From a virus: 64,000 bases of DNA. Within the stretch, counting starts at the first letter, position 1; each line of letters begins with the position of its first letter. The notes beneath the pieces are model-generated. The model was not told where the DNA came from and ran no database searches. It saw only the letters and a list, made by a program, of their open reading frames with translations. A program made the position numbers and the translations under genes. The stretch lies in IMG/VR virus record IMGVR_UViG_3300022902_000008. One strand, given 5' to 3'. Positions 1 through 64,000 of this stretch are shown here, one piece after another.

Positions 1-1
1 T

Positions 2-829
2 GATAGGGCGGCTTTAAAAGTAGAGGTTGGGCTAAAAAACAGAGCTAAGCTAGAGCAGGATATTGTAGAGCTATCTATAAAGCGAAAAAAAGATACAGAG
101 AATTTTCTCGACGATATGCAATATTTACATGCAAGATTTAGGGGTGAGATAAAAAATTTACCCGAGGCAGTTCAAACCTTAGTTAAAAAAGTTCCAGAAT
201 TAGAGTTGTCAGGCTATTTAAAGAAAAGGATTGCGGTGGGCGATAGAAATGCGCCACAATATAAGAATATACTTGAGGCCCAGAAAAAAATAAACGACCG
301 AGGCGTGCAGGCAGGTAAAATTATTAATGCTTTGGCCGAGAAAGAAAGGCAATATAAGACAAGCGGTAAGGACATGGAAGATATCCAAGAGAAACAATTA
401 AAAAGTATGAGCGAACTTGTTAAGTTATATGATCCAAAAACTAGGAAAGAGTATGAGAAACAAGCATTTACAGACGCACAGAAAGAAGTTGCCCAAAAAG
501 AAACCAATCAAGCATTGACAAAAATGTCACAAAATGCAGTGGCTGAAAGTGGTATTTTCGCTCATGATCCTGGGTTGGAGCAGCTTTTCGGAAAGGTTAT
601 TGATAGTGATGAGTTTTTGAAGATTAAACTTCCAGAGTATGCAGAAGTACATGTTGCAGATGATTCAATTAATAAGATTAGTGCGGGATCTTCAACAAGC
701 ATCAATGTTGCTAAAGTGTCACCAGAGGTTAATGTTTCATTGTATATTGGAAATGAGAAGTTTAATGACTTTATTGAGAAGGTGGCAAAAGAGGTGACTA
801 GCCCAAGAGCGTCTGGGAGAAGTAATTAA
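2..829 (+). CDS. C-terminal part of probable tail tape-measure protein (5'-truncated by the window)
   Basis: Frame is open from the window start; helical K/E/Q-rich sequence; ends in a V-x-V-x-L-x-I-G motif; lies directly upstream of the baseplate genes. Confidence 0.55.
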   Translation, partial: DRAALKVEVGLKNRAKLEQDIVELSIKRKKDTENFLDDMQYLHARFRGEIKNLPEAVQTLVKKVPELELSGYLKKRIAVGDRNAPQYKNILEAQKKINDRGVQAGKIINALAEKERQYKTSGKDMEDIQEKQLKSMSELVKLYDPKTRKEYEKQAFTDAQKEVAQKETNQALTKMSQNAVAESGIFAHDPGLEQLFGKVIDSDEFLKIKLPEYAEVHVADDSINKISAGSSTSINVAKVSPEVNVSLYIGNEKFNDFIEKVAKEVTSPRASGRSN

Positions 830-3800
830 TGTCAGATTTGGAAAAAAGGGGAAGAGAGACTTTGGGCAGGCTTATTAAAAAGAATAGGTTTGACAGTCAA
901 AATATGGCTAGTGATGTTTTGGTAAAAGAGGATAACAACACTAAAAATTTACCAAAAGATAAATCTGTTCTTAATTTTGGCAGTACTTTAAAAATTGGTC
1001 CTGCTCATGAATTAACTAGCGTCCCATATTCACCAAGTTATAATGCTGAAGATGTTATTAGAGATATTTTAGAGGGACCGTCTTGGGCAGGCGCTAAGCA
1101 TGTATTGCCAAATGATTTACCTGGATATTCTCCAAAAACTGGTGGAAGTCCTGGTAAGACTATAGAAGAAGTTGAACAATATGGCGGTGTTCCTCAAAGT
1201 TCTAATCCGCCCAAATTTTCCTCTTTAAAGATGACAATGGGCACATATGCTAACTCCGTCAATAGTTCTATTTTAATCAACTTGCCTGCAACTAAAGATC
1301 CTCTTGTGGAATTAACTAAGACATTAGACACTAGTTTGTTTGAGGTGTTTAAGGTATTTTCAGCAAATCCTAATGCTCATGGTAGCTTAAATAGAAAATC
1401 AATATATTCTCCCGATAATATATTTGCAGAAGATGGTACAATACCCAATTCTGTTCTTGGGTTTTTTATTGATGGTGCAAAGGTAAATAAGCTCAGCGGT
1501 CTAAGTGTTTTTGGTGAAGTTTTAAGTAGGAATAAAAAGTTAATTGGTCTAGTTGGCAACTTAAATAGCTATCTTGACAAGTTGTTGAAGTTTAATGTTA
1601 ACCCTAACGCAACTGTTATTAATGGTGAAGCATCATCAAATCCCAAATCTTTTGAAGGTCAATACAAGGGTGTTTTAGGGGAACATTTCAAGGAGATTAA
1701 TAATAAAGTTTTAGAGGCTTATTTTAAAAATTCAGGGTTAACTACAGTTGACCTAGAGTTAAAAACAACATATGGTACGAAAATTTTATCTGTCACTGTT
1801 GGTAATGAAATCTTACAAACAAAAGCTAAGGGTAAAAGTTATAATGCATATATGTTTAAACCTGAGCAATTTAGATCTGATGGTGAGGGTGGGGTTTATG
1901 ATGAGTTTAGTAAGGGTGAAGGTGTCGCTGCAAGTAAAATTGCTGGACACAACAACTCTGACAGTCCTGGTGCTGGAGTAGATCCAGAATTTATTAAAGG
2001 GAAGGCTGGCTATTCTAATTATAAAAAATATGGTATACAAAGATTATCAAATGCTTTTAATGAGAATAGGTTCGGGCCAAAGACATTTGACTCTAGCACA
2101 ACAAAGTTCAAAAAAGAAGGTTATATAGATGAGAGTACTTTTCAAGATTTTGAGGCTAGCAAAGAAAAGTTATGGAACCCAAGTGCTGGAGATCCGCCTA
2201 GAATAGATGGATCAAAATACTTTAGCTCAGGCAAGATGTTTTCATGGGATAGTTTGAAAGCTTTGGGAAATAAGCTAGTTAAAGAACAACAGAACAAAAC
2301 TAATGATGGAAGTTTAACTAATCTTGTCAGTATATTTGATATTGATAATAATGTCAACCATACAATGTCTAATGGTACAAATAAAACATGGGGCCAATTT
2401 TACACACCTGATCGGGTGTTTGCTGCAAGGAGGATGGGGCAAAGTAATTTTGGTGAAGATGTTGTAGAGGCTCTTGAGGCTTCATTTTTTGGTGTGTTTG
2501 GGGCCTTATCTTTAGTTGGCAAGTCAATTGACTCGTTTGGCTCATTAGAGAATCCATATATAAACTTTTTCAATGGTATAGCTAGGGAATATAATAGAAC
2601 AGGTGGTGTAAAAATCCTTAAATGGGTTTTAAATAATTTATTGCTAACTGCTATGAACCCAAATGTTAGAAATATTGATGAAGAAACTTCGGGTGGTGGA
2701 CTAGCAAGTGCTTTAGCCGCAATAGGGTTAGAAGATAATAGTTCGTTTGCAAAAAGAAGTGTGGCAGACATTACATTGAGAGCAGGGCCATCAGTTTTAT
2801 CATGGATTCCATCCCCTGCTGCGTTTGCGCCAGGGAAAGGAAAGATATTTAATCCTTTAAGAATTTCATCTGGTGCAGGCTTTTTGATGGGTGAGACTTG
2901 GTTGCCAGTGGTTCAGGTTCCATATTTAGATAGTTTGCTTGATGATGGAACGTTATCATTTACTGAGTTTAGAGATGATTTGGAACCGAAGTTGTCTATT
3001 GTAATAGAGGAAAATCCAGTCCATACTAAGGCTAAAAGAATGGTTGTTAAACATGTTGCTAAAAATGAGACAAGTGTTTCAAATTTAAGTTCAATTATTT
3101 ATGGAAATAATATTGGTGGAAAAGATGTACTGCTTAATAATAAAGAAAATCAATTTATTATAAAAAATAAAATTGAAAGAATACCATTAGAAACAGTTGT
3201 TAAGGTGGAGAATCTATTAGAGGCTGAATATTGTCCGTTTTATTTTCATGATTTAAGAACTAATGAAGTTATATCTTTTCATGCATTTTTAACTAATTTA
3301 GGCCAATCATTTTCTCCTTCCTGGAGCGCAGAATCATTTTATGGACGCTCAGATGTAGTTCCTAACCTTGCAGGCACTGGGAGGACATTAGCATTAAGTT
3401 TTATAGTTGCGGCGATGAGCCCTAAAGATATGGATTATATGTACGATAAAATAAACAAGTTAGTTACTTTTGTATATCATCAATATAATGCTGGGGAAAA
3501 AAACATTAAAGATCAAACTATCCCATTTTCGCAGTTGCCTATAGCAGATCCGATAATTAGGTTAAGGGTTGGTGATTATATTACAACAAACTACAGTTAC
3601 AAGGATGCTGAAAGAATTGTTGGCAAGCAAGGTGATGATGATACCAAGCTTCAAAGGGTTCATGCTAACTTTAAAAATTATGGTGGAAAAGGTTTAGCTG
3701 GTTATATAACATCGTTAGACTTTGATATTACAAATGTTACTTGGGAGACTGCCCCAGGGTATGTAATGCCTCAATATTTAGCAGTGACAGTTGCATTTAC

Positions 3801-3948
3801 AGCAATACACGACATTCAGCCAGGGCTTGACTTTGATGGGTTTAATAGGGCACCATTATTTAGGAAAAATATGATTGGCTGGCCTACTGATTCAAATTAT
3901 GAGGCCTCAACAGACACTTTGGATGAACTTTTGAAAAAGGGGAGCTAA
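829..3948 (+). CDS. Large virion protein with C-terminal baseplate/tail-tube initiator-like domain
   Basis: 1039 aa; C-terminal FYFHDLRTNE..FHAFLT..SFSPSW..YGRSD..RTLALSF and GYITSLDFD resemble gp48/gp54-like tube initiators; tail-gene context. Confidence 0.55.
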   Translation: MSDLEKRGRETLGRLIKKNRFDSQNMASDVLVKEDNNTKNLPKDKSVLNFGSTLKIGPAHELTSVPYSPSYNAEDVIRDILEGPSWAGAKHVLPNDLPGYSPKTGGSPGKTIEEVEQYGGVPQSSNPPKFSSLKMTMGTYANSVNSSILINLPATKDPLVELTKTLDTSLFEVFKVFSANPNAHGSLNRKSIYSPDNIFAEDGTIPNSVLGFFIDGAKVNKLSGLSVFGEVLSRNKKLIGLVGNLNSYLDKLLKFNVNPNATVINGEASSNPKSFEGQYKGVLGEHFKEINNKVLEAYFKNSGLTTVDLELKTTYGTKILSVTVGNEILQTKAKGKSYNAYMFKPEQFRSDGEGGVYDEFSKGEGVAASKIAGHNNSDSPGAGVDPEFIKGKAGYSNYKKYGIQRLSNAFNENRFGPKTFDSSTTKFKKEGYIDESTFQDFEASKEKLWNPSAGDPPRIDGSKYFSSGKMFSWDSLKALGNKLVKEQQNKTNDGSLTNLVSIFDIDNNVNHTMSNGTNKTWGQFYTPDRVFAARRMGQSNFGEDVVEALEASFFGVFGALSLVGKSIDSFGSLENPYINFFNGIAREYNRTGGVKILKWVLNNLLLTAMNPNVRNIDEETSGGGLASALAAIGLEDNSSFAKRSVADITLRAGPSVLSWIPSPAAFAPGKGKIFNPLRISSGAGFLMGETWLPVVQVPYLDSLLDDGTLSFTEFRDDLEPKLSIVIEENPVHTKAKRMVVKHVAKNETSVSNLSSIIYGNNIGGKDVLLNNKENQFIIKNKIERIPLETVVKVENLLEAEYCPFYFHDLRTNEVISFHAFLTNLGQSFSPSWSAESFYGRSDVVPNLAGTGRTLALSFIVAAMSPKDMDYMYDKINKLVTFVYHQYNAGEKNIKDQTIPFSQLPIADPIIRLRVGDYITTNYSYKDAERIVGKQGDDDTKLQRVHANFKNYGGKGLAGYITSLDFDITNVTWETAPGYVMPQYLAVTVAFTAIHDIQPGLDFDGFNRAPLFRKNMIGWPTDSNYEASTDTLDELLKKGS

Positions 3949-3955
3949 TTAATAT

Positions 3956-4261
3956 ATGGCTATTTCTAGATACGCAAATAATTGGCCTCTTAATGGTATT
4001 TTTGGATCATTTTATGAGTCTTTTGATGATTATAGTTTTATATATGATATGATTGAAAATAACAAGATAAAGACTCATGAGGTTATTGTTAGGCCTGGAG
4101 ATCGTTTGGATCATATTGCTTTTAAAGAATTTGGCGATGGTGAATATTTTTGGATTTTAGCATTGTGTAATAAAATTGGGTTTATTCCACAAGTGCCTCC
4201 TGGAACTATCTTACAGGTTCCAGATAATATTGATGATGTTTTATTATATTTCAAAGAGTAA
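3956..4261 (+). CDS. LysM-like baseplate wedge protein (gp53-like)
   Basis: GDRLDHIAFKEFGDGEYFWILALCN...PGTILQVP motif. Confidence 0.8.
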   Translation: MAISRYANNWPLNGIFGSFYESFDDYSFIYDMIENNKIKTHEVIVRPGDRLDHIAFKEFGDGEYFWILALCNKIGFIPQVPPGTILQVPDNIDDVLLYFKE

Positions 4262-4264
4262 AAA

Positions 4265-7200
4265 ATGGCAAAAAAGACAGAAAGCACCTTTGTTTTACTT
4301 AGTAACGAAGTGGTTAAAATACCAAAAAACGTTGGTAGTAGTGTAGAAAAACAAATTATAAGAATATCTGAAAATATTGAAGCAGACGATGGTGAGCAAC
4401 AAAGCACTCCGTTGGAATTTGCATATGCAGATAATTGGTCATATTTACAAAGTGATGTCTTAGATGTATTTTTTAATTATATTCCAACAATTAATTGGGC
4501 TTTAGCAAAACCGTTTATTAATTTTAGGGCTATTGGCCCTTCTGTTGTCAGTCTTGACAAGTTGGTGTTTGATGACATTGTTAATTTAAATGGACCCAGT
4601 AGTTATGGTGCAACTAGTGCAGATTTTAAGAGTGGTGCTTGGGAAGGAATTGGCATTGAAGCATATACAATGCCAGTGACCCTAAACAACACTAACAAAG
4701 CATTTGCAGCTAGGGGCAATTATTATAATAAGTTTAAGCCAATTTTTAGCATAAAGGACATGACAGTTAAGATTGTACAAGCTCCAGGCGCAGTGGCTTT
4801 TTCTGAGGAAATTAGTTTAAATTTATATATACACGATAAGAGCAAGTTGAGGGAGTTAACTGCCTTATTTAACCCACAATATGGTACTTATTTTATAATT
4901 GAATATGGTTGGAATCATCCTGAAATTAACAATGAAAATATTTCTGACTTTCCAATTGATGTTTATGATTATGGTTTTAATGGTACAACAAACAAGGTAG
5001 AGAAGAAAGATATAAAGTTCAAAAGTGTGGCAAGTTTTTTAAATGGTCTTAAGAAAAGCAGTGTTTTTATATTAGAAAATTTTGATATATCTTTAGATGA
5101 AACAGGAACTACAACGGCTAATTTAAGTTTAGTTTCCATCGCCGGTAATGTTTTTTCAGCCGAAACTGGCTTAATTAATGTTAATTTCCAAAAGAGTCTT
5201 AGTGAATATGTTTTGTATAGAAAGCGATTGACAAGAATGGCCTCTAGGTATGAAAATAACCCACAATTATTTGGTAGAAAGAAGATAGTCAAACGTTTGA
5301 GGGATAGCATATCTATCCTTAATGGGGAAGATGCTTATGGTGTTGACAGAAGAAAGGTAAAAGAGCCGCTTCAAGTTAGAGGTAGTGCAAAGGCAGAGGT
5401 CGAAAAAAGAATAAATAAATTATTCTCAGCGAAAGAAAATGAGAAGAGGCTAGCTAGTTTTAGAAAGTTGGGCGAAACGACTGATAAGATATATTCAGAA
5501 AAGTTGTTAGTTCCTAATGTTATTTCTAAGGGAGCCAAGAAAAAATTTAAAGGGTTTTCAAGTGTCAATATTACATCTGAATCTAGTGGGAATGATTATT
5601 CTTATTTGTCATATGCTTTAAGTTCATTGTTTAAGTTTGTTGAAAATGACATAAAAAATGTTGTTCGAGGCGCAGATGTTGGCTTACATGGCAAGGTAGT
5701 TAAAGATTTAAATATAGTATATTTTACATTTAATAATTATTGTGGAAACATGAGTGGGAAAAATATAGGTTCTTTTGTTATAGATAAGAAAAAGTTTGTA
5801 GATGCAATTTTTGAAGTTGTTTCGTCTAAGCCTTCATATAACATTAATTTTAATGATATGAAAAATATATTTAAGAACATGGTTAGCAATAAAAAGAATA
5901 TAAATTATGGTTTGCAAAAGTTTTACGATCACATTACTGACAAGCCTGTTGATAATCCAAACCTTCAAGAGCAATATAATGGGTTTATTAAACAAAGTGG
6001 TGGCCAATTTATTGTTCCAAAGATAAGATTTTTATTAAGAAGCACTAAGACTACTATTAAAAAAGAGGAAACAGTAAAGCATTTTCTTTTTATATATGAT
6101 GAAGCGAACTTTGAATCTTCAGAGTCTTCATTTAACACAAAACAATTTGAAGATTTAATGGATGGTACAATTAGAGGACAAGTTAGTGGAGATGTTGAAA
6201 AATATAATTTAGAAGTTACCAAAAGAAAGATTAGAGATGAAATTAAAATGCCATATGTTATTCCTGGCACTGAAAGAAGCCCAATAAAGAAAATAGGGGC
6301 TAAAACTGAGACTAATGATTTGATGGGAGCAATTTATTTAGAGCAAAATACAGATCCCAACCCTATTATAACAAACAGATTGGTTAATCAGTTAGATGAG
6401 TTGCCAATTGATTATGTTCCAATGGAGCTTTCGATGGATATGGCTGGCTATCCTTTGTTAGAGCCACAAAAAAAGATGTTTATTGATTTTAAAACAGGAA
6501 CAAATATAGATTCCATATATTCAGTGGGTGAGATAACGCATAAAATATCAGCAGATAATTTTACAACAAATTGTACTTTATATCCCTTACAAAGTTATTT
6601 AAAGTATAGGACAGCAGCAGATATAAGAAGTGAGTTTATTGATCTAACTGAAGAAAGTGTTACAAGAGCGCCGAGTGTTAGTGATGGTTATGATTTAGAT
6701 GCAGCAGAGAAAATATATGAACGATATAGGGATGTTGCTTGGTCATTAATTAATCAAGATTTCATTAGGTTGTTTATAATGAGATATTATGCTAAGACTA
6801 TTGAGCGAGAAACATATAGAAGTAAAAGAAACAGAAAGAAAATTCTTGTTAACAATAAATTAGAATGGTCACATGGTATTGGGGATACTAGCATATTTGA
6901 ATTTTATAAATTAATGGCATTGGCAGAGCTTGATTATTTTAAATTAAGAATGCATGAAAAGTTGTATTATGAAAAGTTAATCGAGCCAAAGTCCTTTACT
7001 TATATTTTACCAGATGACATAAACAGAAACATGAAATCAATAAGAGATTCTTTAGATTCATTAGGATTTTTAAGTGAGTCAAGCTTTTTTTATTCATGGT
7101 TTTTGACTAATATTAATAATGATAGTAAAGGAAAAAAAGTTAATATTTCTGATTTAGAAAGGGAATATAAAACCTTATTATTTGGCGAGGGAGATGATGA

Positions 7201-7912
7201 TAAAGGTGTTTTTGATATATTAGGTGTTGAAAACAAATATCCCTTTATAGGTAGTTTTACAAACAACAAAGCATATCCACCGAACAACATTGACCCAAAA
7301 GCTTTATGGAAATATTCTGATAAAAAGTTAGACAGGGTTTTGAGTTATTATCAATGGACAGAAAATTTTGATGTAAAATTAAAGCCTAATCAAATTAATA
7401 AAGCATTGTTTGCTGGTGGAGCGCCGGGCCAATTTAAATTAAATGATGCTTTGTTCGATAAGGAAATTAACAATGCATTTTTGAATGATGAATTAAGTTT
7501 TATTGCCTTAGCCACGAAAAAAGATGTTGAAATAGAATCTTTAAATGTTGGCTTTGACAAGTTAAAGGAGAAGTATGAGAGAAAAATGTTGAGGTTGGCA
7601 CAGTTACAAGATGTTTTTGCTCCATTTGCTCCCGATCAAATCAAAGAGAAGTCAACATTGTCTTCAAGGAAATATTTTGCAAGAGTCTTAATTAAGTCAG
7701 GACAACAGACTGGTTTTGCCCCTATTGATGTCGATGTTAAGGGAACAAACAGGGGAAATGCTGCAAATAGGGCAAAGACAAACGAGAAAGTCTTAGGTGT
7801 TATAAATAAAAATAAAAAATTGATTTCAAGCATAGAGGTTTGGTTGTATAATAAGAAAGAAGATAGGGCTTCTAGCAAGGATCCCAACTCTAAAAAGGTT
7901 TTTAAAGTTTAA
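4265..7912 (+). CDS. Large baseplate hub-like structural protein
   Basis: 1215 aa; IEYGWNHP and G-Y-P...IDFKTGTNIDSIYSVGEITHKISADNFTT hub-type segments; follows the LysM wedge gene. Confidence 0.55.
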   Translation: MAKKTESTFVLLSNEVVKIPKNVGSSVEKQIIRISENIEADDGEQQSTPLEFAYADNWSYLQSDVLDVFFNYIPTINWALAKPFINFRAIGPSVVSLDKLVFDDIVNLNGPSSYGATSADFKSGAWEGIGIEAYTMPVTLNNTNKAFAARGNYYNKFKPIFSIKDMTVKIVQAPGAVAFSEEISLNLYIHDKSKLRELTALFNPQYGTYFIIEYGWNHPEINNENISDFPIDVYDYGFNGTTNKVEKKDIKFKSVASFLNGLKKSSVFILENFDISLDETGTTTANLSLVSIAGNVFSAETGLINVNFQKSLSEYVLYRKRLTRMASRYENNPQLFGRKKIVKRLRDSISILNGEDAYGVDRRKVKEPLQVRGSAKAEVEKRINKLFSAKENEKRLASFRKLGETTDKIYSEKLLVPNVISKGAKKKFKGFSSVNITSESSGNDYSYLSYALSSLFKFVENDIKNVVRGADVGLHGKVVKDLNIVYFTFNNYCGNMSGKNIGSFVIDKKKFVDAIFEVVSSKPSYNINFNDMKNIFKNMVSNKKNINYGLQKFYDHITDKPVDNPNLQEQYNGFIKQSGGQFIVPKIRFLLRSTKTTIKKEETVKHFLFIYDEANFESSESSFNTKQFEDLMDGTIRGQVSGDVEKYNLEVTKRKIRDEIKMPYVIPGTERSPIKKIGAKTETNDLMGAIYLEQNTDPNPIITNRLVNQLDELPIDYVPMELSMDMAGYPLLEPQKKMFIDFKTGTNIDSIYSVGEITHKISADNFTTNCTLYPLQSYLKYRTAADIRSEFIDLTEESVTRAPSVSDGYDLDAAEKIYERYRDVAWSLINQDFIRLFIMRYYAKTIERETYRSKRNRKKILVNNKLEWSHGIGDTSIFEFYKLMALAELDYFKLRMHEKLYYEKLIEPKSFTYILPDDINRNMKSIRDSLDSLGFLSESSFFYSWFLTNINNDSKGKKVNISDLEREYKTLLFGEGDDDKGVFDILGVENKYPFIGSFTNNKAYPPNNIDPKALWKYSDKKLDRVLSYYQWTENFDVKLKPNQINKALFAGGAPGQFKLNDALFDKEINNAFLNDELSFIALATKKDVEIESLNVGFDKLKEKYERKMLRLAQLQDVFAPFAPDQIKEKSTLSSRKYFARVLIKSGQQTGFAPIDVDVKGTNRGNAANRAKTNEKVLGVINKNKKLISSIEVWLYNKKEDRASSKDPNSKKVFKV

Positions 7913-7924
7913 TTAAAGGGTTTT

Positions 7925-9250
7925 ATGGATTTTGATTATTTCATAGCATATATTAATAAAAATATATACCACTCAGACAGTAATAACATTAACAAGTTTG
8001 ATGTTACATTTGATAAATCATTATTTGAAAACAACAATAGCATGTGTTTTGCCAATTCTCACCTTTTAAATATAAAAAACCTATATGATATTCAAGACAT
8101 TATTCAGCTTTATAATATAAAAAGGCCAAGAATATATGATTATGATAGAAAGTTTATTAGAAGGTTTAACAATATAACAAAAAAAATAAATGCTTATAAA
8201 AGGTCATATGAATTATTAGGCGTTAATTTAAATCAACTTGAAATAGAAAAGTGTCTTCCAATAACAACATTAAGGGAATTTATTGGTTGCAGGTTGGAAT
8301 TTATGAACTTTTTTATTAAATATTGTAAAAGTAATGAAACAGATTTAAGTTATTACAAGAATCATTTTATAAAACACAAACATGCCCTTAACAACCTTGG
8401 TGCTATCCATATGTCAAAAGAAAGCTTAGCATTTGCTTGCTTGCTTAATAAGAATATGGCGTCTTTGGCAAAAAAGGTAAGGTATTTAGATCATAAAAAT
8501 GAATTGTTGTTTCCAATAAGGTATAATAACTTAAGCACTAAAACAGGCAGGCTGATTGTCTCATCTGGATTAAACATCTTGACATTACCAAAGAATTATA
8601 GATATTTAGTTAAATCAAAGTTCCAGGGGGGGAAAATAATATCTATTGACTTTAAAGCTATAGAGCCAACAATAATATTATCATTAATGGGCGGGGATGG
8701 AGATCTGGGTGTAGGTGATTTATATGGGAATATTGCAAAGTTAGCAAATAACAAGAATGTTGACAGGGATGTAATAAAAAAAATATTTTTACCTTTTATA
8801 TATGGAGCTTCTTTGGAAAGAATCGTGGAGTTAAGTGGCATATGCAAGTCTGATGTAAAAAGGGTAAGTGATATAATTAACATTAACTTTAATAAAAATA
8901 AAATATTGTCAAAAATAAACATTAAAGATTATGGTTATGATAACAAGGTCTTGTATAATGAGTATGGAAGGCCGATATCTTTACAGAATAATATGCAAAA
9001 ATATAAAAACATAAATTATTATGCTCAATCAACAGGAGTTGATGTTGTACTAGATGCATTGTATAAGATATTAAAGTTAAAAAAAGAAAAAGAATACAAG
9101 TCAGAGTGTGTTGCAATCATTCATGACGATCTGTTGTTTGACGTTCATCCTAACGAAGAACAGAAGTTTATTGATGATGTTGTTAGTATTATGACAAATA
9201 ATAATATTATTAATAATAAAATGAATGTTTCAATTAGAGAAATTTTATAA
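7925..9250 (+). CDS. Family A (PolA-like) DNA polymerase, polymerase domain only
   Basis: TGRL; motif A IDFKAIEP; motif B RDVIK..F..IYGAS; NYYAQSTG; motif C IIHDDLLFDV. Confidence 0.8.
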   Translation: MDFDYFIAYINKNIYHSDSNNINKFDVTFDKSLFENNNSMCFANSHLLNIKNLYDIQDIIQLYNIKRPRIYDYDRKFIRRFNNITKKINAYKRSYELLGVNLNQLEIEKCLPITTLREFIGCRLEFMNFFIKYCKSNETDLSYYKNHFIKHKHALNNLGAIHMSKESLAFACLLNKNMASLAKKVRYLDHKNELLFPIRYNNLSTKTGRLIVSSGLNILTLPKNYRYLVKSKFQGGKIISIDFKAIEPTIILSLMGGDGDLGVGDLYGNIAKLANNKNVDRDVIKKIFLPFIYGASLERIVELSGICKSDVKRVSDIININFNKNKILSKINIKDYGYDNKVLYNEYGRPISLQNNMQKYKNINYYAQSTGVDVVLDALYKILKLKKEKEYKSECVAIIHDDLLFDVHPNEEQKFIDDVVSIMTNNNIINNKMNVSIREIL

Positions 9251-9272
9251 ATTTTGGTGATTATGTTATAAT
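9244..9272 (+). promoter_or_regulatory. Putative promoter TTTATA-N17-TATAAT with extended TG
   Basis: tttata-aattttggtgattatgt-tataat upstream of the HD gene. Confidence 0.4.
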
Positions 9273-9291
9273 TAATTAATTAAACGTTTCA

Positions 9292-9930
9292 ATGTTAAGG
9301 AGTTTTGTTATGTATTCAAATGATCGTACTGAGTTGGCTAAGAAAAACCATAAACGTCTTGTTAAATTATTGGACAACATTCCTGGCAGACGGGGAGAGT
9401 TAGCGAAGTTGATGATGGAAGATCTACAAGAAAGGTTTTGTATCGCACCCGCTTCGCATAAAAAGCAATTCCATGCTGCATATCCAGGTGGATTGATGCA
9501 TCACAGTATTAATGTTTGTATCAATCTATTGAAGATGGCAAAGACACACTATCCTGATCGTTGGGATGATGGGCAATTAATTTTCGTTGCATTGTTTCAT
9601 GATATCGGTAAGATTGGAAACTTAAAGGAAGATCAATATGTGTTTAATTCTTCTAAGTGGCACCAAGAAAGGGGCATCTACTATGGGTTTAATGATGATA
9701 TTCAGTTTATGCTTCATGCACATAGATCCTTGTATTTGTTGCAACATTATGACATTAAATTAACTGAAGAAGAATATGTTGCTATTTTGACTCATGATGG
9801 TATGCATTTGGAAGCAAATCAAGCATATTCCCAAAAACAACCACCACTAGCACTAACATTACATTTTGCAGACATGTTAGCCGTTCAACAAGAAAAAGAA
9901 ATGGAACAATTAGAGTCAGAAGAAAACTAG
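9292..9930 (+). CDS. HD-domain phosphohydrolase (YhaM-like HD)
   Basis: APAS..FHAAYPGGLMHHS, LFHDIGKIG, THDG, LHFAD. Confidence 0.9.
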   Translation: MLRSFVMYSNDRTELAKKNHKRLVKLLDNIPGRRGELAKLMMEDLQERFCIAPASHKKQFHAAYPGGLMHHSINVCINLLKMAKTHYPDRWDDGQLIFVALFHDIGKIGNLKEDQYVFNSSKWHQERGIYYGFNDDIQFMLHAHRSLYLLQHYDIKLTEEEYVAILTHDGMHLEANQAYSQKQPPLALTLHFADMLAVQQEKEMEQLESEEN

Positions 9931-9983
9931 ATGAACAAGATAATATTTTGTCTTTTTGTTGGGTTGACTAAGTAATTATAGTT

Positions 9984-10910
9984 ATGTCAAAAGAAAAAAA
10001 ACCATACGATGTTAATGATGATCATAGCCAAGATTTAACAGCAGAAGATATGTTAGATCTTATTGATGGTGAAGATATTAGTAATGATGGGGCAATAGTG
10101 AAAAAGAGTTCTCCCCAAGGTGCAATTGCTGGAAATAATCATTATAGGGACATGTCAAAACGATCCACCCCAGGTACAACAAGGGGATTCCCAGGTGGAC
10201 CAATAGTAAAATATACAAAAGAGGAACTAAGACAAATGGCAACAGGTAAAAAAACAGAGTCAGAGTTAGAGTTTGAAGAGCTTGATGATGTTTTGGAAGA
10301 GGAAGAGGATAGTTTAGAAGAGGTAAGTTCAACAGCGTCAGTTGCAGGGTATCAAGCCCCAATGGGTCATGATTCTAAATCAAAGCCAGGGGCAGATAAA
10401 ATGATGGATGATTGGGATGAGGTTGATGGTGATTATATAAATGATCCAAACATGAAAAAAAGCTTTAAAAGTAGTATGGCTTATAAAACAAGCAACAAGG
10501 TAAAGAAAGAGTCATTAGACTTATACATTAAAGATATTGTTATAGAGGAGTTAAACGAAGGCTTTTTTTCAAGATTATATGCTCAAGCAAAGGGGACAAA
10601 AAATTCTTTAAGTCAGTATGTCAAAAATGTACACGCATCCGGCCAGGGAAGAACAGAAGACATTATAAACCCTAAGTTTAAAAAGCAAGCAACTATTGCA
10701 GTTAGTGTTGTAGAAGGCCTGAGAGATTCGTTAAAAGGAAAGTTTGAAAAATATGTGGTGGATTTAATAAAAATATTTGGCAATCCAGATGATTATGATA
10801 TGGAAGAAAGTGTTAAAAACAACCTAAATGAAATTGATCAAAACATTACAAAACTTATAGATAATTTAAATGAATTAATAGAGAATATGCAAGAGCAATT
10901 TAAGATTTAA
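9984..10910 (+). CDS. Acidic hypothetical protein, probable head-internal protein
   Basis: 308 aa; LEE/LNEG-type putative prohead-protease sites; SVAGYQAP motif. Confidence 0.5.
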   Translation: MSKEKKPYDVNDDHSQDLTAEDMLDLIDGEDISNDGAIVKKSSPQGAIAGNNHYRDMSKRSTPGTTRGFPGGPIVKYTKEELRQMATGKKTESELEFEELDDVLEEEEDSLEEVSSTASVAGYQAPMGHDSKSKPGADKMMDDWDEVDGDYINDPNMKKSFKSSMAYKTSNKVKKESLDLYIKDIVIEELNEGFFSRLYAQAKGTKNSLSQYVKNVHASGQGRTEDIINPKFKKQATIAVSVVEGLRDSLKGKFEKYVVDLIKIFGNPDDYDMEESVKNNLNEIDQNITKLIDNLNELIENMQEQFKI

Positions 10911-10924
10911 AGTTTTCGAATTTA

Positions 10925-11386
10925 ATGGTAAATCAAATAAAGTGGGGGCTAAAAGTGATGAAGAATAGAAATTACGATTCTGATGTTATTTTGTTGTGTA
11001 CGATTATTGAACATTCCAAGTACTATCTGGAAAAAACAGTGGATAATATTACAAGAAACTTTGAGGTTGTAGGTGGAAATATATTTGTCCTTAAAACAAA
11101 AGATAATGATAATAGCAAATTTATATTAACTTATAATGTTAAAAACCAGCCGGATCTAAAATATAAGGACATCCTTAAGTCAACCTTTCAGATCCATAGA
11201 AAAAAAGATTATAACGTCTTATATACCCTTAATGCGTTGAATATGGTTGTTGTAAATGAAAATGGGGAGCAAAATAGAGATTATGTAATTGATTGGGAAA
11301 ACTATAAAAATTCACTATTGCTAGTCAGAAATAATGATGAGCTTCATAAGATTCCAACAGTCTTATATGAAATTATTGGTGTCTAA
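10925..11386 (+). CDS. Conserved large-phage hypothetical protein
   Basis: HRKK.YN.LYTLNALN...IDWENYKN motif; lies next to the SSB gene. Confidence 0.6.
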   Translation: MVNQIKWGLKVMKNRNYDSDVILLCTIIEHSKYYLEKTVDNITRNFEVVGGNIFVLKTKDNDNSKFILTYNVKNQPDLKYKDILKSTFQIHRKKDYNVLYTLNALNMVVVNENGEQNRDYVIDWENYKNSLLLVRNNDELHKIPTVLYEIIGV

Positions 11387-11399
11387 TTAAAAAAAATGC

Positions 11400-11428
11400 T
11401 TTATAGATAGAGAAAACTTTGCTACAAT
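11400..11428 (+). promoter_or_regulatory. Putative promoter TTTATA-N17-TACAAT with extended TG
   Basis: tgc-tttata...tgc-tacaat upstream of an AAGGAG RBS and the SSB gene. Confidence 0.45.
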
Positions 11429-11490
11429 GTTGTTAGTTAGGTTGTGTTTTAAATGTTTTGTTAACCTTAGAAAATTAAGGAGAGAAAAGA

Positions 11491-12282
11491 ATGGATTTTG
11501 AACTGATTAAAAAGAAACTAGAGAAGCTTCAAAGTGGTCCTCAAGGCTCTGGAAAGAAGGATACATGGGGACCAGGAATTGAAAAGGCTGTGCATGAAGT
11601 AAGGATTGTGCCTATTAAGGGTGTGAATGATCCTTTTAGGGAACGAGCTTTTTATTACAACATTGGAAAATATCGTAGTCTGGTGTCTCCATGGGCAAGC
11701 TTTGAAAAACAAGATCCTATTTGGGAATTCAGGAAAACTCTTTTTGATAAAGGGACAGATGATTCAGTGGCGCTTGCAAAACAGCTTTCTCCAAAGTCTA
11801 GATATTTTGCACCAATTATTGTAAGAGGCAAAGAAGGTGATGGAGTAAAGTGGTGGGGATTCTCTAAAACTGTTTACATGTATCTTCTTTCAAAGCTAAT
11901 TGACGAAGATTATGGTAACTATATTGATGCAAAAGAGGGCAGAGATATTAAGGTTATTGTAACTCCAGTGCAGGGAAGGGCTTATCCTGATATTGATGTG
12001 GAACTTAAGCCAAGAACAAGTCAGCTTGCAGAATCAGACAAGGAAATTAAAGAGTTGATGGAAGGTATTTCTGATTTTGACAACATTGAGTTTCTTAAGG
12101 CAAAGTCATATGAGGAGTTAGAAGAAATTCTCCTAGAATGGCAGGCAGAAATGACTGATGAGCCAAGTGTTGAGGAAATCGATAGCGGTTCAGAATACAA
12201 AGGTAAAGATAAGGAAGAAAAGCCTGCTTCTGGTGTGCATAAAAGTATTGATGACGCTTTTGATGACTTAGGTTTGGATTAA
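11491..12282 (+). CDS. T4 gp32-like single-stranded DNA-binding protein
   Basis: VRIVP, DPI.EF, RYFAPIIVRG.E..GVKWWGF, DYG...D..EGRDI, acidic tail IDDAFDDL. Confidence 0.85.
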   Translation: MDFELIKKKLEKLQSGPQGSGKKDTWGPGIEKAVHEVRIVPIKGVNDPFRERAFYYNIGKYRSLVSPWASFEKQDPIWEFRKTLFDKGTDDSVALAKQLSPKSRYFAPIIVRGKEGDGVKWWGFSKTVYMYLLSKLIDEDYGNYIDAKEGRDIKVIVTPVQGRAYPDIDVELKPRTSQLAESDKEIKELMEGISDFDNIEFLKAKSYEELEEILLEWQAEMTDEPSVEEIDSGSEYKGKDKEEKPASGVHKSIDDAFDDLGLD

Positions 12283-12314
12283 TAAAAATTAAATAAAAAT
12301 ATTGCTAACTTAAT

Positions 12315-12334
12315 TGCCGTCCTTCGGGACGGCA
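12315..12334 (+). other. C(UUCG)G tetraloop hairpin between SSB and recA
   Basis: tgccgtcc-ttcg-ggacggca, 8-bp perfect stem, no U tract. Confidence 0.7.
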
Positions 12335-12357
12335 TTGCAATGGAGTAGTGTGCAAAC

Positions 12358-14019
12358 ATGGTAACAAAAAAAGAAACTAATAAAGAAAAAAAAGAAGAAG
12401 AGCAAAAAAAGAAGTTTATTGAAAAATCAAAAGAGAATGACAAAATTATTAGTGAAATCTCAAAAGAATTAATTGAAGAAATTAATAAAAGCTCAAAAAC
12501 AAAAATAGCTTATTCCCTTGGGTTCGAAGAAAGCCCAACTGATATTAAAGAGTTTATTTCAACAGGAAGTACGTTGCTTGATTATGCAATTGCAAATAAA
12601 AAAGGTGGAGGTGTGCCTGTTGGAAGATTAACTGAGATTGTCGGTGAGGAAAGTTGTATCACTGGACGTTCCGCTATTAGAGTCTCTACTGATGGAGATG
12701 TAAAAAAAATAGTTAAGATTGTTGATATTAAAGAAATGTTAGAGAGTGGTAGAAGTGTTTGTGTTGACTCTCCTTATGGTTTTATTCCTGTAAAAAGGTT
12801 TGTTGAGAAAGGGAAACTACATGCTATTAAGGTTGTTGTTAAGGATAAAAGGTTTATTGAATGTACTGGTGATCACTTGTTGTTTTGTGAAAATGAGAAT
12901 GAAGTTGGTTGGGTTTGTGCAAAAGATTTAGACATCAGTGATAAAATATCTACAGTTACTGGTCCTCAAAAAATTATATCAATTGAATCAATTGGAAAAC
13001 ATGAGATTTATGACATTGAAGTTGATCATGAAGAGCATTGTTATTGGGCAAATGGAATAAAAAATCACAACACAGGAAAAAGTTTATTAGCCATAGAGTT
13101 ATTAAAATCAACCCAAAAGAAAGGTGGTATTGGAGTTTTGTTGGATACTGAAAATGCAACCAGTCCTGAGCTACTTAAAAGACTTGGTATTAATTTAAAG
13201 GGTTTTGTGTATGCACAACCTAATCATATTGAAGATGTGTTTAGCACAATTGAGCAAGTTATTAAAAAGATAAGAACAATAGGTAAAAATAAGCCTGTGA
13301 CAATTGTTTGGGACTCCGTTGCTGGAACTCCTACAAAAGCAGAGTTGGATGGTGAACATGATGATAAGTTTATGGCTGCTGCTGCAAAAGTGATTGCTCA
13401 AAGTCTTAGAAAAATTACACAGATGATCGGTTCAGAAAAGGTTACAATGGTATTTACTAATCAATTAAAGTCAAAGATTGGTGTGGTTTATGGTGATAGT
13501 ATGGTATCGTTTGGGGGCAAAGCGATACCCTATCACTCTAGCACACGGATTAAATTGTTAAGAGATGGCAAAGTGCTTGGTGATAAAGGCAAAGATGATC
13601 AAATTGGGGTTGGTGTTAAGGCCAAGGTTATTAAAAATAAAGTATCTATCCCATTTAAGACTGCTGGCTTTAATATTATGTTTAACGTTGGAATTGAAGA
13701 GAGTGAACAAATATTTGATACTTTGGCTAAGGCTGAAAACTTAACTTATACTATTAATGATAAAGAATGTATTGTTAATTTTTCTGCTAGCGCTTGGAGT
13801 AAAGTGGTTGCAAAAGATCAGAAAGGCAACATTCTTTTAAATGAAAGCTTCAGGAAGAAAGAATTTAAAGAAAAGATAATCAATGTATATCCTGAAATGA
13901 TCGAAGAATTAATTGATCAATCTTGTGTTAGAAAACTTGGCAACCCTGAAGAGTTTGAAATAAACCCAGATTCCTACCTTGAAGTGTCTGCTTTGGCAGA
14001 TCAAATCTTAGAAAATTAA
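12358..14019 (+). CDS. recA: RecA/UvsX recombinase interrupted by a mini-intein
   Basis: ISTGS..LD, GGVPVGRLTEIVGEES/TGKS, LDTENA, VWDSVA, FTNQ, GGKAIPYHSSTRI, KNKV..PF. Confidence 0.95.
   Translation: MVTKKETNKEKKEEEQKKKFIEKSKENDKIISEISKELIEEINKSSKTKIAYSLGFEESPTDIKEFISTGSTLLDYAIANKKGGGVPVGRLTEIVGEESCITGRSAIRVSTDGDVKKIVKIVDIKEMLESGRSVCVDSPYGFIPVKRFVEKGKLHAIKVVVKDKRFIECTGDHLLFCENENEVGWVCAKDLDISDKISTVTGPQKIISIESIGKHEIYDIEVDHEEHCYWANGIKNHNTGKSLLAIELLKSTQKKGGIGVLLDTENATSPELLKRLGINLKGFVYAQPNHIEDVFSTIEQVIKKIRTIGKNKPVTIVWDSVAGTPTKAELDGEHDDKFMAAAAKVIAQSLRKITQMIGSEKVTMVFTNQLKSKIGVVYGDSMVSFGGKAIPYHSSTRIKLLRDGKVLGDKGKDDQIGVGVKAKVIKNKVSIPFKTAGFNIMFNVGIEESEQIFDTLAKAENLTYTINDKECIVNFSASAWSKVVAKDQKGNILLNESFRKKEFKEKIINVYPEMIEELIDQSCVRKLGNPEEFEINPDSYLEVSALADQILEN
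12655..13071 (+). mobile_element. Mini-intein (139 aa) in the RecA P-loop
   Basis: Starts CITG, block B CTGDH, ends YDIEV...ANGIKNHN, +1 Thr; no endonuclease domain. Confidence 0.9.
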
Positions 14020-14144
14020 AAAAATAACAAAAAAATAGCTTATTTAAATTTTGTCGTCATATGGGAATCTGATTTTCTTGAATGGTTCAAATCTTAATTA
14101 AATACCCTTAAATTACAATTTTTTTAAAATATATTTCAGTTGTA

Positions 14145-14175
14145 GGTTAACAAATGAACCTTGTTGTGGTATATT
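14145..14175 (+). promoter_or_regulatory. GGTTAACA-class promoter
   Basis: GG-TTAACA-N17-TATATT with TGTG extension. Confidence 0.85.
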
Positions 14176-14199
14176 GTTGTCAGTTGAAAAGGAGGGCTA

Positions 14200-14559
14200 A
14201 TGTTCAACAAATCAATGATGACAGAATATCCTAGTGGAACAAAACATTGGTATCTAAATGGAAAGTTGCATCGAGAAGATGGTCCTGCTGCTGAGCATCA
14301 TAGTGGAACAAAAGGATGGTATCTAAATGGGGAGTGTCATCGAGAAGATGGCCCTGCTTATGAACATCCTGATGGATATAAAGAATGTTATCTCAATGGG
14401 CAATTTTATTATGACACCAAAGGGAAGTTGCACAATAATAATTTCCTGGTATCAAATGAATATACAGGCCTAGTAATAATAATGGGAGGGAAAAATAAAA
14501 TAAGGTTCATGAGAACAATAAATAATATATATCTGGTAATTAAATTTGAGGAGTTATAA
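14200..14559 (+). CDS. WYLNGxxHREDGPA beta-hairpin repeat protein (MORN-variant/YwqK-like), copy 1
   Basis: Two HREDGPA repeats plus conserved tail KGKLHNNNFL..Y.G..IIMGGKNKIRFM. Confidence 0.85.
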   Translation: MFNKSMMTEYPSGTKHWYLNGKLHREDGPAAEHHSGTKGWYLNGECHREDGPAYEHPDGYKECYLNGQFYYDTKGKLHNNNFLVSNEYTGLVIIMGGKNKIRFMRTINNIYLVIKFEEL

Positions 14560-14562
14560 ATA

Positions 14563-14862
14563 ATGTCACATAAATATAAAGTTGGTGATATTGTATGGGT
14601 TAAAATTCCACCAGCAAAGGACATTAAAAATAGAAAACATAATAAACATTTTATTGCTGCCTGTGGTGGTTGCAGTTGTCTAGGAAGAGTCAGCAAAGTA
14701 TTAAATCAAAACGGTTTAAATAATAATAATAATATCTCAGGTTGGCATTATAATGTTGAGCTTTCATTGCTATTCCCGCTTGAGCTTAACAACTTGTCTG
14801 CTGTTGATGAAAAATATAAATGGTCTATTGCCGAAGAATGGATTGATAGAAAAATAAAATGA
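14563..14862 (+). CDS. SH3/KOW-like paralogue family protein
   Basis: KYKVGDIVWVKIP...EEWIDRKIK. Confidence 0.75.
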   Translation: MSHKYKVGDIVWVKIPPAKDIKNRKHNKHFIAACGGCSCLGRVSKVLNQNGLNNNNNISGWHYNVELSLLFPLELNNLSAVDEKYKWSIAEEWIDRKIK

Positions 14863-15107
14863 CTTATAAATACAAATATGAAATTGGTGATATTGTATGG
14901 GTTAAAGAGGCTTTTTATTGGCCAAGAAAAGGCAGCTATTCTTTTTATACTGGACCAGTAAGCATTGTTAGTTGTGGATTGTCAGGAAAATATGATCATG
15001 ATATAAGGGGGATTGTATATGTAGTCAGATTGCCTGTTGGGGTATATGAAGGTCTTAGTATTATTGGAGAAAGCCAAATAAAAGGTTTAATAAATGAAAA
15101 TTTATAA
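14859..15107 (+). CDS. SH3/KOW-like paralogue family protein
   Basis: YEIGDIVWV...YTGPVSIV. Confidence 0.75.
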   Translation: MTYKYKYEIGDIVWVKEAFYWPRKGSYSFYTGPVSIVSCGLSGKYDHDIRGIVYVVRLPVGVYEGLSIIGESQIKGLINENL

Positions 15108-15369
15108 ATATAAAGTTGGTGATATTGTTTGGGTTAAAATTCCAAACTTAAGAAATGTTAAAAATGAAAATTGTAAAGGACATGCAGTTGTAAAAAAGGG
15201 TGGTTGTACCTTTGTTGCTGTTATTTTTGAGGTATATTCTCATAACAATAAATTTGGTTCTTGGGATTATGTCATTTCATTGCCTATTGGTTTTAGTCTT
15301 GAATATGGCACTAAAAAACTTAAAGAGTGGGCTATTGTCAAAGAGTGGGTTAAAGGGAAAGTAAAATGA
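15094..15369 (+). CDS. SH3/KOW-like paralogue family protein
   Basis: KYKVGDIVWVKIP...KEWVKGK. Confidence 0.75.
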   Translation: MKIYKYKVGDIVWVKIPNLRNVKNENCKGHAVVKKGGCTFVAVIFEVYSHNNKFGSWDYVISLPIGFSLEYGTKKLKEWAIVKEWVKGKVK

Positions 15370-15578
15370 CTTATAAATATAAAATTGGTGATATTGTGTG
15401 GATTAACAACTATCAGCATATGTGTGCAGGGAAGTTCATAACGATGTCAGGTCTTGCTATTATTCAACAAAGTTACATAAATGGTTCTAAAAAATATCTA
15501 GTTTCTTGGGTTGGGTTGCTGTCTGGTCGTTGGGTAGCAATAACGGAGAAAGATATTGACAAAAAAATTAATGTTTAG
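15366..15578 (+). CDS. SH3/KOW-like paralogue family protein
   Basis: KYKIGDIVWIN...SGLAII. Confidence 0.75.
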   Translation: MTYKYKIGDIVWINNYQHMCAGKFITMSGLAIIQQSYINGSKKYLVSWVGLLSGRWVAITEKDIDKKINV

Positions 15579-15804
15579 ACATAGAAAAGGTGATATTGTT
15601 TGGGCTAGTTGTTATATTGTTAGCTTTAATGGCGTTCTTGGGTTTTATAGGTGGCAATCATTTTCAGGAGTAGGAATTGTTTATCACCCAAGATTTCCTG
15701 GCAAATGTGGTAATTATTATGAATATATTATTAAGTTTGGGGAGCATATATATGGAATAGCCAAAGCAGATTGCACAAAAGGAATAAATAATGAAACATT
15801 TTAA
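15556..15804 (+). CDS. SH3/KOW-like paralogue family protein
   Basis: RKGDIVWAS...FSGVGIV. Confidence 0.7.
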   Translation: MTKKLMFRHRKGDIVWASCYIVSFNGVLGFYRWQSFSGVGIVYHPRFPGKCGNYYEYIIKFGEHIYGIAKADCTKGINNETF

Positions 15805-16129
15805 GCACATTTTTAAAAAGAAAGGATATAAGATAGACTGGCAATATGATGATGGTATTGGTTATAGTAACAAACATCATATTGTTCGAATTCTTTATAA
15901 GGAAGGTAAAGGAGATACTGTTTCAATGGGATCAGCGAAGTATTTTGACAGGTGGGCTAACTCAAGTCATATTAATTGGGAAATTATGGAAAAAAATAAT
16001 AATTGGACTGAAAAAATGGTTGAAGAAGACTTTTTGAACAACCTCAGAAATGCTGAATGGTTATGTTTAATTATTGCAAGGTTGTTGCCAACTCTTTTTG
16101 ACAACCCTCTTTTTAGAATTGATTTGTGA
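15791..16129 (+). CDS. Hypothetical protein
   Basis: Overlaps the upstream gene; in operon. Confidence 0.6.
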   Translation: MKHFKHIFKKKGYKIDWQYDDGIGYSNKHHIVRILYKEGKGDTVSMGSAKYFDRWANSSHINWEIMEKNNNWTEKMVEEDFLNNLRNAEWLCLIIARLLPTLFDNPLFRIDL

Positions 16130-16134
16130 CTTAT

Positions 16135-16165
16135 GGTTAACAAACAGGGTTGGTTGTGGTATAAA
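16135..16165 (+). promoter_or_regulatory. GGTTAACA-class promoter
   Basis: GG-TTAACA-N17-TATAAA, TGTG extension. Confidence 0.85.
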
Positions 16166-16200
16166 GGTTTTATTGATTGATATTTAAAAGGAAGGGACAA

Positions 16201-16344
16201 ATGGAAAGTATCAATGAAAAAATGGTTTGTGAGTTTATTGGTTCTGTTGATTGGGACAACAATAAGGAAGTACAAAAGCAAGACATAGAAGATCGTTACG
16301 GTGAAAACACATGGGCCTCAGATGATGTTTGGGAACAGTTTTGA
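16201..16344 (+). CDS. Small acidic protein (47 aa), not in the ORF track
   Basis: MESINEKMVCEFIGSVDWDNNKEVQKQDIEDRYGENTWASDDVWEQF; follows the promoter and a purine-rich RBS (AAGGAAGGGA). Confidence 0.65.
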   Translation: MESINEKMVCEFIGSVDWDNNKEVQKQDIEDRYGENTWASDDVWEQF

Positions 16345-16565
16345 AATTTTATAGTAATGAAATTAGAAAGTTATGTTGGGTTGATGGAAGGGTAGGTTTT
16401 TCATTGGGTGATCATTATGTTTATCGAGATTTTGTTGGGCCATTAATGATTATTTTCAAAGATACGTCAATGAAACAACAAGCTTTATATCTTGGGTTTT
16501 ATTCCAAAGATGAATATATGTGTCTTGTTTCGGAAGATGCAATTAAGGACATTATAGAAGGCTGA
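16329..16565 (+). CDS. SH3/KOW-like paralogue family protein (start probably TTG 16341)
   Basis: LCWVDG...FVGPLMI. Confidence 0.65.
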   Translation: MGTVLKFYSNEIRKLCWVDGRVGFSLGDHYVYRDFVGPLMIIFKDTSMKQQALYLGFYSKDEYMCLVSEDAIKDIIEG

Positions 16566-16847
16566 TTGATGAAAAAAAATAAAAAGTATAAAGCTGGCGA
16601 TGTTATTTGGTATCAGATTCCACTAAAAGAAGTTGCGGAGCTTACTGATTATCAAGCTTTAATTAATAATCATTTTTTATTAAGCTTTAAAAGGGCTGTC
16701 AAAGGTCTTGCTATTATTTCTGAACAGTCTACATGGAACCCCTGGGATTATGATATTGTTTTTGCTAACAAGTTAATTGTTGATAGATTAGAAATTGGTG
16801 GTTGTCAGATTCCTGAAAGTTGGGTTTTGGAAAAGGTAGAGATATGA
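16566..16847 (+). CDS. SH3/KOW-like paralogue family protein
   Basis: KYKAGDVIWYQIP...KGLAII...ESWVLEK. Confidence 0.75.
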   Translation: MMKKNKKYKAGDVIWYQIPLKEVAELTDYQALINNHFLLSFKRAVKGLAIISEQSTWNPWDYDIVFANKLIVDRLEIGGCQIPESWVLEKVEI

Positions 16848-17206
16848 TTGATTTGTACTTTACAAACAGCACATCTAAAGAAATATCTAGACGAACATTT
16901 CATTATCATTGCAAATCGTTAAGTTGGCAATTTATTGGTGGTGGACAATCATTAAAGTTTTCAAGAGTATTCTTTGATCGTTATGCATATGATAATTTTG
17001 CCGCAAATAAAATAATTTATGTTGGGCCAGTCGTTAGACGAAAAGTTATTTTTGTTAGTAAATTTAACCCTAAAGAACAAATGGCTTTTTTTACATATAC
17101 TTTCCCCAAGTTTGTTGGTGCAGAAAGAATAGTTTCGGGTTGGTTTATAAATAGGAAGGGTGACAAAATAACTTTATGTTCTGATGTTGATTGGTTTGAA
17201 AGATGA
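16820..17206 (+). CDS. Divergent YxGP-family protein
   Basis: YVGPVV motif; in the array. Confidence 0.55.
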   Translation: MGFGKGRDMIDLYFTNSTSKEISRRTFHYHCKSLSWQFIGGGQSLKFSRVFFDRYAYDNFAANKIIYVGPVVRRKVIFVSKFNPKEQMAFFTYTFPKFVGAERIVSGWFINRKGDKITLCSDVDWFER

Positions 17207-17544
17207 AATATATAAAAATTGAAACTAACTTTGGCCATTTAATTCAAAAAAGAAAACAATTTGAAATGTTCTTTATAGCAGGATTCAAATTTGATATAAT
17301 TAAACAAGAGGTTGCTTTTGTTAATTTGAAGTATAAGTTAACAAACGATCAATTCAATTATGTTGGCCCAGTTATATTAAAAAGGCTGCTTGGTGAAAAG
17401 GGAGAAGAAGATGTTGTTGTTATAATTGAAACATTTAAGTTGCCAGAAAGCCGATTAAAAAAGCTCATTGGGCTTAAGAGTTTACACGTTAAGAATGATG
17501 GGTTAATATTATTTATCAATACTGAAGCAAAAAATGAAATATAA
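17203..17544 (+). CDS. Divergent YxGP-family protein
   Basis: YVGPVIL motif; ATGA overlap. Confidence 0.55.
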   Translation: MKYIKIETNFGHLIQKRKQFEMFFIAGFKFDIIKQEVAFVNLKYKLTNDQFNYVGPVILKRLLGEKGEEDVVVIIETFKLPESRLKKLIGLKSLHVKNDGLILFINTEAKNEI

Positions 17545-17821
17545 TCTTGACAAAGGGTTAGTTTTCACTTATATTACTGAAGAAGGCAGAGAAGGGCTTC
17601 CAGTATATGTTGTACTAATTAATAAACAGGGAGACTTGCTTTATAATAATATAGCTTTGTTATATAAAGAATGTCATGGTAACTATTTTAGCTTTAAGTT
17701 TTTAACTAAAAATATATATAATGTTGTGTTTTCTAAAATAGACAATACAAATTGGTTCATAAATAAGAGGAACATACAGAAACTTTATTATTTAAATGGG
17801 GGAAATGGTTATGGGAAGTGA
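17534..17821 (+). CDS. Hypothetical protein
   Basis: Overlapping ORF in operon. Confidence 0.5.
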   Translation: MKYNLDKGLVFTYITEEGREGLPVYVVLINKQGDLLYNNIALLYKECHGNYFSFKFLTKNIYNVVFSKIDNTNWFINKRNIQKLYYLNGGNGYGK

Positions 17822-19709
17822 TAATATTAAAAATAAAATTGTTGGCATTGATCTTGGGACTTCTCGATCTGCAATTGCGGTGATGGAAGCAGGCAAGACA
17901 AGCATTATTATTAATCAAGAGGGCGATAGAACAACACCATCAGTTGTTAGTTTAAGTGACGGTTCAGTTGGGATATCAGCAAAAAGGGCTGGAGTTGTTC
18001 ACCCGGAATCTACAATTTATTCAGTAAAAAGGTTGATTGGTAGAAGGTATAAAGATATTAAGGGTGAGTTAAAAAACTTATCATATTCTGTCTTTGAAAA
18101 CAGCAATGGTTCAACAAAAATTGTTTATGATGATAACGAACATTCACCACAAGAGATCTCTTCAAAGATATTAATTAAACTTAAGAAGGCCGCTGAAGAT
18201 TATCTTGGGGAAAAGGTTGAGAAGGCTGTTATTACCGTTCCTGCTTATTTTGATGATTCTCAAAGAATGGCAACAAAGGTTGCAGGCGAAATTGCTGGGT
18301 TGGATGTTGTAAGGATCATCAATGAGCCGACAGCGGCAGCTTTAGCTTATGGTGTTGATAAAAAAGATGATTTTAAGGTTATGGTTGTTGATATTGGCGG
18401 GGGAACAACGGACTTCTCAGTACTTGAAGTTGGTGGCGGAATTGTTGAGGTATTATCAACAAGTGGCGATACATATTTAGGTGGTGATGATATAGATAAT
18501 GTTTTGTTGGGTCATTTTATTGAGGAATTTAAAAATCAGACTAACATCGATGCCTCTGGTGATAAGATGGTTATGCAGAGGTTAAAAGAGGCAGCGGAGA
18601 AGGCGAAGATTGAGTTGTCCCTAATGTTGGAGACTGAGGTTAACTTACCATTCCTTTCAGCAAATGAAACTGGTCCTAAGCATTTTATTTATAAGCTTAG
18701 TAGGAGTAAGTTCGAGGTAATGATTATGCCATTGTTAGAGAGGGCCTTGGTCCCATGTAAAATTGCATTGGAAGATGCTAAACTAAGTGTTGATGATATA
18801 GATGAGGTTTTGTTTGTTGGTGGAACAACAAGAATTCCATTAGTGACGAAAATTATGGTTGATTTTTTTGGAAAAGAGCCAAACAAGAGTGTTAATCCAG
18901 ATGAAATTGTTGCAATGGGTGCGGCTATCCAGGGGGCGGTTCTTTCTGGTGACGATGCCGTGAAAGATATTTTGTTGTTGGATGTCACTCCATTGTCTTT
19001 GGGGATTGAAACTTTAGGTGGAGTATTTACAAGAATTATTGAAAGAAACACAACAATCCCTTGTGTAAAATCGGAGATCTTCTCTACAGCAGCAAATAAC
19101 CAACCAGCAGTATCTATTGTTGCCTATCAGGGGGAAAGAAATATTGCTGCAAATAATAAACTTTTAGGTAAGTTTGATTTAATTGGAATTCCACCTGCCC
19201 CAAAAGGTACTCCACAAATTGAAGTTAAATTTAATTTGAATTCAGATGGCATTTTGAATGTTGTTGCAACTGATAAGGTGACTGGAGAAAATAAAGATAT
19301 TACAATTACATCTTCTTGTGGGCTTTCTGATGAAGAAATTGAAAAGATGAAAAATGATGCAGAAGAGAACAAAGTAAAAGATGAGGAAAAAATTGAAATT
19401 ATCAATTTAAGGAATGAACTTGAAACATTAAAAATTTCTGCTGAGAGCCTTTTTAAAGAGCATTCAGGGAAGGCCTATGTCAACCCATTGGGTGATGTTA
19501 TAAAATCCACTGAGGAGCTTTTGGGGAATTCTGACACCACGTCTGAGGCCTTAAATGAGCAGAAAAAAATGTTAGAAAGTATTCTCCACAACATCTCAAA
19601 GGAAATGTATCAGGGCTGTTCTGATGATGACCTAAGTTGCGATGCCAGGGGGGAAAACAGTAAAAGAGGTGAGGTAATTATTGACGCAGAATTTGAGGAT
19701 ATTGAATAA
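17796..19709 (+). CDS. dnaK: Hsp70 chaperone DnaK
   Basis: GIDLGT, RTTPSVV, AVITVPAYF, IINEPTAAALAYG, DIGGGTTD, LLLDVTPLSLGIET, PQIEVKF, C-terminal DAEFE. Confidence 0.97.
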   Translation: MGEMVMGSDNIKNKIVGIDLGTSRSAIAVMEAGKTSIIINQEGDRTTPSVVSLSDGSVGISAKRAGVVHPESTIYSVKRLIGRRYKDIKGELKNLSYSVFENSNGSTKIVYDDNEHSPQEISSKILIKLKKAAEDYLGEKVEKAVITVPAYFDDSQRMATKVAGEIAGLDVVRIINEPTAAALAYGVDKKDDFKVMVVDIGGGTTDFSVLEVGGGIVEVLSTSGDTYLGGDDIDNVLLGHFIEEFKNQTNIDASGDKMVMQRLKEAAEKAKIELSLMLETEVNLPFLSANETGPKHFIYKLSRSKFEVMIMPLLERALVPCKIALEDAKLSVDDIDEVLFVGGTTRIPLVTKIMVDFFGKEPNKSVNPDEIVAMGAAIQGAVLSGDDAVKDILLLDVTPLSLGIETLGGVFTRIIERNTTIPCVKSEIFSTAANNQPAVSIVAYQGERNIAANNKLLGKFDLIGIPPAPKGTPQIEVKFNLNSDGILNVVATDKVTGENKDITITSSCGLSDEEIEKMKNDAEENKVKDEEKIEIINLRNELETLKISAESLFKEHSGKAYVNPLGDVIKSTEELLGNSDTTSEALNEQKKMLESILHNISKEMYQGCSDDDLSCDARGENSKRGEVIIDAEFEDIE

Positions 19710-19712
19710 GCA

Positions 19713-20054
19713 ATGAAAGTAAGGCAAGGATTTGTCAGCAATAGTTCAACAAGCAGCTTTATTATTACTAACAAGTCTGATAAAATGCTAAATGTAGTTG
19801 ATTTGGTGATTGATTTGTCTGATAGGCTAGGGGAGTCTTATCTTGACATTTCTTTGAGACAACTATTAAATGATGCTGAGCAATTATATAGGAATAACTA
19901 TAACTTAAAGCCCAAAATAAGTATAAAGTTATATGTTTCAAATGAAGATGATAATTATGCAAGCTGTTTTTTAAGTCAGATCTTAAATAAAGATAGAGAT
20001 GAGGTTAATGAAAGTGAAAATTTTACATGGGAATTTAAAAATTATTATGGATAA
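19713..20054 (+). CDS. MKxRxGFVSNSSS-family protein 1
   Basis: N-terminus MKVRQGFVSNSSTSSF. Confidence 0.8.
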   Translation: MKVRQGFVSNSSTSSFIITNKSDKMLNVVDLVIDLSDRLGESYLDISLRQLLNDAEQLYRNNYNLKPKISIKLYVSNEDDNYASCFLSQILNKDRDEVNESENFTWEFKNYYG

Positions 20055-20068
20055 ACGGAGGTAAAAAA

Positions 20069-20662
20069 ATGAAAATTAGAACAGGCTTTGTTAGTAACTC
20101 CTCATCAAGTAGTTTTATTTGTAACGTGTGTGGAGAAAATGTTTCAGGTTATGACATGATGTTAAGTGAAGCAGAAATGTATGAGTGTGGTAATGGTCAT
20201 ATTTTTTGTGAAGGTCATGTTAAGGGCGGGTTTGATTATCATGAGATTCTTGGTAATGAAGAGAAGTTATTGCAGTTTGTTGAAAATAAATTAAATGGTC
20301 AAATTACAACAACGAAAAATAACATAAGGAAACTTAAGGCCACTAATTCAAATTGGAATTCATCAGGCTATGAAGCAAACATTAGCAATCTTGAAAAAGA
20401 ACTTAGTGAGTTGAAAAATAAAGAATATGAAGAAATTATAGAAGAGTGGGAAAACTTTTTTGAGGAAGGAGAGTATAGGTATGAATTTCCTATAGACTAT
20501 TGTCCTGTTTGTACTTTAGAGGCATTCAGAGATGAAGATTTGTTAGAGTTTATGTTGGCATCTCAAGGGAAAAACAAAACTAATATTGAAGAGGCAATTA
20601 AAAAATCATTTAAAAACATTAATGAGCTTAATGAATTTATTGGAAAAAATAAAAAGGGTTAA
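20069..20662 (+). CDS. MKxRxGFVSNSSS-family protein 2 (Zn-binding Cys motifs)
   Basis: MKIRTGFVSNSSSSSF; CNVC, CGNGHIFC, CPVC. Confidence 0.8.
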   Translation: MKIRTGFVSNSSSSSFICNVCGENVSGYDMMLSEAEMYECGNGHIFCEGHVKGGFDYHEILGNEEKLLQFVENKLNGQITTTKNNIRKLKATNSNWNSSGYEANISNLEKELSELKNKEYEEIIEEWENFFEEGEYRYEFPIDYCPVCTLEAFRDEDLLEFMLASQGKNKTNIEEAIKKSFKNINELNEFIGKNKKG

Positions 20663-20665
20663 AAC

Positions 20666-21169
20666 ATGAAAGTTCGTCAAGGTTTTGTTAGTAACAGTTC
20701 AAGCACATCATTTGTTATTAAAGAGGAGTCGATTAAAACTACAGCAGAATGTGCATTGCAAATGTTAAAAATTGTTAAAGATGATTATTTTGATGAGGAT
20801 AGGGAGTCAATTATTGAAGGAATTAGAAAATATTCTAATGGGAAAATTTTGATGGCAATAAAATGGCTGCAAAACAATATTAAATATGATGGAAATATAT
20901 ATTTTCCATGGTCAATTAATTATAAAACATATATTTGGAAAAATAATAATGGGATATTTGTTGACACATGCAATAATCATTACTGGCATAATCATTTTGC
21001 TGTGGATTCTAGAATGGATCATTATTGTTGGTATACTTCTAAATATAATGACACACCGGAAAAACTACCTAGCGACACTCCAGATCCAATTAATAATTAT
21101 TTTGATGAATATTTAGACTTAAGTGATCTTACTTTTGTTGATATTAAAGATAATAAATATTGCTTTTAA
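20666..21169 (+). CDS. MKxRxGFVSNSSS-family protein 3
   Basis: MKVRQGFVSNSSSTSF. Confidence 0.8.
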   Translation: MKVRQGFVSNSSSTSFVIKEESIKTTAECALQMLKIVKDDYFDEDRESIIEGIRKYSNGKILMAIKWLQNNIKYDGNIYFPWSINYKTYIWKNNNGIFVDTCNNHYWHNHFAVDSRMDHYCWYTSKYNDTPEKLPSDTPDPINNYFDEYLDLSDLTFVDIKDNKYCF

Positions 21170-21184
21170 TAAGTATGGTTTGGG

Positions 21185-21460
21185 TTGATAAAGGTAAGAT
21201 CGAATGGGGGTCCAATGATTAGCAAAGAAATAGTTGAAGAGGGAAAAGCATATTGGGTTCAAGTTAGCCATATAGAGACATTTACTACTGGTTCTTTTTC
21301 TTATCCAATTAACTATACTGGCGTGGGGGTTGTCAATAGGAATAAATATTATAAAGAACATCCTTATTTTTTTATTAATTTGTCAAAACACACTACTAAT
21401 TATTTGTATATGGTTTTAGCCAAAAACATTAATTTTATTGAAAAGATAGGAGAGTTATAA
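21185..21460 (+). CDS. SH3/KOW-like paralogue family protein
   Basis: EGKAYWVQV...YTGVGVV. Confidence 0.6.
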   Translation: MIKVRSNGGPMISKEIVEEGKAYWVQVSHIETFTTGSFSYPINYTGVGVVNRNKYYKEHPYFFINLSKHTTNYLYMVLAKNINFIEKIGEL

Positions 21461-21463
21461 TAA

Positions 21464-22084
21464 ATGCCAAGATTTAAAGCTGGAGACATTGTGTCTTTCA
21501 AGTATAGTGGGCCATATTCACATGATCCAAGTCCAATGGTGTTAATATTAAACCCAAGTTGGGGTGGGTTTGTACATGCAATTAACTTGAATTATTTAAC
21601 AACACAACAAACAATTCATTTATTGTGCTTAGCCTATCCAGATAAGGCAGAAGATTTAACATTTAGTTATCCTGCTGTTAAAGATTTTTTAAAAACTTAT
21701 GGAGAGGTTCCAAATATTCATGAGCATCAAAAGTTTTATTATAATTATGTTCAAGAGCCAGCAACGAGGCTAATGGTATATAGAAAATATCGTGCATCAA
21801 GAATGAATGGGATTAATTTTAAAACTGTTGAAACTCTTAATAAGTTTACCTTGCAGGGAAGGCAGGAAAGAGAACGTGTTGAACAGGGTGAAGTTGACAA
21901 GTTAGCTAAAGAAAAAGAAGAGCAAGAAAGACAGGAACAAGAGGAAATCGATAAGCGTGCTCAAGAGGAGTTGGAAGCACAAGAGGCAGAAAAGGAAAAA
22001 ATTGAAGAAAGTAAAAGAATAAATCGTAAAAAGAAAACTTCCAGTAAAACAAAAAGGCCCAAGAGAAAAAAGAAGAAGATTTAA
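21464..22084 (+). CDS. T4 gp2-like DNA end protector protein
   Basis: F.Y...D..PMVLIL...GFVHAINLNYL...YRKY; basic tail. Confidence 0.6.
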   Translation: MPRFKAGDIVSFKYSGPYSHDPSPMVLILNPSWGGFVHAINLNYLTTQQTIHLLCLAYPDKAEDLTFSYPAVKDFLKTYGEVPNIHEHQKFYYNYVQEPATRLMVYRKYRASRMNGINFKTVETLNKFTLQGRQERERVEQGEVDKLAKEKEEQERQEQEEIDKRAQEELEAQEAEKEKIEESKRINRKKKTSSKTKRPKRKKKKI

Positions 22085-22486
22085 ATGGTTGATCAAAAGA
22101 ATAATTCTATATGGTTAGCATGGTTAGGGAAAGTTCTTTGGGTTGATTATAGTTTTATTCCTTATTATTATGTTAAAAATATTATAGATTATGAGCCAAT
22201 TAGAACAAAGACAGAAGCCGTTAAAAGACAATATTGTGGCCCTGCAATTGTTGCTGGTATTGATTTTGGAGTCAGCGATGCTTCAGGTGGAAATAAAAAT
22301 TTAACTTTTCCATATTATCAGTTACAATTAGCGAACAAGGAAGTTAATATTGAAAACAAAGTTTATAGTATTATTAGGCCCATAAGAAGAGATCCAACTG
22401 ACAACATTTGGTTAAACAGATATATATTTTTGGAATTGTTAAAAAATAATGGAGAGAAAGAAAAGGTTAAAGGAAACGAATGTTAG
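22085..22486 (+). CDS. SH3/KOW-like paralogue family protein
   Basis: GKVLWVD...YCGPAIV. Confidence 0.65.
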   Translation: MVDQKNNSIWLAWLGKVLWVDYSFIPYYYVKNIIDYEPIRTKTEAVKRQYCGPAIVAGIDFGVSDASGGNKNLTFPYYQLQLANKEVNIENKVYSIIRPIRRDPTDNIWLNRYIFLELLKNNGEKEKVKGNEC

Positions 22487-22764
22487 TTTGGATTAATGGT
22501 AAATGTGGTTATTGTGGGGTTGGGCTTGTACAATCAACATTAACATCTAGGGATACTGGAAGAGCATTATATATGATAAGTGTTCAAAATAATTCAGTTT
22601 ATAAATTTAAGAAATCTGAAATTGCGAAAGAGAATTACATTACTTTTGATAAAAAAATTAAAAGTGCTGAAGATTTAATGGTTTTTCATGGGATGGATTT
22701 TTTTAGTCATTTTACATATACAGACAAGACTGACTTAGTTTTAATGGGGAAGAAGGGTGGGTAA
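22480..22764 (+). CDS. SH3/KOW-like paralogue family protein
   Basis: LVWING..YCGVGLV. Confidence 0.65.
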   Translation: MLVWINGKCGYCGVGLVQSTLTSRDTGRALYMISVQNNSVYKFKKSEIAKENYITFDKKIKSAEDLMVFHGMDFFSHFTYTDKTDLVLMGKKGG

Positions 22765-23047
22765 TAAATTTAAAAATGGTGATTCTGTGTGGATTAATTG
22801 CACTTGTCCCTATTATGTTGGGCTTGGGATCATTATTCAGAAATATGGAAATGCATATATTACAAGAATTGCTAGCAAATCATTTGCAGTAGATTCTACA
22901 AGTTATCAAACAAGAAAGCTAAAGTGCAAATGGAATTTAGAAATGGCATTAGATTTATCATGTCATTTAAAACATCCTGTTGAGTATATATTTGACAATG
23001 TGTTATATTTACAAGAAGATCATTTAACATTAGTGGAGAAAAGATGA
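22757..23047 (+). CDS. SH3/KOW-like paralogue family protein
   Basis: KFKNGDSVWIN..YVGLGII. Confidence 0.7.
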   Translation: MGNKFKNGDSVWINCTCPYYVGLGIIIQKYGNAYITRIASKSFAVDSTSYQTRKLKCKWNLEMALDLSCHLKHPVEYIFDNVLYLQEDHLTLVEKR

Positions 23048-24012
23048 GCAAAAGCAAAGAGATGGTTATGTTGATTGATGGATTATCTGAATTTATTAGA
23101 CATTTCACGGCTAATCCAACACAGTCAGCTATAACTGGAAATCATATTGGTGGTGCTTTTGGGTTCTTAAGAGCACTTTCTTATTTGACTTATAATATTA
23201 GGCCAAGCAAAATTATAATTGCATGGGATGGAAAGGATAGTTCAAAAAATAGAAGAAAGTTGTTGCCTGAATATAAAAATGGAAGAACACCATTGAGGTT
23301 GAATAGGTTTTATAAGGATGAAACTCCTGTTGAGGTTGAAGAGAATAAAAAATATCAACTGAGGTTATTGTTTTTATGCTTGAAGTGTTTACCAATCACA
23401 CAAGTTTTTTCTGATGGTTGTGAGGCTGATGACATTATTGCTTATTTATGTGCAAACAAGTTCAAAGATAACAAAAAGTTGATTGTGACAAATGATAAAG
23501 ATTTTTTTCAATTGCTCGACAACAAGACAATCATTTACAGAAGCATTAAAAGAGAGTATGTCACAAAGAAGCATTTGATCGAAGAGTTTAAGATTTTGCC
23601 AGAAAATTTCGCTATTGCAAAAGCTATAAATGGTGATAAATCTGACAACGTTACTGGTGTTCATGGCTTTGGGTTTAAGACTATTGCCAAGATGTTTCCT
23701 ATTTTAAGTGAAAAATATATATATATTAACGACTTTATTGAAACGGTAGAAGGTTTTGAAGAAAAAAACAAACTAATTGAACGTTTTTTGGAAGATAAAG
23801 AGGTCGTGAAAAATAATTATAGAGTGGTAGCATTAGACGGGGTGATATTAAAAAATTCTCAAATAGATCAGTTAGAATATTGCTTTGAAAAAGAGGTCGT
23901 GTATGATAAAATAAAGCTATTGAGATTGTTTAATGAGTATGGTTTTAATAAGTTTGGGTTTAATTGGCCAAATGTTTTCAATTATTTAATGGAGGTTAAA
24001 AATGGGGTTTGA
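23044..24012 (+). CDS. 5'-3' exonuclease / T4 RNase H-like flap endonuclease
   Basis: LIDG, AWDG, RRKLLPEYKNGR, EADDIIA, NDKDFFQL, GDKSDNVTGVHGFG.KT. Confidence 0.93.
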   Translation: MSKSKEMVMLIDGLSEFIRHFTANPTQSAITGNHIGGAFGFLRALSYLTYNIRPSKIIIAWDGKDSSKNRRKLLPEYKNGRTPLRLNRFYKDETPVEVEENKKYQLRLLFLCLKCLPITQVFSDGCEADDIIAYLCANKFKDNKKLIVTNDKDFFQLLDNKTIIYRSIKREYVTKKHLIEEFKILPENFAIAKAINGDKSDNVTGVHGFGFKTIAKMFPILSEKYIYINDFIETVEGFEEKNKLIERFLEDKEVVKNNYRVVALDGVILKNSQIDQLEYCFEKEVVYDKIKLLRLFNEYGFNKFGFNWPNVFNYLMEVKNGV

Positions 24013-24253
24013 TCATGATTATGATAAAGAACTAGTTGGGATTTTGAGTGAACGTTATAAGGATGTTAAGTTTGATATTGGTAGAAATGGTTTTCTTTAC
24101 GCAAATAGTATGTCAACTCAAGTAAGTTGGAAAAGTGCTGTTGATGACTTCAAAAAGGCTTACATTAACAAGAAGGTGCAATCTTGGTTGCATGACAACA
24201 TGAAGTTAATGGATGCTTATTTTTATAATGAAACAAATTCAGAACAACAGTAA
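24002..24253 (+). CDS. Hypothetical protein
   Basis: GGAGG RBS; 83 aa. Confidence 0.6.
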   Translation: MGFDHDYDKELVGILSERYKDVKFDIGRNGFLYANSMSTQVSWKSAVDDFKKAYINKKVQSWLHDNMKLMDAYFYNETNSEQQ

Positions 24254-24264
24254 AGTTATAAATA

Positions 24265-25683
24265 ATGTCAGAAAACAATAATAATAATAATGTTGATTTT
24301 TCTTCTTTTGGGCCAACGTTTCAAAAGAAGATTGTTCAAGCATTAATTGTTGATCCAAAGTTTGCTGAGCAGTTGGTTGACATTCTTAATGTTAATTTTT
24401 TTGTTTTACAATATTTAAAAGTTATTGTTGATAAATATTTTAGTTATTATACAAAATATAATGCATTTCCATCATTTCAATTGTTATGTACAATTATTAA
24501 AGATGAGGTTGGTTCTGAAGGCGAGGAAGGTTTGGTCAAAAAAGAGATTTTATCTTATTTTGTTGACATAAAGACCCAGCCTTTAAATGGTGATTTGCAG
24601 TATGTTAAAGATAAGGCTTTGGAGTTTTGTAAGAGTCAGTCATTGAAAAATGCTATGTTCGAAGTAGTTGATATGATGGATAAAATGGATTATGAAAACA
24701 TTGTATCAACTATTAAAAAAGCCATTGATGTAGGGGGAGAAACGGACTATGGCCATGAGTATAGTGAGCGATTAGAGGACAGGCTTTCAGAAGATAATGT
24801 GGAAACTGTTGCGACTGGCTTTGATGTTTTGGATGATAAGAATATTTTAAATGGTGGGCTGGCAAGGGGAGAGTTGGGTATTGTTATTGCGCCTACAGGT
24901 GTTGGCAAATCAAATATGCTGGCAATATTAGCAGCTAATGCAATGAGGCAAGGGCTAAATGTGGTTTATTTTACATTTGAGTTGTCTGAAAAAGATGTTG
25001 GTCGAAGGTTTGATGCCAACTTTTCTGGAATCCCGCAAAATGAATTAAAAGATTTCAAAGAAAGTGTTAAAGAGAAGGTAAGTCAAAAAAGAGGGAGACT
25101 TTTTATTAAATTTTTTCCAACAAAAAGTGCAACCACCAACACCTTAAGATCTTATATTGACAAGTTAGCAATAAAGAACTTTAAATGTGACTTGCTAGTT
25201 TTGGATTATGCGGACACAATGAAGGGAACAAGATATACAGACACAAAAAGATTTGAACTTGAGGCAATTTATGAGGATTTAAGGAACTTGGCAGGTGAAT
25301 TACAAATTCCACTATGGACTGCTAGTCAAAGCAATCGCTCTGGATACAATGATGAAATACTTGAGATTGATAAGGCACATGAAAGTTTTGCAAAAACAAT
25401 GGTTGCAGATGTTATCATTACGTTAACAAGAAGGTTAAAAGATAGGGCAAACAATATGGGCAAGCTTTATATTGGCAAATCTAGAAGAGGCAGAGATGGG
25501 CTTGTGTTTCCTATTATGCTAGATACAGCAACAGTTAGGGCTGAGATTTATAATAAGTTAGATCAAAGTCTTGTTGAAAAAATGATGAACAAAGGCGAAC
25601 AAGGTGTTGATATGAAAGAGGTGTTAAAAAGTAATAGTGTTCAGGAAGCCTTTGCAGAATTAAGGAACAAAAATAACAAATAA
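24265..25683 (+). CDS. DnaB/gp41-like replicative helicase
   Basis: TGF..LD...GGL..GEL, Walker A APTGVGKS, FELSE, VLDYAD, LWTASQSNR. Confidence 0.93.
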   Translation: MSENNNNNNVDFSSFGPTFQKKIVQALIVDPKFAEQLVDILNVNFFVLQYLKVIVDKYFSYYTKYNAFPSFQLLCTIIKDEVGSEGEEGLVKKEILSYFVDIKTQPLNGDLQYVKDKALEFCKSQSLKNAMFEVVDMMDKMDYENIVSTIKKAIDVGGETDYGHEYSERLEDRLSEDNVETVATGFDVLDDKNILNGGLARGELGIVIAPTGVGKSNMLAILAANAMRQGLNVVYFTFELSEKDVGRRFDANFSGIPQNELKDFKESVKEKVSQKRGRLFIKFFPTKSATTNTLRSYIDKLAIKNFKCDLLVLDYADTMKGTRYTDTKRFELEAIYEDLRNLAGELQIPLWTASQSNRSGYNDEILEIDKAHESFAKTMVADVIITLTRRLKDRANNMGKLYIGKSRRGRDGLVFPIMLDTATVRAEIYNKLDQSLVEKMMNKGEQGVDMKEVLKSNSVQEAFAELRNKNNK

Positions 25684-25700
25684 ATTGGAGAAGAGTTTTA

Positions 25701-28565
25701 ATGTTAAGAACATATACTGAAGTTGAAGTTAAAGAAGCCACTTTAGATTATTTTAATGGTGATGAGCTTGCTGCAAATGTTTGGATCAACAAATATTGCT
25801 TAAAAGATAAAGACAATAATTTTTTAGAAAAAACACCAGATGATACACATAAAAGGCTCGCAAAAGAATTCGCTAGAATTGAAAATAAATATAAAAATGC
25901 ATTGCCTGAAAAAGATATCTATGAATTAATTAAGAACTTTAAGTATGTGGTTCCGCAAGGTGGCCCGATGAGTGGAGTTGGCAACAAGTATAAAGTACAA
26001 AGCTTGGGCAATTGTTTTGTTTTAAATTCTCCATTTGATAGTTATGGTGGAATTTTACAAACTGATCAAGAAATTGTACAAATTGCAAAAAGACGTGGTG
26101 GTGTTGGTTTTGATATTAGCACAATAAGACCGAAAGGAGCTAATGTTAACAACTCAGCAAACACTTCTGACGGTCTTGCTTTGTTTGTTGAACGTTATTC
26201 TAATTCGATTGGTGAAGTGGCCCAAGGTGGACGAAGGGGAGCGGGCTTAATTAGCTGCTCGATCCATCATCCAGACATCTTAGACTTTGTTACCCTTAAA
26301 AAAGATCTTAGAAAGGCTACCAACGTAAATTTATCTGTTAGGCTAACGAATGAGTTTATGGAAGCAGTCAAAAATAATACATCTTATGAACTAAGGTTTC
26401 CAGTTGGCAGCGATACACCAATAATTAAAAAAATGGTAGATGCAGTTGATGTTTGGGGTGAGCTAATCAAGTCTGCCTGGAAGTGTGGGGAGCCTGGAGT
26501 ATTTTTTTGGGACACAATACTTGACAATTCTCCAGCAGATGCATATGAAAAATTTAGAACTGTTTGCTCCAACCCTTGTGTTTCCGGTGACGCTATTGTA
26601 ATTACTGATATTGGTAACAAAACAATAAAGGAACTCGCTGATGCAGAAACTATATTTAAGGTTTTAAGCTTCAATGAAAGCAATAATGGGCTAGAATTCA
26701 AAGTAGCACATGCGTTTAAAACAAAAGATGAAAAAAAAATTATTGCAATTGAGCTTGAAAATGGTTCGACATTAAAATTAACATATGATCATAAAGTGTT
26801 TGTTTATAACAATGGATGGGTTAAAGCTAAGAAATTAAGAAAGAATGATGAAATAATTATATCAAATGGTGTTTCTAGAATAAAAGACATAAAAAGTCTT
26901 AATGAAAAAATTGAAGTCTATGATCTTAGTGTAAATGATAATAACAATTATTTTGCCAATGGTATGTTGGTTCATAATTGTGGTGAAATTTTTATGGGTG
27001 CTGGTGCAAGTTGTATATTAACTTTGCTCAACTTAAAATCATTTGTAAAAAATCAATTTAAAGAAGATGCTTACTTTGATTTCGAAATGTTTACAGAAAA
27101 GGTTCAATTGGCAACAAGGCTTTTGGATGACTTGGTTGATCTTGAATTAGAAAAAATAGATCAAATTATTGAAAAAGTAACTCTTGATCCTGAGCCTTCG
27201 TTTATTACAGAAACAGAAGTTAATTTATGGGAAAATATTAAAAGCATATTAGCTGAAAGTAGGCGAGTAGGGTTGGGCATTACTGCCCTTGGAGATGTTT
27301 TTGCATTTTTAAATTTAGATTATGGGTCAGATGAATCTATTAGCTTGACTGAAAAAATTTATAAGGCACTTTCTATCAACTCCTACAAGGCTAGTTGTAT
27401 TTTGGCAAAAGAAAGAGGCCCATTTCCAGCGTTTGACGCAAGTGTCGAAAAGAACAATAGTTTTATTAGCAAGGTATTAAATGAAGATAAGGGGTTATAT
27501 GATTTATATAATAAACATGGTAGAAGAAACATAGCCTTAACAACAACCCCACCAGCAGGTTCTGTAAGTTGTGAAACACAAAGCACTTCTGGTATTGAAC
27601 CTGTATTTAAGTTGTCATATAAAAGACGAAGAAAAATTGGGCAAGGGGAAAATGCCAAGGTTGCTTTTATTGATGATTTTGGTACTGAGTGGGAAGAATA
27701 TGAAGTTGAGCATTTTGGGTTAGTACAATGGAAGCATGTTTCTGGCTTAAATGATACAGAGAAGTCCCCTTATTATAATTCAACTTCAGATAAAATTGAG
27801 CCAATTAAAAAGGTTATGCTTCAATCGGCTGCCCAAAGATGGGTATGTCACTCTATATCAAACACAACAAACCTCTTAAAGACGGCAAGTGTTAATGATG
27901 TTAATGATATTTATATGATGGGTTGGCAAAGTGGTTGTAAGGGGATGACTGTTTATAGAGATGGTTCTAGGAGTGGAGTGCTTGTTTCAAAGGATGAGGA
28001 GAAAGAAAATAAATTTACACAATGTAACGCACCAAAAAGACTAAAGGAGTTAGTTTGTGATATACACTCTACTTCTATTGTAGGCGAACAGTATATTGTA
28101 TTGGTTGGTTTATATAATAACAAACCATATGAATTATTTTCAGGGCTACAAAATAAAATTAAAATACCTAGAAAATATAAGACTGGAAAGATAGTGAAAA
28201 ACTCTAAAAAAACCATTAGATCAACATATGACTTGATTGTTGGTGAAGGGGATGATGAGCTTGTAGTTTCAGATATTGTTGAACAGTTTGACAATAGCAA
28301 TAACTTGTCTCTATGTAGAATGGTTTCATTGTCGTTAAGACATGGAGCTAGCCCTAAATATGTTGTGGAACAATTGCAAAAAAACAAAGATTCAGATTTT
28401 TATTCTTTCACAAAGGGGTTGGCAAGAATTGTAAAGGGATATATATCTGATGGAGAGTCTGCTAATGGAATGTTAAAGGCTTGTCCTGATTGTGGACAGG
28501 AAGATGGTCTTGTTTATCAGGGTGGATGCATTCAGTGTTCTTGTGGCTGGTCTAAATGTGATTAA
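25701..28565 (+). CDS. nrdJ: Class II (B12-dependent) ribonucleotide reductase with mini-intein and C-terminal Zn ribbon
   Basis: SLGNCFV, RRGGVG, QGGRRGA, GEPG, NP/CGEI, PPAGS, TSGIEP, ISNTTNL, KGMTVYRDGSR, CPDC...CSCGWSKC. Confidence 0.92.
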   Translation: MLRTYTEVEVKEATLDYFNGDELAANVWINKYCLKDKDNNFLEKTPDDTHKRLAKEFARIENKYKNALPEKDIYELIKNFKYVVPQGGPMSGVGNKYKVQSLGNCFVLNSPFDSYGGILQTDQEIVQIAKRRGGVGFDISTIRPKGANVNNSANTSDGLALFVERYSNSIGEVAQGGRRGAGLISCSIHHPDILDFVTLKKDLRKATNVNLSVRLTNEFMEAVKNNTSYELRFPVGSDTPIIKKMVDAVDVWGELIKSAWKCGEPGVFFWDTILDNSPADAYEKFRTVCSNPCVSGDAIVITDIGNKTIKELADAETIFKVLSFNESNNGLEFKVAHAFKTKDEKKIIAIELENGSTLKLTYDHKVFVYNNGWVKAKKLRKNDEIIISNGVSRIKDIKSLNEKIEVYDLSVNDNNNYFANGMLVHNCGEIFMGAGASCILTLLNLKSFVKNQFKEDAYFDFEMFTEKVQLATRLLDDLVDLELEKIDQIIEKVTLDPEPSFITETEVNLWENIKSILAESRRVGLGITALGDVFAFLNLDYGSDESISLTEKIYKALSINSYKASCILAKERGPFPAFDASVEKNNSFISKVLNEDKGLYDLYNKHGRRNIALTTTPPAGSVSCETQSTSGIEPVFKLSYKRRRKIGQGENAKVAFIDDFGTEWEEYEVEHFGLVQWKHVSGLNDTEKSPYYNSTSDKIEPIKKVMLQSAAQRWVCHSISNTTNLLKTASVNDVNDIYMMGWQSGCKGMTVYRDGSRSGVLVSKDEEKENKFTQCNAPKRLKELVCDIHSTSIVGEQYIVLVGLYNNKPYELFSGLQNKIKIPRKYKTGKIVKNSKKTIRSTYDLIVGEGDDELVVSDIVEQFDNSNNLSLCRMVSLSLRHGASPKYVVEQLQKNKDSDFYSFTKGLARIVKGYISDGESANGMLKACPDCGQEDGLVYQGGCIQCSCGWSKCD
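26577..26978 (+). mobile_element. Mini-intein (134 aa) at the RNR catalytic NP-C-xE motif
   Basis: Starts CVSGD, block B LTYDH, ends YDLSV...ANGMLVHN, +1 Cys. Confidence 0.92.
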
Positions 28566-28569
28566 TTGC

Positions 28570-28598
28570 TTTAGTTTTTAACTAGGTCGTGGTATATT
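28570..28598 (+). promoter_or_regulatory. Putative promoter (TGCTTTAGT-N17-TATATT, extended TG)
   Basis: Same geometry as the 11400 promoter. Confidence 0.4.
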
Positions 28599-28636
28599 AT
28601 TGTTAGTTTAAGGGTTTAAAATGATAGAAAGGGTTT

Positions 28637-28912
28637 TTGAATATGATAGATAATATAAGAAGGTTTTTAACTCCTAAAGAATATCATGATTTCTATAGGG
28701 AAATGGATGATAGGTTTCGTCATATGCCGATCACTCTTCAGCTAGAATCAACAGCAAACCAATTTGTTAATAATTATTTTAAATCATATTGCCCCAACTT
28801 ATTTAATTATTATTCTTGTGAGGTAAGGATTGATGAGTATGGAGTTTTCCAAATGTGCTTTTTAGAAAAGGATCGTTTAGTTAAACATATAAAAATGGAG
28901 ATTGAAGTATGA
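28637..28912 (+). CDS. Hypothetical protein
   Basis: Follows a promoter; ATGA overlap with the next gene. Confidence 0.55.
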   Translation: MNMIDNIRRFLTPKEYHDFYREMDDRFRHMPITLQLESTANQFVNNYFKSYCPNLFNYYSCEVRIDEYGVFQMCFLEKDRLVKHIKMEIEV

Positions 28913-29424
28913 ATAAAAGTATTGAACTTAGTAGGACTTGGGCTATGCCTTCTATTTGGACATTTAATGTTAAGCCTATAAAGCAATTAATAGATAAATA
29001 TGTTCCAAATAATAACAATTGGGCAGATCCATTTGCTGGTAATAATAGCCCATGTAATATTACAAATGATATCGAAAAGAACAATCGTAATGCTGTATAT
29101 AATCTTGACGCATTAGATTTTTTAAAACAGCTAGATAGGGGTTCTGTGGATGGTGTTTTGTTTGATCCCCCATATTCTGTTGAACAATGTCTTAGGAGAT
29201 ATACACCAAAACATAATGGTACGGCAGGAAGAGCAGAATATTGGGCTAAGTGTAAAGATGAGATAGCTAGAATAATAAAACCGGGAGGTTTATGTATATC
29301 GTTTTGTTGGGATAGTACTGGTGTTGGTAAAAAGAGGGGTTTTGAAATTAAAGAAATCATGATTGTTTGTCATGGAGCATGTCATAATGATACAATAATT
29401 ACTATAGATAAAAAAATAAAATAG
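28909..29424 (+). CDS. Putative adenine-specific DNA methyltransferase (minimal)
   Basis: WAMPS.WTF, DPFAG, DALDFL, LFDPPYS, HNDTI. Confidence 0.8.
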   Translation: MNKSIELSRTWAMPSIWTFNVKPIKQLIDKYVPNNNNWADPFAGNNSPCNITNDIEKNNRNAVYNLDALDFLKQLDRGSVDGVLFDPPYSVEQCLRRYTPKHNGTAGRAEYWAKCKDEIARIIKPGGLCISFCWDSTGVGKKRGFEIKEIMIVCHGACHNDTIITIDKKIK

Positions 29425-29437
29425 ATTAGGAGGCTTT

Positions 29438-29725
29438 ATGAAGTATTCAAGTATGGATGTTGAGCTTATGTTAAATAAAATTTTAACATTGCCTGATAAT
29501 GATTTTTTGTCTCAAGATGAAATGATGAGATTAGAAACTATGTTAGGTGATTTGATGGGGATTAATAAAAATAAACATGATGATGGTGAAAATGCAGAAG
29601 GTTATAAAGAAATAATTGAAGAAACGTTAGATAGGCTATATGACTGTCAAGGGTATGTTGGTAGCATAGAGAGAGAGGTAGATGATGTTATTTATTGTTT
29701 AAAAAAAGCTGTGAAGGAGAAATAA
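29438..29725 (+). CDS. Hypothetical protein
   Basis: AGGAGG RBS. Confidence 0.6.
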   Translation: MKYSSMDVELMLNKILTLPDNDFLSQDEMMRLETMLGDLMGINKNKHDDGENAEGYKEIIEETLDRLYDCQGYVGSIEREVDDVIYCLKKAVKEK

Positions 29726-29726
29726 A

Positions 29727-29927
29727 ATGAAATATATTGTTGATATTACATATAAAGCTGTAGATAAAAAAACAAAAAAGAAGAAGCAAGAAAATAGAAA
29801 GTTTAATGTTGTTGGGAGTGGTAAGGATGAGGTTGTGGAGTGGGTGTATAAACAAATGGAAGTTTTAAATGTGAGCAAAAAAAATGTTGTTAGTGTGGAA
29901 GTTGTTGAGGAAGAGTTAAATGGATAA
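29727..29927 (+). CDS. Hypothetical protein
   Basis: AAGGAG RBS; in operon. Confidence 0.55.
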   Translation: MKYIVDITYKAVDKKTKKKKQENRKFNVVGSGKDEVVEWVYKQMEVLNVSKKNVVSVEVVEEELNG

Positions 29928-31293
29928 TAATAAGAATATAATCAGAAGTCCCGCAGACAAAAAGTATAGTTATAGTACAGAAAAACAAGACTTAGACACA
30001 AGTGCTAATCTTAATTTTGAGTTTTTTTGTTCGTCTGACTCAAAGTTGCCAGTCAACTATGAAGTTTTAAGACATGAATATTATAGAGGTTTTATTGAGG
30101 ACTATTTAGGTTCTACTGATTATATTATAGCTAGGATCCCAGAGACAATATTTAGAACCAAACACTTCAAGTTAGACAATAATGTGTTTGGTATATATAA
30201 AAAATATAGCGTTTTTAATGATAAGGTCATAAGTGTTGATAATAATATTCCGGCACCATTATCTTGTTATACTGTTTTTGATAGTAATATCAAGTTGGTT
30301 TTATTAGAAAGTCAAAATTTACTAAATGATAATGATGAGGATGATCGTTATTATGATGATTATAATGATTATTGTGTAGTTGGTGCAATTGATAAAAATG
30401 ACTTTGTTAAGTTTGATAATGAATTAAAGAACTTAAACCTTAAAGTTGAGAAATATAAAAACAGTTCATTTGACCCAATGTACCTTACAGATGAAACTTC
30501 TATTATTAAAAAAGATATAGATTTTTTTACTAACAATAGAAGTTGGTTTGATCAAAAAAATATTCCTTACAAAAGGTCGTATTTATTTTATGGGCCTCCT
30601 GGAAATGGTAAGAGTCTGTTTATTAGTTGTTTGTCCAAGTTTTTATGTACAAAGCCTAAAACATTTGATTTTTCGGCAGCGTTAGACGCACCTGACACAG
30701 AGTTTATTAGGTGGTTGCATGGTAATAGTAATAATAATAGAAGAAGAGATAGTAATGCCCCTGCATCTTTAAATATGTCATCAATAAGCATGGCAAACAA
30801 AGGTGGCACAAATGTTAAGTTGTACATTTTGGAAGACATTGATAGGATGTTTGACAAAGAACAAAAAGTTAATGTTAGCTTAGCCGCACTCCTGAACGGC
30901 CTTGATGGGGCAAATAAAATAAAAAACTCTATTATTGTTGCAACGGCAAATAGGCCAGAGTTACTAGATAAGACTGTGTTGTTAAGGCCAGGAAGGTTTG
31001 ATAGGAGGATTAAATTTGATTGTCCTAGTGAGGAAAATGCATATAAGTTTTTAAAAAACAAGTTTAAAGGTGAGCGGGTTTCTGGTAATATGATTAAAGA
31101 TGTTGTTGGAAGATTGAAGGGTCATAGTTTTTCATTGTTAAATGAAATTTATATTTCTTCAATTGTTTCCACTTTTGACTTGAACAGAAAGAGGGCTACA
31201 GATTCTGATCTTAAAAAGGCTGTTCAAGAACACACTTATTTCTTAAATGAAATAAAAAATGTTAAAAAGGAAAAAACTGGCTTTGGAATTTAA
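29920..31293 (+). CDS. AAA+ ATPase (BCS1/CDC48-like single AAA domain)
   Basis: PYKRSYLFYGPPGNGKS, ILEDID, LLNGLDG, TANRPELLD..LLRPGRFD. Confidence 0.9.
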   Translation: MDNNKNIIRSPADKKYSYSTEKQDLDTSANLNFEFFCSSDSKLPVNYEVLRHEYYRGFIEDYLGSTDYIIARIPETIFRTKHFKLDNNVFGIYKKYSVFNDKVISVDNNIPAPLSCYTVFDSNIKLVLLESQNLLNDNDEDDRYYDDYNDYCVVGAIDKNDFVKFDNELKNLNLKVEKYKNSSFDPMYLTDETSIIKKDIDFFTNNRSWFDQKNIPYKRSYLFYGPPGNGKSLFISCLSKFLCTKPKTFDFSAALDAPDTEFIRWLHGNSNNNRRRDSNAPASLNMSSISMANKGGTNVKLYILEDIDRMFDKEQKVNVSLAALLNGLDGANKIKNSIIVATANRPELLDKTVLLRPGRFDRRIKFDCPSEENAYKFLKNKFKGERVSGNMIKDVVGRLKGHSFSLLNEIYISSIVSTFDLNRKRATDSDLKKAVQEHTYFLNEIKNVKKEKTGFGI

Positions 31294-31317
31294 TTGACTT
31301 AAAATGGAGGTTTTAAA

Positions 31318-31605
31318 ATGACAGAAGAAATTATGGAGATGGTAGAGAAATCAGAGGGCGCAGTGGATCTTGAGGCAGTAAGAGAGTTTATCGAAAGACT
31401 TTTTACATTAGAGCAAGAAGTTATTGGCCTAAGAGAAGATCGCAAGGTTCTTAAGGCTGAATATAAGGAACGCATCCCGATGAAGATGGTAAGTAATATT
31501 ATTAAGATTGTAAAGGCTAAGCTTGCTATTGAGAATGCATCTCTGGAAACAATTGAAGAAGTAGAAGATATTGTTAAAGATAAAATTGGAATGATTATTG
31601 ATTGA
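31318..31605 (+). CDS. GapR/DUF2312-like (T4 DsbA-like) dsDNA-binding protein
   Basis: VREFIERLFTLEQEV..LREDRK.L.AEYK pattern. Confidence 0.65.
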   Translation: MTEEIMEMVEKSEGAVDLEAVREFIERLFTLEQEVIGLREDRKVLKAEYKERIPMKMVSNIIKIVKAKLAIENASLETIEEVEDIVKDKIGMIID

Positions 31606-31625
31606 TTAGGGGGAAGGCTAAATAA

Positions 31626-32285
31626 ATGAATAAGCAATGTTATTGTTGTAACTTAAGTACAACAGGTGAGCATGAAAACTGTTGCCCCATGCATTCTGAT
31701 AATTTGGAGAGTGAAATGTGTGGAAATATAATCTACGGATGGTGTTGTCCTATTTGTAAAAGAGTTTATGGCCCAAATAAGCTACAGTGTCTTGATTGCA
31801 ATATGGAGCCTGAATTAAAAAGGCGACAGGAGGAAGGTGGGGCAGTTGTTCCTAGCTGTTGGTCAACAGACAATGTTGGCTTAGGTGAGACAAAGTGGGA
31901 GTTTTTTTATACTGAGGATGAACATTATAATCTTTGCTCAACAAGTGATATTAACATAAGTCCATTTAATGTTTTTCTAACAAAAGACTATTTGGAGGGG
32001 GCAAAAAAATATACTAAAAGAGCAGTCACAGTTAGGGCAAAACAAATCAAATTAAAAAAAGATAATGCCATTCCAGTTGTTCAAACCTTAGAGGGAACAA
32101 TGAGAGGAAAAGAGGGTGACTATTTAATTGAGGGTATAAAAGGCGAGTTATATATTTGTGATCAAGAAATTTTTAACGAAACATATAGTTCAAGTTCGGA
32201 TGAAAAGAAAGAACTAAATAAGCCAACACGCCCAGGCATCAGAGTAATAAAAGAAAGTAATGATAAACCAATTAAAAACAAGTAG
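31626..32285 (+). CDS. Cys-rich N-terminus plus PGDYG-like domain protein
   Basis: GWCCPICKRVYGP; TLEG.M....GDYLIEGIKGELY.C...IF..TY. Confidence 0.65.
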   Translation: MNKQCYCCNLSTTGEHENCCPMHSDNLESEMCGNIIYGWCCPICKRVYGPNKLQCLDCNMEPELKRRQEEGGAVVPSCWSTDNVGLGETKWEFFYTEDEHYNLCSTSDINISPFNVFLTKDYLEGAKKYTKRAVTVRAKQIKLKKDNAIPVVQTLEGTMRGKEGDYLIEGIKGELYICDQEIFNETYSSSSDEKKELNKPTRPGIRVIKESNDKPIKNK

Positions 32286-32547
32286 GAGAGAAAAAATGAT
32301 TAAGAATTATAAATTTTCAAAAGAAGTAGTTGCAAGATTAATGCTTATTCTACAAGAAGCCATTATGTTAGAACAAGATGCTGGTCAATTGATTGAAAAT
32401 ATCGTTTTGACTGAATCAAATAGAGAACTTGATGATGGTAAGGTTGAATTAACTCTTACAAACAAATATGTCGGTTCATTGTCTGAAGAAACTGCAAAAG
32501 CTGTTGAAGATTTTATCGGAACCAATGTTGATGGAAAAGAAGAATAA
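32260..32547 (+). CDS. Hypothetical protein (start probably 32296)
   Basis: AGGAG RBS before an internal ATG. Confidence 0.6.
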   Translation: MINQLKTSRREKMIKNYKFSKEVVARLMLILQEAIMLEQDAGQLIENIVLTESNRELDDGKVELTLTNKYVGSLSEETAKAVEDFIGTNVDGKEE

Positions 32548-32869
32548 AGAAAATATTCAAGTCGGAGATTTAATTTGGATTAAGAAAGCATATGCTTGGG
32601 CTAACAGTAATTATCAATTTAAGATGTATGATAAAAGACACAAAATAAAAGAATTAGGAGTAATTTATGTTGGGCCAGCAATTGTTGAGGAGTTAGTTTC
32701 AAAAGAAGAAAAGTTACATGATTTTATTGATTGTTATTTAAATAGAACATTGATTAGAGCAAAGCTTCTTAAGGAAATAGAACTTAAGGTCAAGAATTAT
32801 GGTAAGTGGCATGATGTTAAGGATGACATGGTTTTGGTTTCAATAAATGAATGGAGTTATGTGCAATGA
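32531..32869 (+). CDS. SH3/KOW-like paralogue family protein
   Basis: IQVGDLIWIK...YVGPAIV. Confidence 0.7.
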   Translation: MEKKNKENIQVGDLIWIKKAYAWANSNYQFKMYDKRHKIKELGVIYVGPAIVEELVSKEEKLHDFIDCYLNRTLIRAKLLKEIELKVKNYGKWHDVKDDMVLVSINEWSYVQ

Positions 32870-33002
32870 AAAGTTATTTAGCAAAAGATGAGCTATTAGA
32901 ATTAGTCCTAAAATTAATTAAAGATAAAAAAGAACAATTTAAATATAGTATTAATTACAATTACTTGTTCGTTAAAAATAAATATTTTAAATAGTTTCGA
33001 GA

Positions 33003-33425
33003 TTGATGGAGGGTAAAATGGATGGTGACTTGTTAAAAGAACGTAATGTCTTGGAAGAGGCAAATTGCTTGTCAGCAACAAAAGCAATTGAACTTATTAT
33101 TTGTGCCTTAACACAAAAAAACAATAAATTATTTTGTAGAGACTATAAAAATAATAATATATTGTGGTTTGAAAATAATAATGTTTCTATATATGTTCAA
33201 AAGTTTTTTTTGAGTTATTGTATATCTCTAGACAAGCTTGATTGTAAACATAATATAAAAAGAACTATTTTTAATAGATGTTTATTTAAATTTGGAAAAT
33301 ATAGACATTTATTAAGGCAACTTAACCCTATTATCATAAATAAGTCATTAATCAATAATAAAAGGCATGAAATGATTAGAAAAGAGGTTGAAAGAGAGTT
33401 CTTAAATGGGGTTGTTAATAATTAA
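33003..33425 (+). CDS. Hypothetical protein
   Basis: GGAGG RBS before ATG 33018. Confidence 0.55.
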   Translation: MMEGKMDGDLLKERNVLEEANCLSATKAIELIICALTQKNNKLFCRDYKNNNILWFENNNVSIYVQKFFLSYCISLDKLDCKHNIKRTIFNRCLFKFGKYRHLLRQLNPIIINKSLINNKRHEMIRKEVEREFLNGVVNN

Positions 33426-33443
33426 TTAGTGGGAGAAAATAAG

Positions 33444-34244
33444 ATGAATGATGGATCTGTTGATAACATAAGCAAAGAAGTTGAGGAACTTTCAACTATT
33501 TCAAATAATAATAATTGGTCTAGTGTTAGAACTATTAATGAAAATTATGAGCTAATTGAAACAAAATATTCTTTTGGCACAAGAAAATGTTATAAAGCAT
33601 TGAAGCAAAAAACATATGAAGATTTGCAGGCTTCAAGAGGTATTGATGTTGACTCGCCTGAATGGGAATTGGTTGTAAATAATGTAAAAAATGAAATTGT
33701 CAATATAAAAGAGCCAGATTTAGTTCGCATTAATGAGTTGACTGAAATTCAAAACAGATATTCTATTAGCTTTAAAAACAGAATGGCTGAATTAGGTTTT
33801 AGGGTTCCGAAACTTTTAAAACATTATAAAGAAGATAATTATGACATAAAGGGATATGATGTTGTTGATTTAAACATATTGATTGGCAAACATTTAGGTT
33901 ATAATGTTAAAAAATATGATTTTAATTCAGATTGCATAGAAAGTCTTGATGTCGATGATTGTGGGTTAATTGTTTGTTATCACATGTTAGAACACTTAAC
34001 AGATCCTTTAAGGGCAATAAAGAAAATTTATGAATCTATGGGAAATGATTGTTATCTTCATGTTGAAGTGCCAATCGAACAAGGAATTCCAAGGGTTAGG
34101 TATGGACACATGTTTGCATTTGAAGTTCATGATCTTTACCACATGTTAAAAATGTCTGGTTTTGAAGTTTTAAATACGTCAAACAAAACACACACAAACC
34201 CTCCAGGTCCGCATATCGAAAGATATTTAGCAGTAAAAAAATAA
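33444..34244 (+). CDS. Class I SAM-dependent methyltransferase-like protein
   Basis: ELGFR, GYDV, YHMLEHLTDP, HVEVP; leader GGGAGAAAATAAG-ATG shared with the next gene. Confidence 0.75.
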   Translation: MNDGSVDNISKEVEELSTISNNNNWSSVRTINENYELIETKYSFGTRKCYKALKQKTYEDLQASRGIDVDSPEWELVVNNVKNEIVNIKEPDLVRINELTEIQNRYSISFKNRMAELGFRVPKLLKHYKEDNYDIKGYDVVDLNILIGKHLGYNVKKYDFNSDCIESLDVDDCGLIVCYHMLEHLTDPLRAIKKIYESMGNDCYLHVEVPIEQGIPRVRYGHMFAFEVHDLYHMLKMSGFEVLNTSNKTHTNPPGPHIERYLAVKK

Positions 34245-34266
34245 CTAAACAATGGGAGAAAATAAG

Positions 34267-35238
34267 ATGAGCAAAGTTAGTAAAAAACTAGAAAAAGAAT
34301 TAGAATTTAAAGTACCATTGAGAAATAAATTGTTTCTTCCAGTTGTGGAGTTGTTTGACAATCTAAGGAAAGAAGCCGCTGTGGAAATGGCAGAAGAGTT
34401 TGAGAGACAGTTTGAAGAGAGCGAGGGTAAAAGAGAACAAACTGTGTTAGAGCAAAGAATGCAGAGGATTGTTGACTTAACTCAATTAACGCTAGGCGGG
34501 AAAGGAACAAGGTACTCAGGCCCGTTGTCAATTAAACCTTGGGAAGAAACAGAAAATATGGTGTTGTTCCCCAAATCAAATAAAATTTGGAATGGTGCTG
34601 ATGGTAATGAAAGTGGGTTAAATTTTGGGGCAAGCTGTGGTCATTTTTGTTGGTCAGTTGTTAGTAGCTTAGTTTCTGACTCAAATAGATCTTGGCGCAC
34701 AGGCAGACAATCTCAGTTAATCACAGACGTTGTTTCTAAAAAAATCAAAGGTAGAACTATTAATGGGTATGGTAATTATTTTGTTCCTGTTGTTGATAAG
34801 TGGACAAAAGGAAAGTATCTTGGTTCATGGTTGCATGACAATGTTGATAAGCTAGGAAGGATTAATGTTATACATATGTCTCATCATGTTGTATTGTGTT
34901 TGAAGTTTGATGATGAGTTTATGATTTTCGATCCAATTACTGGAGAACCAATGCCAAAAAATACTCCAGTGGAATTTGCAGCAAATGGACATTATATTAA
35001 AAGAGATGGTAAAAAATATTATAGTGGTAAAAAACATACATTTCAACCATATAGCTCAAATAGAACAGTTTCTCAAAGATGGAAGTTATGTAGGTTGGAA
35101 GGGTTAGATGATGATTGTCAGTTTAATTTTGGTTCAGTTAAAAATGCAGTTCTTAAGCCTATTGTTCTTGAAGGTCTAGAACATATTACAGATCGAACTC
35201 CTACTTTAGAAGATGCAAAAGAAGCCGGTCTTTTTTAA
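34267..35238 (+). CDS. Hypothetical protein, possible papain-fold (Cys-His) hydrolase
   Basis: GASCGHF helix followed by HMSHHVVL strand; fold is inference. Confidence 0.45.
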   Translation: MSKVSKKLEKELEFKVPLRNKLFLPVVELFDNLRKEAAVEMAEEFERQFEESEGKREQTVLEQRMQRIVDLTQLTLGGKGTRYSGPLSIKPWEETENMVLFPKSNKIWNGADGNESGLNFGASCGHFCWSVVSSLVSDSNRSWRTGRQSQLITDVVSKKIKGRTINGYGNYFVPVVDKWTKGKYLGSWLHDNVDKLGRINVIHMSHHVVLCLKFDDEFMIFDPITGEPMPKNTPVEFAANGHYIKRDGKKYYSGKKHTFQPYSSNRTVSQRWKLCRLEGLDDDCQFNFGSVKNAVLKPIVLEGLEHITDRTPTLEDAKEAGLF

Positions 35239-35253
35239 AAACCCACCTTTTCA

Positions 35254-35284
35254 GGTTAACAAACCAAGTCAACTATGCTACAAT
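35254..35284 (+). promoter_or_regulatory. GGTTAACA-class promoter (leaderless gene downstream)
   Basis: TTAACA-N17-TACAAT; ATG at 35292. Confidence 0.8.
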
Positions 35285-35291
35285 GCTTCTT

Positions 35292-35504
35292 ATGAAATGG
35301 ATTAAGCCAACAAAAGAACAACTAGAGGGGTTAAAAGCTGGAACAATTATCTGGTTTAAACACATAAAGTATGATAATGAAAGTGTTTTTGTTATAATAG
35401 GAAGAAGTTCCCATCCTTCCCTTGATTATGAGGTCAAAATGTCAGGCGGTGAAATTGGAGACATATTTAAAAAAGAGATCAAATATATATTAAAGGAAGG
35501 TTGA
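35292..35504 (+). CDS. SH3/KOW-like paralogue family protein
   Basis: KAGTIIWFK...KKEIKY. Confidence 0.6.
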   Translation: MKWIKPTKEQLEGLKAGTIIWFKHIKYDNESVFVIIGRSSHPSLDYEVKMSGGEIGDIFKKEIKYILKEG

Positions 35505-35809
35505 TGATGATGTGTGAACCTAAAAAACGGTTTTTTAAAGTTTGGATCAAGGATCTGTCACATAATAAAGTTAGAAAATATAATTGGAGTTTTTGGATTA
35601 AATATCAAGGCTTAGCAATAATGGAAGAGTATAATTATAAAAACGGGTTATTTAAATCATATATCACACTAACCAATACTGTTGATAGACACGACAGCTA
35701 TTCAGGTACAATCAATAAAAATTGTATTCAAAAACTTACAACATCAAATAATATTTTGGAACTTATTCGTGATGGCTGTTTAGATGTTATTGAAGAGTTG
35801 AAAATTTAA
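35501..35809 (+). CDS. SH3/KOW-like paralogue family protein
   Basis: KVWIKD...YQGLAIM. Confidence 0.6.
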   Translation: MMMMCEPKKRFFKVWIKDLSHNKVRKYNWSFWIKYQGLAIMEEYNYKNGLFKSYITLTNTVDRHDSYSGTINKNCIQKLTTSNNILELIRDGCLDVIEELKI

Positions 35810-36041
35810 TTAAACTTCCTTTTAAATCGATTTTCTTCTTTATGCGTAGAAAGGTATATGCTAAGTTAGAAAAGCCTGTAGCGTTTGAATTTGAATTTCT
35901 AGCTAGCTATTTGGGGGCTTATATGCACAATAAAAAAACAACAAAAATATAACAGTGGTTAATGGGAAATATTTGAAAACAACAAACAAGAAGTGAGGTA
36001 AAAATGTCAAAAATTTATTATGTTGATGAGGAATAATTAAT

Positions 36042-36302
36042 ATGGTGAAAACTTTAAAGTGGACTAAAAAGAAAGGTTCATATAAAGAAGGAACATTCTC
36101 ACTTGGAGATATTGTTTGGTCAATTGATAATAAGTTGTATATAATCACATCTAAACTTAGTCATATTAATTGTATGAGCTTTTTGCTAGAAGAAAACTAT
36201 TTTGTTGATAATGTTTATAATAAAAAAAGACGGCCCTTAAAAAACATTACTATAAAATTTGTTAAAAGGGTTAATAAAGACATGTGGGAGGAAATAAAAT
36301 GA
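36042..36302 (+). CDS. SH3/KOW-like paralogue family protein
   Basis: FSLGDIVWS. Confidence 0.55.
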   Translation: MVKTLKWTKKKGSYKEGTFSLGDIVWSIDNKLYIITSKLSHINCMSFLLEENYFVDNVYNKKRRPLKNITIKFVKRVNKDMWEEIK

Positions 36303-36847
36303 ACAAAGAGCAAGTCAAGTTTCCAGATAAAAAATATAATATCATTTATGCTGACCCTCCTTGGAATTATAATGATAAGGCGTCGGCAGGAAAGAGAGGG
36401 GCTTCTTTTAAATATAACACAATGACATTAGGGGAAATTAAAGATCTTCCTGTTAATAATATTTCAGAAGATAATTGTATTCTTTTCTTGTGGGTTACAT
36501 TTCCTCAGTTGCCAAACGCTTTTGAGGTTATGAAAGAGTGGGGCTTTGAGTATAAGACTGTTGCTTTTAATTGGGTCAAAAAGAATAAAAAGTCTGACTC
36601 ATGGTTTTGGGGAATGGGCAACTGGACAAGATCAAACCCTGAAGTTTGTTTATTGGCGACAAGAGGTAAGCCAAAGAGAATCTCAGCAAGTATTCATTCA
36701 GTAATTGACACACCAATTGAAGGACACAGCAAGAAGCCTGATGAAGCAAGAAAAAGGATTGTTGAGTTGTGTGGAGACTTACCAAGAATTGAATTATTTG
36801 CAAGAGATAAAGTTGATGGTTGGGATTGTTGGGGGGATGAAGTTTAA
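36299..36847 (+). CDS. MT-A70-family adenine methyltransferase
   Basis: IYADPPW, LFLWVTFP, WGFEYKT.AF.WVK, GMGNWTRSN.E, HSKKP, RIELFAR, GWDCWGDE. Confidence 0.93.
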   Translation: MNKEQVKFPDKKYNIIYADPPWNYNDKASAGKRGASFKYNTMTLGEIKDLPVNNISEDNCILFLWVTFPQLPNAFEVMKEWGFEYKTVAFNWVKKNKKSDSWFWGMGNWTRSNPEVCLLATRGKPKRISASIHSVIDTPIEGHSKKPDEARKRIVELCGDLPRIELFARDKVDGWDCWGDEV

Positions 36848-36866
36848 AAAAATAACACATAAAGAT

Positions 36867-36897
36867 GGTTAACAAATGGGGTTCTTTGTGTTATGAT
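36867..36897 (+). promoter_or_regulatory. GGTTAACA-class promoter (leaderless gene downstream)
   Basis: TTAACA-N17-TATGAT; ATG at 36904. Confidence 0.8.
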
Positions 36898-36903
36898 ACT
36901 CAT

Positions 36904-37173
36904 ATGACAGAATATAAAAGATATTATAGAATTGAAGATATTAGAAGGGGAGATATCGTTTGGTTAAGCATTAAGGAGTTTAACAACTCTATTAAGGATA
37001 GCTATTATGGTCTTGCAATAATTGATGCAAGGGAAGGGAGTTGGTCAAAACATGACTATAGCGTATATTTAAGTCAACAATATCTTGGCAATATCAACAT
37101 TGCAATAGGAAAAGAAGAGATTAAGTTTGCTTGGAAGGAGGGCAGATGGGTTTCAATTATGTTCCAAAAGTAG
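36904..37173 (+). CDS. SH3/KOW-like paralogue family protein
   Basis: RRGDIVWLS...YYGLAII. Confidence 0.7.
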   Translation: MTEYKRYYRIEDIRRGDIVWLSIKEFNNSIKDSYYGLAIIDAREGSWSKHDYSVYLSQQYLGNINIAIGKEEIKFAWKEGRWVSIMFQK

Positions 37174-37364
37174 GGGAAACTGTTTGGGTTGAGCTTGGGG
37201 GCAAACATAATTATGTTGGTCCAGCATATTGTTATTATGTTAAAAAAGGCTCAGTTCGAACAATAATTTGGCTTAAATGGTCTAAAGGTGAAAATGTATT
37301 TGTTTCGGATAGGACAGATAGAGATAATAATATTATTAAACTTGAAAAAATAGAAGATGTATAG
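37131..37364 (+). CDS. SH3/KOW-like paralogue family protein
   Basis: PKVGETVWVE..YVGPA. Confidence 0.7.
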   Translation: MEGGQMGFNYVPKVGETVWVELGGKHNYVGPAYCYYVKKGSVRTIIWLKWSKGENVFVSDRTDRDNNIIKLEKIEDV

Positions 37365-37608
37365 ATCTGAAAAAATATGGATTAAAAAAAGCTTTAAAGC
37401 TGATAATATAGAATATTATTATATTGGTCCAGCATTGATGGAACAAAAGAGCAGTACAGCCATTATATTGTTTCCAAATAAAATATTTATGAAAAACAAT
37501 GCTAGTGGGTTATTTTTTAAGTCAGAAATTCCTGCTACAAAATATTTCCATTCAAACACAGTGAGAAGGTTGATTAGGTCTAACATAATAGAAAAACTGG
37601 AGGAATAA
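37357..37608 (+). CDS. SH3/KOW-like paralogue family protein (KIWI subfamily)
   Basis: KIWIKK...YIGPALM...FPNK. Confidence 0.7.
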   Translation: MYRSEKIWIKKSFKADNIEYYYIGPALMEQKSSTAIILFPNKIFMKNNASGLFFKSEIPATKYFHSNTVRRLIRSNIIEKLEE

Positions 37609-37610
37609 AA

Positions 37611-38081
37611 ATGAAAGAAGAACTAGAAAAAAAGTTATATGAAAAATATCCTAAGATTTTTGCACAAAAAGATTTATCTCCACAAGAAACTTGTATGTGT
37701 TGGGGGTTGCCTGGGGATGGGTGGTATGATTTAATTGATTGTTTGTGCGGTGTTGTTCAAAATATAGTTAATAATGCTGAGAGAACTAATAAGGTTGTTG
37801 ATGATTGTATTGCAAAGGGTGAAAAGCCACCATATGAAAAGGTCCATATTCCTTATGTGGAAGCTGGACAAGTTAAAGAAAAGTTTGGAACGTTGCGTTT
37901 TTATATTGATGGTGGAAATGATGTGATCAACGGTGCAATTTGGATGGCAGAAAATATGTCAGCTTATATTTGTGAGAATTGTGGTGACTCAGGAAAACTT
38001 CGTGGTCGGGGTTGGGTAAAAACATTATGTGATGGTTGTGCAAAAGAAAGTGACTCTAATGAGGGAAAGAAGGATGATTGA
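37611..38081 (+). CDS. Conserved phage protein with C-terminal Zn finger
   Basis: KYPKIF, GDGWYDLI, QVKEKFGTLRFY, CENCG...LCDGC. Confidence 0.75.
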   Translation: MKEELEKKLYEKYPKIFAQKDLSPQETCMCWGLPGDGWYDLIDCLCGVVQNIVNNAERTNKVVDDCIAKGEKPPYEKVHIPYVEAGQVKEKFGTLRFYIDGGNDVINGAIWMAENMSAYICENCGDSGKLRGRGWVKTLCDGCAKESDSNEGKKDD

Positions 38082-38280
38082 GGGAGTTTTATCGCTAGTT
38101 GTTGGGTTTGTTTTAATTGGCATTGGGTTTTTTGTTGGGACAAATGTTAAAATGTTCAAAGAGATTAATTTTGTTCAAAAATATTTGCCAGGAAAAGATG
38201 CTGAAGAGTATCTTGAACTATATGATAAAATGATAGCTAATTACAAAAAAGATATAATTGAAAATGCAAGTAAAAAATAA
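38074..38280 (+). CDS. Small membrane protein
   Basis: One N-terminal hydrophobic helix (VLSLVVGFVLIGIGFFVG). Confidence 0.55.
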   Translation: MIEGVLSLVVGFVLIGIGFFVGTNVKMFKEINFVQKYLPGKDAEEYLELYDKMIANYKKDIIENASKK

Positions 38281-38518
38281 TTATGCTTCTGGAGATCTTG
38301 TATGGGTTAAGATTCCAAATATGGAAGATTTTCTTCCACATTATCATATTGTTTCTAATCATGGTGGGTATGTTGGGCTTGCTATAATCAGCTATAAGAT
38401 TGGGATAGGAAAAGAAAATCCTATAAAATATAATTACGCTTGCAAGCTGCCAGTGAAATTTGAGTCTTTTTATGGTTTTAATGTTAGGGATGAATGGATC
38501 ATTAGAAAGGTAAAATGA
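38258..38518 (+). CDS. SH3/KOW-like paralogue family protein
   Basis: SGDLVWVKIP...GGYVGLAII...DEWIIRK. Confidence 0.75.
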   Translation: MKMQVKNNYASGDLVWVKIPNMEDFLPHYHIVSNHGGYVGLAIISYKIGIGKENPIKYNYACKLPVKFESFYGFNVRDEWIIRKVK

Positions 38519-38754
38519 GCAAATATAAAATAGGTGATGTTGTTTGGGTTGATGGAAAGTTTTCAAATTGGGAATATAAATTGATCGGGCCAGTTGTTAT
38601 TATGGGAGATGAAGTTGATATTATGTCAGGGCTTTATCGTTCTGATGCGGATTATATTGTTAATAGAGTTAATTATCATTTTGAACTTCTGGGATCAATA
38701 GTGAGATCTACAATCAGAGAAGAGTGGATTAAATATAGGGTTAAAAATGCTTAA
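38515..38754 (+). CDS. SH3/KOW-like paralogue family protein
   Basis: KYKIGDVVWVD...IGPVVI...EEWIK. Confidence 0.75.
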   Translation: MSKYKIGDVVWVDGKFSNWEYKLIGPVVIMGDEVDIMSGLYRSDADYIVNRVNYHFELLGSIVRSTIREEWIKYRVKNA

Positions 38755-39082
38755 AAATTTAAGAGATATTAAAAAGGGTGATATAGTTTGGGTTAATAAT
38801 TTAGAATATACTCCGTCGTGGATGCCTTCAAAATTAAAACTTTATAAACATAACTATGTTGGCTTTGGCATTGTTAGCTATAATCATTCAAGTAATTTTT
38901 CTATATTATTAAATGTTTCACATATGGATGTAGATATTTTTTCTATTAATAAAAATAAAACAAAAAAATGGCTTGGAAAAAACACTAGTGTTACTATATT
39001 TGAACGTAAAGAGATTTGTTCAATTAGAAAGAATAAACACACTGCAAAATATGTTACAATAATAGGAAATATTAATGATTAG
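38747..39082 (+). CDS. SH3/KOW-like paralogue family protein
   Basis: KKGDIVWVN...YVGFGIV. Confidence 0.75.
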   Translation: MLKNLRDIKKGDIVWVNNLEYTPSWMPSKLKLYKHNYVGFGIVSYNHSSNFSILLNVSHMDVDIFSINKNKTKKWLGKNTSVTIFERKEICSIRKNKHTAKYVTIIGNIND

Positions 39083-39392
39083 CTTAAACATTAATAAAGG
39101 AGACTTGTTATGGTTTAACAATGTTGAAATGCATGGTAATTTAGTTGAAGGAAATAAATATATACAAATTATTAAATATGTTGGGCCAGGGATTGTTAAG
39201 GAGGTTTTTGCATATAATAATTGTTTCAAAGTTAAGCCATTAAATAATGTAGGGGTAGGGGAGATAATATATAAAATTATTGATGGAGAGGGGTTGGTGT
39301 ATGATCAACATAACACTAAAGGCGAGCGTTATTGTTTTCTTGTAGACAAGCGACAAGTTAAAAATCTAAATCAGATGATAAAAAGGATATAA
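39075..39392 (+). CDS. SH3/KOW-like paralogue family protein
   Basis: KGDLLWFN...YVGPGIV. Confidence 0.75.
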   Translation: MISLNINKGDLLWFNNVEMHGNLVEGNKYIQIIKYVGPGIVKEVFAYNNCFKVKPLNNVGVGEIIYKIIDGEGLVYDQHNTKGERYCFLVDKRQVKNLNQMIKRI

Positions 39393-39393
39393 A

Positions 39394-42300
39394 ATGAAAT
39401 ATGCTTTAGTTCACATTCACTCCAATTTTTCGACATTGGATGCACCTTCTAAGATAAAAAACATCGTCAAAAAGGCAAAAGATATTGGATGTCCTGGCGT
39501 ATCAATTTCTGATCATGGTGTTGCTGGCGGATTGTTGCAAGCATATAATGAATGTAAGTCGCAGGATATCAACTTTATTCCAGGTGTTGAATTTTATGTA
39601 AATAACAATAGAGACTTTAAAGACAAAACAAATAGAAAGAATTTTCACTTATGTTTATTTGCAAAAAACTATGAGGGTTATAAAGATTTAATTTGGTTAC
39701 AAGGAGAGTCAACATATAATTTTTATGGCAAGCCAAGGACAACAAATGAACTTATTTTACAAAAAGCAAAAAAAGGAAATCTTATATGCACAACCGCTTG
39801 TCTTGGTTCTGAATTACATCATTATTTTAAAAACAATGAAATATGCTCAGCAAAAGAGTGGATAAAGAAGTATTACAATGTTTTTGGTGATGATCTTTAC
39901 TTAGAACTACAAATAAACGAACTTACAAAAGAACAAAAAGCTTATAATGATAAACTAATTCAGATTTCCAATAAGACAGGCATAAGTTTAACCCTGGGTT
40001 TAGACTCTCATTATGTTGAAAAGGAAGATTGGTTTCTTCAACAGTTAACATTTCTCATTAGGGACAAAAAGACAGTAAAGAGCTTGGAAAGTAATGATGA
40101 CTCTGGGGAGGAAAAGGGAAAGAAAGATGAGGCATGGCAATTTGAAACAAAAAGTCTTTGGATAAAAACACCTGAAGAAGTTATAGAGTGTAATAAGGAG
40201 TTTGGTTATAATTATTCAATAGACTTTATTAAGAGGTTGTTTAGTTCAACTTTAGAAATCAACTCTAAGGTAGATGTTGAAATTCCTTTTTATGACTATA
40301 AGTTTCCTAAACACAAACATCAGGGTGACATATCTTCAAAACAATTATTGATCAACAAGGCTAAGAGTGGGTTAAAACAAAAGTTAAGTGAAGGTAAGGT
40401 TAAAGAAAAAGACATACCTACTTATGTTGATAGAATAAAAGAAGAGATTGATGTCTTAACTAACCATGGAAGAGATTTCTCAGACTATTTTTTGTTTTTT
40501 GATGATATCAAGAACTTTGTATATGAACAAGGTGGTATGTTGGGTGCTGGTCGAGGTTCTGCTTGCGCCAGCTTGCTATTGTGGTTGCTTGATATAACGA
40601 AGCTAGATCCAATAAAGGATGGTTTGATTTTCGAAAGGTTTATTAATAAAGCAAGGCTGGAGACAGATGCAGCAGATCTTGACATTGATATTAGTAGTGA
40701 TGAGTTGCCGTTGGTCGAAGAGTGGCTAAAGAAAAGATATGGTGAACGCTCTGTTTGTTCTGTGGGCAATTACACTAAGTTCAGTATAAAAAATACAATA
40801 AAAGATGTTGCAAGGGCCTTGGCAGTTGATGATGACTTAAAAGTGATTAACAACATCACTAAAACATTAAATGATAAAAGTGAGGATGTCAATGAGGAGT
40901 GGGCATTAGCAGCAAAAAGGTTTAAAAAGAATTCTAGGGAATACAAATGGCTAGAAAAACATGAGAGAGATGTTCTTAAGTGGAGTAGCAAGTTGGTTGG
41001 CTGTATTAGAAATGTGGGCCAACACGCTTCAGGGCTTGTTGTTGTGCCTGGAGAATTGTATGATCATGTTCCATTGTTGTATCATAAGAAAAAGACGTTG
41101 ACAGCCTATGTAGAGGGCGTTGAATATCGAGAACTTCCACAAGTAGGGGTGTTAAAGTTAGATTTGCTTGGATTGTCAACAGCAGCTATTATTAACAATA
41201 CAATAAAGTTGATTAAAGAGAGACATGATGACTTTCCCTATGATCAAAAAACAATATTTGATATTGATAGAGAAGACAAGAATATTTTAGATGAGTTTGC
41301 AAAAGGGAACACTGATAATTGTTTTCAGTTTGAGTCTGATGGCATGAAAAGCTTATTACAAAATATTTGTGTTAGTAGTTTTAGTGATGTTGTTTTGTGC
41401 AATGCATTATATCGTCCTGGGGCTTTAGGTGCTAATATGCATAATGTGGCTGTTGAAAATAAATTTAAGGGTGATGATATTACATATGTGCATCCGAAAG
41501 TCAAAGGTATTGTAGAAAAGACCTACGGAGTTCCAGCATTTCAGGAGCAAGTTTTGTTCACATTGCAAAAAATTGGCAACTTAAGTTTAAGTGAGAGTGA
41601 TTTGGCTAGAAAAACAATCAAAGCTTTAGGTAAGGCAAAGAAGAGTCCAGAAGAGTTAGAAAAGCTTAATGCATTTTTAAAAACATTTGCAAAGGGTGCA
41701 AAAGAAAATGGCCTTAATGATAAGGAGGTTAGCAAGATTTTAGAGTGGTTAAGAGCAAGCAGTGATTATTCATTCAACAAGTCACACTCAGCAGCATATT
41801 CATTAAACTCATATATTACGTTATGGTTAAAAAAGAATTATCCAATTGAATTCTTTACTGCTGTTTTAGCGAATGTACAATCTAACGAAGAAAAATTATA
41901 TACAACTTTAAGTGAGGCAAGAAAAAATAATGTAAAAATAAATTATATCGATATTAATGAATCTGGTTGGGATTTTTTTATTGTTGATAATGAGATTTAT
42001 TGTGGCTTTGGTTTTCTTAAGGGTACAAGTAAAAAAGATATTAACAAGGTGCTAGCTCTAAGGCCATTTACATCTATAAATGATTTTATACAAAAGGCAT
42101 TGGAACATGGCATATCAAAGAAAACAGTTTATCCATTGATTCAAACAGGTATTACGAGAAATATACATTCTAATGGTAGAGAATTAATAGAGATATATGA
42201 GAGAACAAAAAAGATTTGCAAAAGGAAAAGTTTTGAGTGGGATCAAATTGATGATATAATTACTGAAGTTAGCTTAGAAGATCTTAAGCCATACAACAAA

Positions 42301-42798
42301 CAAGAACTTGTTGACTTTGAACTGAAGTATATTGGGTTTTATTTGCAATCAGATGTTTTGGCTATGTATGATAAATATATTCAAATGTTTGGTGCAATGC
42401 TAGTAAGTGAAATGAATATAATGCCAAAACAAGTTTGTGTTAATAAGTATACCCAAAAAGAATCAACTGAATACAAATATCATATTTGCGGCATTATTGT
42501 TAACTCAGTGATTAAGAAAACTAAAAAAGGAAAAGAATATAGAATTGTTGAAGTTTCAGATTATACAGGCAAGGCTAGCTCTGGGTTGTCATTTAAAATA
42601 TGGGAGCCAAAGTTAATAGAAAAGTGTTATAATTCTGAAGCCAAGGATTTGCTGAGTAAGGGTTCTGTTGTTTTGGCTAAACTCTCAAAGAATGATTTTG
42701 GATATTCATTGCAAAAGTTTGATGTTAATAATATTGAAAACATGGATATATCAAAATTCCCATTTATTAACTTGAACATTTTAAGTTTGGAGGTTTAA
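39394..42798 (+). CDS. dnaE: DNA polymerase III alpha subunit (family C)
   Basis: PHP HIHS.FS.LD, SDHG, GRGSA, FERF, DLDID, HASG, KLDLLGL, FQFES, ALYRPG, YSFNKSHSAAY, OB fold. Confidence 0.96.
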   Translation: MKYALVHIHSNFSTLDAPSKIKNIVKKAKDIGCPGVSISDHGVAGGLLQAYNECKSQDINFIPGVEFYVNNNRDFKDKTNRKNFHLCLFAKNYEGYKDLIWLQGESTYNFYGKPRTTNELILQKAKKGNLICTTACLGSELHHYFKNNEICSAKEWIKKYYNVFGDDLYLELQINELTKEQKAYNDKLIQISNKTGISLTLGLDSHYVEKEDWFLQQLTFLIRDKKTVKSLESNDDSGEEKGKKDEAWQFETKSLWIKTPEEVIECNKEFGYNYSIDFIKRLFSSTLEINSKVDVEIPFYDYKFPKHKHQGDISSKQLLINKAKSGLKQKLSEGKVKEKDIPTYVDRIKEEIDVLTNHGRDFSDYFLFFDDIKNFVYEQGGMLGAGRGSACASLLLWLLDITKLDPIKDGLIFERFINKARLETDAADLDIDISSDELPLVEEWLKKRYGERSVCSVGNYTKFSIKNTIKDVARALAVDDDLKVINNITKTLNDKSEDVNEEWALAAKRFKKNSREYKWLEKHERDVLKWSSKLVGCIRNVGQHASGLVVVPGELYDHVPLLYHKKKTLTAYVEGVEYRELPQVGVLKLDLLGLSTAAIINNTIKLIKERHDDFPYDQKTIFDIDREDKNILDEFAKGNTDNCFQFESDGMKSLLQNICVSSFSDVVLCNALYRPGALGANMHNVAVENKFKGDDITYVHPKVKGIVEKTYGVPAFQEQVLFTLQKIGNLSLSESDLARKTIKALGKAKKSPEELEKLNAFLKTFAKGAKENGLNDKEVSKILEWLRASSDYSFNKSHSAAYSLNSYITLWLKKNYPIEFFTAVLANVQSNEEKLYTTLSEARKNNVKINYIDINESGWDFFIVDNEIYCGFGFLKGTSKKDINKVLALRPFTSINDFIQKALEHGISKKTVYPLIQTGITRNIHSNGRELIEIYERTKKICKRKSFEWDQIDDIITEVSLEDLKPYNKQELVDFELKYIGFYLQSDVLAMYDKYIQMFGAMLVSEMNIMPKQVCVNKYTQKESTEYKYHICGIIVNSVIKKTKKGKEYRIVEVSDYTGKASSGLSFKIWEPKLIEKCYNSEAKDLLSKGSVVLAKLSKNDFGYSLQKFDVNNIENMDISKFPFINLNILSLEV

Positions 42799-42831
42799 AA
42801 AAATGAAAAGTTTTTTTTATTGGCTGGTACT

Positions 42832-42862
42832 GGTTAACAGAATGTTTTGTTTGTGCTATAAT
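42832..42862 (+). promoter_or_regulatory. GGTTAACA-class promoter
   Basis: TTAACA-N17-TATAAT, TGTG extension. Confidence 0.85.
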
Positions 42863-42911
42863 ATGGTCTAAGGAGATCAAAATATGAAACAGTTGATGAT
42901 TGGATGGCTTA

Positions 42912-43109
42912 ATGAAAAACAAAAAATATAAAGTTGGTGAACATGTTTGGATTGATATAGGATTTTATTGTGGCCCTGCAATTATAGAGAAAGAGGACGT
43001 TGATGAAAAGTGGTTATTTGGCTATAATGTTAAAATTATGGGTGCAATGAAGGATAATATTTGGATTTCTAGAAAAGAAATTAAAGGGTTAAACAATGAC
43101 AATGCCTAG
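42912..43109 (+). CDS. SH3/KOW-like paralogue family protein
   Basis: KYKVGEHVWID..YCGPAII. Confidence 0.75.
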   Translation: MKNKKYKVGEHVWIDIGFYCGPAIIEKEDVDEKWLFGYNVKIMGAMKDNIWISRKEIKGLNNDNA

Positions 43110-43341
43110 ATTGGTATTAGGGCAAAGGGTTAACTTGAAGGGTGATGTCGCATGGCTCTCTAGTTGTAGAGAAAGTGGTTATTATGAAGGGCCAGTTAGG
43201 TTAATATCTAAGTTTCATAATTTATATTTATGTGAAGTTCCAATGGAGGTTTTTATCGAATTTAGTTCAACAAGAAGAAAAAATAAAACTAGAAGCTTTT
43301 GGATTATGGAAGATAAAATTAAAATGATTAAAAGGGCATAA
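43096..43341 (+). CDS. SH3/KOW-like paralogue family protein
   Basis: LGQRVNL...YEGPVRL. Confidence 0.6.
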   Translation: MTMPRLVLGQRVNLKGDVAWLSSCRESGYYEGPVRLISKFHNLYLCEVPMEVFIEFSSTRRKNKTRSFWIMEDKIKMIKRA

Positions 43342-43345
43342 TAAA

Positions 43346-43699
43346 ATGACTTATATACATAAAGATAAAAAGGAATGGGGTAGTTATAATAAAAATGATA
43401 TTAATTATGGAAAATGGATTAAAAGATATAAAAATAACAAGATATATGAAATTTCTAAGTTATTAACTACAACAAAAAACTTATTAAATGGAACAAATAA
43501 ATTATATGGTTTTAAAGTTGGTGAATTAGTTTGGGTTAATCATGAATTATATAGAGGGGTCGGGATAATAAAGCATTTTAGGTTTTTAGAACTGCAAAAG
43601 AGAGTTGTTGTTACTAGCTCTTATCCTTTTGCGATTATAGCTAACAAATATGGCAAGAAAGATTTAGAATGTACAAAAGAAATGATAAGAAAAGCATGA
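43346..43699 (+). CDS. SH3/KOW-like paralogue with N-terminal extension
   Basis: FKVGELVWVN..YRGVGII. Confidence 0.7.
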   Translation: MTYIHKDKKEWGSYNKNDINYGKWIKRYKNNKIYEISKLLTTTKNLLNGTNKLYGFKVGELVWVNHELYRGVGIIKHFRFLELQKRVVVTSSYPFAIIANKYGKKDLECTKEMIRKA

Positions 43700-44049
43700 G
43701 CAAGCAAAAATCACAACAAGTAGTGACATATAAATATGATTCTAAAATCACAAAAAACGATCTCAATGATTGCAATTTAGATACAATTATTAATTATGTT
43801 GAATTGTATTTGAAATCGAAAGCATTAAAAAAACACTTATTTGATTCAAATAAGTTAATTCAAGATAAAATATATGATAAAATAGAAAACAAAGTGAGCC
43901 AATCTACAAACAAAAGATTGTCTATTTGGAAAAAAGCAACAACAAATGAAAAAATTGTTATTAATAAGTTTGTTTGTCAAATTGATAGTCTTGGTAACAA
44001 TAAATCCATAAGAAGTGTAAATATGGTTTTTGATTTTGCCGAAGAGTAA
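43696..44049 (+). CDS. Helical YxxLxLK...WxxxT family protein 1
   Basis: YVELYLK...IWKKATTNEK. Confidence 0.55.
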   Translation: MSKQKSQQVVTYKYDSKITKNDLNDCNLDTIINYVELYLKSKALKKHLFDSNKLIQDKIYDKIENKVSQSTNKRLSIWKKATTNEKIVINKFVCQIDSLGNNKSIRSVNMVFDFAEE

Positions 44050-44052
44050 ATT

Positions 44053-44301
44053 ATGTTAAAGACAACTAAAGAGTTTCAAGAATATATTGATCTAGTTTTG
44101 AAGGTATATGTGTTGAGGCTTTTTAGTAGGGATAAAGTATGTACAACAACAACTAAGGATCGCTGTAAGTTGAAAAAGTTGAAAAGGCTTTACGACCTTA
44201 CATTTAGATCATCTATATTGTGGGATAATTACTTGACTGATAACCAAAAAGAAAAAGGTCGGTTGTTAATAGGGAAAATATATAAAAAATATATGAATTA
44301 A
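44053..44301 (+). CDS. Helical YxxLxLK...WxxxT family protein 2
   Basis: YIDLVLK...LWDNYLTDNQK. Confidence 0.55.
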   Translation: MLKTTKEFQEYIDLVLKVYVLRLFSRDKVCTTTTKDRCKLKKLKRLYDLTFRSSILWDNYLTDNQKEKGRLLIGKIYKKYMN

Positions 44302-44308
44302 ATAAAAA

Positions 44309-44548
44309 ATGAGTAACATAAAAAAATATATTGATTTATTAATTAAAATAAATATGTTTATTATTATAGAAGATAAGCTTTTTGAGTCTGGTAATGATAT
44401 AAACAAACAAAAGAAGCTAAATTTAATTATTAGTAATAAACAAAACAATATGAGTGAGTTATGGTATAGATTAACAGATAAAGAAAGAAAGGCAATTAGA
44501 ATTAGTTTAGACGAAATTAGCTTTGATAAAAAATTTGGTATCGTTTAG
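44309..44548 (+). CDS. Helical YxxLxLK...WxxxT family protein 3
   Basis: YIDLLIK...LWYRLTDKER. Confidence 0.55.
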   Translation: MSNIKKYIDLLIKINMFIIIEDKLFESGNDINKQKKLNLIISNKQNNMSELWYRLTDKERKAIRISLDEISFDKKFGIV

Positions 44549-44573
44549 TTGTAATTAATAACAGGAGGGCGCT

Positions 44574-45299
44574 TTGAAGAAGGAAAAAGTTTATATTTAT
44601 CCAAATGAAAAAGAAAAAATTGGTTGTGTTGAATATGTCGATCACATGGGATCAGATAAAGATATTGTTAATGCGGCAAGAGCAAGTGTTGGTAAAGAAA
44701 GTAAAAAGCCATTCTCAGAAAAAGATAGAGAGTTAATGAAATATCTTATAGAAAATAAACACACCAGTCCTTTTGAACATGTTAAGCTTAAGTGTAGGTT
44801 TACTGTTCCATTGTTTGTTAGAAGTCAACATATGAGGCACAGATTATGGAATTTCAATGAATTAAGTCGGAGATTCACAGACAAAGATATCCAATTTTAT
44901 TTACCGAAATCATTTAGGACACAACATGAAAATAATATACAAGCAAGTAACAATGACTCAATTAATCCAAAAATTCATACTTGTGTTTCTATGGGTGAAA
45001 GCAAATTAGCAGATTTGTTAGTTGAGTCCACTACAAATAAATGTTTTATTGCATATCAAAAGTTATTAGATGCAAATATTACAAGAGAGCAAGCAAGAAT
45101 GATTCTTCCTCAAAACTTATATACAACTTATATTGGAACCTGTGATCTTCATAATTTATTTCATTTTTTATCATTAAGGCTTGGTGAACATGCTCAATAT
45201 GAAATTAGAGTTGTTGCTGAGGCATTATTGTATTATTGTGAACAGTTATTCCCGGAAGCGACAAGCTTATTTAAGGAGGTTAGGTTAGATGACATATAG
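44574..45299 (+). CDS. thyX: Flavin-dependent thymidylate synthase
   Basis: IVNAARAS, HTSPFEH, RHR.WNFNELSRR, EQARMILP, LRL..HAQYEIR. Confidence 0.95.
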   Translation: MKKEKVYIYPNEKEKIGCVEYVDHMGSDKDIVNAARASVGKESKKPFSEKDRELMKYLIENKHTSPFEHVKLKCRFTVPLFVRSQHMRHRLWNFNELSRRFTDKDIQFYLPKSFRTQHENNIQASNNDSINPKIHTCVSMGESKLADLLVESTTNKCFIAYQKLLDANITREQARMILPQNLYTTYIGTCDLHNLFHFLSLRLGEHAQYEIRVVAEALLYYCEQLFPEATSLFKEVRLDDI

Positions 45300-45540
45300 A
45301 GCTTTTGAATCACATAGTTGTTGTAGACTGAAAGATGGGTTTTTAGTTGAAGTGGGTGGGTCATATTGGGTTAATATCTGTGCTGATAGGGTTAGAAATT
45401 ATAAAGGGCCAATTGTTGTTGATAGTATTGAAGCTGTAGTTTTTGATGGTGATTATACTTTTAGCATAGGCGTAAAAAAGTCTATAGGTGGTTTTTGTTT
45501 TGTGACGTTCGATGAGATAACGGTTATTTGTGAAATTTGA
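45289..45540 (+). CDS. SH3/KOW-like paralogue family protein
   Basis: VGGSYWVN...YKGPIVV. Confidence 0.65.
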   Translation: MTYRAFESHSCCRLKDGFLVEVGGSYWVNICADRVRNYKGPIVVDSIEAVVFDGDYTFSIGVKKSIGGFCFVTFDEITVICEI

Positions 45541-45826
45541 TCCAAAAAGACTCGAAAAAAGGCAATATCTTCAACAAGTAAAGTGGGGTGATAATGTCAA
45601 TATTAAGACAAATAAAACATATTGGATAGCTGTTAACTTAGGTAAAAAACATTATAAATATTATTATGGGTTAGTATATATTATTAACATTAATGAAAAT
45701 ATTTTGTTTTATGATGGTAAAAAACAGTGTTTAGACATAGTAATCATTGCAAAGTCACCAACAACAATTAATTGGGTAGTTTTCACATTAAACGATATAA
45801 CTGATATAAAGGAGGTTAAATGTTAA
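45530..45826 (+). CDS. SH3/KOW-like paralogue family protein
   Basis: KTYWIA...YYGLVYI. Confidence 0.6.
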   Translation: MKFDPKRLEKRQYLQQVKWGDNVNIKTNKTYWIAVNLGKKHYKYYYGLVYIININENILFYDGKKQCLDIVIIAKSPTTINWVVFTLNDITDIKEVKC

Positions 45827-46167
45827 CATTAATTAAGCCAGATCAAATTGAAACCATTAAAAAACAAATGGCATCACAAAAGGTTGTTAACATTCACTCT
45901 TACAAAAACATAAAAACAGTTTATGATTTTTATGAAAACAATTTACGAAAAATTGATTCTAAGTTTGACAATGTATACCAATGTAGGCTTGACAGTATTT
46001 TTGTTTTGTATGTCGATAAAGAAACTGGGGAGTTGACTTTACATAATGATGAGATTAAAAAAGATGCAACAACTGTTTTAGTGAGAGAAAACAACTTGGC
46101 ATTTCTTTCAAAGGATGGCAAAAAGGCCATTGATTTTCCTTTAGAAATTGAAGAACTTGAATTATAA
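45820..46167 (+). CDS. Hypothetical protein
   Basis: AAGGAGG RBS. Confidence 0.6.
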   Translation: MLTLIKPDQIETIKKQMASQKVVNIHSYKNIKTVYDFYENNLRKIDSKFDNVYQCRLDSIFVLYVDKETGELTLHNDEIKKDATTVLVRENNLAFLSKDGKKAIDFPLEIEELEL

Positions 46168-46174
46168 TTAAATT

Positions 46175-46594
46175 ATGAACGATATTACTATAAATATACC
46201 CAATAAAAGCTATCAGTTTAAAGAAGGTGATTATGTTTGGGTTAACAATGCTGACTACAAGGGCTTAGGATTTGTTGATAGGGTTTCCAAATGGGATATT
46301 GAGAAAAGCCAATATAAAATTTGTATAATTTCAAAAACTGACCAAAAAAAAATTAATGAAAGTTGGTACGCACCAGCATCAGCACCAACAGCAAAAAAAA
46401 TAAAAGACATTAATGTTAATGTTTATTCTACGATTCAAGGAGATATCCAAGGAGAGATCAGCAAAGAAATCTTTAATATGATGATGCACAATGTATATAA
46501 CAATGAAAAAATATATTTAATAAACACTATGTTTAGCAAATATGAGGTTTTTAAAGAAATAGAAATAGAGTTGATGGAGGAAAAAAATGAGTGA
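46175..46594 (+). CDS. SH3/KOW-like paralogue family protein
   Basis: FKEGDYVWVN..YKGLGFV. Confidence 0.7.
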   Translation: MNDITINIPNKSYQFKEGDYVWVNNADYKGLGFVDRVSKWDIEKSQYKICIISKTDQKKINESWYAPASAPTAKKIKDINVNVYSTIQGDIQGEISKEIFNMMMHNVYNNEKIYLINTMFSKYEVFKEIEIELMEEKNE

Positions 46595-46916
46595 GCAAAA
46601 AAAGGTTGAAGAAACACGAGGCCTTTCAGATTATGAAAAGCTTGGCAAAAAAATTGGTGAAATTGTAACTAAGAAGCAAGAATCTTATGGTAATGCATTC
46701 GAAAAGTCAAGTGAGGTAGTAAAAGTACTTTACCCTAATGGGATCAACCCAAATCAATATGTTGAAATGTTAACAGTTTTAAGAATTATTGACAAACTGT
46801 TTAGGGTGGCAACAGATAAAGATAACCACAATGAAGATCCATTTCTTGACATTGCAGGTTATGGCCTCTTAATGACAAAATATAAGTTAGATAAGAAGCG
46901 ACAAGAAAAAAAATAG
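46587..46916 (+). CDS. DUF1599/DUF6378-like nucleotide-modification-associated (MazG-like helical) protein
   Basis: KQESYGNAF...RIIDKLFR...EDPFLDIAGYGLL. Confidence 0.65.
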   Translation: MSEQKKVEETRGLSDYEKLGKKIGEIVTKKQESYGNAFEKSSEVVKVLYPNGINPNQYVEMLTVLRIIDKLFRVATDKDNHNEDPFLDIAGYGLLMTKYKLDKKRQEKK

Positions 46917-46949
46917 GTATTTTATTAGAAGTTTAAAATAATTATAATT

Positions 46950-47441
46950 ATGAACAAAAATTATTTTTTAAATGAGGTCTTTAATATGGTGGATAAAGAT
47001 TATAAAATAAAATATAAGAATGAATCTTTATTAATGAAGATTCTTGGGTTTATTACAAAACCATTTTGCCCTAAATTTATGACTACATATACAACAACAG
47101 TGGGGAAAACAATATATTTGCCAACAAAGTTTGAAAGCTTTGCAAAAAGATATCAAATTATGATAATAATGCATGAAAAAAAGCATATTGAGCAATATAA
47201 AAAATATTTTCCATTTTATGGATTAATGTATTTGTTTTTACCATTTCCAATACTGTTTGCTTATTTTAGGTTAAAATTTGAATGTGAAGCATATGCTATT
47301 AACATTGATGCTAAATTAATTACATATGATGAAGTTATTGAGTCGTTATCTGGACCCACCTATTTTTGGACATGGTATTCTAAAGAAAAGATAAAGAAAC
47401 TTTTAGAGCATTATGTTGAAGAGCTTCGCTCAAAAAGATAA
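46950..47441 (+). CDS. HExxH metallopeptidase-like protein with hydrophobic segment
   Basis: TTVGKTIY, HEKKHIEQ, FECEAY. Confidence 0.7.
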   Translation: MNKNYFLNEVFNMVDKDYKIKYKNESLLMKILGFITKPFCPKFMTTYTTTVGKTIYLPTKFESFAKRYQIMIIMHEKKHIEQYKKYFPFYGLMYLFLPFPILFAYFRLKFECEAYAINIDAKLITYDEVIESLSGPTYFWTWYSKEKIKKLLEHYVEELRSKR

Positions 47442-47469
47442 TAAAAAAACAAGATAGGAGAATTTTCAT

Positions 47470-47919
47470 ATGAATATTATTACTATTCCAATCAAAAAAA
47501 ACAAAGTAAGCGCAGTAACCCCTGCAAAATCTTCAGACACGGCTGTTGGATATGACTTATATAGTCTTGAAGATGTTAATATTTTTGCTGGAGAAACTCA
47601 TTTGATTAAATGTGGGTTTGCAGTGGCAGTACCAGAAGGCTATTGTATGATGATTGTGCCAAGGAGTGGGTTAGCTTTGAAAGAAAGCATTACTGTTTTA
47701 AATTCGCCAGGGATTGTTGATCCTGATTATCGTGGTGAAATTGGCGTTATTTTGCATAAAGTGTATAACAAAATACAACAAACTCCAACAAAAGTTATTC
47801 GTGGTGATAAAATTGCACAAGCTGTTTTTGTTAAATATTGTGAGGCCAAGTTTATTGAAGTTCCAGACCTTGAAGAAACTAAGCGTGGGGTGGGCGGTTT
47901 TGGAAGTACGGGGAAATAA
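47470..47919 (+). CDS. dut: dUTPase (trimeric)
   Basis: GYDL, PRSGLA, PGIVDPDYRGEI, IAQ, RGVGGFGSTG. Confidence 0.97.
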   Translation: MNIITIPIKKNKVSAVTPAKSSDTAVGYDLYSLEDVNIFAGETHLIKCGFAVAVPEGYCMMIVPRSGLALKESITVLNSPGIVDPDYRGEIGVILHKVYNKIQQTPTKVIRGDKIAQAVFVKYCEAKFIEVPDLEETKRGVGGFGSTGK

Positions 47920-48407
47920 TGGAAGGTTGTAATTATAAGAAGATATTAAATAGCTGGAATATTTTGGCTGAAAGTAAGGTTAGTGAAAAAGTTCAAGCTG
48001 CTGGCATCATTGCTGTTGCTGAAGATACTGGGGATATATTGTTGGCATTACGAAGTGAATATGTTGATGAGCCTGGAACGTGGGGAACAATTGGTGGTAA
48101 GGTTACAGAAGGAGATGGTTCACTAGGCTTGGGGGCACAAAGAGAGTTTTATGAGGAAACAGGTTATATGGGGCCAATGAAGTTAATTCCAGTTTACAAC
48201 TACTCAAGTAATAACTTTGAATATCAAAACTTTATTGGCTTTGTTCCAAATAAGATAACAAGCTTTGTAAAGAACTGGGAAAATAAGCAGCTTAAATGGA
48301 TGACATATGAGCAGTTATTAAAGGTAGGCCCAAAACACTCTGGACTGGCGCTGTTATTAAGTGATAATAACACTTTAGAAAAAATCAAAAAATATTCAAG
48401 TAACTGA
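47919..48407 (+). CDS. Nudix hydrolase
   Basis: LLALRS.YV.EPGTW...GG...AQREFYEETG. Confidence 0.9.
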   Translation: MEGCNYKKILNSWNILAESKVSEKVQAAGIIAVAEDTGDILLALRSEYVDEPGTWGTIGGKVTEGDGSLGLGAQREFYEETGYMGPMKLIPVYNYSSNNFEYQNFIGFVPNKITSFVKNWENKQLKWMTYEQLLKVGPKHSGLALLLSDNNTLEKIKKYSSN

Positions 48408-48478
48408 AAATATAAGTTCTTTTTATATAAAAAAATAATAATTATAATATTGAAACATTAATTGTTTAGGATAAATTT

Positions 48479-50884
48479 ATGCGAAAAGATGAAACGAAAA
48501 ATATTGTAAGCTTTGATTTTGACTCTACTTTGTTAAAATATAAATATGATACAGATTATGGCCAAGTTGTTGAAGGGCCTTCTGAACAGATGATAAAAAA
48601 ACTTAAGAGTTATAAAAACAAAGGATATAAAGTATATATTGTTACTGCAAGAATTGATTGGGGTGATCAAAACTTTAACTATGGTGTCTCAATGGATCAT
48701 CCAAATTACAATCCAACACCAGAAGAGTTTGTTGAACAATATAAATTGCCTGTTGATGGTATTTATTATACAAACAATGAGCTTAAGGTTGACACATTAA
48801 AAGAATTAGGAGTTCAAATTCATTATGATGATGATGAAGAAGAAATAGAGGCTGCAAAGGATGGTGGCATTAATGCTGTTCAAGTCGACATATATAAAGA
48901 GGGTAAAGATAAAAAAATAGATAATATAAGCCACATAATCAATGAAGGAAAGTTTGAAAAAGAAACAACAGATATGTCCAGGTTTATTATCAATGAACTG
49001 ATTAATAACATAAAAGGCAATTATTTTCTAAAAGGATCAGCAACTGAAGAAAATTATTTTGCAATACCAGAAAAACATTATAAATCTATACCTGGGATAA
49101 GTTTGGCTGCATATATCGTGACTCCTGATACTAAAGAAGTAAAGGTGCCAAAAGATACAATATTAATGAGTGGAGAATACATTCCTGATAATGGGGCGTT
49201 GTTTGTAGATATAACTTTGGGTAAAGATATGGTTCGGTGGGAGAACGCTAAGGAAAAAATGAGCCTTATTGTAGCGAACCTTAAAGACACAATAAGGCAT
49301 GAATTAGAACATAGCTCTCAAGATGCTAAAAGGTTTGAAAAGTTCATAAAAGTTGGCTATGAGTCCAACAATGAAAACATAGAAGAGTATTATTTAGATA
49401 GTACTGAAGTTGAAGCATATGTTGCTGGCTTATATAAGATGGCTAAGATGCAAAAGAGATCATTTATTAAACTAATTAATATATATCTTAAAGCTATTAT
49501 AAAACCCCAAGCTCAAGAGGCTAAAATCAAAGATGTTGATGGGTTTTTGGAGAAAATTAAAAACAAATGGGTTTTGTATGCGAAAAAGAGGTTTCCAAGA
49601 GCACAGCTAAGCGAAGCCAGGACTGGCGAAGACCCAAGAATTAGCATTGTTGATCAATTAAAACCATACTCTGATGATCCGTATGCAATGTTACATATGT
49701 CAGACTCAACTAAGGTGGGAATTAATGTTAAATCAGCGGGTAAATTTGACACTCCAGTAGGAATTTATTTTTATCCCATCAAGTTAATGTGGGCAGACAT
49801 TTCTAAGTGGAGCCTCCCATATGCAGGTGAGCGTAAAAATGTATTTATTGCTAAGTTAGATAAAGATATTAAGTTATTAAGGTTTGATAATTATTTTGAA
49901 AAAAGTTACAATGAAGACATTAAAAGGCTAAAGAGTTTTTGGGAAGGCTTGTCTTTAGATAGGAAAAGGAAAGTTGTATATGCATTTGATGCAAACAAAT
50001 TTAGTCTTGCAGACAAAAACATTAATGAGTTTATAGATAAAATTATTAATGAGTTCAGCCGACATAGAGATTCAAGGCTTTCATATGATGCGTTTAAAAT
50101 ATATAAATTGTGTTTGATTTTGGCTGAGGGAGGTCGGAACACTACTCGATGGTCTGTCATAATAAACAAAATATTAGGTTATGACGGGGTTTATGACCCC
50201 GGCCTGGGCTTTATTCATGACAATGAGCCAGAGCAAGTTCTTGTATTTAGTAGCAATAAATTTAAAGTTAAAAAGTTGTTTAAGAATAAACAATATCATG
50301 TAATTACAATTATGAGTGAGTTGTTTAAAAATCATGACTTAGATAATCATAAATATATGTTAGATTATTTTCATACATTTGCTAAATTGCATAAGTTTAT
50401 AAGTACAATTAAGGTTATCAAAAACAATAGGCTTCCTAAAGAAATAAAACATTTATCAAAACATAAAGAGCAAGTTTGGAAAAATATTATATATTTTATA
50501 ACAAACATATTGCCAAAAGAAAAAGTTCTTATTAATTATAATAAATTTAATTTTATTAAACATGCTTATTTTAGTGAAAAACTTTTTGACAATGAGGTCT
50601 TTTTAGAATTTTTGGTTAATTTATATGATAAAGATAGTTTATATCACTATCTTTCAGAACAAAATATATTTGAAATTGTTAAACAACTGTTATCTAACAA
50701 TAAGCTTAAAAATAGTGATGGTGTATTTAATCTTTTAAAAGATTTTTACTTGGATCACAACGTAAAGGTTCGAGTGAAACATGACATATTTGTGGATGTT
50801 GTAAAGTTGATAGAAGAAAACAACATAACAAACCAAGATCTTATTCAGTGGCTAAAAAGTAAGAACATTATTAAAGATAAATAA
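48479..50884 (+). CDS. Polyvalent protein: HAD phosphatase + HExxH zincin + ART-like domain
   Basis: DFDSTL/VTAR/HYDDD; IRHELEH..EVEAY; TPVGIYFYP...GYDGVYDPG..IHDNEPEQVLVF. Confidence 0.65.
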   Translation: MRKDETKNIVSFDFDSTLLKYKYDTDYGQVVEGPSEQMIKKLKSYKNKGYKVYIVTARIDWGDQNFNYGVSMDHPNYNPTPEEFVEQYKLPVDGIYYTNNELKVDTLKELGVQIHYDDDEEEIEAAKDGGINAVQVDIYKEGKDKKIDNISHIINEGKFEKETTDMSRFIINELINNIKGNYFLKGSATEENYFAIPEKHYKSIPGISLAAYIVTPDTKEVKVPKDTILMSGEYIPDNGALFVDITLGKDMVRWENAKEKMSLIVANLKDTIRHELEHSSQDAKRFEKFIKVGYESNNENIEEYYLDSTEVEAYVAGLYKMAKMQKRSFIKLINIYLKAIIKPQAQEAKIKDVDGFLEKIKNKWVLYAKKRFPRAQLSEARTGEDPRISIVDQLKPYSDDPYAMLHMSDSTKVGINVKSAGKFDTPVGIYFYPIKLMWADISKWSLPYAGERKNVFIAKLDKDIKLLRFDNYFEKSYNEDIKRLKSFWEGLSLDRKRKVVYAFDANKFSLADKNINEFIDKIINEFSRHRDSRLSYDAFKIYKLCLILAEGGRNTTRWSVIINKILGYDGVYDPGLGFIHDNEPEQVLVFSSNKFKVKKLFKNKQYHVITIMSELFKNHDLDNHKYMLDYFHTFAKLHKFISTIKVIKNNRLPKEIKHLSKHKEQVWKNIIYFITNILPKEKVLINYNKFNFIKHAYFSEKLFDNEVFLEFLVNLYDKDSLYHYLSEQNIFEIVKQLLSNNKLKNSDGVFNLLKDFYLDHNVKVRVKHDIFVDVVKLIEENNITNQDLIQWLKSKNIIKDK

Positions 50885-51351
50885 TGAAAAAGCTGTTAAA
50901 AAAAATAATAATAGAAGAAACAAAAGAATTATACTATAATGAGTTTAAAGAGAGGTTGAAGAGGGTTAAAGCAAAAAATTCATTAATGTTAGATGATTAC
51001 GATAGCTTAGAGGTTGTTCCAATTCGCATATTAGACTTAGCTGCATTTGGAATATCTGATGGGGAATATAAGGTTCCATTAAATATGATAAATATTGTTT
51101 ACAATGATCTTGAAATTGCAGAAGGTGAGATTGATCTTAAAGTAAAAAGCGGACAATTTAATAATAACATAGAATGGGCAAAAACTGTTTTATTTAAAGA
51201 GCCAATTGAGATAAAATATAAGAGTGGAGGGTTTCAGTTGGAAGATGGTCATCACAGATATTATGCAGCAAAACTATTAAACAAACCTTGGCTTTTATCT
51301 GAAATTACAATTGATGATAGCCCAATTAAAGAGTTAGAAAGAAATGAATAG
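50884..51351 (+). CDS. ParB/sulfiredoxin-like domain protein
   Basis: EPIEI...LEDGHHRYYAAKLL. Confidence 0.7.
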   Translation: MKKLLKKIIIEETKELYYNEFKERLKRVKAKNSLMLDDYDSLEVVPIRILDLAAFGISDGEYKVPLNMINIVYNDLEIAEGEIDLKVKSGQFNNNIEWAKTVLFKEPIEIKYKSGGFQLEDGHHRYYAAKLLNKPWLLSEITIDDSPIKELERNE

Positions 51352-51724
51352 CGGTCTTATAGTTTCGAAATGTTTATTTTGTGGTGAATTAAATGTAATG
51401 ATCATTTATCCTAAGCATGAAAATTATTCTTGGTTTAAAGTTGCATTTGAAAACACTAATGCTTTTTTAATGGCAAAAGATAAAATGATTGTTATTGATG
51501 GCAACAAGGTAAGTCAAAGTTGGTTTAAAAGAAAACATATGCTAATTATTCAAGCTCATGAAGCAGCACATTATTTGATGGGACATACGAAAGAAACTGA
51601 TTGTACCGATGAGTTGGAACATGAAGTGGATCTGTTTGCAATAGAATTGTTAAAAAAACATAATTATGAAAAAGTAATTGAGTTTTACAAAGACTTTATA
51701 GGGGAAAAAAATGAAACTAAATAA
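51344..51724 (+). CDS. HExxH metallopeptidase (ImmA/IrrE-like)
   Basis: AHEAAHYLMGH...EHEVDLFA. Confidence 0.7.
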   Translation: MNSGLIVSKCLFCGELNVMIIYPKHENYSWFKVAFENTNAFLMAKDKMIVIDGNKVSQSWFKRKHMLIIQAHEAAHYLMGHTKETDCTDELEHEVDLFAIELLKKHNYEKVIEFYKDFIGEKNETK

Positions 51725-52175
51725 GAAAATTATTAACAAAATTATTAAAGAAATCAAAGAGGATAACAAACAAAAGTATGAAAGTTTCTTAAGTGAACTT
51801 AAAAATGTTGGTTTCGATGTCAAAAATACTTATTATGCAAAGTTAGCAAGTAGCAAAAATGTTATATTTTTTGATTTTGATAGCAGCTTGTTTATGGAGT
51901 GGAATGGAAAAGAGTACGAAAATCTTTCACCTAAAAAAATAACATATAAAGAACTTAAACTAGGAATGATGGGGATGAAGTTAAGAAGTTGGGAGAATAT
52001 ATATTTCACAGAGTTAGAAAGGGGAACAAATCTAATTTTCAACCTTAATAGTTATGACGAAGTTGTAGAAGATGTTGGTGGTAGTGGTGACAGGTTAAAA
52101 TTTTTAGACTTATTGAAGGTCACAAGCAATTATGGTTTTGAAGACTTCGGGACAGGAGAACATTTTAAAGGTTAA
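51711..52175 (+). CDS. Hypothetical protein, probable head-internal protein
   Basis: N-terminus MKLNKKIINKIIKEIKE. Confidence 0.55.
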   Translation: MKLNKKIINKIIKEIKEDNKQKYESFLSELKNVGFDVKNTYYAKLASSKNVIFFDFDSSLFMEWNGKEYENLSPKKITYKELKLGMMGMKLRSWENIYFTELERGTNLIFNLNSYDEVVEDVGGSGDRLKFLDLLKVTSNYGFEDFGTGEHFKG

Positions 52176-52177
52176 TA

Positions 52178-52921
52178 ATGGAAGAACCACAACAAAAAAA
52201 GAGAAACATAGTAAGAAAGGATAGGGTTTGCCCTATTTGCAAGCGTGTGTTTAAAAATGCTCCCCCTCAAGCTTTACAAATGCATATTTTCAGAGCACAT
52301 AAAAAAGAAGGGCAATATGATACATGGTCAGAGAAAACTAAAAAAAGGTGGGAAGACAAAAAGGAAAGAAAGAAGACTGGCAGAAAGCCAGGAAGAAAAA
52401 AGAATCCTGAAAATTATATCAACTTTAATTGTGCTGAATGTGGGAAAGAGGAAGAGATACGAATAAGGATATATGAAAAGAGAAAGAAGAAAAATAAAGG
52501 TGGGTTAATGTTTTGTAGTATTCAATGCTCTTTAAAGTATTATAGAAGAGATGACATAACAAGAAGTCTGCTACAAGAAAGTTTAATGAGGGCTGAGCTT
52601 GCTTGTGAAAATTGTGGGTTTGATGACATTATTATGATGTATTATATTGTATACCCAGGTCAAAAAGGATTTAAGTTTAATGTAAATAATACAATTGTTT
52701 TGTGTCCTAATTGTAGGGTGTTGTGGAGAATGGGTAAGGCAAAAATAGACTCAGAAACAAGAGAGTACAAAAGAACTGACATTGCTACTGAAGAAGAAGA
52801 ATTATATGACATTGATACAGATAAAATATTTGATAGTATCGGTGATATTGATACAATTATGGAAGAACATAAAGAAAAAAAGCAAAATAAGGAACAATTG
52901 ACATGGGAACAAGTAGATTAG
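52178..52921 (+). CDS. Multi-zinc-finger / degenerate HNH-like protein
   Basis: CPIC..H...H, CAECG, FCS..C, CENCG...NTIVLCPNC. Confidence 0.7.
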   Translation: MEEPQQKKRNIVRKDRVCPICKRVFKNAPPQALQMHIFRAHKKEGQYDTWSEKTKKRWEDKKERKKTGRKPGRKKNPENYINFNCAECGKEEEIRIRIYEKRKKKNKGGLMFCSIQCSLKYYRRDDITRSLLQESLMRAELACENCGFDDIIMMYYIVYPGQKGFKFNVNNTIVLCPNCRVLWRMGKAKIDSETREYKRTDIATEEEELYDIDTDKIFDSIGDIDTIMEEHKEKKQNKEQLTWEQVD

Positions 52922-53397
52922 TTAAAGAATGGCAAGGAAGTCTTCAAGAGCAAAATGGAAATGTTAATTTTACAAACTGGGTAAGGCCTGATCATGATGC
53001 AATTAGGTTAGAATATGATGTTGAGTATAAAAACCATATTGTATATTCTTTTGGAGATATTTTTCCAACTTTGGAGGACTTTGAAAGGGCTGTAAAGGAT
53101 GGTGAAATAGTTAGCTTAACTAAAAGCTTAGACTCAATGGTTGATAACAGAAGTAGAACGAAAAATATGAAGCAATTAACTAGCTTGTTAAAATCATATA
53201 GATCATGGCCAGAGTTTAGAAACGAAAAAACTACCCAAGCAATTGTTGACGGTTTTAAAAACAATGAACCAATGAAAATGCCATTTATCTTGGAATACGC
53301 ACCTGATGATTGGTGGATAATGTCTGGTAACACAAGGCTAGACATTGCATATATGATGGGAATTATCCCAAAAGTTATTATTATAAAAGGATATTAA
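52903..53397 (+). CDS. ParB-like domain protein
   Basis: MPFIL...IMSGNTRL. Confidence 0.55.
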   Translation: MGTSRLVKEWQGSLQEQNGNVNFTNWVRPDHDAIRLEYDVEYKNHIVYSFGDIFPTLEDFERAVKDGEIVSLTKSLDSMVDNRSRTKNMKQLTSLLKSYRSWPEFRNEKTTQAIVDGFKNNEPMKMPFILEYAPDDWWIMSGNTRLDIAYMMGIIPKVIIIKGY

Positions 53398-53399
53398 AC

Positions 53400-53630
53400 A
53401 TGAGAAGAAAAAAAAGAGTACAGTTTAATGTGGCAGAAAAAATTTGGGTATGTATTGAGAACATCATAGAAAGGTATGAGGGGGTGGGCAAAATAGTCGG
53501 GTCAGAATATAAAAAATATGGTTATTATTATGTTAAAATTCCGAAACCAATAAATCAAACATATGATCATTTAGTTTATTGGGATAAAATAAAGAAAATA
53601 AAAAATGGAGAACCGATTGAGCATGAATAA
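53400..53630 (+). CDS. SH3/KOW-like paralogue family protein
   Basis: FNVAEKIWV...YEGVGKIV. Confidence 0.7.
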   Translation: MRRKKRVQFNVAEKIWVCIENIIERYEGVGKIVGSEYKKYGYYYVKIPKPINQTYDHLVYWDKIKKIKNGEPIEHE

Positions 53631-53961
53631 CACTAAAAAACAAATAGAAAAATATATATTAGAACACATTAATGATGTAGAGAAACAAAAGATTATAAAT
53701 GAATTCATGGGGAGATTGCAAAATAAAATGATGTCAATAAAAACAGCAGAAACTCCAATGTCCGTTGCACAAGATATTGATAAAACTGTTGATGTAAATG
53801 TAATCAAACAAAAATATGGTGACAAATTTGTTAAAAAGATTATTGATCTTTATCTTTCTAGGGCAGAAGTCGAAGAGAGTGAAAAGAAAAAATGGGAAGA
53901 GGAAGTTAGACGACAGTTAGCTAACAGAAAGAAGCTTTGGGGAGAAAGTGAGGGGGTTTAA
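53605..53961 (+). CDS. Hypothetical helical protein
   Basis: In operon. Confidence 0.55.
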   Translation: MENRLSMNNTKKQIEKYILEHINDVEKQKIINEFMGRLQNKMMSIKTAETPMSVAQDIDKTVDVNVIKQKYGDKFVKKIIDLYLSRAEVEESEKKKWEEEVRRQLANRKKLWGESEGV

Positions 53962-54291
53962 TTGAAGTCAGGCAGCAAGCTTGGAGAATTAAATCTTTAT
54001 TTTCTTAATTTAGATCAAAAAACATTAGCAGATATGATTTGGAAAGTTAACATCCACCAAGCTCTTTACAAGGGAATAACAATTCCAGATCAAACTTATT
54101 ATGGCCCAGTCATTCTAGATAGAAGAAAAATTGGTTGGGATATATTATTATTTCCAAAAAAAATTAAAATGATTAAAACAAGTGAGTACTACATTGGCGT
54201 AGTAAGATCATCAGCTAACTTTAAAAGCGATAGCCTAGATCTTAATTATGCTATTCATTCAGAAGTGGTTAACAAACTAATAGAAATATGA
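53962..54291 (+). CDS. SH3/KOW-like paralogue family protein (divergent)
   Basis: DMIWKV...YYGPVIL...LFPKK. Confidence 0.6.
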   Translation: MKSGSKLGELNLYFLNLDQKTLADMIWKVNIHQALYKGITIPDQTYYGPVILDRRKIGWDILLFPKKIKMIKTSEYYIGVVRSSANFKSDSLDLNYAIHSEVVNKLIEI

Positions 54292-54297
54292 TATAAT
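54267..54297 (+). promoter_or_regulatory. GGTTAACA-class promoter (leaderless gene downstream)
   Basis: TTAACA-N17-TATAAT; ATG at 54305. Confidence 0.85.
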
Positions 54298-54304
54298 GTT
54301 TTTC

Positions 54305-54585
54305 ATGAAAAGAAAAAGCTATAAGGTTGGAGATACAATTTGGATTAAATCAGGATTACAAATGGAAAGTTTCATCGAACTGATGGTCCTGCTGCTGAAT
54401 ATCATGATGGATTAAAATATTGGTATCTAAATGATCAGTTTTATGATCACATCAAAGGAAAGTTGCACAACAACAACTTCCTGATATCAGACAAATATAC
54501 AGGACCAGTAATAATAACGGGAGGAAAAAATAAAACAAAGTTCATGAGAACAATGAACAACAAACACTTGGTAATTGAACCATAA
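54305..54585 (+). pseudogene. Out-of-frame chimera of an SH3/KOW-family 5' end and an HRTDGPA-repeat gene 3' end
   Basis: MKRKSYKVGDTIWIKS (frame stops at 54415), then in the -1 frame NGKFHRTDGPA...KGKLHNNNFL...VIEP* to 54585. Confidence 0.75.
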
Positions 54586-54834
54586 AAGCAAATTTATACA
54601 ACAAACAATATCAGATAAAATTTATATAACTAACAAAATAAATAATATCAATTTTTATTGCACACATAAGGCCCCAAACTGATACCTAAAAAACCAAACT
54701 TGACCTGTAATCAACTTGAATGTAAAGCCTATATACAACCATTGATTAATACTAGAATGATTTATAAGGGAAGTGAGAAACATTTCTGTTAAAATAAGGA
54801 CGAAAGTTATATAAGAAAATTGTCTGACTTAAAT

Positions 54835-54865
54835 GGTTAACAAAGTGAATGGTTTGTGGTATTGT
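54835..54865 (+). promoter_or_regulatory. GGTTAACA-class promoter
   Basis: TTAACA-N17-TATTGT, TGTG extension. Confidence 0.75.
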
Positions 54866-54883
54866 ATTTAAAAGGGAGGGTTC

Positions 54884-55237
54884 ATGAACAACAAGCCAAC
54901 AATGAAAGAATATTCTGATGGGACAAAAGAATGGTGGTTGAATGGAGCGTTGCACAGAGAGGATGGTCCGGCTGGAGAATATCCTAGTGGATCAAAACGT
55001 TGGTATTTAAATGGGCTTCTATATCGAGAAGATGGCCCTGCTGTTGAATGGGCTAATGGAGAGAAATTTTGGTGGTTAAATAGTCAAGATTATGAATATA
55101 CCAAAGGAAAGCTGCACAACAATAACTTCTTAACATCAGATCAATATACAGGGCCAATAATAATAATGGGGGGAAAGAATAAAATAAGGTTCATGAAGGC
55201 AACAAACAATAAACATTATGTTATTAAAGGCTATTAA
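54884..55237 (+). CDS. HREDGPA repeat protein, copy 2
   Basis: MNNKPTM.EY..G.K.WWLNG..HREDGPA; conserved tail. Confidence 0.85.
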   Translation: MNNKPTMKEYSDGTKEWWLNGALHREDGPAGEYPSGSKRWYLNGLLYREDGPAVEWANGEKFWWLNSQDYEYTKGKLHNNNFLTSDQYTGPIIIMGGKNKIRFMKATNNKHYVIKGY

Positions 55238-55240
55238 ATA

Positions 55241-55468
55241 ATGAACATCCAATATAAAGATATAAAAATCAATGATGTGGTCTGGTTTAAAACAATAAAT
55301 AATGAATATGGTTCTGGAATTGGAATTGTCATAGATAAACGGTGTGAAGAGGTAAATAAAATATATGTTAAAATTCCAACCATCCACTTAAATGAAGAAG
55401 GCTATAAACTTCATTATATATTTCCCTTTGAGATTAAAAAGATAATTAAAAAAGGTAAAACTAAATAA
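55241..55468 (+). CDS. SH3/KOW-like paralogue family protein
   Basis: IKINDVVWFK...SGIGIV. Confidence 0.7.
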   Translation: MNIQYKDIKINDVVWFKTINNEYGSGIGIVIDKRCEEVNKIYVKIPTIHLNEEGYKLHYIFPFEIKKIIKKGKTK

Positions 55469-55736
55469 ATTCAAGAAGTTTATGCATTTTAAAATAATTA
55501 AAATGATGAATGGATATTGTAATTGACTTGTTATATCTTGGCACAAGCCTGCCAATATTAACAGGATATAGATAATTTAAAACCTTGTGTGGAAAATAAA
55601 TAATAACAAGATCAGTATTGTTGCCACAAGAACAAACAATTGCAGGTCCAATATATAAACAATCAACACAGGCGTTGTTCGAATGATATATGTTAAGCAA
55701 ATGCCTGTTAATCCATATGTTGTGTTTGTTGGTCAA
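55461..55736 (-). CDS. SH3/KOW-like paralogue (IWIxK subfamily)
   Basis: IWINRH...YIGPAIV...FPHK. Confidence 0.7.
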   Translation of the reverse strand: MTNKHNIWINRHLLNIYHSNNACVDCLYIGPAIVCSCGNNTDLVIIYFPHKVLNYLYPVNIGRLVPRYNKSITISIHHFNYFKMHKLLEFI

Positions 55737-55990
55737 TCCAAAACCTCAATACATCCTTCAGATATTAAATAATCTAACTCAAGACCATTATAATAACCAA
55801 GTATGTCAGAAGATTGAACACGATTGTTAACTTTAATGTTAATCTTATAAGGAAAAGAAATGTAATAATCTGTTGAGCCAAACCTTGTTGTTGGCTTTAT
55901 AATACAAGGACCAATATAATTATAATAGAAGTTTGGAGGACTCGAACCCTCGATATGTTTATGAATCCATATTTTCCTTAATTTGTTCAT
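55733..55990 (-). CDS. SH3/KOW-like paralogue (IWIHK subfamily)
   Basis: MNKLRKIWIHKH...YIGPCII...FPYK. Confidence 0.75.
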   Translation of the reverse strand: MNKLRKIWIHKHIEGSSPPNFYYNYIGPCIIKPTTRFGSTDYYISFPYKINIKVNNRVQSSDILGYYNGLELDYLISEGCIEVLD

Positions 55991-56020
55991 GATTTATATA
56001 TCCTTTCTAATTGTAAACCC

Positions 56021-56353
56021 TTATTCATATGAGATAAAAAATAATAATCAAACATAACTGATTGCACCTTTAGATACCAAATTAATAAATAATTCATTGT
56101 TAATAACAGCAACATTATCCTTACAAAGAATACCAATTGCAGGAGGATAATTAATAACGTTTATCTTTTTAGGAAATAAAATATTATGATAATCAAAATT
56201 ATATTTCCTTATCCTTAATATTGCTGGGCCAATATAATCATAATAATAGTTTAGATTTGTACTTATGATATGTTTATGAATCCATATGTTTTTTAGTTTG
56301 TTCATGTGATCCTTTTATTCATATGAGATAAAAAATAATAATCAAACATAACT
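56021..56353. repeat. 39-bp perfect direct repeat (56021-56059, 56315-56353)
   Basis: ttattcatatgagataaaaaataataatcaaacataact occurs twice, spanning stop codons of adjacent paralogues. Confidence 0.9.
56048..56305 (-). CDS. SH3/KOW-like paralogue (IWIHK subfamily)
   Basis: MNKLKNIWIHKH...YIGPAIL...FPKK. Confidence 0.75.
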   Translation of the reverse strand: MNKLKNIWIHKHIISTNLNYYYDYIGPAILRIRKYNFDYHNILFPKKINVINYPPAIGILCKDNVAVINNELFINLVSKGAISYV

Positions 56354-56605
56354 AATATAACCTTCAGATAACAATCTTTCTAATTGTACATGTTCAAATG
56401 GTTGACCAAATTTAATATTATATTTATAATATATGCTTTTACTATTGTTGAATTTTGTTAATGTTACCTTTCTAGGAAATATAATATTATAATAACCAGA
56501 ATCAAATCGGCTTGTTGTCAATAAAGCAAAACCAATGTATTTATAATGATAATCTACATGATATGCAGTAGGCATTGTAATATTCTTATGAATCCATATA
56601 ACCAT
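56342..56605 (-). CDS. SH3/KOW-like paralogue (IWIHK subfamily)
   Basis: IWIHKN...YIGFALL...FPRK. Confidence 0.75.
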   Translation of the reverse strand: MVIWIHKNITMPTAYHVDYHYKYIGFALLTTSRFDSGYYNIIFPRKVTLTKFNNSKSIYYKYNIKFGQPFEHVQLERLLSEGYISYV

Positions 56606-56626
56606 TTTTTTTATATCCTTTTTAAT

Positions 56627-56775
56627 TGTGTATTATTGTTAATAACTTGTGAGTTATATAATTAATTGTTATGTAAAATAATAATTGTCAGTTTAATAGG
56701 CTTGATTGATGATTGCTTAAAGGGGGGTATAAATTTGACAACAATAACCAACAAATTCTCCACAAGTTTTCCACA
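56627..56775. promoter_or_regulatory. Cluster of DnaA-box-like 9-mers
   Basis: TTCTCCACA (56756) and TTTTCCACA (56767) forward; TGTGTATTA, TGTTAATAA, TGTGAGTTA (56627-56656) reverse. Confidence 0.5.
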
Positions 56776-56913
56776 ATCAAATAACAATAAACTTACAATA
56801 AACAACAAATACAATAATAACAATAAAACCAACAATCAGCAATATTTTTAACAAACCTTTTATCAACCGTATATATTGGCACGGTTATTGATTAGGTTTA
56901 TTTTATCAAGCAT

Positions 56914-56925
56914 ATGTCAAAGAGC
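56914..56925 (-). promoter_or_regulatory. boxA-like antitermination element
   Basis: GCTCTTTGACAT on the - strand just downstream of the 56953-56983 promoter. Confidence 0.6.
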
Positions 56926-56948
56926 TTATTTATTCTTTTGACTTCTAA

Positions 56949-57272
56949 CTACATTATAGCACAAGATGGTGTATTTGTTAACCTATTTGGGGGATTTATT
57001 TTATATAAAATGCTTTTTTTGCAAACTGAGAAGGCTTCGTATTTACTTATGAGAGCAAGGGAATTTATGGTATATGCAGTGCATGAGAAGTTTTTTAAGC
57101 TAAAAAATGTTCTTAAGCTAGGGTTTTCTGTTATTATTGCCAACCCCATATAGATTAATTTATTTTTTTTGATCTCATGATTATTTTCATGTTCAAAGTA
57201 AGCTATGACATGTTCATATACTTTAACCCAAACTATGTCACCTTTTTTATATTTTGGTTTGCTGTTATTCAT
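56949..57272 (-). CDS. SH3/KOW-like paralogue family protein
   Basis: KPKYKKGDIVWVK...YMGLAII. Confidence 0.75.
   Translation of the reverse strand: MNNSKPKYKKGDIVWVKVYEHVIAYFEHENNHEIKKNKLIYMGLAIITENPSLRTFFSLKNFSCTAYTINSLALISKYEAFSVCKKSILYKINPPNRLTNTPSCAIM
56953..56983 (-). promoter_or_regulatory. GGTTAACA-class promoter
   Basis: Reverse complement GG-TTAACA-N17-TATAAT. Confidence 0.85.
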
Positions 57273-57622
57273 TGTTCCTTAATTACCAAGTATGTATTGT
57301 TTGTTGTTTTCATGAATCTTATTTTATTTTTCCCCCCCATTATTATTATTGGCCCTGTATATTGATCTGATATCAGGAAGTTATTATTGTGCAGTTTTCC
57401 TTTGATGTGACTATAATGTTGATCATTGAGAAACCATTCTTTATATCCATCAAAACAATCATATGCAGGACCATTTTCACGATGACGTTCTCCACTTAGA
57501 TACCATATTTTTGTTCCGTTGGAATGTTCAATAGCAGGCCCATCAGTTCGATGACACTCTCCATTTAGATACCATCGTTTTGATCCATCAGGATATTCTT
57601 TCATTATTGGCTTGTTGCTCAT
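57269..57622 (-). CDS. HRxDGPA repeat protein, copy 3
   Basis: MSNKPIM..HRTDGPA..HRENGPA; conserved tail. Confidence 0.85.
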   Translation of the reverse strand: MSNKPIMKEYPDGSKRWYLNGECHRTDGPAIEHSNGTKIWYLSGERHRENGPAYDCFDGYKEWFLNDQHYSHIKGKLHNNNFLISDQYTGPIIIMGGKNKIRFMKTTNNTYLVIKEQ

Positions 57623-57646
57623 GATTCCTCCCTTTCAACTGACAAC

Positions 57647-57677
57647 AATATACCACAACAAGGTTGATTTGTTAACC
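57647..57677 (-). promoter_or_regulatory. GGTTAACA-class promoter
   Basis: Reverse complement TTAACA-N17-TATATT. Confidence 0.85.
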
Positions 57678-57910
57678 AAATTAGGCATTTATTTTCTTTT
57701 TTATTGATGGTTTTTATATAAGCCAAAAAGCGTGCCAAAAAGTTATATAACTTGGGTTTTTTTTGTACTTTTTGCTCCTATTGATTTAAGGTATTGCAAG
57801 TGGAATTCTATATATTTTTGTTTCAATTTCCTATAGGGGGATAAGAAACATTTTAGTTAATTTTCTAATTGTGTTATACTGACATAAATGGGGTAGAAAT
57901 AATCATTGAT

Positions 57911-58111
57911 TTACGGGCTTATATGGTAAGCGGAAGAGAAGGTTGAGACAGGAAAGTGTACACAACTAGTTGTTGGTGTTAATCCTGGCCAAATTACTTT
58001 ATAATAAATTGGTTTAGATTTTTTATAAATATAGCCAATAACAATTATTGGTCCAACATAGTTTTTATGGGTAATCCACACAACATTATTTATTTTATAT
58101 TCTGGTTTCAT
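57911..58111 (-). CDS. SH3/KOW-like paralogue family protein
   Basis: EYKINNVVWIT..YVGPIIV...WPGL. Confidence 0.7.
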   Translation of the reverse strand: MKPEYKINNVVWITHKNYVGPIIVIGYIYKKSKPIYYKVIWPGLTPTTSCVHFPVSTFSSAYHISP

Positions 58112-58115
58112 ATAG

Positions 58116-58349
58116 TTATTTTATGTCACAAAACAAATAATGTTTATGCATAGGCAAGTGTACATATCTAATTGATGATTTTAATCCTGGCCAAGTTAGT
58201 TTATAGTATTGCAGTTCTATATCTTGATCATCAAAATATGGTTTGTGTGTGGTATAGCCAACAATAATAGCTAGTCCTTTATATGGTGGGTATTGATCAT
58301 AGTTAATCCATATTACATCTCCAGGTTTATATTCTAGTTTTGGTTTCAT
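58116..58349 (-). CDS. SH3/KOW-like paralogue family protein
   Basis: EYKPGDVIWIN..YKGLAII...WPGL. Confidence 0.75.
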   Translation of the reverse strand: MKPKLEYKPGDVIWINYDQYPPYKGLAIIVGYTTHKPYFDDQDIELQYYKLTWPGLKSSIRYVHLPMHKHYLFCDIK

Positions 58350-58549
58350 GTAGTTACTTCTCCTTTTATATGGTGGTTGCCTATGCACCAACAATCTGAA
58401 TCCATTGTTTTTATATCATAAGCGCCATATGGTAAAACATTTGTTATTATTGCAATACCATAATATTTATATCTAATTGGATTTATTGGTGATTGAACAT
58501 GTATCCATATGGCATCACCTATTTTATATTTTGGTTTGTTGTTATTCAT
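58346..58549 (-). CDS. SH3/KOW-like paralogue family protein
   Basis: KPKYKIGDAIWIH...YYGIAII. Confidence 0.75.
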   Translation of the reverse strand: MNNNKPKYKIGDAIWIHVQSPINPIRYKYYGIAIITNVLPYGAYDIKTMDSDCWCIGNHHIKGEVTT

Positions 58550-58968
58550 TGTTCCTCAATTACCAAATATTTATTGTTTATTGTTCTCATGAACTTTATT
58601 TTATTTTTTCCTCCCATTATTATTACTGGACCTGTATACTGATCTGATACTAAGAAATTGTTGTTGTGCAGCTTCCCTTTGATATGATAATAAAGTATGT
58701 CATTTAGATACCATACAAATGTTCCATCAGAATATTCAACAGCAGGACCATCTTCTCTATGATGGTTCCCATTTAGATACCATGATTTTGTTCCATCAGG
58801 ATATTCAACAGCAGGACCATCAATTCGATGATGCTTTCCATTTAACCACCATTCTTTATGGCCATTAGAATCTTCAACAGCAGGGCCATCAGTTCGATGA
58901 AAATAGCCATTTAGGTGCCATGATTTTGTTCCATTAGGATGTTCTGTCATTATTGGCTTGTTGCTCAT
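58546..58968 (-). CDS. HRxDGPA repeat protein, copy 4 (three repeats)
   Basis: HRTDGPA, HRIDGPA, HREDGPA; conserved tail. Confidence 0.85.
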   Translation of the reverse strand: MSNKPIMTEHPNGTKSWHLNGYFHRTDGPAVEDSNGHKEWWLNGKHHRIDGPAVEYPDGTKSWYLNGNHHREDGPAVEYSDGTFVWYLNDILYYHIKGKLHNNNFLVSDQYTGPVIIMGGKNKIKFMRTINNKYLVIEEQ

Positions 58969-58992
58969 GATTCCTCCCTTTCAACTGACAAC

Positions 58993-59023
58993 AATATACC
59001 ACAACCAACTTCATTTGTTAACC
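58993..59023 (-). promoter_or_regulatory. GGTTAACA-class promoter (divergent pair, leftward)
   Basis: Reverse complement TTAACA-N17-TATATT. Confidence 0.85.
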
Positions 59024-59063
59024 TATTTCAAGAAATATTTTATTAAAAAAAGTTTATTTATGG

Positions 59064-59094
59064 GGTTAACAAACGGGATAGTTTGTGGTATAAG
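59064..59094 (+). promoter_or_regulatory. GGTTAACA-class promoter (divergent pair, rightward)
   Basis: TTAACA-N17-TATAAG, TGTG extension. Confidence 0.8.
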
Positions 59095-59119
59095 GGTGTT
59101 GAAGGAGGGAGAAAATAAA

Positions 59120-59374
59120 ATGAGCCAACCAAAATATAAGTTAGGAGACATAGTTTGGGTTAAAACGGATAATACTAATTATCCTGAAGATCTTACTGAT
59201 CATAACAATAACAATAAGATATATTATCAATTAGCAAGGATACAAAATTGGTATTTAAGGGAAAAGGAAGTTTCAGATAAATCTTTTACTATATATACAG
59301 TTAAATATTGTTGCAATACTTTTTTGTTGAACAATGTTTCAGAGATGGAAATACTGAGGAAGGAGGACATTTAA
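59120..59374 (+). CDS. SH3/KOW-like paralogue family protein
   Basis: PKYKLGDIVWVK...VSEMEI; AAGGAGG RBS. Confidence 0.75.
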   Translation: MSQPKYKLGDIVWVKTDNTNYPEDLTDHNNNNKIYYQLARIQNWYLREKEVSDKSFTIYTVKYCCNTFLLNNVSEMEILRKEDI

Positions 59375-59638
59375 ATGCTAACACAGAAGATTTTTAATCC
59401 TGTTGATTATTATTTTGAATGGACTGATGATGGATGGTATGAGTGGGATCGAAGGGCGGCTCACACAATGGCTCTTAAGGATCGGAACAAGAAAGTAAGG
59501 GAGCTAAGAGGGAAAGGACACAAGGTTTCAGTCTTCAGTCTTTCAGGCCAGTTAATTACAAAGGGTGGAATTGGAACTGGGAAGCCTCAAGTAGAGTTTG
59601 TTGTTAATTGTTATGGTTACAATATGTGGGGAAAATAA
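59375..59638 (+). CDS. Hypothetical protein
   Basis: AAGGAGG RBS. Confidence 0.65.
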   Translation: MLTQKIFNPVDYYFEWTDDGWYEWDRRAAHTMALKDRNKKVRELRGKGHKVSVFSLSGQLITKGGIGTGKPQVEFVVNCYGYNMWGK

Positions 59639-59639
59639 A

Positions 59640-59990
59640 ATGATTATTAATGGAAAAGAGTATCCAACAGTGTACCCAACTAAGGAAGATGTTGTTTATA
59701 ATTATAAGGTGGGTGACATTATTTATTTTAAGGTATTAAATGACAGTATTTATATTGAAGTGGTTAACCTTGTTAATGATAAGATATTATCTCCTGGCAG
59801 AAGAATTAGTAGAGAAGGAGATTTTTATGTTTTAGATTCTCCTCGTTGTCTCATAGGTATAATTGATTTTTGTGATTATGTTAATGAATGTGATTATTAT
59901 TATCCTGTTTACACTGTTGTTACGCTTAATGATAAGCAATCAATCAATGTTTCAGAATTAGAGATTGTAGAAAGGGTTGAGGCTTCATGA
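59640..59990 (+). CDS. SH3/KOW-like paralogue family protein
   Basis: YKVGDIIYFK...VSELEI. Confidence 0.7.
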   Translation: MIINGKEYPTVYPTKEDVVYNYKVGDIIYFKVLNDSIYIEVVNLVNDKILSPGRRISREGDFYVLDSPRCLIGIIDFCDYVNECDYYYPVYTVVTLNDKQSINVSELEIVERVEAS

Positions 59991-60373
59991 ACAACAAGCC
60001 AACAATGACAGAACATTCTAATGGAACAAAACATTGGCTTTTAAATGAAAAACTTCATCGAGAAGATGGTCCTGCAATAGTTCGGCCTAATGGAACAAAG
60101 GCATGGTATCTAAATGGAAAACGTCATCGAGAAGATGGGCCTGCTATTGAAAGTCTATATAAAAGAAAAGAATGGTGGTTGAATGGAAAGTGTTATTGTG
60201 ATATTATCAAAGGAAAGTTGCATAACAACAATTTCCTGGTATCAGATCGATATATAGGACTAGTAATAATAATGGGGGGAAAAGAAAGAGTAAGGTTCAT
60301 GAAGACAACAAACAACAAATATTTTGTAATTGAGGAAAATAATACTTCAGAAGTGGTTAACAAACAGGGTTGA
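59987..60373 (+). CDS. HREDGPA repeat protein, copy 5
   Basis: MNNKPTM; two HREDGPA repeats; conserved tail. Confidence 0.85.
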   Translation: MNNKPTMTEHSNGTKHWLLNEKLHREDGPAIVRPNGTKAWYLNGKRHREDGPAIESLYKRKEWWLNGKCYCDIIKGKLHNNNFLVSDRYIGLVIIMGGKERVRFMKTTNNKYFVIEENNTSEVVNKQG

Positions 60374-60385
60374 TTGTGTTATAGT
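60355..60385 (+). promoter_or_regulatory. GGTTAACA-class promoter followed by boxA (60411)
   Basis: TTAACA-N17-TATAGT; GTTCTTTGACAAT downstream. Confidence 0.85.
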
Positions 60386-60473
60386 GGTTTCAGAGATTGA
60401 CAGAAAGAGAGTTCTTTGACAATAAGGGGGGAAAGAAAAAGAGACAAAAAAAATAAAATTAATTTCAAAAAGT

Positions 60474-60504
60474 GGTTAACAGAATGGTCAAAGTGTGTTA
60501 TAGT
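60474..60504 (+). promoter_or_regulatory. GGTTAACA-class promoter followed by a mini-hairpin and boxA (60529)
   Basis: TTAACA-N17-TATAGT; acgg-agg-ccgt then CGCTCATTGATAA. Confidence 0.85.
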
Positions 60505-60665
60505 GGTTTTGTTGATAACGGAGGCCGTCGCTCATTGATAATTTAAAAACGTTAATAATAAAACAAAGAAGGAGGGATATTTATTTTGATTGTTTAAAAT
60601 TTTATTATAAAGACTTGACAGACTTGGTATTAGCATTATATTAAACAGAAGGGAAACATTAGATG

Positions 60666-60920
60666 AATAGAATTCGAGATCAGACTTAAAAGGTAAATTA
60701 TATTTAAATTTAATTAGATGTTTGATTTGATTGTTAGTTGTTTGATAATAAAATATATAAATAATAATTTAAAATAAAAGGTTAAAACATAATGATTAAT
60801 AATAGAATTCGAGATGGCCCTTGACAATAAATAAACCGAAAGTTTGATTATATAAAATTTAGCATGGAGAAAATAAATTAATGAGTAATATTAGAATTAG
60901 AGATGTGCCTTGACAATAAA
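60666..60920 (+). repeat. Three spaced TAGAATT(C/A)GAGAT repeats, two followed by CCTTGACAATAAA
   Basis: Copies at about 60666, 60801 and 60892 in AT-rich non-coding DNA. Confidence 0.75.
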
Positions 60921-60927
60921 ATAAAAG

Positions 60928-61147
60928 TTCTTGGTTGGCTGTAATAGTAAAGTGAGCATGTGTTCATGACACCAACAAGAAGATCCTCTATGTGTTGTTC
61001 ATTGTTAATGTATTATTGTCACTGTTTTTCTGAAAATTTAGGGGAGTTTTTAGAAGTGACAAAAGTGATGTCAATAGCTTTCCTCCTTTCGTTATTGACA
61101 TCTAGTTCTTATCAGGGGCCAACGTTCATTGTTGGCCCTTTTTTTTA
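60928..61147 (+). ncRNA. Candidate structured small RNA with anti-Shine-Dalgarno loop
   Basis: Four consecutive hairpins with G-U pairs favouring the + strand; loop UUUCCUCCUUUC; ends at an intrinsic terminator. Confidence 0.55.
61115..61147 (+). terminator. Intrinsic terminator
   Basis: gggccaac...gttggccc followed by T8. Confidence 0.85.
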
Positions 61148-61182
61148 TAAGGGAGATAAAAATAAAATTAATCTTCAAAAAT

Positions 61183-61213
61183 GGTTAACAAGCAGAGTTG
61201 TTTATGATATAGT
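61183..61213 (+). promoter_or_regulatory. GGTTAACA-class promoter
   Basis: TTAACA-N17-TATAGT; A-tract UP element. Confidence 0.85.
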
Positions 61214-61250
61214 GTGGTTATGTTCAGTTGATAACAACAAAAGGGAGGTC

Positions 61251-61400
61251 ATGATGATTGGAAAGGAAGTAAGGGCAATTGTGGGTTCTTCATTTACTTC
61301 TTATCGATCTGTGATGGTTGATCGTGCAACGAAGGGAAAGGTCAAACTAACCTTCCAGTATGTGAGTACGTTTGGCAAGGATAAAAGGGGAGAGGAATAA
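61251..61400 (+). CDS. Small early protein (49 aa)
   Basis: GGGAGG RBS; has its own promoter; the upstream part of the 60960 ORF is not supported. Confidence 0.6.
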   Translation: MMIGKEVRAIVGSSFTSYRSVMVDRATKGKVKLTFQYVSTFGKDKRGEE

Positions 61401-61423
61401 AAAATAAAAAACTTTCAAAAAGT

Positions 61424-61454
61424 GGTTAACAAACAAAGTTGTTTATGATATAGT
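61424..61454 (+). promoter_or_regulatory. GGTTAACA-class promoter
   Basis: TTAACA-N17-TATAGT. Confidence 0.85.
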
Positions 61455-61500
61455 GTGGTTATGTTCGGTTGCAGTTGACAACAACAAGAAGGAGAAACCG

Positions 61501-61773
61501 ATGGAAAGCATAACTGAGAAAGAGAGGAAAGTTCTTCAGGGTATTATTACTAATGATTTTCAGGATGCCGCAACTGGAACTGAGGCTGTGATTATGAATG
61601 ATATTTGGGTTGATTGCCTGGAAGATTCCACAGGAGATATTCGGGGAAAAATTTTGTCTGGTGTGGTTTCTAGCCTTTCTAAAAAAGGCCTTGTCTGGAC
61701 TGATGGGGAAGGTATCGCAATAACTAAGGAGGGATGGACCGTTCTGAACTCAACGAATAGCGAAGAGGAATAA
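61501..61773 (+). CDS. Small winged-helix-like early protein
   Basis: ITEKERKVL...SGVVSSLSKKGLV...ITKEG; AAGGAG RBS. Confidence 0.65.
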   Translation: MESITEKERKVLQGIITNDFQDAATGTEAVIMNDIWVDCLEDSTGDIRGKILSGVVSSLSKKGLVWTDGEGIAITKEGWTVLNSTNSEEE

Positions 61774-61796
61774 AAAATAAAAAACTTTCAAAAAGT

Positions 61797-61827
61797 GGTT
61801 AACAAACAGGAGGAAGTGTGATATAAA
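61797..61827 (+). promoter_or_regulatory. GGTTAACA-class promoter
   Basis: TTAACA-N17-TATAAA. Confidence 0.85.
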
Positions 61828-61884
61828 GGTTTCGAAATAAAGGTTGGTAAGTTTAAATTCTAGACGGTTAAAAGGAGGTTTATT

Positions 61885-63030
61885 GTGGCAAAGCTTAACG
61901 TAAAATCAGCACTGAAGGTTCTTGATAATCTGCCGAAAGAGCAGGCCGTTCTCGTTGATGGCCCTCATGGTATTGGCAAGAGTACTATCTTTAGAGATCT
62001 TGCAAAGAAGAGAAATGCACATTTTATCGATATGCGGCTCTCACAGGTTGAGTATGTAGATCTGATTGGTATGCCTCAGTCTGTTAATGGAGAAATGATC
62101 TACTCGTCCCCTTGGTGGCGACGGGAGATTGAGGCATGTGCAGAGAGAGGACAGAACGTTGTTCTCCTTCTTGATGAGATTAACCGTGCTCATCGTGATG
62201 TTCTCCAGTCAGTGTTTCAGTTGATTCTGGATCGTCGTATCCAGGATTGGGCACTTCCATCCAACGTTGACGTGTGGGTGTATGGTGCAGTCAACATGGG
62301 TGATGACTATGACGTGTCTATGATGGACCCTGCACTGTTGGATCGTTTCTATCGGTTTACCCTTGAGCCATCACCGGCAGAGTGGCTGAGGTGGTCAAAG
62401 AGCGTTGGTATCCATCGTGCAATTCACATGTTCATTGAAAAGAACCATAACTATTTGTATTTCACTGGCACGCCTGAAGAGGGCCGGATTTATCCTTCTC
62501 CTCGTTCATGGGCTATGCTTTCTAATTGTATGAATCTAAACAAAAAACTTGTTGACGATCATCATGCTCTTACTCTTCTCTCAATGGGTTTTGTTGGTGA
62601 AGAAGGGGCAACTAGGTTTGTTGACTTTGTAAAGAAGGAGTTTAATCAAATGACAGCAAAAGACATTCTTGAAAAATGGAAGGACCGGGGGCAGGATATT
62701 ACTGAACTGGTAACTGATGATGTGGTTGAGGCTTCAACTCTCATGGATCAGTGCATTGAGTTTTTCCGTGCAAAGGGAGAGGATGGGGTTAAGCCTCGTC
62801 ACATTAAGAACTTTACTGAGTATATGTTGATTGTCCCACTGGATGTGATCAACTATGCATGGCAGGCTCTCCAGGAGTACACTGAGGATGGTGGTGACGT
62901 AAAGAACATCAACTTTGTGGCCTCAAAGCTTGGTGATGATGAGCGGATCAGGACTAGGGTGGTGGAAGCCAATAGCGAGTGGATCAGGGAAGAGCAGGAG
63001 AAAGTAAAGAAGGGTGCCGAGGGCGAATAA
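61885..63030 (+). CDS. MoxR-like AAA+ ATPase
   Basis: GPHGIGKS, DMRLSQ..DLIGMP, LLDEINRA, MDPALLDRF, PSPRSW. Confidence 0.9.
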   Translation: MAKLNVKSALKVLDNLPKEQAVLVDGPHGIGKSTIFRDLAKKRNAHFIDMRLSQVEYVDLIGMPQSVNGEMIYSSPWWRREIEACAERGQNVVLLLDEINRAHRDVLQSVFQLILDRRIQDWALPSNVDVWVYGAVNMGDDYDVSMMDPALLDRFYRFTLEPSPAEWLRWSKSVGIHRAIHMFIEKNHNYLYFTGTPEEGRIYPSPRSWAMLSNCMNLNKKLVDDHHALTLLSMGFVGEEGATRFVDFVKKEFNQMTAKDILEKWKDRGQDITELVTDDVVEASTLMDQCIEFFRAKGEDGVKPRHIKNFTEYMLIVPLDVINYAWQALQEYTEDGGDVKNINFVASKLGDDERIRTRVVEANSEWIREEQEKVKKGAEGE

Positions 63031-63047
63031 ACAACAAGCAGTTCTTT

Positions 63048-63078
63048 GGGGGGCGCAATGCCCCCTTACTTATTTCTT
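63048..63078 (+). terminator. Intrinsic terminator after the MoxR gene
   Basis: gggggc-gcaat-gccccc followed by a T-rich tail. Confidence 0.7.
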
Positions 63079-63109
63079 TGGTAATAACAATCAACAATGA
63101 GGTTGTCTT

Positions 63110-63634
63110 ATGGGAAGACTAAAAGGTACAATTAACAAAAAGACTCTTGCAAAGAAAGCAATTGCATATTCTTTAGGGGACATAAAAAAGCTTTCAGAAA
63201 GCATATTGAATAAAATGTATCGCAATAATATTATTGATGAGAACACAGACAAGCCAACCAGTGATTGTTATAAGTTAATGTCACTTGAAGAATATAAGAA
63301 TATTAAATCAGGCAAGAAGAAGAAAAAGCAACAAGAGGCAACGGAAACAACAAACATCACAAAGTACTTCTTTTATAAAACAAGCAATCTAAAGAAGTTT
63401 GGCACAAAAAAATATATTTGGAAAATGGTTGATCGAGACTATGGACTTCAGGTTCATGGCATCAATGAGATAGAAGCAAAGTTATTTGCAAAGCATATTA
63501 ATTGCATAATATACGCTGAAGAGCTTATGGGTAATAAAAAAGAAAAGTTTTATTGTTTCAAAAAACAGTATTCAAATATGATATCAGCAAGAAAGTGGGC
63601 GAAGCAATCAGGCTTTGAGTTTATAAAGGAGTGA
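63110..63634 (+). CDS. Basic hypothetical protein (N-terminal GRxKGxxNK DNA-binding-like motif)
   Basis: MGRLKGTINKKT; GAGG RBS. Confidence 0.55.
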   Translation: MGRLKGTINKKTLAKKAIAYSLGDIKKLSESILNKMYRNNIIDENTDKPTSDCYKLMSLEEYKNIKSGKKKKKQQEATETTNITKYFFYKTSNLKKFGTKKYIWKMVDRDYGLQVHGINEIEAKLFAKHINCIIYAEELMGNKKEKFYCFKKQYSNMISARKWAKQSGFEFIKE

Positions 63635-63834
63635 GACAACAAGCAACAAACACTTGGTAATATCTAAACCTAAAAAACGATCTAACAATTAAGGCCCATT
63701 GACATCAATACCCTTGACAATCAATTTATTTTACAATCAAATGTCGGAAACTAGTTTATAGACAGCAAAATCCATGCTACCATTAAAAACAACTTAACAG
63801 ACACAGCAACCCAGGGGGTAGACAAAAAAACATT

Positions 63835-64000
63835 ATGGGAAAAATAAAAAGAAATACAACAAAGAATAAAGAAAAAGAATTACAAAATAACAATAAACAA
63901 CATATAGAAGATACACAAAAAGAATCAACAAAGAATAAAGAAAAAGATTCTGTTGAACAAGAAGATTGCAATAAGAACAACAAAGAGAAAGGGGATCAAA
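63835..64000 (+). CDS. Low-complexity K/E/N-rich ORF, truncated by the window end
   Basis: Open from ATG 63835 to the end; internal repeat acaaagaataaagaaaaaga. Confidence 0.35.
   Translation, partial: MGKIKRNTTKNKEKELQNNNKQHIEDTQKESTKNKEKDSVEQEDCNKNNKEKGDQ

Follow-up and report, generated by a model that had tools for sequence, protein, structure and literature searches.

The window analysed here, the whole 64,000-nt stretch of DNA from IMG/VR virus record IMGVR_UViG_3300022902_000008, encodes a small set of short repeat genes, which we refer to as lead genes, together with about 26 genes for SH3-like barrel proteins. The stretch is present in 24 seawater runs, with no RNA run among those listed. 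When the window was searched by tblastn with the 140-aa lead copy, we found five intact lead genes and one truncated remnant and nothing further, and a sixth intact paralogue of 143 aa lies outside the window, on a contig equal in length to the window's presumed source (216,854 nt); a 145,721-nt contig carries this paralogue too. The lead genes of this uncultured marine jumbo phage, at least six old copies in all, are dispersed and not arranged in tandem. Each window copy combines two to three full 23-residue WYLNGxxHRxDGPA units (three in the 140-aa copy, two in the other intact ones) and one degenerate unit with a tail of about 45 residues, which is 69-83% identical between copies and has 20 columns invariant in the five intact window copies and the remnant alike. 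The features of the locus are as follows.

14145-14199 (+): sigma-70-type promoter (TTAACA-N17-TATATT with TG) of lead copy 1, with a short leader and a Shine-Dalgarno site
14200-14559 (+): lead copy 1, 119 aa; N-cap, two full and one degenerate MORN-like units, conserved tail
14563-15804 (+): five tightly packed small SH3-like genes after lead copy 1, starting at 14563, 14859, 15094, 15366 and 15556
54269-54358 (+): promoter and roughly the first 18 codons of an SH3-like gene, which run out of frame into the remnant
54361-54585 (+): lead remnant; one full unit, degenerate unit and tail, without start codon; frame open for 79 codons
54835-54883 (+): promoter and variant leader ahead of lead copy 2
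54884-55237 (+): lead copy 2, 117 aa
55241-55468 (+): SH3-like gene, 3 nt past lead copy 2
55461-59023 (-): minus-strand block of three promoter-led units, one with four barrel-subfamily genes (55461-56605) and one each for lead copies 3 and 4 plus their barrel genes
56949-57272 (-): SH3-like gene, in 4-nt overlap with the stop of lead copy 3
57269-57622 (-): lead copy 3, 117 aa
57623-57677 (-): promoter and exact 27-nt leader of lead copy 3
57911-58549 (-): three SH3-like genes coupled to lead copy 4 (58346-58549, 58116-58349 and 57911-58111)
58546-58968 (-): lead copy 4, 140 aa; three full units
58969-59023 (-): promoter and exact leader of lead copy 4; the plus-strand promoter at 59064 points the other way
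59064-59990 (+): operon ending in lead copy 5; promoter, SH3-like gene (59120-59374), 87-aa gene of no known kind, second SH3-like gene ending at 59990
59987-60373 (+): lead copy 5, 128 aa; without its own promoter, its C-terminal extension entering the next promoter at 60355

The minus-strand block stands in an otherwise plus-strand genome. The remnant, matched by the 140-aa copy at 54361-54579, lacks its start and first unit and is fused, in a different frame, to about 18 initial codons of an SH3-like gene that begins at 54305. Reading 54340-54415 revealed no slippery site for a programmed frameshift into the remnant, and no relic of a barrel gene was found 3' of it in 54586-54834. Production of a free tail by internal initiation at the conserved KGKL codons was considered and rejected, the Leu codon being TTG in three copies and CTG in three.

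The sequence GGTTAACA occurs 19 times against 2.55 expected; it supplies the -35 element of promoters that read TTAACA-N17-TATAxT and have an extended -10 with TG. The lead-operon promoters are of the sigma-70 type and probably belong to the early class. Downstream of them, a 27-nt leader is repeated exactly at 14163-14189 (+), 57633-57659 (-) and 58979-59005 (-), where no such match is expected by chance, and the longest exact match between the cassettes of lead copies 3 and 4 is 59 nt, spanning -37 to +22. Such exact leader conservation could reflect a regulatory site as an alternative to gene conversion. Four of the five lead copies are the first cistron after a promoter and have an SH3-like gene at most 3 nt downstream or in 4-nt overlap; lead copy 5 is the final gene of its operon, with an SH3-like gene before it. 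The probability of four such adjacencies in five is about 0.005 against the window-wide background and 0.01-0.02 against the local one. On the other hand, five window promoters (35254, 36867, 42832, 54267 and 59064) lead straight into an SH3-like gene without a lead gene, so that an SH3-like gene directly after a promoter is about as frequent without a lead gene as with one. Adjacency of lead and barrel genes is somewhat above chance, and it may have a further function. The original prediction, made from the letters of the DNA, had described the five intact genes and the remnant with their common repeats and tail, the identical leader at three sites, the 59 identical nucleotides between the last two cassettes and the promoter-first position of four lead genes with an SH3-like gene next, and our searches bear out each of these.

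By sequence, the lead genes are local members of a very large, unnamed phage family of HRxDGPA-repeat genes, and they share its N-cap, its units, a lineage-specific tail and the presence of several copies per genome. We found HRxDGPA-repeat relatives at no fewer than 550 viral loci in IMG/VR, and 49 protein relatives of the lead protein with E down to 1e-65. Many of these relatives form tandem arrays of genes with 2-15 units and a lineage-specific tail (12 genes in 6 kb at locus L023), and further members were found in Celeribacter phage P12053L and Agrobacterium phage Atu_ph07. Searches of the PDB by sequence and of NCBIfam returned no match, and PHROGs gave weak matches only, to families of unknown function. 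Pfam DUF6745 (PF20530) catches part of the HRxDGPA family: the window copies score 20.7 and 14.7 bits, below the 27-bit threshold, with the match limited to profile positions ~63-88 of a 206-position domain, and longer relatives exceed the threshold (32-57 bits) only by repeating the motif of those positions. No window copy matched the Pfam MORN profiles (PF02493, PF07661) at E up to 1, and the longer relatives reach 19.5-21.2 bits against MORN_2, under its cut-off of 29.6.

The repeat part of the lead protein models as a MORN-like single-layer beta sheet. In the AF2 model of the 140-aa copy, the repeat region is predicted at pLDDT >90 as stacked hairpins (tail, residues ~93-140, pLDDT 43-55), and it shows the ~23-residue hairpin repeats in a single-layer sheet by which MORN proteins are recognised. 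MORN proteins and the CPAP G-box come out on top in fold searches (Foldseek probability 0.8-0.97; 0.90-0.97 for MORN1), and VIA fold comparison gave Z 7.3 for the G-box and Z 6.6 for MORN4 (rmsd 3.4 over 94 residues), both below Z 8 and so indicative of fold class only.

The array genes, which carry a conserved 5' motif (KYKxGDxVW), are by predicted structure SH3-like barrels of four to five strands, an assignment at the level of fold class. The protein encoded at 58346-58549 (-) was modelled by AF2 at pLDDT 76 with strands at residues 13-19, 28-39, 43-48 and 60-64, and its 50 listed fold matches are mostly SH3-like small barrels (Z 4.7-6.3, TM ~0.5). They include the Shuguo PWWP domain (Z 6.3, rmsd 2.1 over 54 residues), the MRG15 chromo barrel (Z 6.3, rmsd 2.2 over 56), Tudor domains, and the KOW domains of DSIF and NusG (Z 5.1-5.2). 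Five array proteins had no Pfam match, KOW (PF00467) included, at E up to 1.

We found the cassettes to be homologous from position -55 or so up to the stop codon and for at most 30-60 nt of the next gene. The unit common to the copies is promoter, leader and lead ORF only, and duplication did not take in the SH3-like arrays downstream of it. Comparing the paralogues within one genome of the lineage, lead copies are 15-28% apart at the DNA level over their whole length, and since dS between them is 0.34-0.98, they rank as old paralogues. The dN/dS of the tail (0.08-0.29) and of the repeat scaffold (0.07) indicates purifying selection, and variation is focused on unit positions 6, 12, 13 and 21 (1 and 2 too), where dN/dS is 1.45, a value biased upward because these positions were picked for varying. 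Positions G3, W7, L9, R15, P19 and A20 of the unit are invariant. By these comparisons, surface positions of the lead protein evolve freely, and in keeping the scaffold and tail constant while the surface varies the lead proteins look like variable binders. Identical lead proteins occur on 11-24 assembled contigs from different assemblies, which, together with the age of the copies, argues against ongoing amplification or hypervariation. Rearrangement has nevertheless happened, since the remnant, the unequal repeat numbers, the inverted block and mild mosaicism are its traces. The earlier view of variation concentrated at fixed hairpin positions is upheld by these data, and that of a cassette that amplifies and shuffles survives for past rearrangement (remnant, inverted block) and is not supported for ongoing amplification; a duplicating module of two families, which had also been proposed, does not agree with homology that stops just past the lead ORF.

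The explanation we favour overall, and to which we give slightly better than even credence, is that these members of the MORN-like family act as early intracellular binders that were copied as promoter, leader and lead ORF by recombination. Most likely, we infer, the lead proteins are early, host-directed binders spread by recombination at the dispersed promoter and barrel-gene 5' repeats. The lead proteins would be small and soluble, with a fixed frame, few free surface positions, a short conserved N-cap and a lineage-specific tail, and most of their genes head sigma-70-type, probably early, operons whose remaining cistrons are lineage-specific SH3-like mini-barrels. The putative copied unit of promoter, leader and lead ORF would lie between the dispersed promoter repeat on its left side and, on its right, the KYKxGDxVW motif of the barrel-gene 5' end. 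The window also has genes for a UvsX-like recombinase and a gp32-like protein. With dispersed repeats on both sides of the unit, homologous recombination by the phage could duplicate, convert, delete or invert it, and the remnant and the inverted block are candidate by-products. The result would be a panel of intracellular protein binders produced early in infection, in which the varied sheet surface would set target specificity and the constant tail would serve one purpose in all copies, for instance docking, oligomerisation or hand-over to a partner that they share.

Three other readings concern the barrel genes. The prediction that a lead protein and its downstream SH3-like proteins form a two-component module of a variable binder with variable partners, the pair being a functional and evolutionary unit, would account for the SH3-like gene immediately downstream of four of the five lead copies (3-nt gaps or 4-nt overlaps; chance 0.005-0.02) and agrees with the confinement of tail and barrel families to this lineage and with the YxGPxII motif that, as had been noted before, really is present in both. 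We nonetheless consider it unlikely: the arrays did not duplicate along with the lead gene, five promoters head SH3-like genes without one, some 26 barrel genes face just five lead genes, and lead copy 5 closes its operon instead of heading it. The linkage was also looked for in other phages carrying the repeat family, and the barrel family is absent from all 79 loci and five whole large-phage records; the nearest phages by DnaE-like polymerase are only 20-29% identical. A co-fold of the 140-aa lead protein and the barrel protein encoded just downstream scored 0.00 without controls, a value that speaks neither for nor against binding. The binder-like character of the lead protein is supported and its pairing with SH3-like partners is not, and no result here shows joint duplication of the two families or binding between them. 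A doubtful but distinctly more credible reading, which concerns origin only and is compatible with the favoured explanation, is that the tail comes from the SH3-like family of this phage, as a member that was truncated and fused, an imported repeat gene having been joined to a local barrel gene. Tails score 6.3-8.7 bits against the barrel-family HMM (top 0.1-1.2% of 1800 shuffles), and the best non-lead matches of the tail HMM among 388 window ORFs are barrel members (36865, E 3e-5; 57911, 0.01; 55461, 0.034), with 11/26 identities to 36865 by BLASTP (pairwise E 5e-5). The tail model has three beta strands, from which the tail is probably built, and the remnant is an instance of a barrel gene and a lead gene fused. 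However, that model reaches a pLDDT of only 43-55, profile-profile alignment (hhalign) gives a probability of just 5-13% over 11 columns, the matches land on differing barrel parts from member to member, and convergence can produce a hydrophobic beta-strand motif this short. Should the tail be such a fragment, it might dock the MORN-like binder on co-transcribed SH3-like mini-proteins, for example by strand complementation, giving combinatorial two-part adaptors of variable sheet and variable barrel, which we regard as a long shot; this reading draws on two expanded families occurring together only in this lineage. As far as we searched, tail and SH3-like family were not found outside this phage lineage: the tail profile retrieved its own paralogues and one spurious 8-fold RTX-like repeat protein from 1.84 billion representatives, a protein atlas search with the tail gave no match above 0.80, scans of other viral contigs and metagenome contigs for tail or leader found nothing, and the barrel family had no further relatives among 5.8 billion proteins.

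A programmed variation system, shufflon-like or DGR-like, that actively inverts or rewrites the cassettes would explain both the inverted lead copies flanking the 3.5-kb minus-strand block and the variation at fixed positions. We hold it to be highly improbable, since neither a reverse transcriptase nor a site-specific recombinase was found in the 20 large and mid-size window ORFs scanned, the copies differ in DNA along their entire length, the same proteins recur on contigs of different assemblies, and the variable positions are ordinary exposed positions of the repeat family.

If the lead proteins are host-directed binders, as we favour, their fixed frame with its handful of free positions would lend itself naturally to use as a small binder scaffold, and the constant tail would point to one downstream step that all of them share. 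The cassette boundaries would provide a concrete case of short dispersed repeats, here promoters and conserved gene starts, organising gene turnover in a recombination-proficient phage. The HRxDGPA/MORN-like family is among the commonest expanded gene families of large phages, and in the literature on DUF6745 and on MORN repeats in phages we found no paper studying it.

The 23-residue period, stacked hairpins and single-layer antiparallel sheet of the modelled lead proteins are those of MORN proteins (MORN1, 6t68/6t69/6t4d; MORN4-Myo3a, 6jle; junctophilins; radial-spoke MORN proteins). In the solved MORN4-Myo3a complex, a sheet of this shape holds the partner. The consensus differs (WYLNGxxHRxDGPA against YxGxWxxGxxxGxG in MORN), and the lead proteins are far shorter, with two to three units and a lineage-specific tail. 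The array protein resembles the Tudor, chromo-barrel, PWWP and KOW barrels in fold, but the array genes belong to none of these sequence families and differ in a variable-length insert between strands 1 and 2. Expanded repeat-protein families of large viruses likewise comprise many old paralogues of a small repeat protein in one large genome, and Marseillevirus has an expanded MORN-repeat family. Reports on large-virus MORN proteins are annotation only and describe neither a promoter-led cassette nor a link to a barrel family. MORN-repeat proteins were reported as enriched in marine long-read viral metagenomes (PMC9238414). Another close parallel is the unnamed phage HRxDGPA multigene family itself (loci L009, L013, L023, L025 and L005), which shares with the lead genes the N-cap MxNKPxM, the unit, the variable unit number, a conserved tail and multiple copies. 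Elsewhere, its genes often stand in tandem and the tails of several lineages abound in Ala, Leu, Glu and Lys, whereas here the copies are dispersed, each opening or closing an SH3-like operon, and the tail combines beta strands, in a low-confidence model, with the barrel-family motif. This phage shows a different layout of the family: single promoter-led copies across the replication region, coupled to a second expanded family and carrying a tail probably made of beta strands.

We found that the sequence features behind the original prediction are all present: five intact lead genes encoding HRxDGPA-repeat proteins (117-140 aa), one remnant, a shared leader, a 59-nt identity and the promoter repeats. 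No further lead copies were found in the window by tblastn. The features discussed below are as follows:

12358-14019, plus strand: UvsX-like recombinase, with a PHROG match in three stretches
14200-14559, plus strand: lead gene, copy 1
17796-19709, plus strand: Hsp70/DnaK, immediately following the first small-gene island
54361-54585, plus strand: lead remnant, reduced to one full and the degenerate unit plus the tail
54884-55237, plus strand: lead gene, copy 2
55461-56605, minus strand: tandem group of four barrel-subfamily genes, motif IWIHK...YxYIGPxI...FPxK
57269-57622, minus strand: lead gene, copy 3
58546-58968, minus strand: lead gene, copy 4
59987-60373, plus strand: lead gene, copy 5

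GGTTAACA, which is part of TTAACA-N17-TATAxT promoters with a TG extended -10, occurs 19 times in the window (2.55 expected). The 27-nt leader matches exactly at three sites and was not found elsewhere in the window, while copies 3 and 4 have 59 exact bases in common (-37 to +22). From the -10 box to the Shine-Dalgarno sequence, three cassettes are identical or near-identical (14174-14195, 57627-57648 and 58973-58994), and synonymous sites nearby are 28-50% different; this stretch could be a regulatory site or the product of recent gene conversion.

The original prediction held that lead genes and the SH3-like (barrel) genes mostly downstream of them amplify and shuffle as one two-family module. 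When we aligned the cassettes pairwise, with upstream flanks of 150 nt and downstream flanks of 400 nt, similarity was confined to the region from about -55 (the -35 box) through the lead-gene stop codon, with copies 3 and 4 remaining similar for another ~30-60 nt, into the conserved 5' end of the gene that follows. SH3-like genes downstream of different lead copies were no closer than random family members, and therefore the copied unit is promoter, leader and lead ORF without the array; copying of the lead cassette stands, while co-duplication of the array does not. The lead copies are old, with synonymous divergence of 0.34-0.98. In pairwise comparisons, the tail had dN/dS of 0.08-0.29 and the N-cap plus repeat part 0.36-0.86; with all pairs pooled, the scaffold had 0.07, the tail 0.20 and the variable positions 1.45, a figure biased upward because these positions were picked for being variable. 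Identity partners shift by segment, with unit 1 pairing copies 3 and 4 and unit 2 copies 4 and 5, mildly suggesting that copies have exchanged sequence. Identical lead proteins occur on 11-24 contigs from different assemblies, with one variant differing by a single residue, which argues against rapid rewriting. CTA and CTG make up 21 of 45 Leu codons in the lead genes versus 42 of 498 in six large window ORFs; judged by this distinct codon usage, the lead genes may be of foreign origin.

On its upstream side, the remnant has an out-of-frame junction with the opening ~18 codons of an SH3-like gene (start at 54305) that has its own promoter, so the remnant is a deletion or fusion product. It lacks a start codon, yet 79 codons are open in frame (54349-54585, plus strand). 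Compared with four of the five intact copies, the remnant's tail has dN/dS of 0.13-0.22, and compared with copy 5, 0.51; the remnant was either recently truncated or is still used somehow. The 249 nt that follow (54586-54834) hold no ORF and no barrel-gene relic. In copy 5, the reading frame enters the next promoter, which adds a 10-residue C-terminal extension (60337-60373, plus strand) within which GGTTAACA at 60355 is translated.

An iterated HMM recovered 26-27 members of one small barrel family in the window, characterized by YKxGDxVW, a variable-length insert, YxG(L/P)AII and a C-terminal strand. The member adjoining the 140-aa lead gene was modelled as a 4-5-strand barrel (pLDDT 76), and the matches listed were mostly SH3-like small barrels (PWWP, chromo barrel, Tudor and KOW; Z 4.7-6.3). 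Among 5.8 billion proteins, we found no significant relatives outside this phage. The four minus-strand subfamily genes have their own promoter at 56981 and are convergent with a plus-strand gene (55241-55468), with an 8-nt overlap.

A barrel gene immediately follows four of the five lead genes, against an expected rate of 18% window-wide and 23-28% locally (P ~0.005-0.02); copy 5 closes its operon. Five promoters lead straight into a barrel gene without a lead gene. The linkage had been expected to persist in relatives. However, no barrel-family genes lie within 4 kb at 79 repeat-family loci of other phages, and the family is absent from five whole records of large phages that carry repeat arrays, two of these records being more than 90% complete; the linkage is therefore peculiar to this phage lineage. 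Together, these findings confirm the observation and support its interpretation only in part, since the array was not co-duplicated and the linkage is lineage-specific. We infer that the lead unit would be bounded by two kinds of dispersed repeat, the promoter and a ~40-nt conserved barrel-gene start (dispersed repeat families D3, D5 and D6), and that in a phage with UvsX and gp32, recombination at both could account for spread and linkage.

The YxGPxII motif is common to tail and barrels, as originally noted. Tails scored against the barrel HMM in the top 0.1-1.2% of shuffles, and in the reverse search of the window, the best non-lead matches were barrel members, one at E 3e-5. On the other hand, profile-profile probability was only 5-13%, and the barrel segments matched vary from member to member. 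When a profile built from the six tails was run against 1.84 billion representatives, it hit nothing beyond paralogues from this phage itself and one repeat protein, a spurious match. It is plausible, though unproven, that the tail descends from the barrels.

The window is the part of an uncultured marine jumbo phage genome devoted to replication and nucleotide metabolism (GC 28-39%, coding strand strongly G > C); the contig it comes from probably measures 216,854 nt. Annotated genes include the UvsX-like recombinase, a DnaB-like helicase, ribonucleotide reductase, a DnaE-like polymerase and a MoxR-like ATPase, with ThyX, a 5'-3' exonuclease, a gp32-like protein, a methyltransferase and Hsp70 also encoded. 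The stretch was found in 24 seawater metagenome runs (2018 and 2020), and there are no close relatives in IMG/VR or among GenBank phages (polymerase identity at most 29%). Among phages, the DNA-level relatives of the Hsp70/DnaK gene are only dnaK of huge uncultured phages. The UvsX-like recombinase carries a ~140-residue insertion that looks like an intein, since it starts with Cys and ends with His-Asn.

A protein search with the lead protein returned 49 relatives, most having only the repeats in common, and at least 550 IMG/VR stretches matched. The 79 loci analysed contain 210 ORFs with at least two units (range 2-15; median 150 aa). Tandem arrays are frequent in large phages; genes of one array share a constant N-cap and a constant ~35-55-residue tail but differ in unit number, and tails are wholly different from lineage to lineage. 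Locus L023 has 12 repeat genes in 6 kb, and L070, from the opposite end of that 203,774-nt contig, has more; both share one conserved tail (at least 16 genes altogether), which probably reflects an assembly break inside one large array. Further arrays occur at L025, L013, L009, L005 and L066, and in other phages some family members carry MazG or DUF3310 domains fused to the repeats (L043:2946-3692 and L033:3935-4588). The repeat also occurs in GenBank phages, among them Celeribacter phage P12053L and Agrobacterium phage Atu_ph07. A marine long-read study reported MORN-repeat proteins as enriched in viral data (PMC9238414); we found no paper on the HRxDGPA-repeat phage family. The window's lead genes are a variant of a widespread, unstudied phage family.

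Each lead protein comprises a short N-cap (MxNKPxM), two or three full 23-residue units, one degenerate unit and a ~45-residue tail. Across 14 units, G3, W7, L9, R15, P19 and A20 are invariant, and most variation falls at positions 6, 12, 13 and 21. AlphaFold2, given an alignment of 35 homologues, modelled the repeat part as stacked hairpins (pLDDT > 90), with the tail at only 43-55. Foldseek ranked MORN proteins highest for the repeat part (MORN1, radial-spoke proteins, MORN4 and junctophilin); probabilities reached 0.97, although E was only 0.03-0.1. A structure search independent of Foldseek returned the CPAP G-box (Z 7.3) and MORN4 (Z 6.6, rmsd 3.4 over 94 residues). Lead proteins fall below the cut-off of Pfam DUF6745, making contact through the repeat motif only, and longer relatives exceed it by repeating the same motif. 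We infer that lead proteins would be made early, by host RNA polymerase, with the varied sheet face binding different targets, probably host proteins, and the constant tail serving a shared step. The models establish the repeat part as a MORN-like single-layer sheet, as a predicted fold class rather than Pfam MORN membership: lead proteins and MORN proteins have the hairpin single-layer sheet in common, whereas the Pfam MORN models are unmatched by lead proteins.

Follow-up and report, generated by a model that had tools for sequence, protein, structure and literature searches.

Why should the replication region of one uncultured phage carry dozens of small genes of a single type? The window examined here, a 64,000-nucleotide stretch of a genome of ~217 kb, had been described from its letters as holding about 45 copies of one family, roughly 30 of them unambiguous. 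A regular-expression seed followed by an iterative HMM on the window's ORFs converged on 40 ORFs, namely 33 core members, five HREDGPA-repeat genes and two fragments of one broken gene. The core members share the motif K-Y-K-x-G-D-x-V-W-V ... Y-x-G-[PL]-A-I-I and encode 66-139 aa, all in intact frames in a genome of 31% GC. With each member left out of the profile in turn (leave-one-out, LOO), a threshold of E<1e-2 recovered 31 of the 33 and the stricter E<1e-3 recovered 26, the members at 35283 and 59640 being marginal, and the family profile gave no hits in 10x shuffled ORFs. A wider profile, enriched with foreign homologues, added four ORFs at E<1e-3 (22480, 37131, 43096 and 45289) plus one gene fragment, and returned weaker candidates at 45530, 17203 and 53962; at least four more copies lie beyond the window's end. 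The family is thus confirmed as genuine, and the earlier count was a fair one because members from the wider profile join the 33 core members, although it probably also took in the HREDGPA-repeat genes, a distinct linked family. The members are:

14563..14862, +, core member, VWVKIP subfamily; LOO E 6.3e-5
14859..15107, +, core member, ATGA overlap with upstream gene; LOO E 6e-8
15094..15369, +, core member, VWVKIP subfamily; LOO E 1.2e-9
15366..15578, +, core member, ATGA overlap; LOO E 2.2e-10
15556..15804, +, core member; LOO E 1.6e-3, wider-profile E 1.2e-9
16566..16847, +, core member; LOO E 3.8e-10
21215..21460, +, core member; LOO E 7.8e-4
22085..22486, +, core member, C-terminal extension; LOO E 4.7e-3, wider-profile E 4.2e-10
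22480..22764, +, probable diverged member; wider-profile E 4.1e-4
22757..23047, +, core member, overlaps start of 5'-3' exonuclease gene; LOO E 1.3e-5
32531..32869, +, core member; LOO E 1.8e-7
35283..35504, +, marginal core member; LOO E 0.083, wider-profile E 8.7e-11
35501..35809, +, core member, links IWIHK subfamily; LOO E 8.6e-5, subfamily-out E 8.3e-4
36865..37173, +, core member, database form (P0012) starts at 36904; LOO E 9.8e-8
37131..37364, +, probable diverged member; wider-profile E 3.3e-4
37357..37608, +, core member; LOO E 5e-6
38258..38518, +, core member; LOO E 3.1e-8
38515..38754, +, core member, modelled with AF2 (five-strand barrel, pLDDT 80.7); LOO E 3e-7
38747..39082, +, core member; LOO E 5.7e-7
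39075..39392, +, core member, ends 2 nt before DnaE; LOO E 1.6e-4
42900..43109, +, core member, minimal (69 aa), Atlas model Tudor-knot-like (TM 0.72-0.80); LOO E 5.6e-8
43096..43341, +, probable diverged member; wider-profile E 4.1e-5
43346..43699, +, core member, N-terminal extension; LOO E 1.3e-4
45289..45540, +, probable diverged member; wider-profile E 1e-4
46175..46594, +, core member, long C-terminal tail; LOO E 2.4e-3, wider-profile E 2.1e-8
53400..53630, +, core member; LOO E 2.9e-3, wider-profile E 2.2e-13
55241..55468, +, core member; LOO E 5e-4
55461..55736, -, core member, IWIHK-type; LOO E 9e-3
55733..55990, -, core member, IWIHK subfamily, Atlas model without Tudor-cluster match; LOO E 8e-7
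56048..56305, -, core member, IWIHK subfamily; LOO E 2.8e-4
56342..56605, -, core member, IWIHK subfamily; LOO E 4.2e-6
56949..57272, -, core member, ATGA-coupled (overlap) to lead gene 57269-57622; LOO E 9.7e-9
57911..58111, -, core member, WPGL subfamily; LOO E 2.6e-6
58116..58349, -, core member, WPGL subfamily; LOO E 5.5e-8
58346..58549, -, core member, ATGA-coupled (overlap) to lead gene 58546-58968; LOO E 2.6e-9
59120..59374, +, core member; LOO E 4.4e-7
59640..59990, +, marginal core member, Y in place of W; LOO E 0.19, wider-profile E 2.3e-10

Between 14.2 and 60.4 kb the family accounts for 40 of 93 genes (11.9 kb), about 40% of the genes of the replication region. Its layout is as the preliminary description had it: arrays at 14.5-17.5, 21-23, 32.5, 35-39, 43-46 and 53-60 kb, use of both strands (minus at 55.4-59.0 kb), ATGA coupling (seven stop/start overlaps verified) and visible VWVKIP, IWIHK and WPGL subfamilies. 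The tie of the IWIHK subfamily to the remaining family is weak: against a profile built without any of its sequences, just two of its six members reach E<0.01.

The contrast drawn earlier between conserved strands and hypervariable loops holds as well. Across members one W (97%), G (85%) and Y (79%) are kept, most remaining alignment columns are near maximal entropy, and the loop spacings differ widely (8-33, 11-27 and 16-46 residues). The available contigs are 99.98-100% identical and offer no population variation from which to gauge selection on the loops. In a tree, members group by genome far more than with shuffled labels, and the clades with support unite genes that lie next to each other in tandem.

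Such divergence could mean that the majority of the copies have no function, whether as decaying or neutral duplicates or as spurious ORFs, and travel with cassettes that duplicate at the repeated promoters. One chimeric copy (54296-54585) is clearly broken, the terminal branches reach an extreme median length of 1.5 changes per site, and for the closest core pairs saturated dS leaves dN/dS uninformative. However, the frames of all 33 core members are intact despite the low GC content, the scaffold residues persist while the remaining sequence is randomised, translational coupling and Shine-Dalgarno (SD) sites are present, and homologous arrays are kept in relatives whose DnaE is just 56% identical, so we regard wholesale decay as very improbable. 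Judged by their tight packing with ATGA overlaps, the SD-like sites upstream and a conservation of protein that persists despite DNA divergence, the family ORFs are real genes.

Modelling bore out the proposal of one scaffold with an SH3-like barrel. The AF2 model of member 38515..38754 is a five-stranded SH3-like barrel (pLDDT 80.7), for which VIA gave Z 6-8 to Tudor, chromo-barrel, PWWP, BAH, KOW and YorP, and Foldseek gave TM 0.5-0.63. For a second member (42900..43109) an independently made Atlas model matched Tudor-knot clusters (TM 0.72-0.80), and the Atlas model of the IWIHK member 55733..55990 matched no Tudor cluster. At Z<=8 these model-based matches are best read as generic and uninformative on function. 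Membership in KOW, NusG or YorP, which the preliminary description had proposed, is not supported: none of the 33 members matches those Pfam models at E<=1, and dozens of unrelated SH3-like barrels match at least as well as these (Z 6-8). Its more specific suggestion, that the proteins mimic NusG-KOW to hijack Rho, NusE or RNA polymerase, could draw on fold matches that include the KOW domains of NusG and Spt5 and the RNA polymerase-binding Tudor-like domains of CarD, Mfd and the UvrD C-terminus. Yet Pfam KOW is matched by 0 of 33 members at E<=1, many unrelated barrels outrank the KOW matches (Z 6.3-6.8), and 40 diverged copies would be superfluous for one mimic, which makes this reading extremely improbable.

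Many SH3-like barrels bind nucleic acid, and the fold matches include KOW, Sm, PWWP and a PWWP-ssDNA complex. The members might be gene-specific regulators of transcription or translation, or structural DNA or RNA binders, expanded like the Zn-ribbon of phage G, for whose ~35 copies a nucleic-acid role has been proposed (Iyer et al. 2021, PMC7824862). Most members are indeed basic (median pI 9.1), but their pI does not differ from that of other, unrelated small proteins in this AT-rich genome (p=0.91); several members are acidic (pI 4.4-6.8), and nucleic-acid-binding families gave no sequence match. We consider this explanation possible but unlikely.

Searches of Pfam, PHROGs, NCBIfam, PADLOC and PDB sequences gave no match to the family. 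Among 1.84 billion representatives only eight foreign protein clusters match, all from uncultured phage contigs and all bearing the same motifs. The family is previously undescribed, and its product is predicted to be a small SH3/Tudor-like beta-barrel protein. Arrays recur in the related phages: 14 members flank DnaE in L096, where the enzyme is 56% identical to the window's and lies in the same relative position, 8 members occupy L095, a 5 kb contig, 6-7 occur in L012/L098, and L105, L106 and L103 have tandem copies too. The sets of members are not the same between relatives.

Proximity to DnaE raises the question of whether members serve the phage's replication and repair machines as accessory subunits or adaptors, with DnaE, the 5'-3' exonuclease or the phage Hsp70 as conceivable partners. 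Member 39075-39392 ends 2 nt before DnaE, 22757-23047 overlaps the exonuclease start, a member also lies just upstream of DnaE in L096, and small SH3-fold genes precede another class of jumbo-phage DNA polymerases (Iyer et al., PMC7824862). Forty-odd diverged copies nevertheless outnumber the replication enzymes by far, many copies belong to arrays without an enzyme nearby (53-60 kb, both strands), and the copy sets vary between relatives; an adaptor role for the family is accordingly quite improbable.

The five HREDGPA-repeat genes and the broken chimera belong to a linked second family and are not true members. The five paralogues are 55-70% identical, with dN/dS of 0.33-0.46, and their repeats are MORN-like by eye. 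Paralogue identity and dN/dS support each of the first five genes below:

14200..14559, +, HREDGPA-repeat lead gene, MORN-like by eye
54884..55237, +, HREDGPA-repeat lead gene; AF2 beta-hairpin repeats (pLDDT about 70), C-terminal 45 aa unresolved
57269..57622, -, HREDGPA-repeat lead gene
58546..58968, -, HREDGPA-repeat lead gene, one extra repeat
59987..60373, +, HREDGPA-repeat gene that closes an array
54296..54585, +, frame-broken chimera: core-type N-terminus KSYKVGDTIWIK, frame change, lead-gene body (three-frame translation, DNA alignment to lead genes, repeats D1/D4)

A promoter pattern, GTTAACA-N14-TGnTATnnT, has 17 matches against 0.21 expected, and 11 of 16 copies lie directly upstream of arrays or lead genes. 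The motif, GGTTAACA, also occurs in the array contigs of L095 and L098. Eleven of the pattern matches are:

14146..14175, +, heads lead gene and five-member array
16136..16165, +, heads 16.2-17.8 kb array
35255..35284, +, heads members 35283 and 35501
36868..36897, +, heads 36.9-39.4 kb array
42833..42862, +, heads 42.9-46.6 kb array
54268..54297, +, before broken chimera
54836..54865, +, before lead gene at 54884
56953..56982, -, heads four IWIHK-type members
57647..57676, -, before lead gene 57622-57269
58993..59022, -, before lead gene 58968-58546, divergent from promoter at 59065
59065..59094, +, heads 59120-60373 cassette

The sequence of the copies that head arrays suggests that host RNA polymerase would transcribe these cassettes early.

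The reading we favour, at even chances, is a lineage-specifically expanded family of stand-alone SH3-like barrels in promoter-headed cassettes, which would act as binding modules of differing specificity. The analysis shows the family and its size, the fold, the layout of the cassettes and the recurrence of arrays in relatives. About a dozen strand and turn residues (KYKxGDxVW, YxGPAII, Yx[IV], IxxxI) are retained, and the loops and tails are all free in sequence and length. The cassettes are translationally coupled, most have at their head the repeated promoter, which resembles strong sigma-70 and T4 early promoters, and several begin with an HREDGPA-repeat lead gene. Host RNA polymerase would transcribe them early. 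The proteins may then engage different host components in host takeover or counter-defence, and the repertoire would turn over by tandem duplication, divergence and loss. Such a repertoire of binders is plausible.

The earlier remark that no family of this size was known in one phage needs tempering, even though no described family matches: Bacillus phage G has a lineage-specific expansion of ~35 Zn-ribbon copies (Iyer, Anantharaman, Krishnan, Burroughs and Aravind 2021, PMC7824862). In both jumbo phages one small domain has multiplied into tens of diverged copies; here, however, the domain is an SH3-like barrel, there are at least 40-50 copies, the promoter-headed cassettes are linked to a second repeat-protein family, and the arrays recur in several related phages. 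The best structural matches are to the five-stranded barrels of the Tudor/chromo-barrel/PWWP/BAH 'Royal family' (Z 7-8, rmsd 1.9-2.7 A over 56-64 residues), and GDxVW ... YxGPA resembles, by eye, the PWWP strand motifs; unlike that family, the phage proteins stand alone and have no profile match to PF11717, PF00855 or any PDB chain. With the KOW domains of NusG, Spt5 and L24 they share a small SH3-like barrel in which a turn with Gly precedes a hydrophobic strand (Z 6.3-6.8), but other barrels rank higher, Pfam KOW is unmatched in the 33 members, and there is no NGN fusion or ribosomal context. YorP of the B. subtilis SPbeta prophage (PDB 2heq) is likewise a small, stand-alone, phage-borne barrel (Z 6.6, rmsd 2.3 A, 63 residues), whereas the family lacks a Pfam YorP match; we know of no expansion of YorP into arrays. 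The SPO1 host-takeover module and the early hyperplastic regions of T4 are clusters of small genes among replication genes, with multiple strong host-type early promoters and strong ribosome-binding sites; those encode mostly unrelated small proteins, while here one family supplies ~40% of the genes. Giant eukaryotic viruses expand paralogues of ankyrin, MORN and F-box proteins, birth and death of one binding scaffold inflating the genome. The present expansion differs in its bacteriophage setting, its fold and its single-domain units of 70-100 aa in place of repeat arrays, and resembles them in its linked MORN-like repeat family.

A regular expression for the N-terminal motif matched 11 open reading frames (ORFs), which seeded an iterative HMM run over all window ORFs of at least 35 aa. 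The HMM built from the ORFs recovered the family from the window: it converged at 40 ORFs, and the ORF set shuffled ten times gave no match. The alignment divides these 40 into 33 core proteins of 66-139 aa with the motif K-Y-K-x-G-D-x-V-W-V ... Y-x-G-[PL]-A-I-I (named here by start coordinate), five repeat proteins, and two pieces of one broken gene. Under the stricter test of leave-one-out profiles, 26/33 core members were retained at E<1e-3 and 31/33 at E<1e-2, with 35283-35504 and 59640-59990 marginal. When the IWIHK subfamily was wholly excluded from the profile, 2/6 of its members still scored E<0.01, which makes the IWIHK link the least secure within the family. Enriching the profile with homologues from elsewhere brought in 22480, 37131, 43096 and 45289 at E<1e-3 and, more weakly, 45530, 17203 and 53962. 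The in-window total is 33-43, and at least four more strong members (64592, 67089, 67755 and 73089, in window numbering) lie beyond the window end. The preliminary description had counted about 45 copies, roughly 30 of them unambiguous; this was accurate, given 33 core members and the enriched-profile additions. It had also placed the arrays correctly and on both strands, and the ATGA overlaps it mentioned were verified in seven cases. Of the 93 genes that lie between 14.2 and 60.4 kb, the two linked families (core and repeat) together supply 40, amounting to 11.9 kb.

Core frames are intact in a genome of 31% GC (the G excess on the coding strand is strong), tightly packed and frequently coupled, with purine-rich SD-like sites ahead of most core genes. 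About a dozen alignment positions are conserved (W in 97%, G in 85%, Y in 79%, Y in 73%, and alternating hydrophobics), the entropy of most remaining columns being about 3 bits or above, and the same motifs are present in eight foreign protein clusters. The five repeat-protein paralogues are 55-70% identical, with a dN/dS of 0.33-0.46. From the frames, the SD-like sites, the kept positions, the foreign clusters and this dN/dS, we concluded that the ORFs are genes. Core paralogues share mostly 20-37% identity; synonymous sites are saturated between them, so dN/dS is uninformative there, and other contigs of the same phage, 99.98-100% identical over 1-20 kb, offer no substitutions to count for a population dN/dS. 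That the members are mostly functionless duplicates is very improbable, because the scaffold is conserved and the arrays persist in relatives.

The repeat proteins are the products of five HREDGPA-repeat genes (14200+, 54884+, 57269-, 58546- and 59987+), called lead genes here. Each consists of 2-4 units of G-x-K-x-W-x-L-N-G-x-x-H-R-x-D-G-P-A, about 23 aa long, and a 45-aa tail. Their inclusion in the core family was rejected: a core-only profile scored them at E 0.005-0.2, and we therefore counted them as a separate, linked family. Pfam MORN models gave no match to the five lead genes at E<=1, and only a sub-threshold DUF6745 stretch was seen. AF2 modelled a lead protein as beta-hairpins with a pLDDT of about 70, for which Foldseek returned only weak CPAP G-box and MORN1 rows. 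The C-terminal part ('YTGPVIIMGGKNKIRF', 'YTGPVIIMG'), considered as a possible half-barrel, was modelled at a pLDDT of <50. The broken gene combines both families:

54296-54585, plus strand: broken chimera with a core-type start (KSYKVGDTIWIK), a frame change, then a lead-gene body

At the junction the core beta-1 motif aligns with a repeat unit, a hint that the core and lead families have recombined or have a common ancestor. As explanations of the chimera, a pseudogene and a product of recombination are each conceivable, a programmed frameshift less so.

An intergenic DNA element, GGTTAACAAA-N11-TGTGnTATAnT, is repeated in the window and reads as a promoter-like sequence in which a 17-nt spacer separates a TTAACA -35-like hexamer from an extended -10. 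Searching for GTTAACA-N14-TGnTATnnT with one mismatch allowed, we found 17 matches against 0.21 expected. Sixteen copies of the putative promoter lie between genes or at the end of a gene, and 11 stand immediately upstream of arrays. Generic promoter and terminator scans showed no enrichment; only the specific GTTAACA motif was enriched. The -35-like hexamer, extended -10, 17-nt spacing and enrichment are those of sigma-70/T4-early-type sequences. Four copies head a cassette that opens with a lead gene, a divergent pair would drive two cassettes in opposite directions, and one further copy lies ahead of the broken chimera, which sits behind it as behind a promoter of its own:

14146, plus strand: putative promoter, then a lead gene, then 1-5 core genes
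54836, plus strand: same arrangement
57676, minus strand: same arrangement
59022, minus strand: same arrangement
59022, minus strand, and 59065, plus strand: divergent putative promoter pair

In the early regions of T4-like and SPO1-like phages, strong host-type promoters are repeated before small-gene clusters. Because of this resemblance we call the cassettes 'early', and by analogy they would be transcribed early by host RNA polymerase. Five more GTTAACA-N14-TGnTATnnT copies, with A/T-rich tracts upstream, occur within 1.5 kb at 60356-61827; they precede small ORFs outside the family, and a strong terminator (61114-61140) is near.

We compared the 33 core members with known families. Pfam-A gave no recurrent family even at E<=1, and KOW, SH3, Tudor-knot, PWWP and YorP were absent among its scattered sub-threshold matches; no member matched a Royal-family profile (PF11717, PF00855 or related). 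PHROGs, NCBIfam and PADLOC gave scattered sub-threshold matches at most, and a profile search of all PDB sequences gave none. The assignment to KOW (PF00467; NusG/Spt5/L24) in the preliminary description is thus not supported, with 0/33 members matching at E<=1, and for the YorP-like proteins (PF09629) that it mentioned there is only a structural Z of 6.6 to 2heq.

The fold was approached by prediction. AF2 modelled 38515-38754, from a 33-row alignment, with five strands and a pLDDT of 80.7. When this model was compared with 48,161 chains by VIA-align, the matches at Z 6-8 included Tudor, chromo-barrel, BAH, PWWP, R67 DHFR, Spt5/NusG KOW and YorP structures. The top rows were Tudor-knot, chromo-barrel and PWWP at a Z of only 7-8, a level typical of common arrangements. 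Foldseek gave TM 0.5-0.63 to the same barrel classes, none reaching E<1e-3, and BFVD and Atlas searches returned many unnamed small barrels of phages and bacteria. The Atlas ESMFold model of a second member (42900-43109) reached TM 0.72-0.80 to Tudor-knot clusters, whereas that of 55733-55990, an IWIHK member, matched none of them. The SH3-like small barrel proposed earlier is therefore supported by models for the main group and tentative for the IWIHK group. The fold matches themselves carry no functional information. A five-stranded barrel is shared with KOW domains, and NusG and Spt5 KOW reach Z 6.3-6.8, but unrelated barrels score at least as high; that the members are NusG-KOW mimics is the least credible of the readings considered here, as the KOW profile is not matched.

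On the model, the conserved blocks correspond to beta-1 (GDxVWV), beta-2 (YxGPAII), beta-3 (Yx[IV]) and the last strands (I...IxxxI), separated by 8-33, 11-27 and 16-46 residues. The W, Y and Y that are conserved may belong either to the barrel core or to an aromatic cage for methylated ligands, and by eye 'GDxVW ... YxGPA' recalls PWWP strands, a lead drawn from the motif. The members might be nucleic-acid-binding regulators or structural proteins, which we regard as possible though unlikely; pI was considered as a sign of nucleic-acid binding, but basic charge does not discriminate.

The window carries a replication and nucleotide-metabolism module: a PolA-like polymerase, an HD protein, a gp32-like SSB, RecA, Hsp70/DnaK, a 5'-3' exonuclease, a DnaB-like helicase, ribonucleotide reductase (RNR), an AAA ATPase, MT-A70, a second methyltransferase, ThyX and a DnaE-type Pol III alpha. 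A 216,854-bp metagenome contig (ENA ERZ27250217 k141_98222) contains the window as its positions 32015-96014, and at 99.98-100% identity the sequence recurs on many shorter contigs of further samples in ENA, JGI and Logan. We read the source as an uncultured jumbo phage. No close relative was found in INPHARED or IMG/VR; the sole IMG/VR relative found via DnaE (IMGVR_UViG_3300045988_181817; 20% identity, GC 21.6%) has no family member within 22.8 kb. The near-identical contigs (L001, L003-L011, L013 and L014), which match the window over up to 20 kb and were drawn from a large number of separate samples in ENA, JGI and Logan, reflect either an unusually clonal phage population or samples from one site or time series. 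RecA (12358-14019) and the class-II-like RNR (25701-28565) contain inteins, identified by Intein_splicing/HINT matches inside the match of the host protein, and the RNR of a relative has an intein with a LAGLIDADG domain. The phage Hsp70/DnaK (17796-19709) is full-length (Pfam HSP70 E 9e-222) and shares 50-57% identity with proteins across many bacterial phyla, a spread that gives no pointer to the host. No tRNAs were found within the window.

Among 1.84 billion cluster representatives, a full HMMER profile scan (cut-off E<1e-3) gave 33 matches, 25 of them the window's own proteins and eight foreign. A word-indexed second search added few members, all unnamed and all metagenomic. Longer or fused forms were not found, which is weak evidence of their absence, and a back-translated KYKVGDIVW pattern hit only two single-copy phage ORFs of higher GC that lack the remaining motif set. 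The foreign members reside on contigs of phages, and arrays are present on several of these contigs as well:

L096, 20-kb locus of a 34-kb contig: 14 members, arrays on both sides of DnaE, as in the window
L095, 5-kb contig: 8 members, with GGTTAACA promoter motifs
L012/L098: 6-7 members in tandem copies
L105 and L106, low-GC contigs: 8 and 4 members, respectively
L103/L104, 41-42% GC contigs: a tandem pair, 2 members each

The DnaE of L096 is 56% identical to that of the window, and one more contig has the same exonuclease/DnaB/RNR-intein/AAA gene order. The members could be pictured as accessory subunits of the adjacent replication enzymes, an improbable role against which their copy number counts. 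Beside the L096 arrays (1379-8204 and 15064-15927) are genes for MT-A70, an N6_N4 methyltransferase, three Dam-like proteins, a nucleoside deoxyribosyltransferase, a TAGT-family protein and a faint QueC-like protein, and an insertion with an IS605-type Y1 transposase and TnpB (4512-6064). The L012/L098 array region (L012 6108-6632, 9360-9959 and 10471-11613) additionally encodes an HNH endonuclease and an RtcB RNA ligase, with a LAGLIDADG-like gene on the other strand.

A maximum-likelihood tree built from 60 members leaves most forks unresolved. Genome labels nevertheless cluster far above shuffled labels (0/200 shuffles as low), and every well-supported clade consists of tandem neighbours within one genome, as expected of copies that duplicate locally and turn over and not of a fixed ancient set. 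With tens of homologues clustering by genome, the family is a lineage-specific paralogue expansion. Branches of the window's copies are much longer than those of the relatives' copies.

One 70-100 aa scaffold thus makes up roughly 40% of the genes over 46 kb and recurs as arrays in related uncultured phages, which argues for strong, ongoing selection for diversity on a single fold and points to the pattern expected of host-virus conflict molecules. The array proteins combine one barrel scaffold, every loop free to vary, with tens of copies in promoter-headed, coupled cassettes, and they recur and turn over in relatives. We infer, with the chances about evenly balanced, that they act early as modules that bind host components with varying specificity and so serve takeover or counter-defence. 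The more specific proposal, a phage-encoded single-domain binder library in which every paralogue would use its loops to recognise its own host factor or defence protein and the promoter and lead-gene cassettes would be the units of duplication and reshuffling, is a tentative one that we regard as possible but not likely. Among the rivals we rank nucleic-acid binding first, followed by accessory subunits, functionless duplicates and NusG-KOW mimics.

Should the binder library prove real, no larger gene family for counter-defence or host takeover would be known from a bacteriophage, and the small barrel would be a natural scaffold for binders. If the members bind different targets, they would form a ready panel for new host vulnerabilities or defence systems on a compact natural scaffold. 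Function aside, the family merits a Pfam or PHROGs profile: more than 40 genes in the window phage alone are now annotated as unrelated hypothetical proteins.

To our knowledge, paralogue families of large size are rare in phages. The preliminary description knew of no described family of this size in one phage; this stands in so far as the family itself appears undescribed, and is tempered by the precedent of about 35 Zn-ribbon copies in Bacillus phage G (PMC7824862), which makes small-domain expansion in a jumbo phage a known kind. A non-exhaustive literature search found nothing nearer. The family, its fold class in such an expansion, its size, the cassettes with a linked repeat-protein lead gene and the recurrence across a clade of uncultured phages all appear to be undescribed. 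Phage G expanded a Zn-ribbon domain (PMC7824862), and the window phage likewise expands one small domain, here a predicted SH3-like barrel.

Follow-up and report, generated by a model that had tools for sequence, protein, structure and literature searches.

The 64,000-nt stretch of viral DNA analysed here (the window) is part of an uncultured giant phage of ~217 kb (32% G+C) and encodes DnaE, DnaB, RecA and ribonucleotide reductase, the latter two intein-bearing, together with a full-length Hsp70. The RecA-like and ribonucleotide-reductase genes (12358-14019 and 25701-28565) hold one intein each, identified by Intein_splicing and HINT hits, and the Hsp70/DnaK gene (17796-19709) scores 738 bits against PF00012. 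The DnaK proteins that the phage one matches, at only 50–57% identity, come from very diverse phyla, Bacteroidota, Bdellovibrionales and groups of the candidate phyla radiation among them, so the host cannot be read from it. From ~54 kb onward the window becomes an early-type region of small cassettes, each with a promoter of one class, whose layout—an A-tract, GTTAACA, 15 nt, then TGnTATA—occurs 13 times in the 64-kb window against 0.02 expected. Between 54884 and 60373 lies a family of small genes in both orientations, with 23-residue HRxDGPA (MORN-like) repeats and 69-nt DNA repeats. The same promoter class and G+C content recur on Ga0233437_1000895, a 60.9-kb contig from the same samples that has no DNA similarity to the window and probably belongs either to the same phage, as a further piece of its genome, or to a sister phage; there, the promoters lie directly 5' of tRNA genes (Leu, Ser, Tyr, Phe, Gln, Trp, Arg, Pro), which indicates that the phage uses this class for RNA genes too.

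The cassette examined here (~60450 to 61156; Table 1) is unlike its neighbours, lacking a credible protein gene and being the sole one with a terminator. No credible protein gene was found anywhere between 60374 and 61253, and tblastx and blastn searches within the window for paralogues or a decayed gene returned only promoter repeat matches. Towards its end lie four hairpins, HP1 to HP3 and an intrinsic terminator. In a promoter scan no promoter adjoins HP1 and none falls within ~280 nt upstream; the nearest, 280–570 nt upstream, are two tandem early-class promoters (P1 and P2) and one near-consensus sigma-70 promoter (P3), while the TTGACA at 60911 is without a -10 element at a workable distance. 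Primary RNAs would measure ~755 (P1), 637 (P2) or 499 nt (P3), all ending near 61147. With the nearest promoters so far upstream, a discrete small RNA of 135–220 nt would need to be processed from a longer transcript. The initial annotation had proposed a phage small RNA at this site; that description holds for a structured, terminated, non-coding RNA of the + strand, but not for a stand-alone gene, as no promoter stands next to HP1.

The leader has features of its own. Three of the four exact matches to a boxA-like pattern (GYTCWTTGAYAW) lie ~20–30 nt 3' of a predicted early-class promoter start (56914-56925 on the - strand, 60411-60422 and 60530-60541 on the + strand), and each of the three transcripts concerned opens with hundreds of untranslated bases; such promoter-proximal sites may serve as protection against Rho. 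Further along, three tandem micro-ORFs of 8–10 codons have SD-like runs and encode the same Arg by both CGA and AGA. The last two end in Pro-UGA-C, a slow-termination context, within a repeat (CCTTGACAATAAA) that is followed by an in-frame TAA, a layout reminiscent of the tnaC end, where stop codon and boxA-like site overlap. The micro-ORF core AGAATT[AC]GAGAT is also present at 59954, out of frame, and might be a motif acting as DNA or RNA.

Table 1. Features of the cassette and its right border (window coordinates; predicted free energies in kcal/mol, z-scores against shuffled sequences)
Feature	Positions	Strand	Details
P1, early-class promoter (GTTAACA-N15-TGnTATAGT)	60356-60385	+	start expected near 60392
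boxA-like site GTTCTTTGACAA	60411-60422	+	~20 nt past P1 start; exact pattern match
Purine tract AAGGGGGGAAAG	60424-60435	+	after first boxA-like site; complementary to HP3 loop
P2, early-class promoter	60475-60504	+	start expected near 60511
Second boxA-like site GCTCATTGATAA	60530-60541	+	~20 nt past P2 start
P3, sigma-70-type promoter (TTGACA-16-TATATT, 11/12)	60615-60642	+	start expected near 60649
Micro-ORF MNRIRDQT*	60663-60689	+	
Micro-ORF MINNRIRDGP*	60792-60824	+	
Micro-ORF MSNIRIRDVP*	60881-60913	+	stop 14 nt 5' of HP1
HP1	60928-60981	+	-13.4, z -1.46; equalled by 17/200 shuffles; weak, not significant
Linker after HP1 GAUCCUCU	60982-60989	+	single-stranded, CU-rich
HP2	61016-61062	+	8 + 11 bp, three G.U pairs; -16.4, z -4.19
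HP3	61067-61102	+	12-bp stem, one G.U pair; -13.4, z -7.93
HP3 loop UUUCCUCCUUUC	61079-61090	+	12 nt
Intrinsic terminator	61114-61147	+	stem 61114-61140 + 8 T; -17.5, z -4.77
Next cassette, early-class promoter	61184-61213	+	right border of element, outside RNA
Next cassette, 48-codon gene	61254-61400	+	SD AAAGGGAGG; right border, outside RNA

The + strand RNA of 60928-61150 folds with a minimum free energy (MFE) of -63.9 kcal/mol, against -44.9 ± 4.1 for 200 dinucleotide shuffles (z -4.58), none of which was as good; the - strand of the same region is weaker (-45.4, z -3.1) and has no U tract. The initial annotation's coordinates and sequences for 60928-61147 are as it described them. Of its four successive hairpins, HP2, HP3 and the terminator form better than chance on the + strand, whereas HP1 does not. 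Its claim that G-U pairs make the stems better on the + strand is borne out by HP2, which loses those pairs on the - strand and with them half its stability (-7.5, with z falling from -4.19 to -2.6). The HP2 apex carries an SD-like AGGGGAG (61040-61046) complementary to CUCCUUU in the HP3 loop (seven pairs, two of them G.U), and a contact between the two, within or between molecules, is conceivable. The U-tailed terminator was likewise recovered by the fold and by a terminator scan: a G+C-rich stem (10 bp in the RNA fold and 11 bp in the scan, with six G-C pairs and a loop of five) runs straight into the U tract on the transcribed strand. A pattern scan found no other convincing terminator in 40–64 kb, and since the neighbouring promoter-gene cassettes have none, a defined 3' end appears to be made specifically here. 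Its stem keeps a pair probability of 0.97–0.98 in every transcript and with every 5' end tried; an attenuator or riboswitch expression platform was rejected, as no structure competes with the terminator hairpin.

HP3 displays its loop in the open: the stem is predicted to form, and the loop to stay unpaired, with a probability of 1.0 each in the 220-nt, 138-nt, P3 (499-nt) and read-through RNAs. The loop contains nine bases, CCUCCUUUC, identical to the 3' tail of Bacillus-type 16S rRNA, which may not be the host's tail, and by virtue of this identity it would read SD sequences much as the ribosome does. CCTCC is rare on the + strand, whose 64 kb contain 9 copies against 41 of GGAGG; three of these 9 serve as SDs for genes on the - strand. 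A 14-mer spanning the loop, CTTTCCTCCTTTCG, occurs 118 times in IMG/VR contigs, as antisense-of-SD matches without stems; none of the 118 sits in a stem of more than 4 bp, so that display on a 12-bp hairpin is not generic to the sequence. The linker GAUCCUCU is a second CU-rich stretch and is partly open in the predicted fold of the short RNA.

The initial annotation had pointed to the third loop as complementary to strong SDs, among them AAAGGAGG, which is indeed present at 61871-61877. Across 10 promoter-proximal early genes, predicted duplexes between loop and ribosome-binding sites (RBSs) have a mean of -12.05 kcal/mol, and across 52 others one of -5.6 (Mann-Whitney p 8e-6); it is these early genes that carry the strongest SDs (GAAAGGGAGGAA, GAAAAGGAGGG and similar). 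When the loop with its 3' arm was scanned against both strands of the window, the best duplexes (-20 to -22.5 kcal/mol) fell mostly on early-gene leaders, with some intragenic sites scoring alike, and there was no outlier and no unique target. A search for the perfect complement, GAAAGGAGGAAA, found no copy in the window even with one mismatch allowed. As any CCUCC pairs with any strong SD, this preference may merely reflect the strong SDs; it fits a brake on early genes, and the SDs explain it equally well. The accompanying suggestion that leaderless genes in the window would be spared is weakly founded: the 13 early-class promoters lead to long leaders, mostly with strong SDs, and downstream of them only 54306 looks leaderless. 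At that locus (54262-54600) an early-class promoter lies 9 nt 5' of ATG 54306, a possible leaderless start, which heads a 36-codon chimeric ORF made of an SH3-like-family beginning and a decayed repeat-gene copy.

Several other readings of the locus have to be set against a regulatory RNA. The frame 60951-61400 is open through HP1–HP3, the terminator and the promoter copy, adding ~100 codons 5' of, and in frame with, the 48-codon gene; this openness is reached in only 0.02% of composition-preserving shuffles and is unexplained. Public gene callers annotate the frame as a protein of 110–144 aa, and AGGGGAG stands 9 nt 5' of GTG 61056. Were the ORF 60960-61400 a real gene with the hairpins inside it, however, it would have to pass through both the strong terminator and an entire copy of the promoter, and its candidate starts would be buried in the stems of HP2 and HP3, whereas the true start, 61254, is served by an SD and a promoter of its own. 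Neither is there any frame-specific codon bias (-0.026, against -0.057 and -0.041 in the other frames, where real neighbours differ by 0.1–0.3), and among 1.84 billion representatives the frame has no homologue besides itself. We consider such a gene highly improbable, and the frame upstream of 61254 is taken as non-coding. Least probable of all, even taken jointly, are a feature acting as DNA and one on the - strand. The inverted repeat GATGTCAATAGC/GTTATTGACATC, which includes TTGACA and is palindromic almost throughout, could be a protein-binding operator, but its arm spacing is unusual and no second half-site copy lies near any promoter in the window. Alternatively, GAAAGGAGGAAA could be the RBS of a gene of 29–37 codons (61101/61074 to 60988, - strand), for which a strong SD 7 nt 5' of a TTG speaks; against it, the - strand has no promoter here and a weaker fold, all neighbouring genes are on the + strand, and the short product would be without a transmembrane or other recognizable feature.

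More serious is the possibility that HP2, HP3 and the terminator are a passive 3' end, stabilizing the micro-ORF transcript against 3' exonucleases and shielding the cassettes that follow from the three strong promoters before them, with no pairing role for CCUCC. Stable 3' hairpins are a common means of RNA stabilization, this strong terminator has no counterpart in the region, the genes that follow are served by promoters of their own and no specific target of the loop was found; yet the terminator alone would suffice for insulation, and a 12-bp stem presenting a 12-nt open loop with a CCUCC that is rare on the + strand is an unlikely accident. Doubtful as it is, this explanation ranks close behind an anti-SD role. 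A cis-acting element, in which the HP3 loop and arms find their partners in the transcript's own 5' leader, in segments that are purine-rich or boxA-like, would either close the RNA end to end or leave the loop free or masked according to the promoter used. The partners would be 60424-60435 in the P1 RNA, where 12 contiguous pairs with 61078-61089 are available, and 60511-60524 and 60530-60540 in the P2 RNA. In the MFE structure of the P1 RNA a 12-bp helix between the loop and AAGGGGGGAAAG replaces HP3, at -7.9 kcal/mol relative to the fold with HP3 enforced and with a loop-unpaired probability of 0.09; in the P2 RNA the HP3 stem probability drops to 0.28, its arms pairing with the 5' end and the boxA-like site in a structure 1.0 kcal/mol better. 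Duplexes as stable as that of leader and HP3 (-30.5 kcal/mol) arise with 0.3% of shuffles and with 1.5% of genomic 50-mers, a significance that is only moderate, and these are equilibrium predictions over a long range (~650 nt), whereas HP3 forms locally during transcription. The terminator hairpin, moreover, is never displaced (p 0.97–0.98), which leaves no attenuator switch, and the P3 transcript is without a leader partner. We regard the predicted leader–HP3 pairing as suggestive, and a cis role as decidedly unlikely. Less likely again is that the loop is a protein decoy, mimicking the 16S 3' tail so as to titrate a host or phage factor that recognizes it, such as a nuclease, a methylase or a defence toxin: the nine bases of CCUCCUUUC, identical to the Bacillus-type tail, are presented on a rigid stem, but there is no evidence for such a factor, and the host, hence its 16S tail, is not identifiable from the phage DnaK.

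Among these readings we tentatively favour, with less than even confidence, an anti-SD regulatory RNA that damps translation of SD-led, chiefly early, messages. The best-matching RBSs in the window are those of the phage's promoter-proximal early genes, which is why damping or shut-off of early-gene translation is the role we prefer. The functional module would consist of HP2, HP3 and the terminator (~135–220 nt) and form the 3' part of an early, essentially non-coding transcript. Transcription from one or more of P1, P2 and P3 would run through the three micro-ORFs and stop at the intrinsic terminator; HP3 would keep the UUUCCUCCUUUC loop open, and the loop would then pair with the SD regions of mRNAs in rivalry with the 30S subunit, lowering translation initiation, the mode of action described for the C-rich loops of RNAIII/RsaE and for the CCUCCUCCC loops of the cuckoo (CcsR) RNAs. 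Early-gene translation would be damped or shut off, with spill-over onto host messages possible, although a shut-off of the host by the loop RNA is pure inference. Only at very high abundance could a generic anti-SD RNA compete with ribosomes. A more elaborate version, which we think unlikely, makes the RNA a timer that ends the early phase without any protein: an abundant RNA from the strongest early promoters would mimic the 16S tail and compete with ribosomes for the phage's own exceptionally strong early RBSs. It would do so as the 3' module of a boxA-protected transcript with slow-terminating micro-ORFs, its loop masked or free according to which promoter had fired.

At least 13 copies of the element in ENA, JGI and Logan samples are clonal and 100% identical; over ~7 kb the 13 contigs, drawn from several samples, show at most one base difference, and none within the element. 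The phage is abundant at the sites sampled in ERZ27250217, ERZ4231639, JGI 3300022912 and 3300037805, and SRR7624270. No DNA similarity to isolated phages was detected, and neither the neighbouring AAA ATPase nor DnaE nor pattern scans led to a syntenic relative. The ATPase has no relatives in IMG/VR, the next-best protein being 39% identical and its contigs neither syntenic nor endowed with a gap upstream, while the best DnaE relatives, 56–57% identical, lie on contigs of at most 11 kb. A scan for the promoter pattern gave only Ga0233437_1000895, from the same or a sister phage, and three single matches, and the composite micro-ORF/boxA motif is absent from metagenome contigs. Rfam yields no gathering-level match in the whole window. 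Three families appear below threshold—DapZ (RF02551; 26.6 bits against a gathering score of 56), VrrA (RF01456; 24.7 against 50) and suhB/mmgR (RF00519; 22.4 against 41)—and membership in them was rejected, the scores being far below gathering and the weak alignments, over HP3 and the terminator, mainly terminator-driven.

We conclude that the element is a credible candidate for a regulatory RNA, though an unproven one. Phage regulatory RNAs have barely been charted, and for almost none of them is the mechanism known; a full-text literature search for small RNAs of phages that carry an anti-Shine-Dalgarno element yielded a single paper, on an RNA sponge of Caulobacter crescentus. If the proposed role is correct, a generic anti-SD loop would constitute a simple, portable off-switch for SD-led translation, whether of early phage genes or of the host, and viruses would have adopted the C-rich-loop strategy known from bacterial small RNAs.

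The c4 antisense RNA of phages P1 and P7 arises from an operon leader, and its loops block the RBS region of a phage message; it is processed from a transcript that also includes its one specific target, with which it shares extended, specific complementarity, whereas the complementarity of the loop described here is generic to strong SDs. In staphylococcal RNAs of the RNAIII/RsaE type, unpaired C-rich (UCCC) loop motifs bind the SD and block formation of the initiation complex (PMC2790875). The phage element resembles them in having, in its predicted fold, a C-rich motif left unpaired by a hairpin, 5' of a Rho-independent terminator at its 3' end. Those RNAs, however, are independent genes with their own promoters, cross-species conservation and validated targets, whereas the phage element is predicted only and lacks a promoter of its own, the nearest being ~280 nt upstream of HP1. 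[quoted passage not shown] Here too an anti-SD loop hairpin follows small upstream ORFs and precedes a terminator, but the ORFs are micro-ORFs of 8–10 codons in place of a 71-aa DUF1127 protein, the element is phage-borne without sequence homology, and a single loop, that of HP3, carries the motif where known families are multi-loop. Membership in the cuckoo family was rejected on this count, and because the HP3 motif is UUUCCUCCUUUC and not CCUCCUCCC. The giant phages 201phi2-1 and phiKZ make small RNAs by early termination, as seen by cappable RNA sequencing, one of which is conserved among giant phages (PMC11512511). The present RNA differs from these in being predicted only, longer (0.5–0.75 kb) and driven by host-type promoters; like them, it would be a short to medium non-coding RNA of a jumbo phage, set by a promoter and a nearby terminator.
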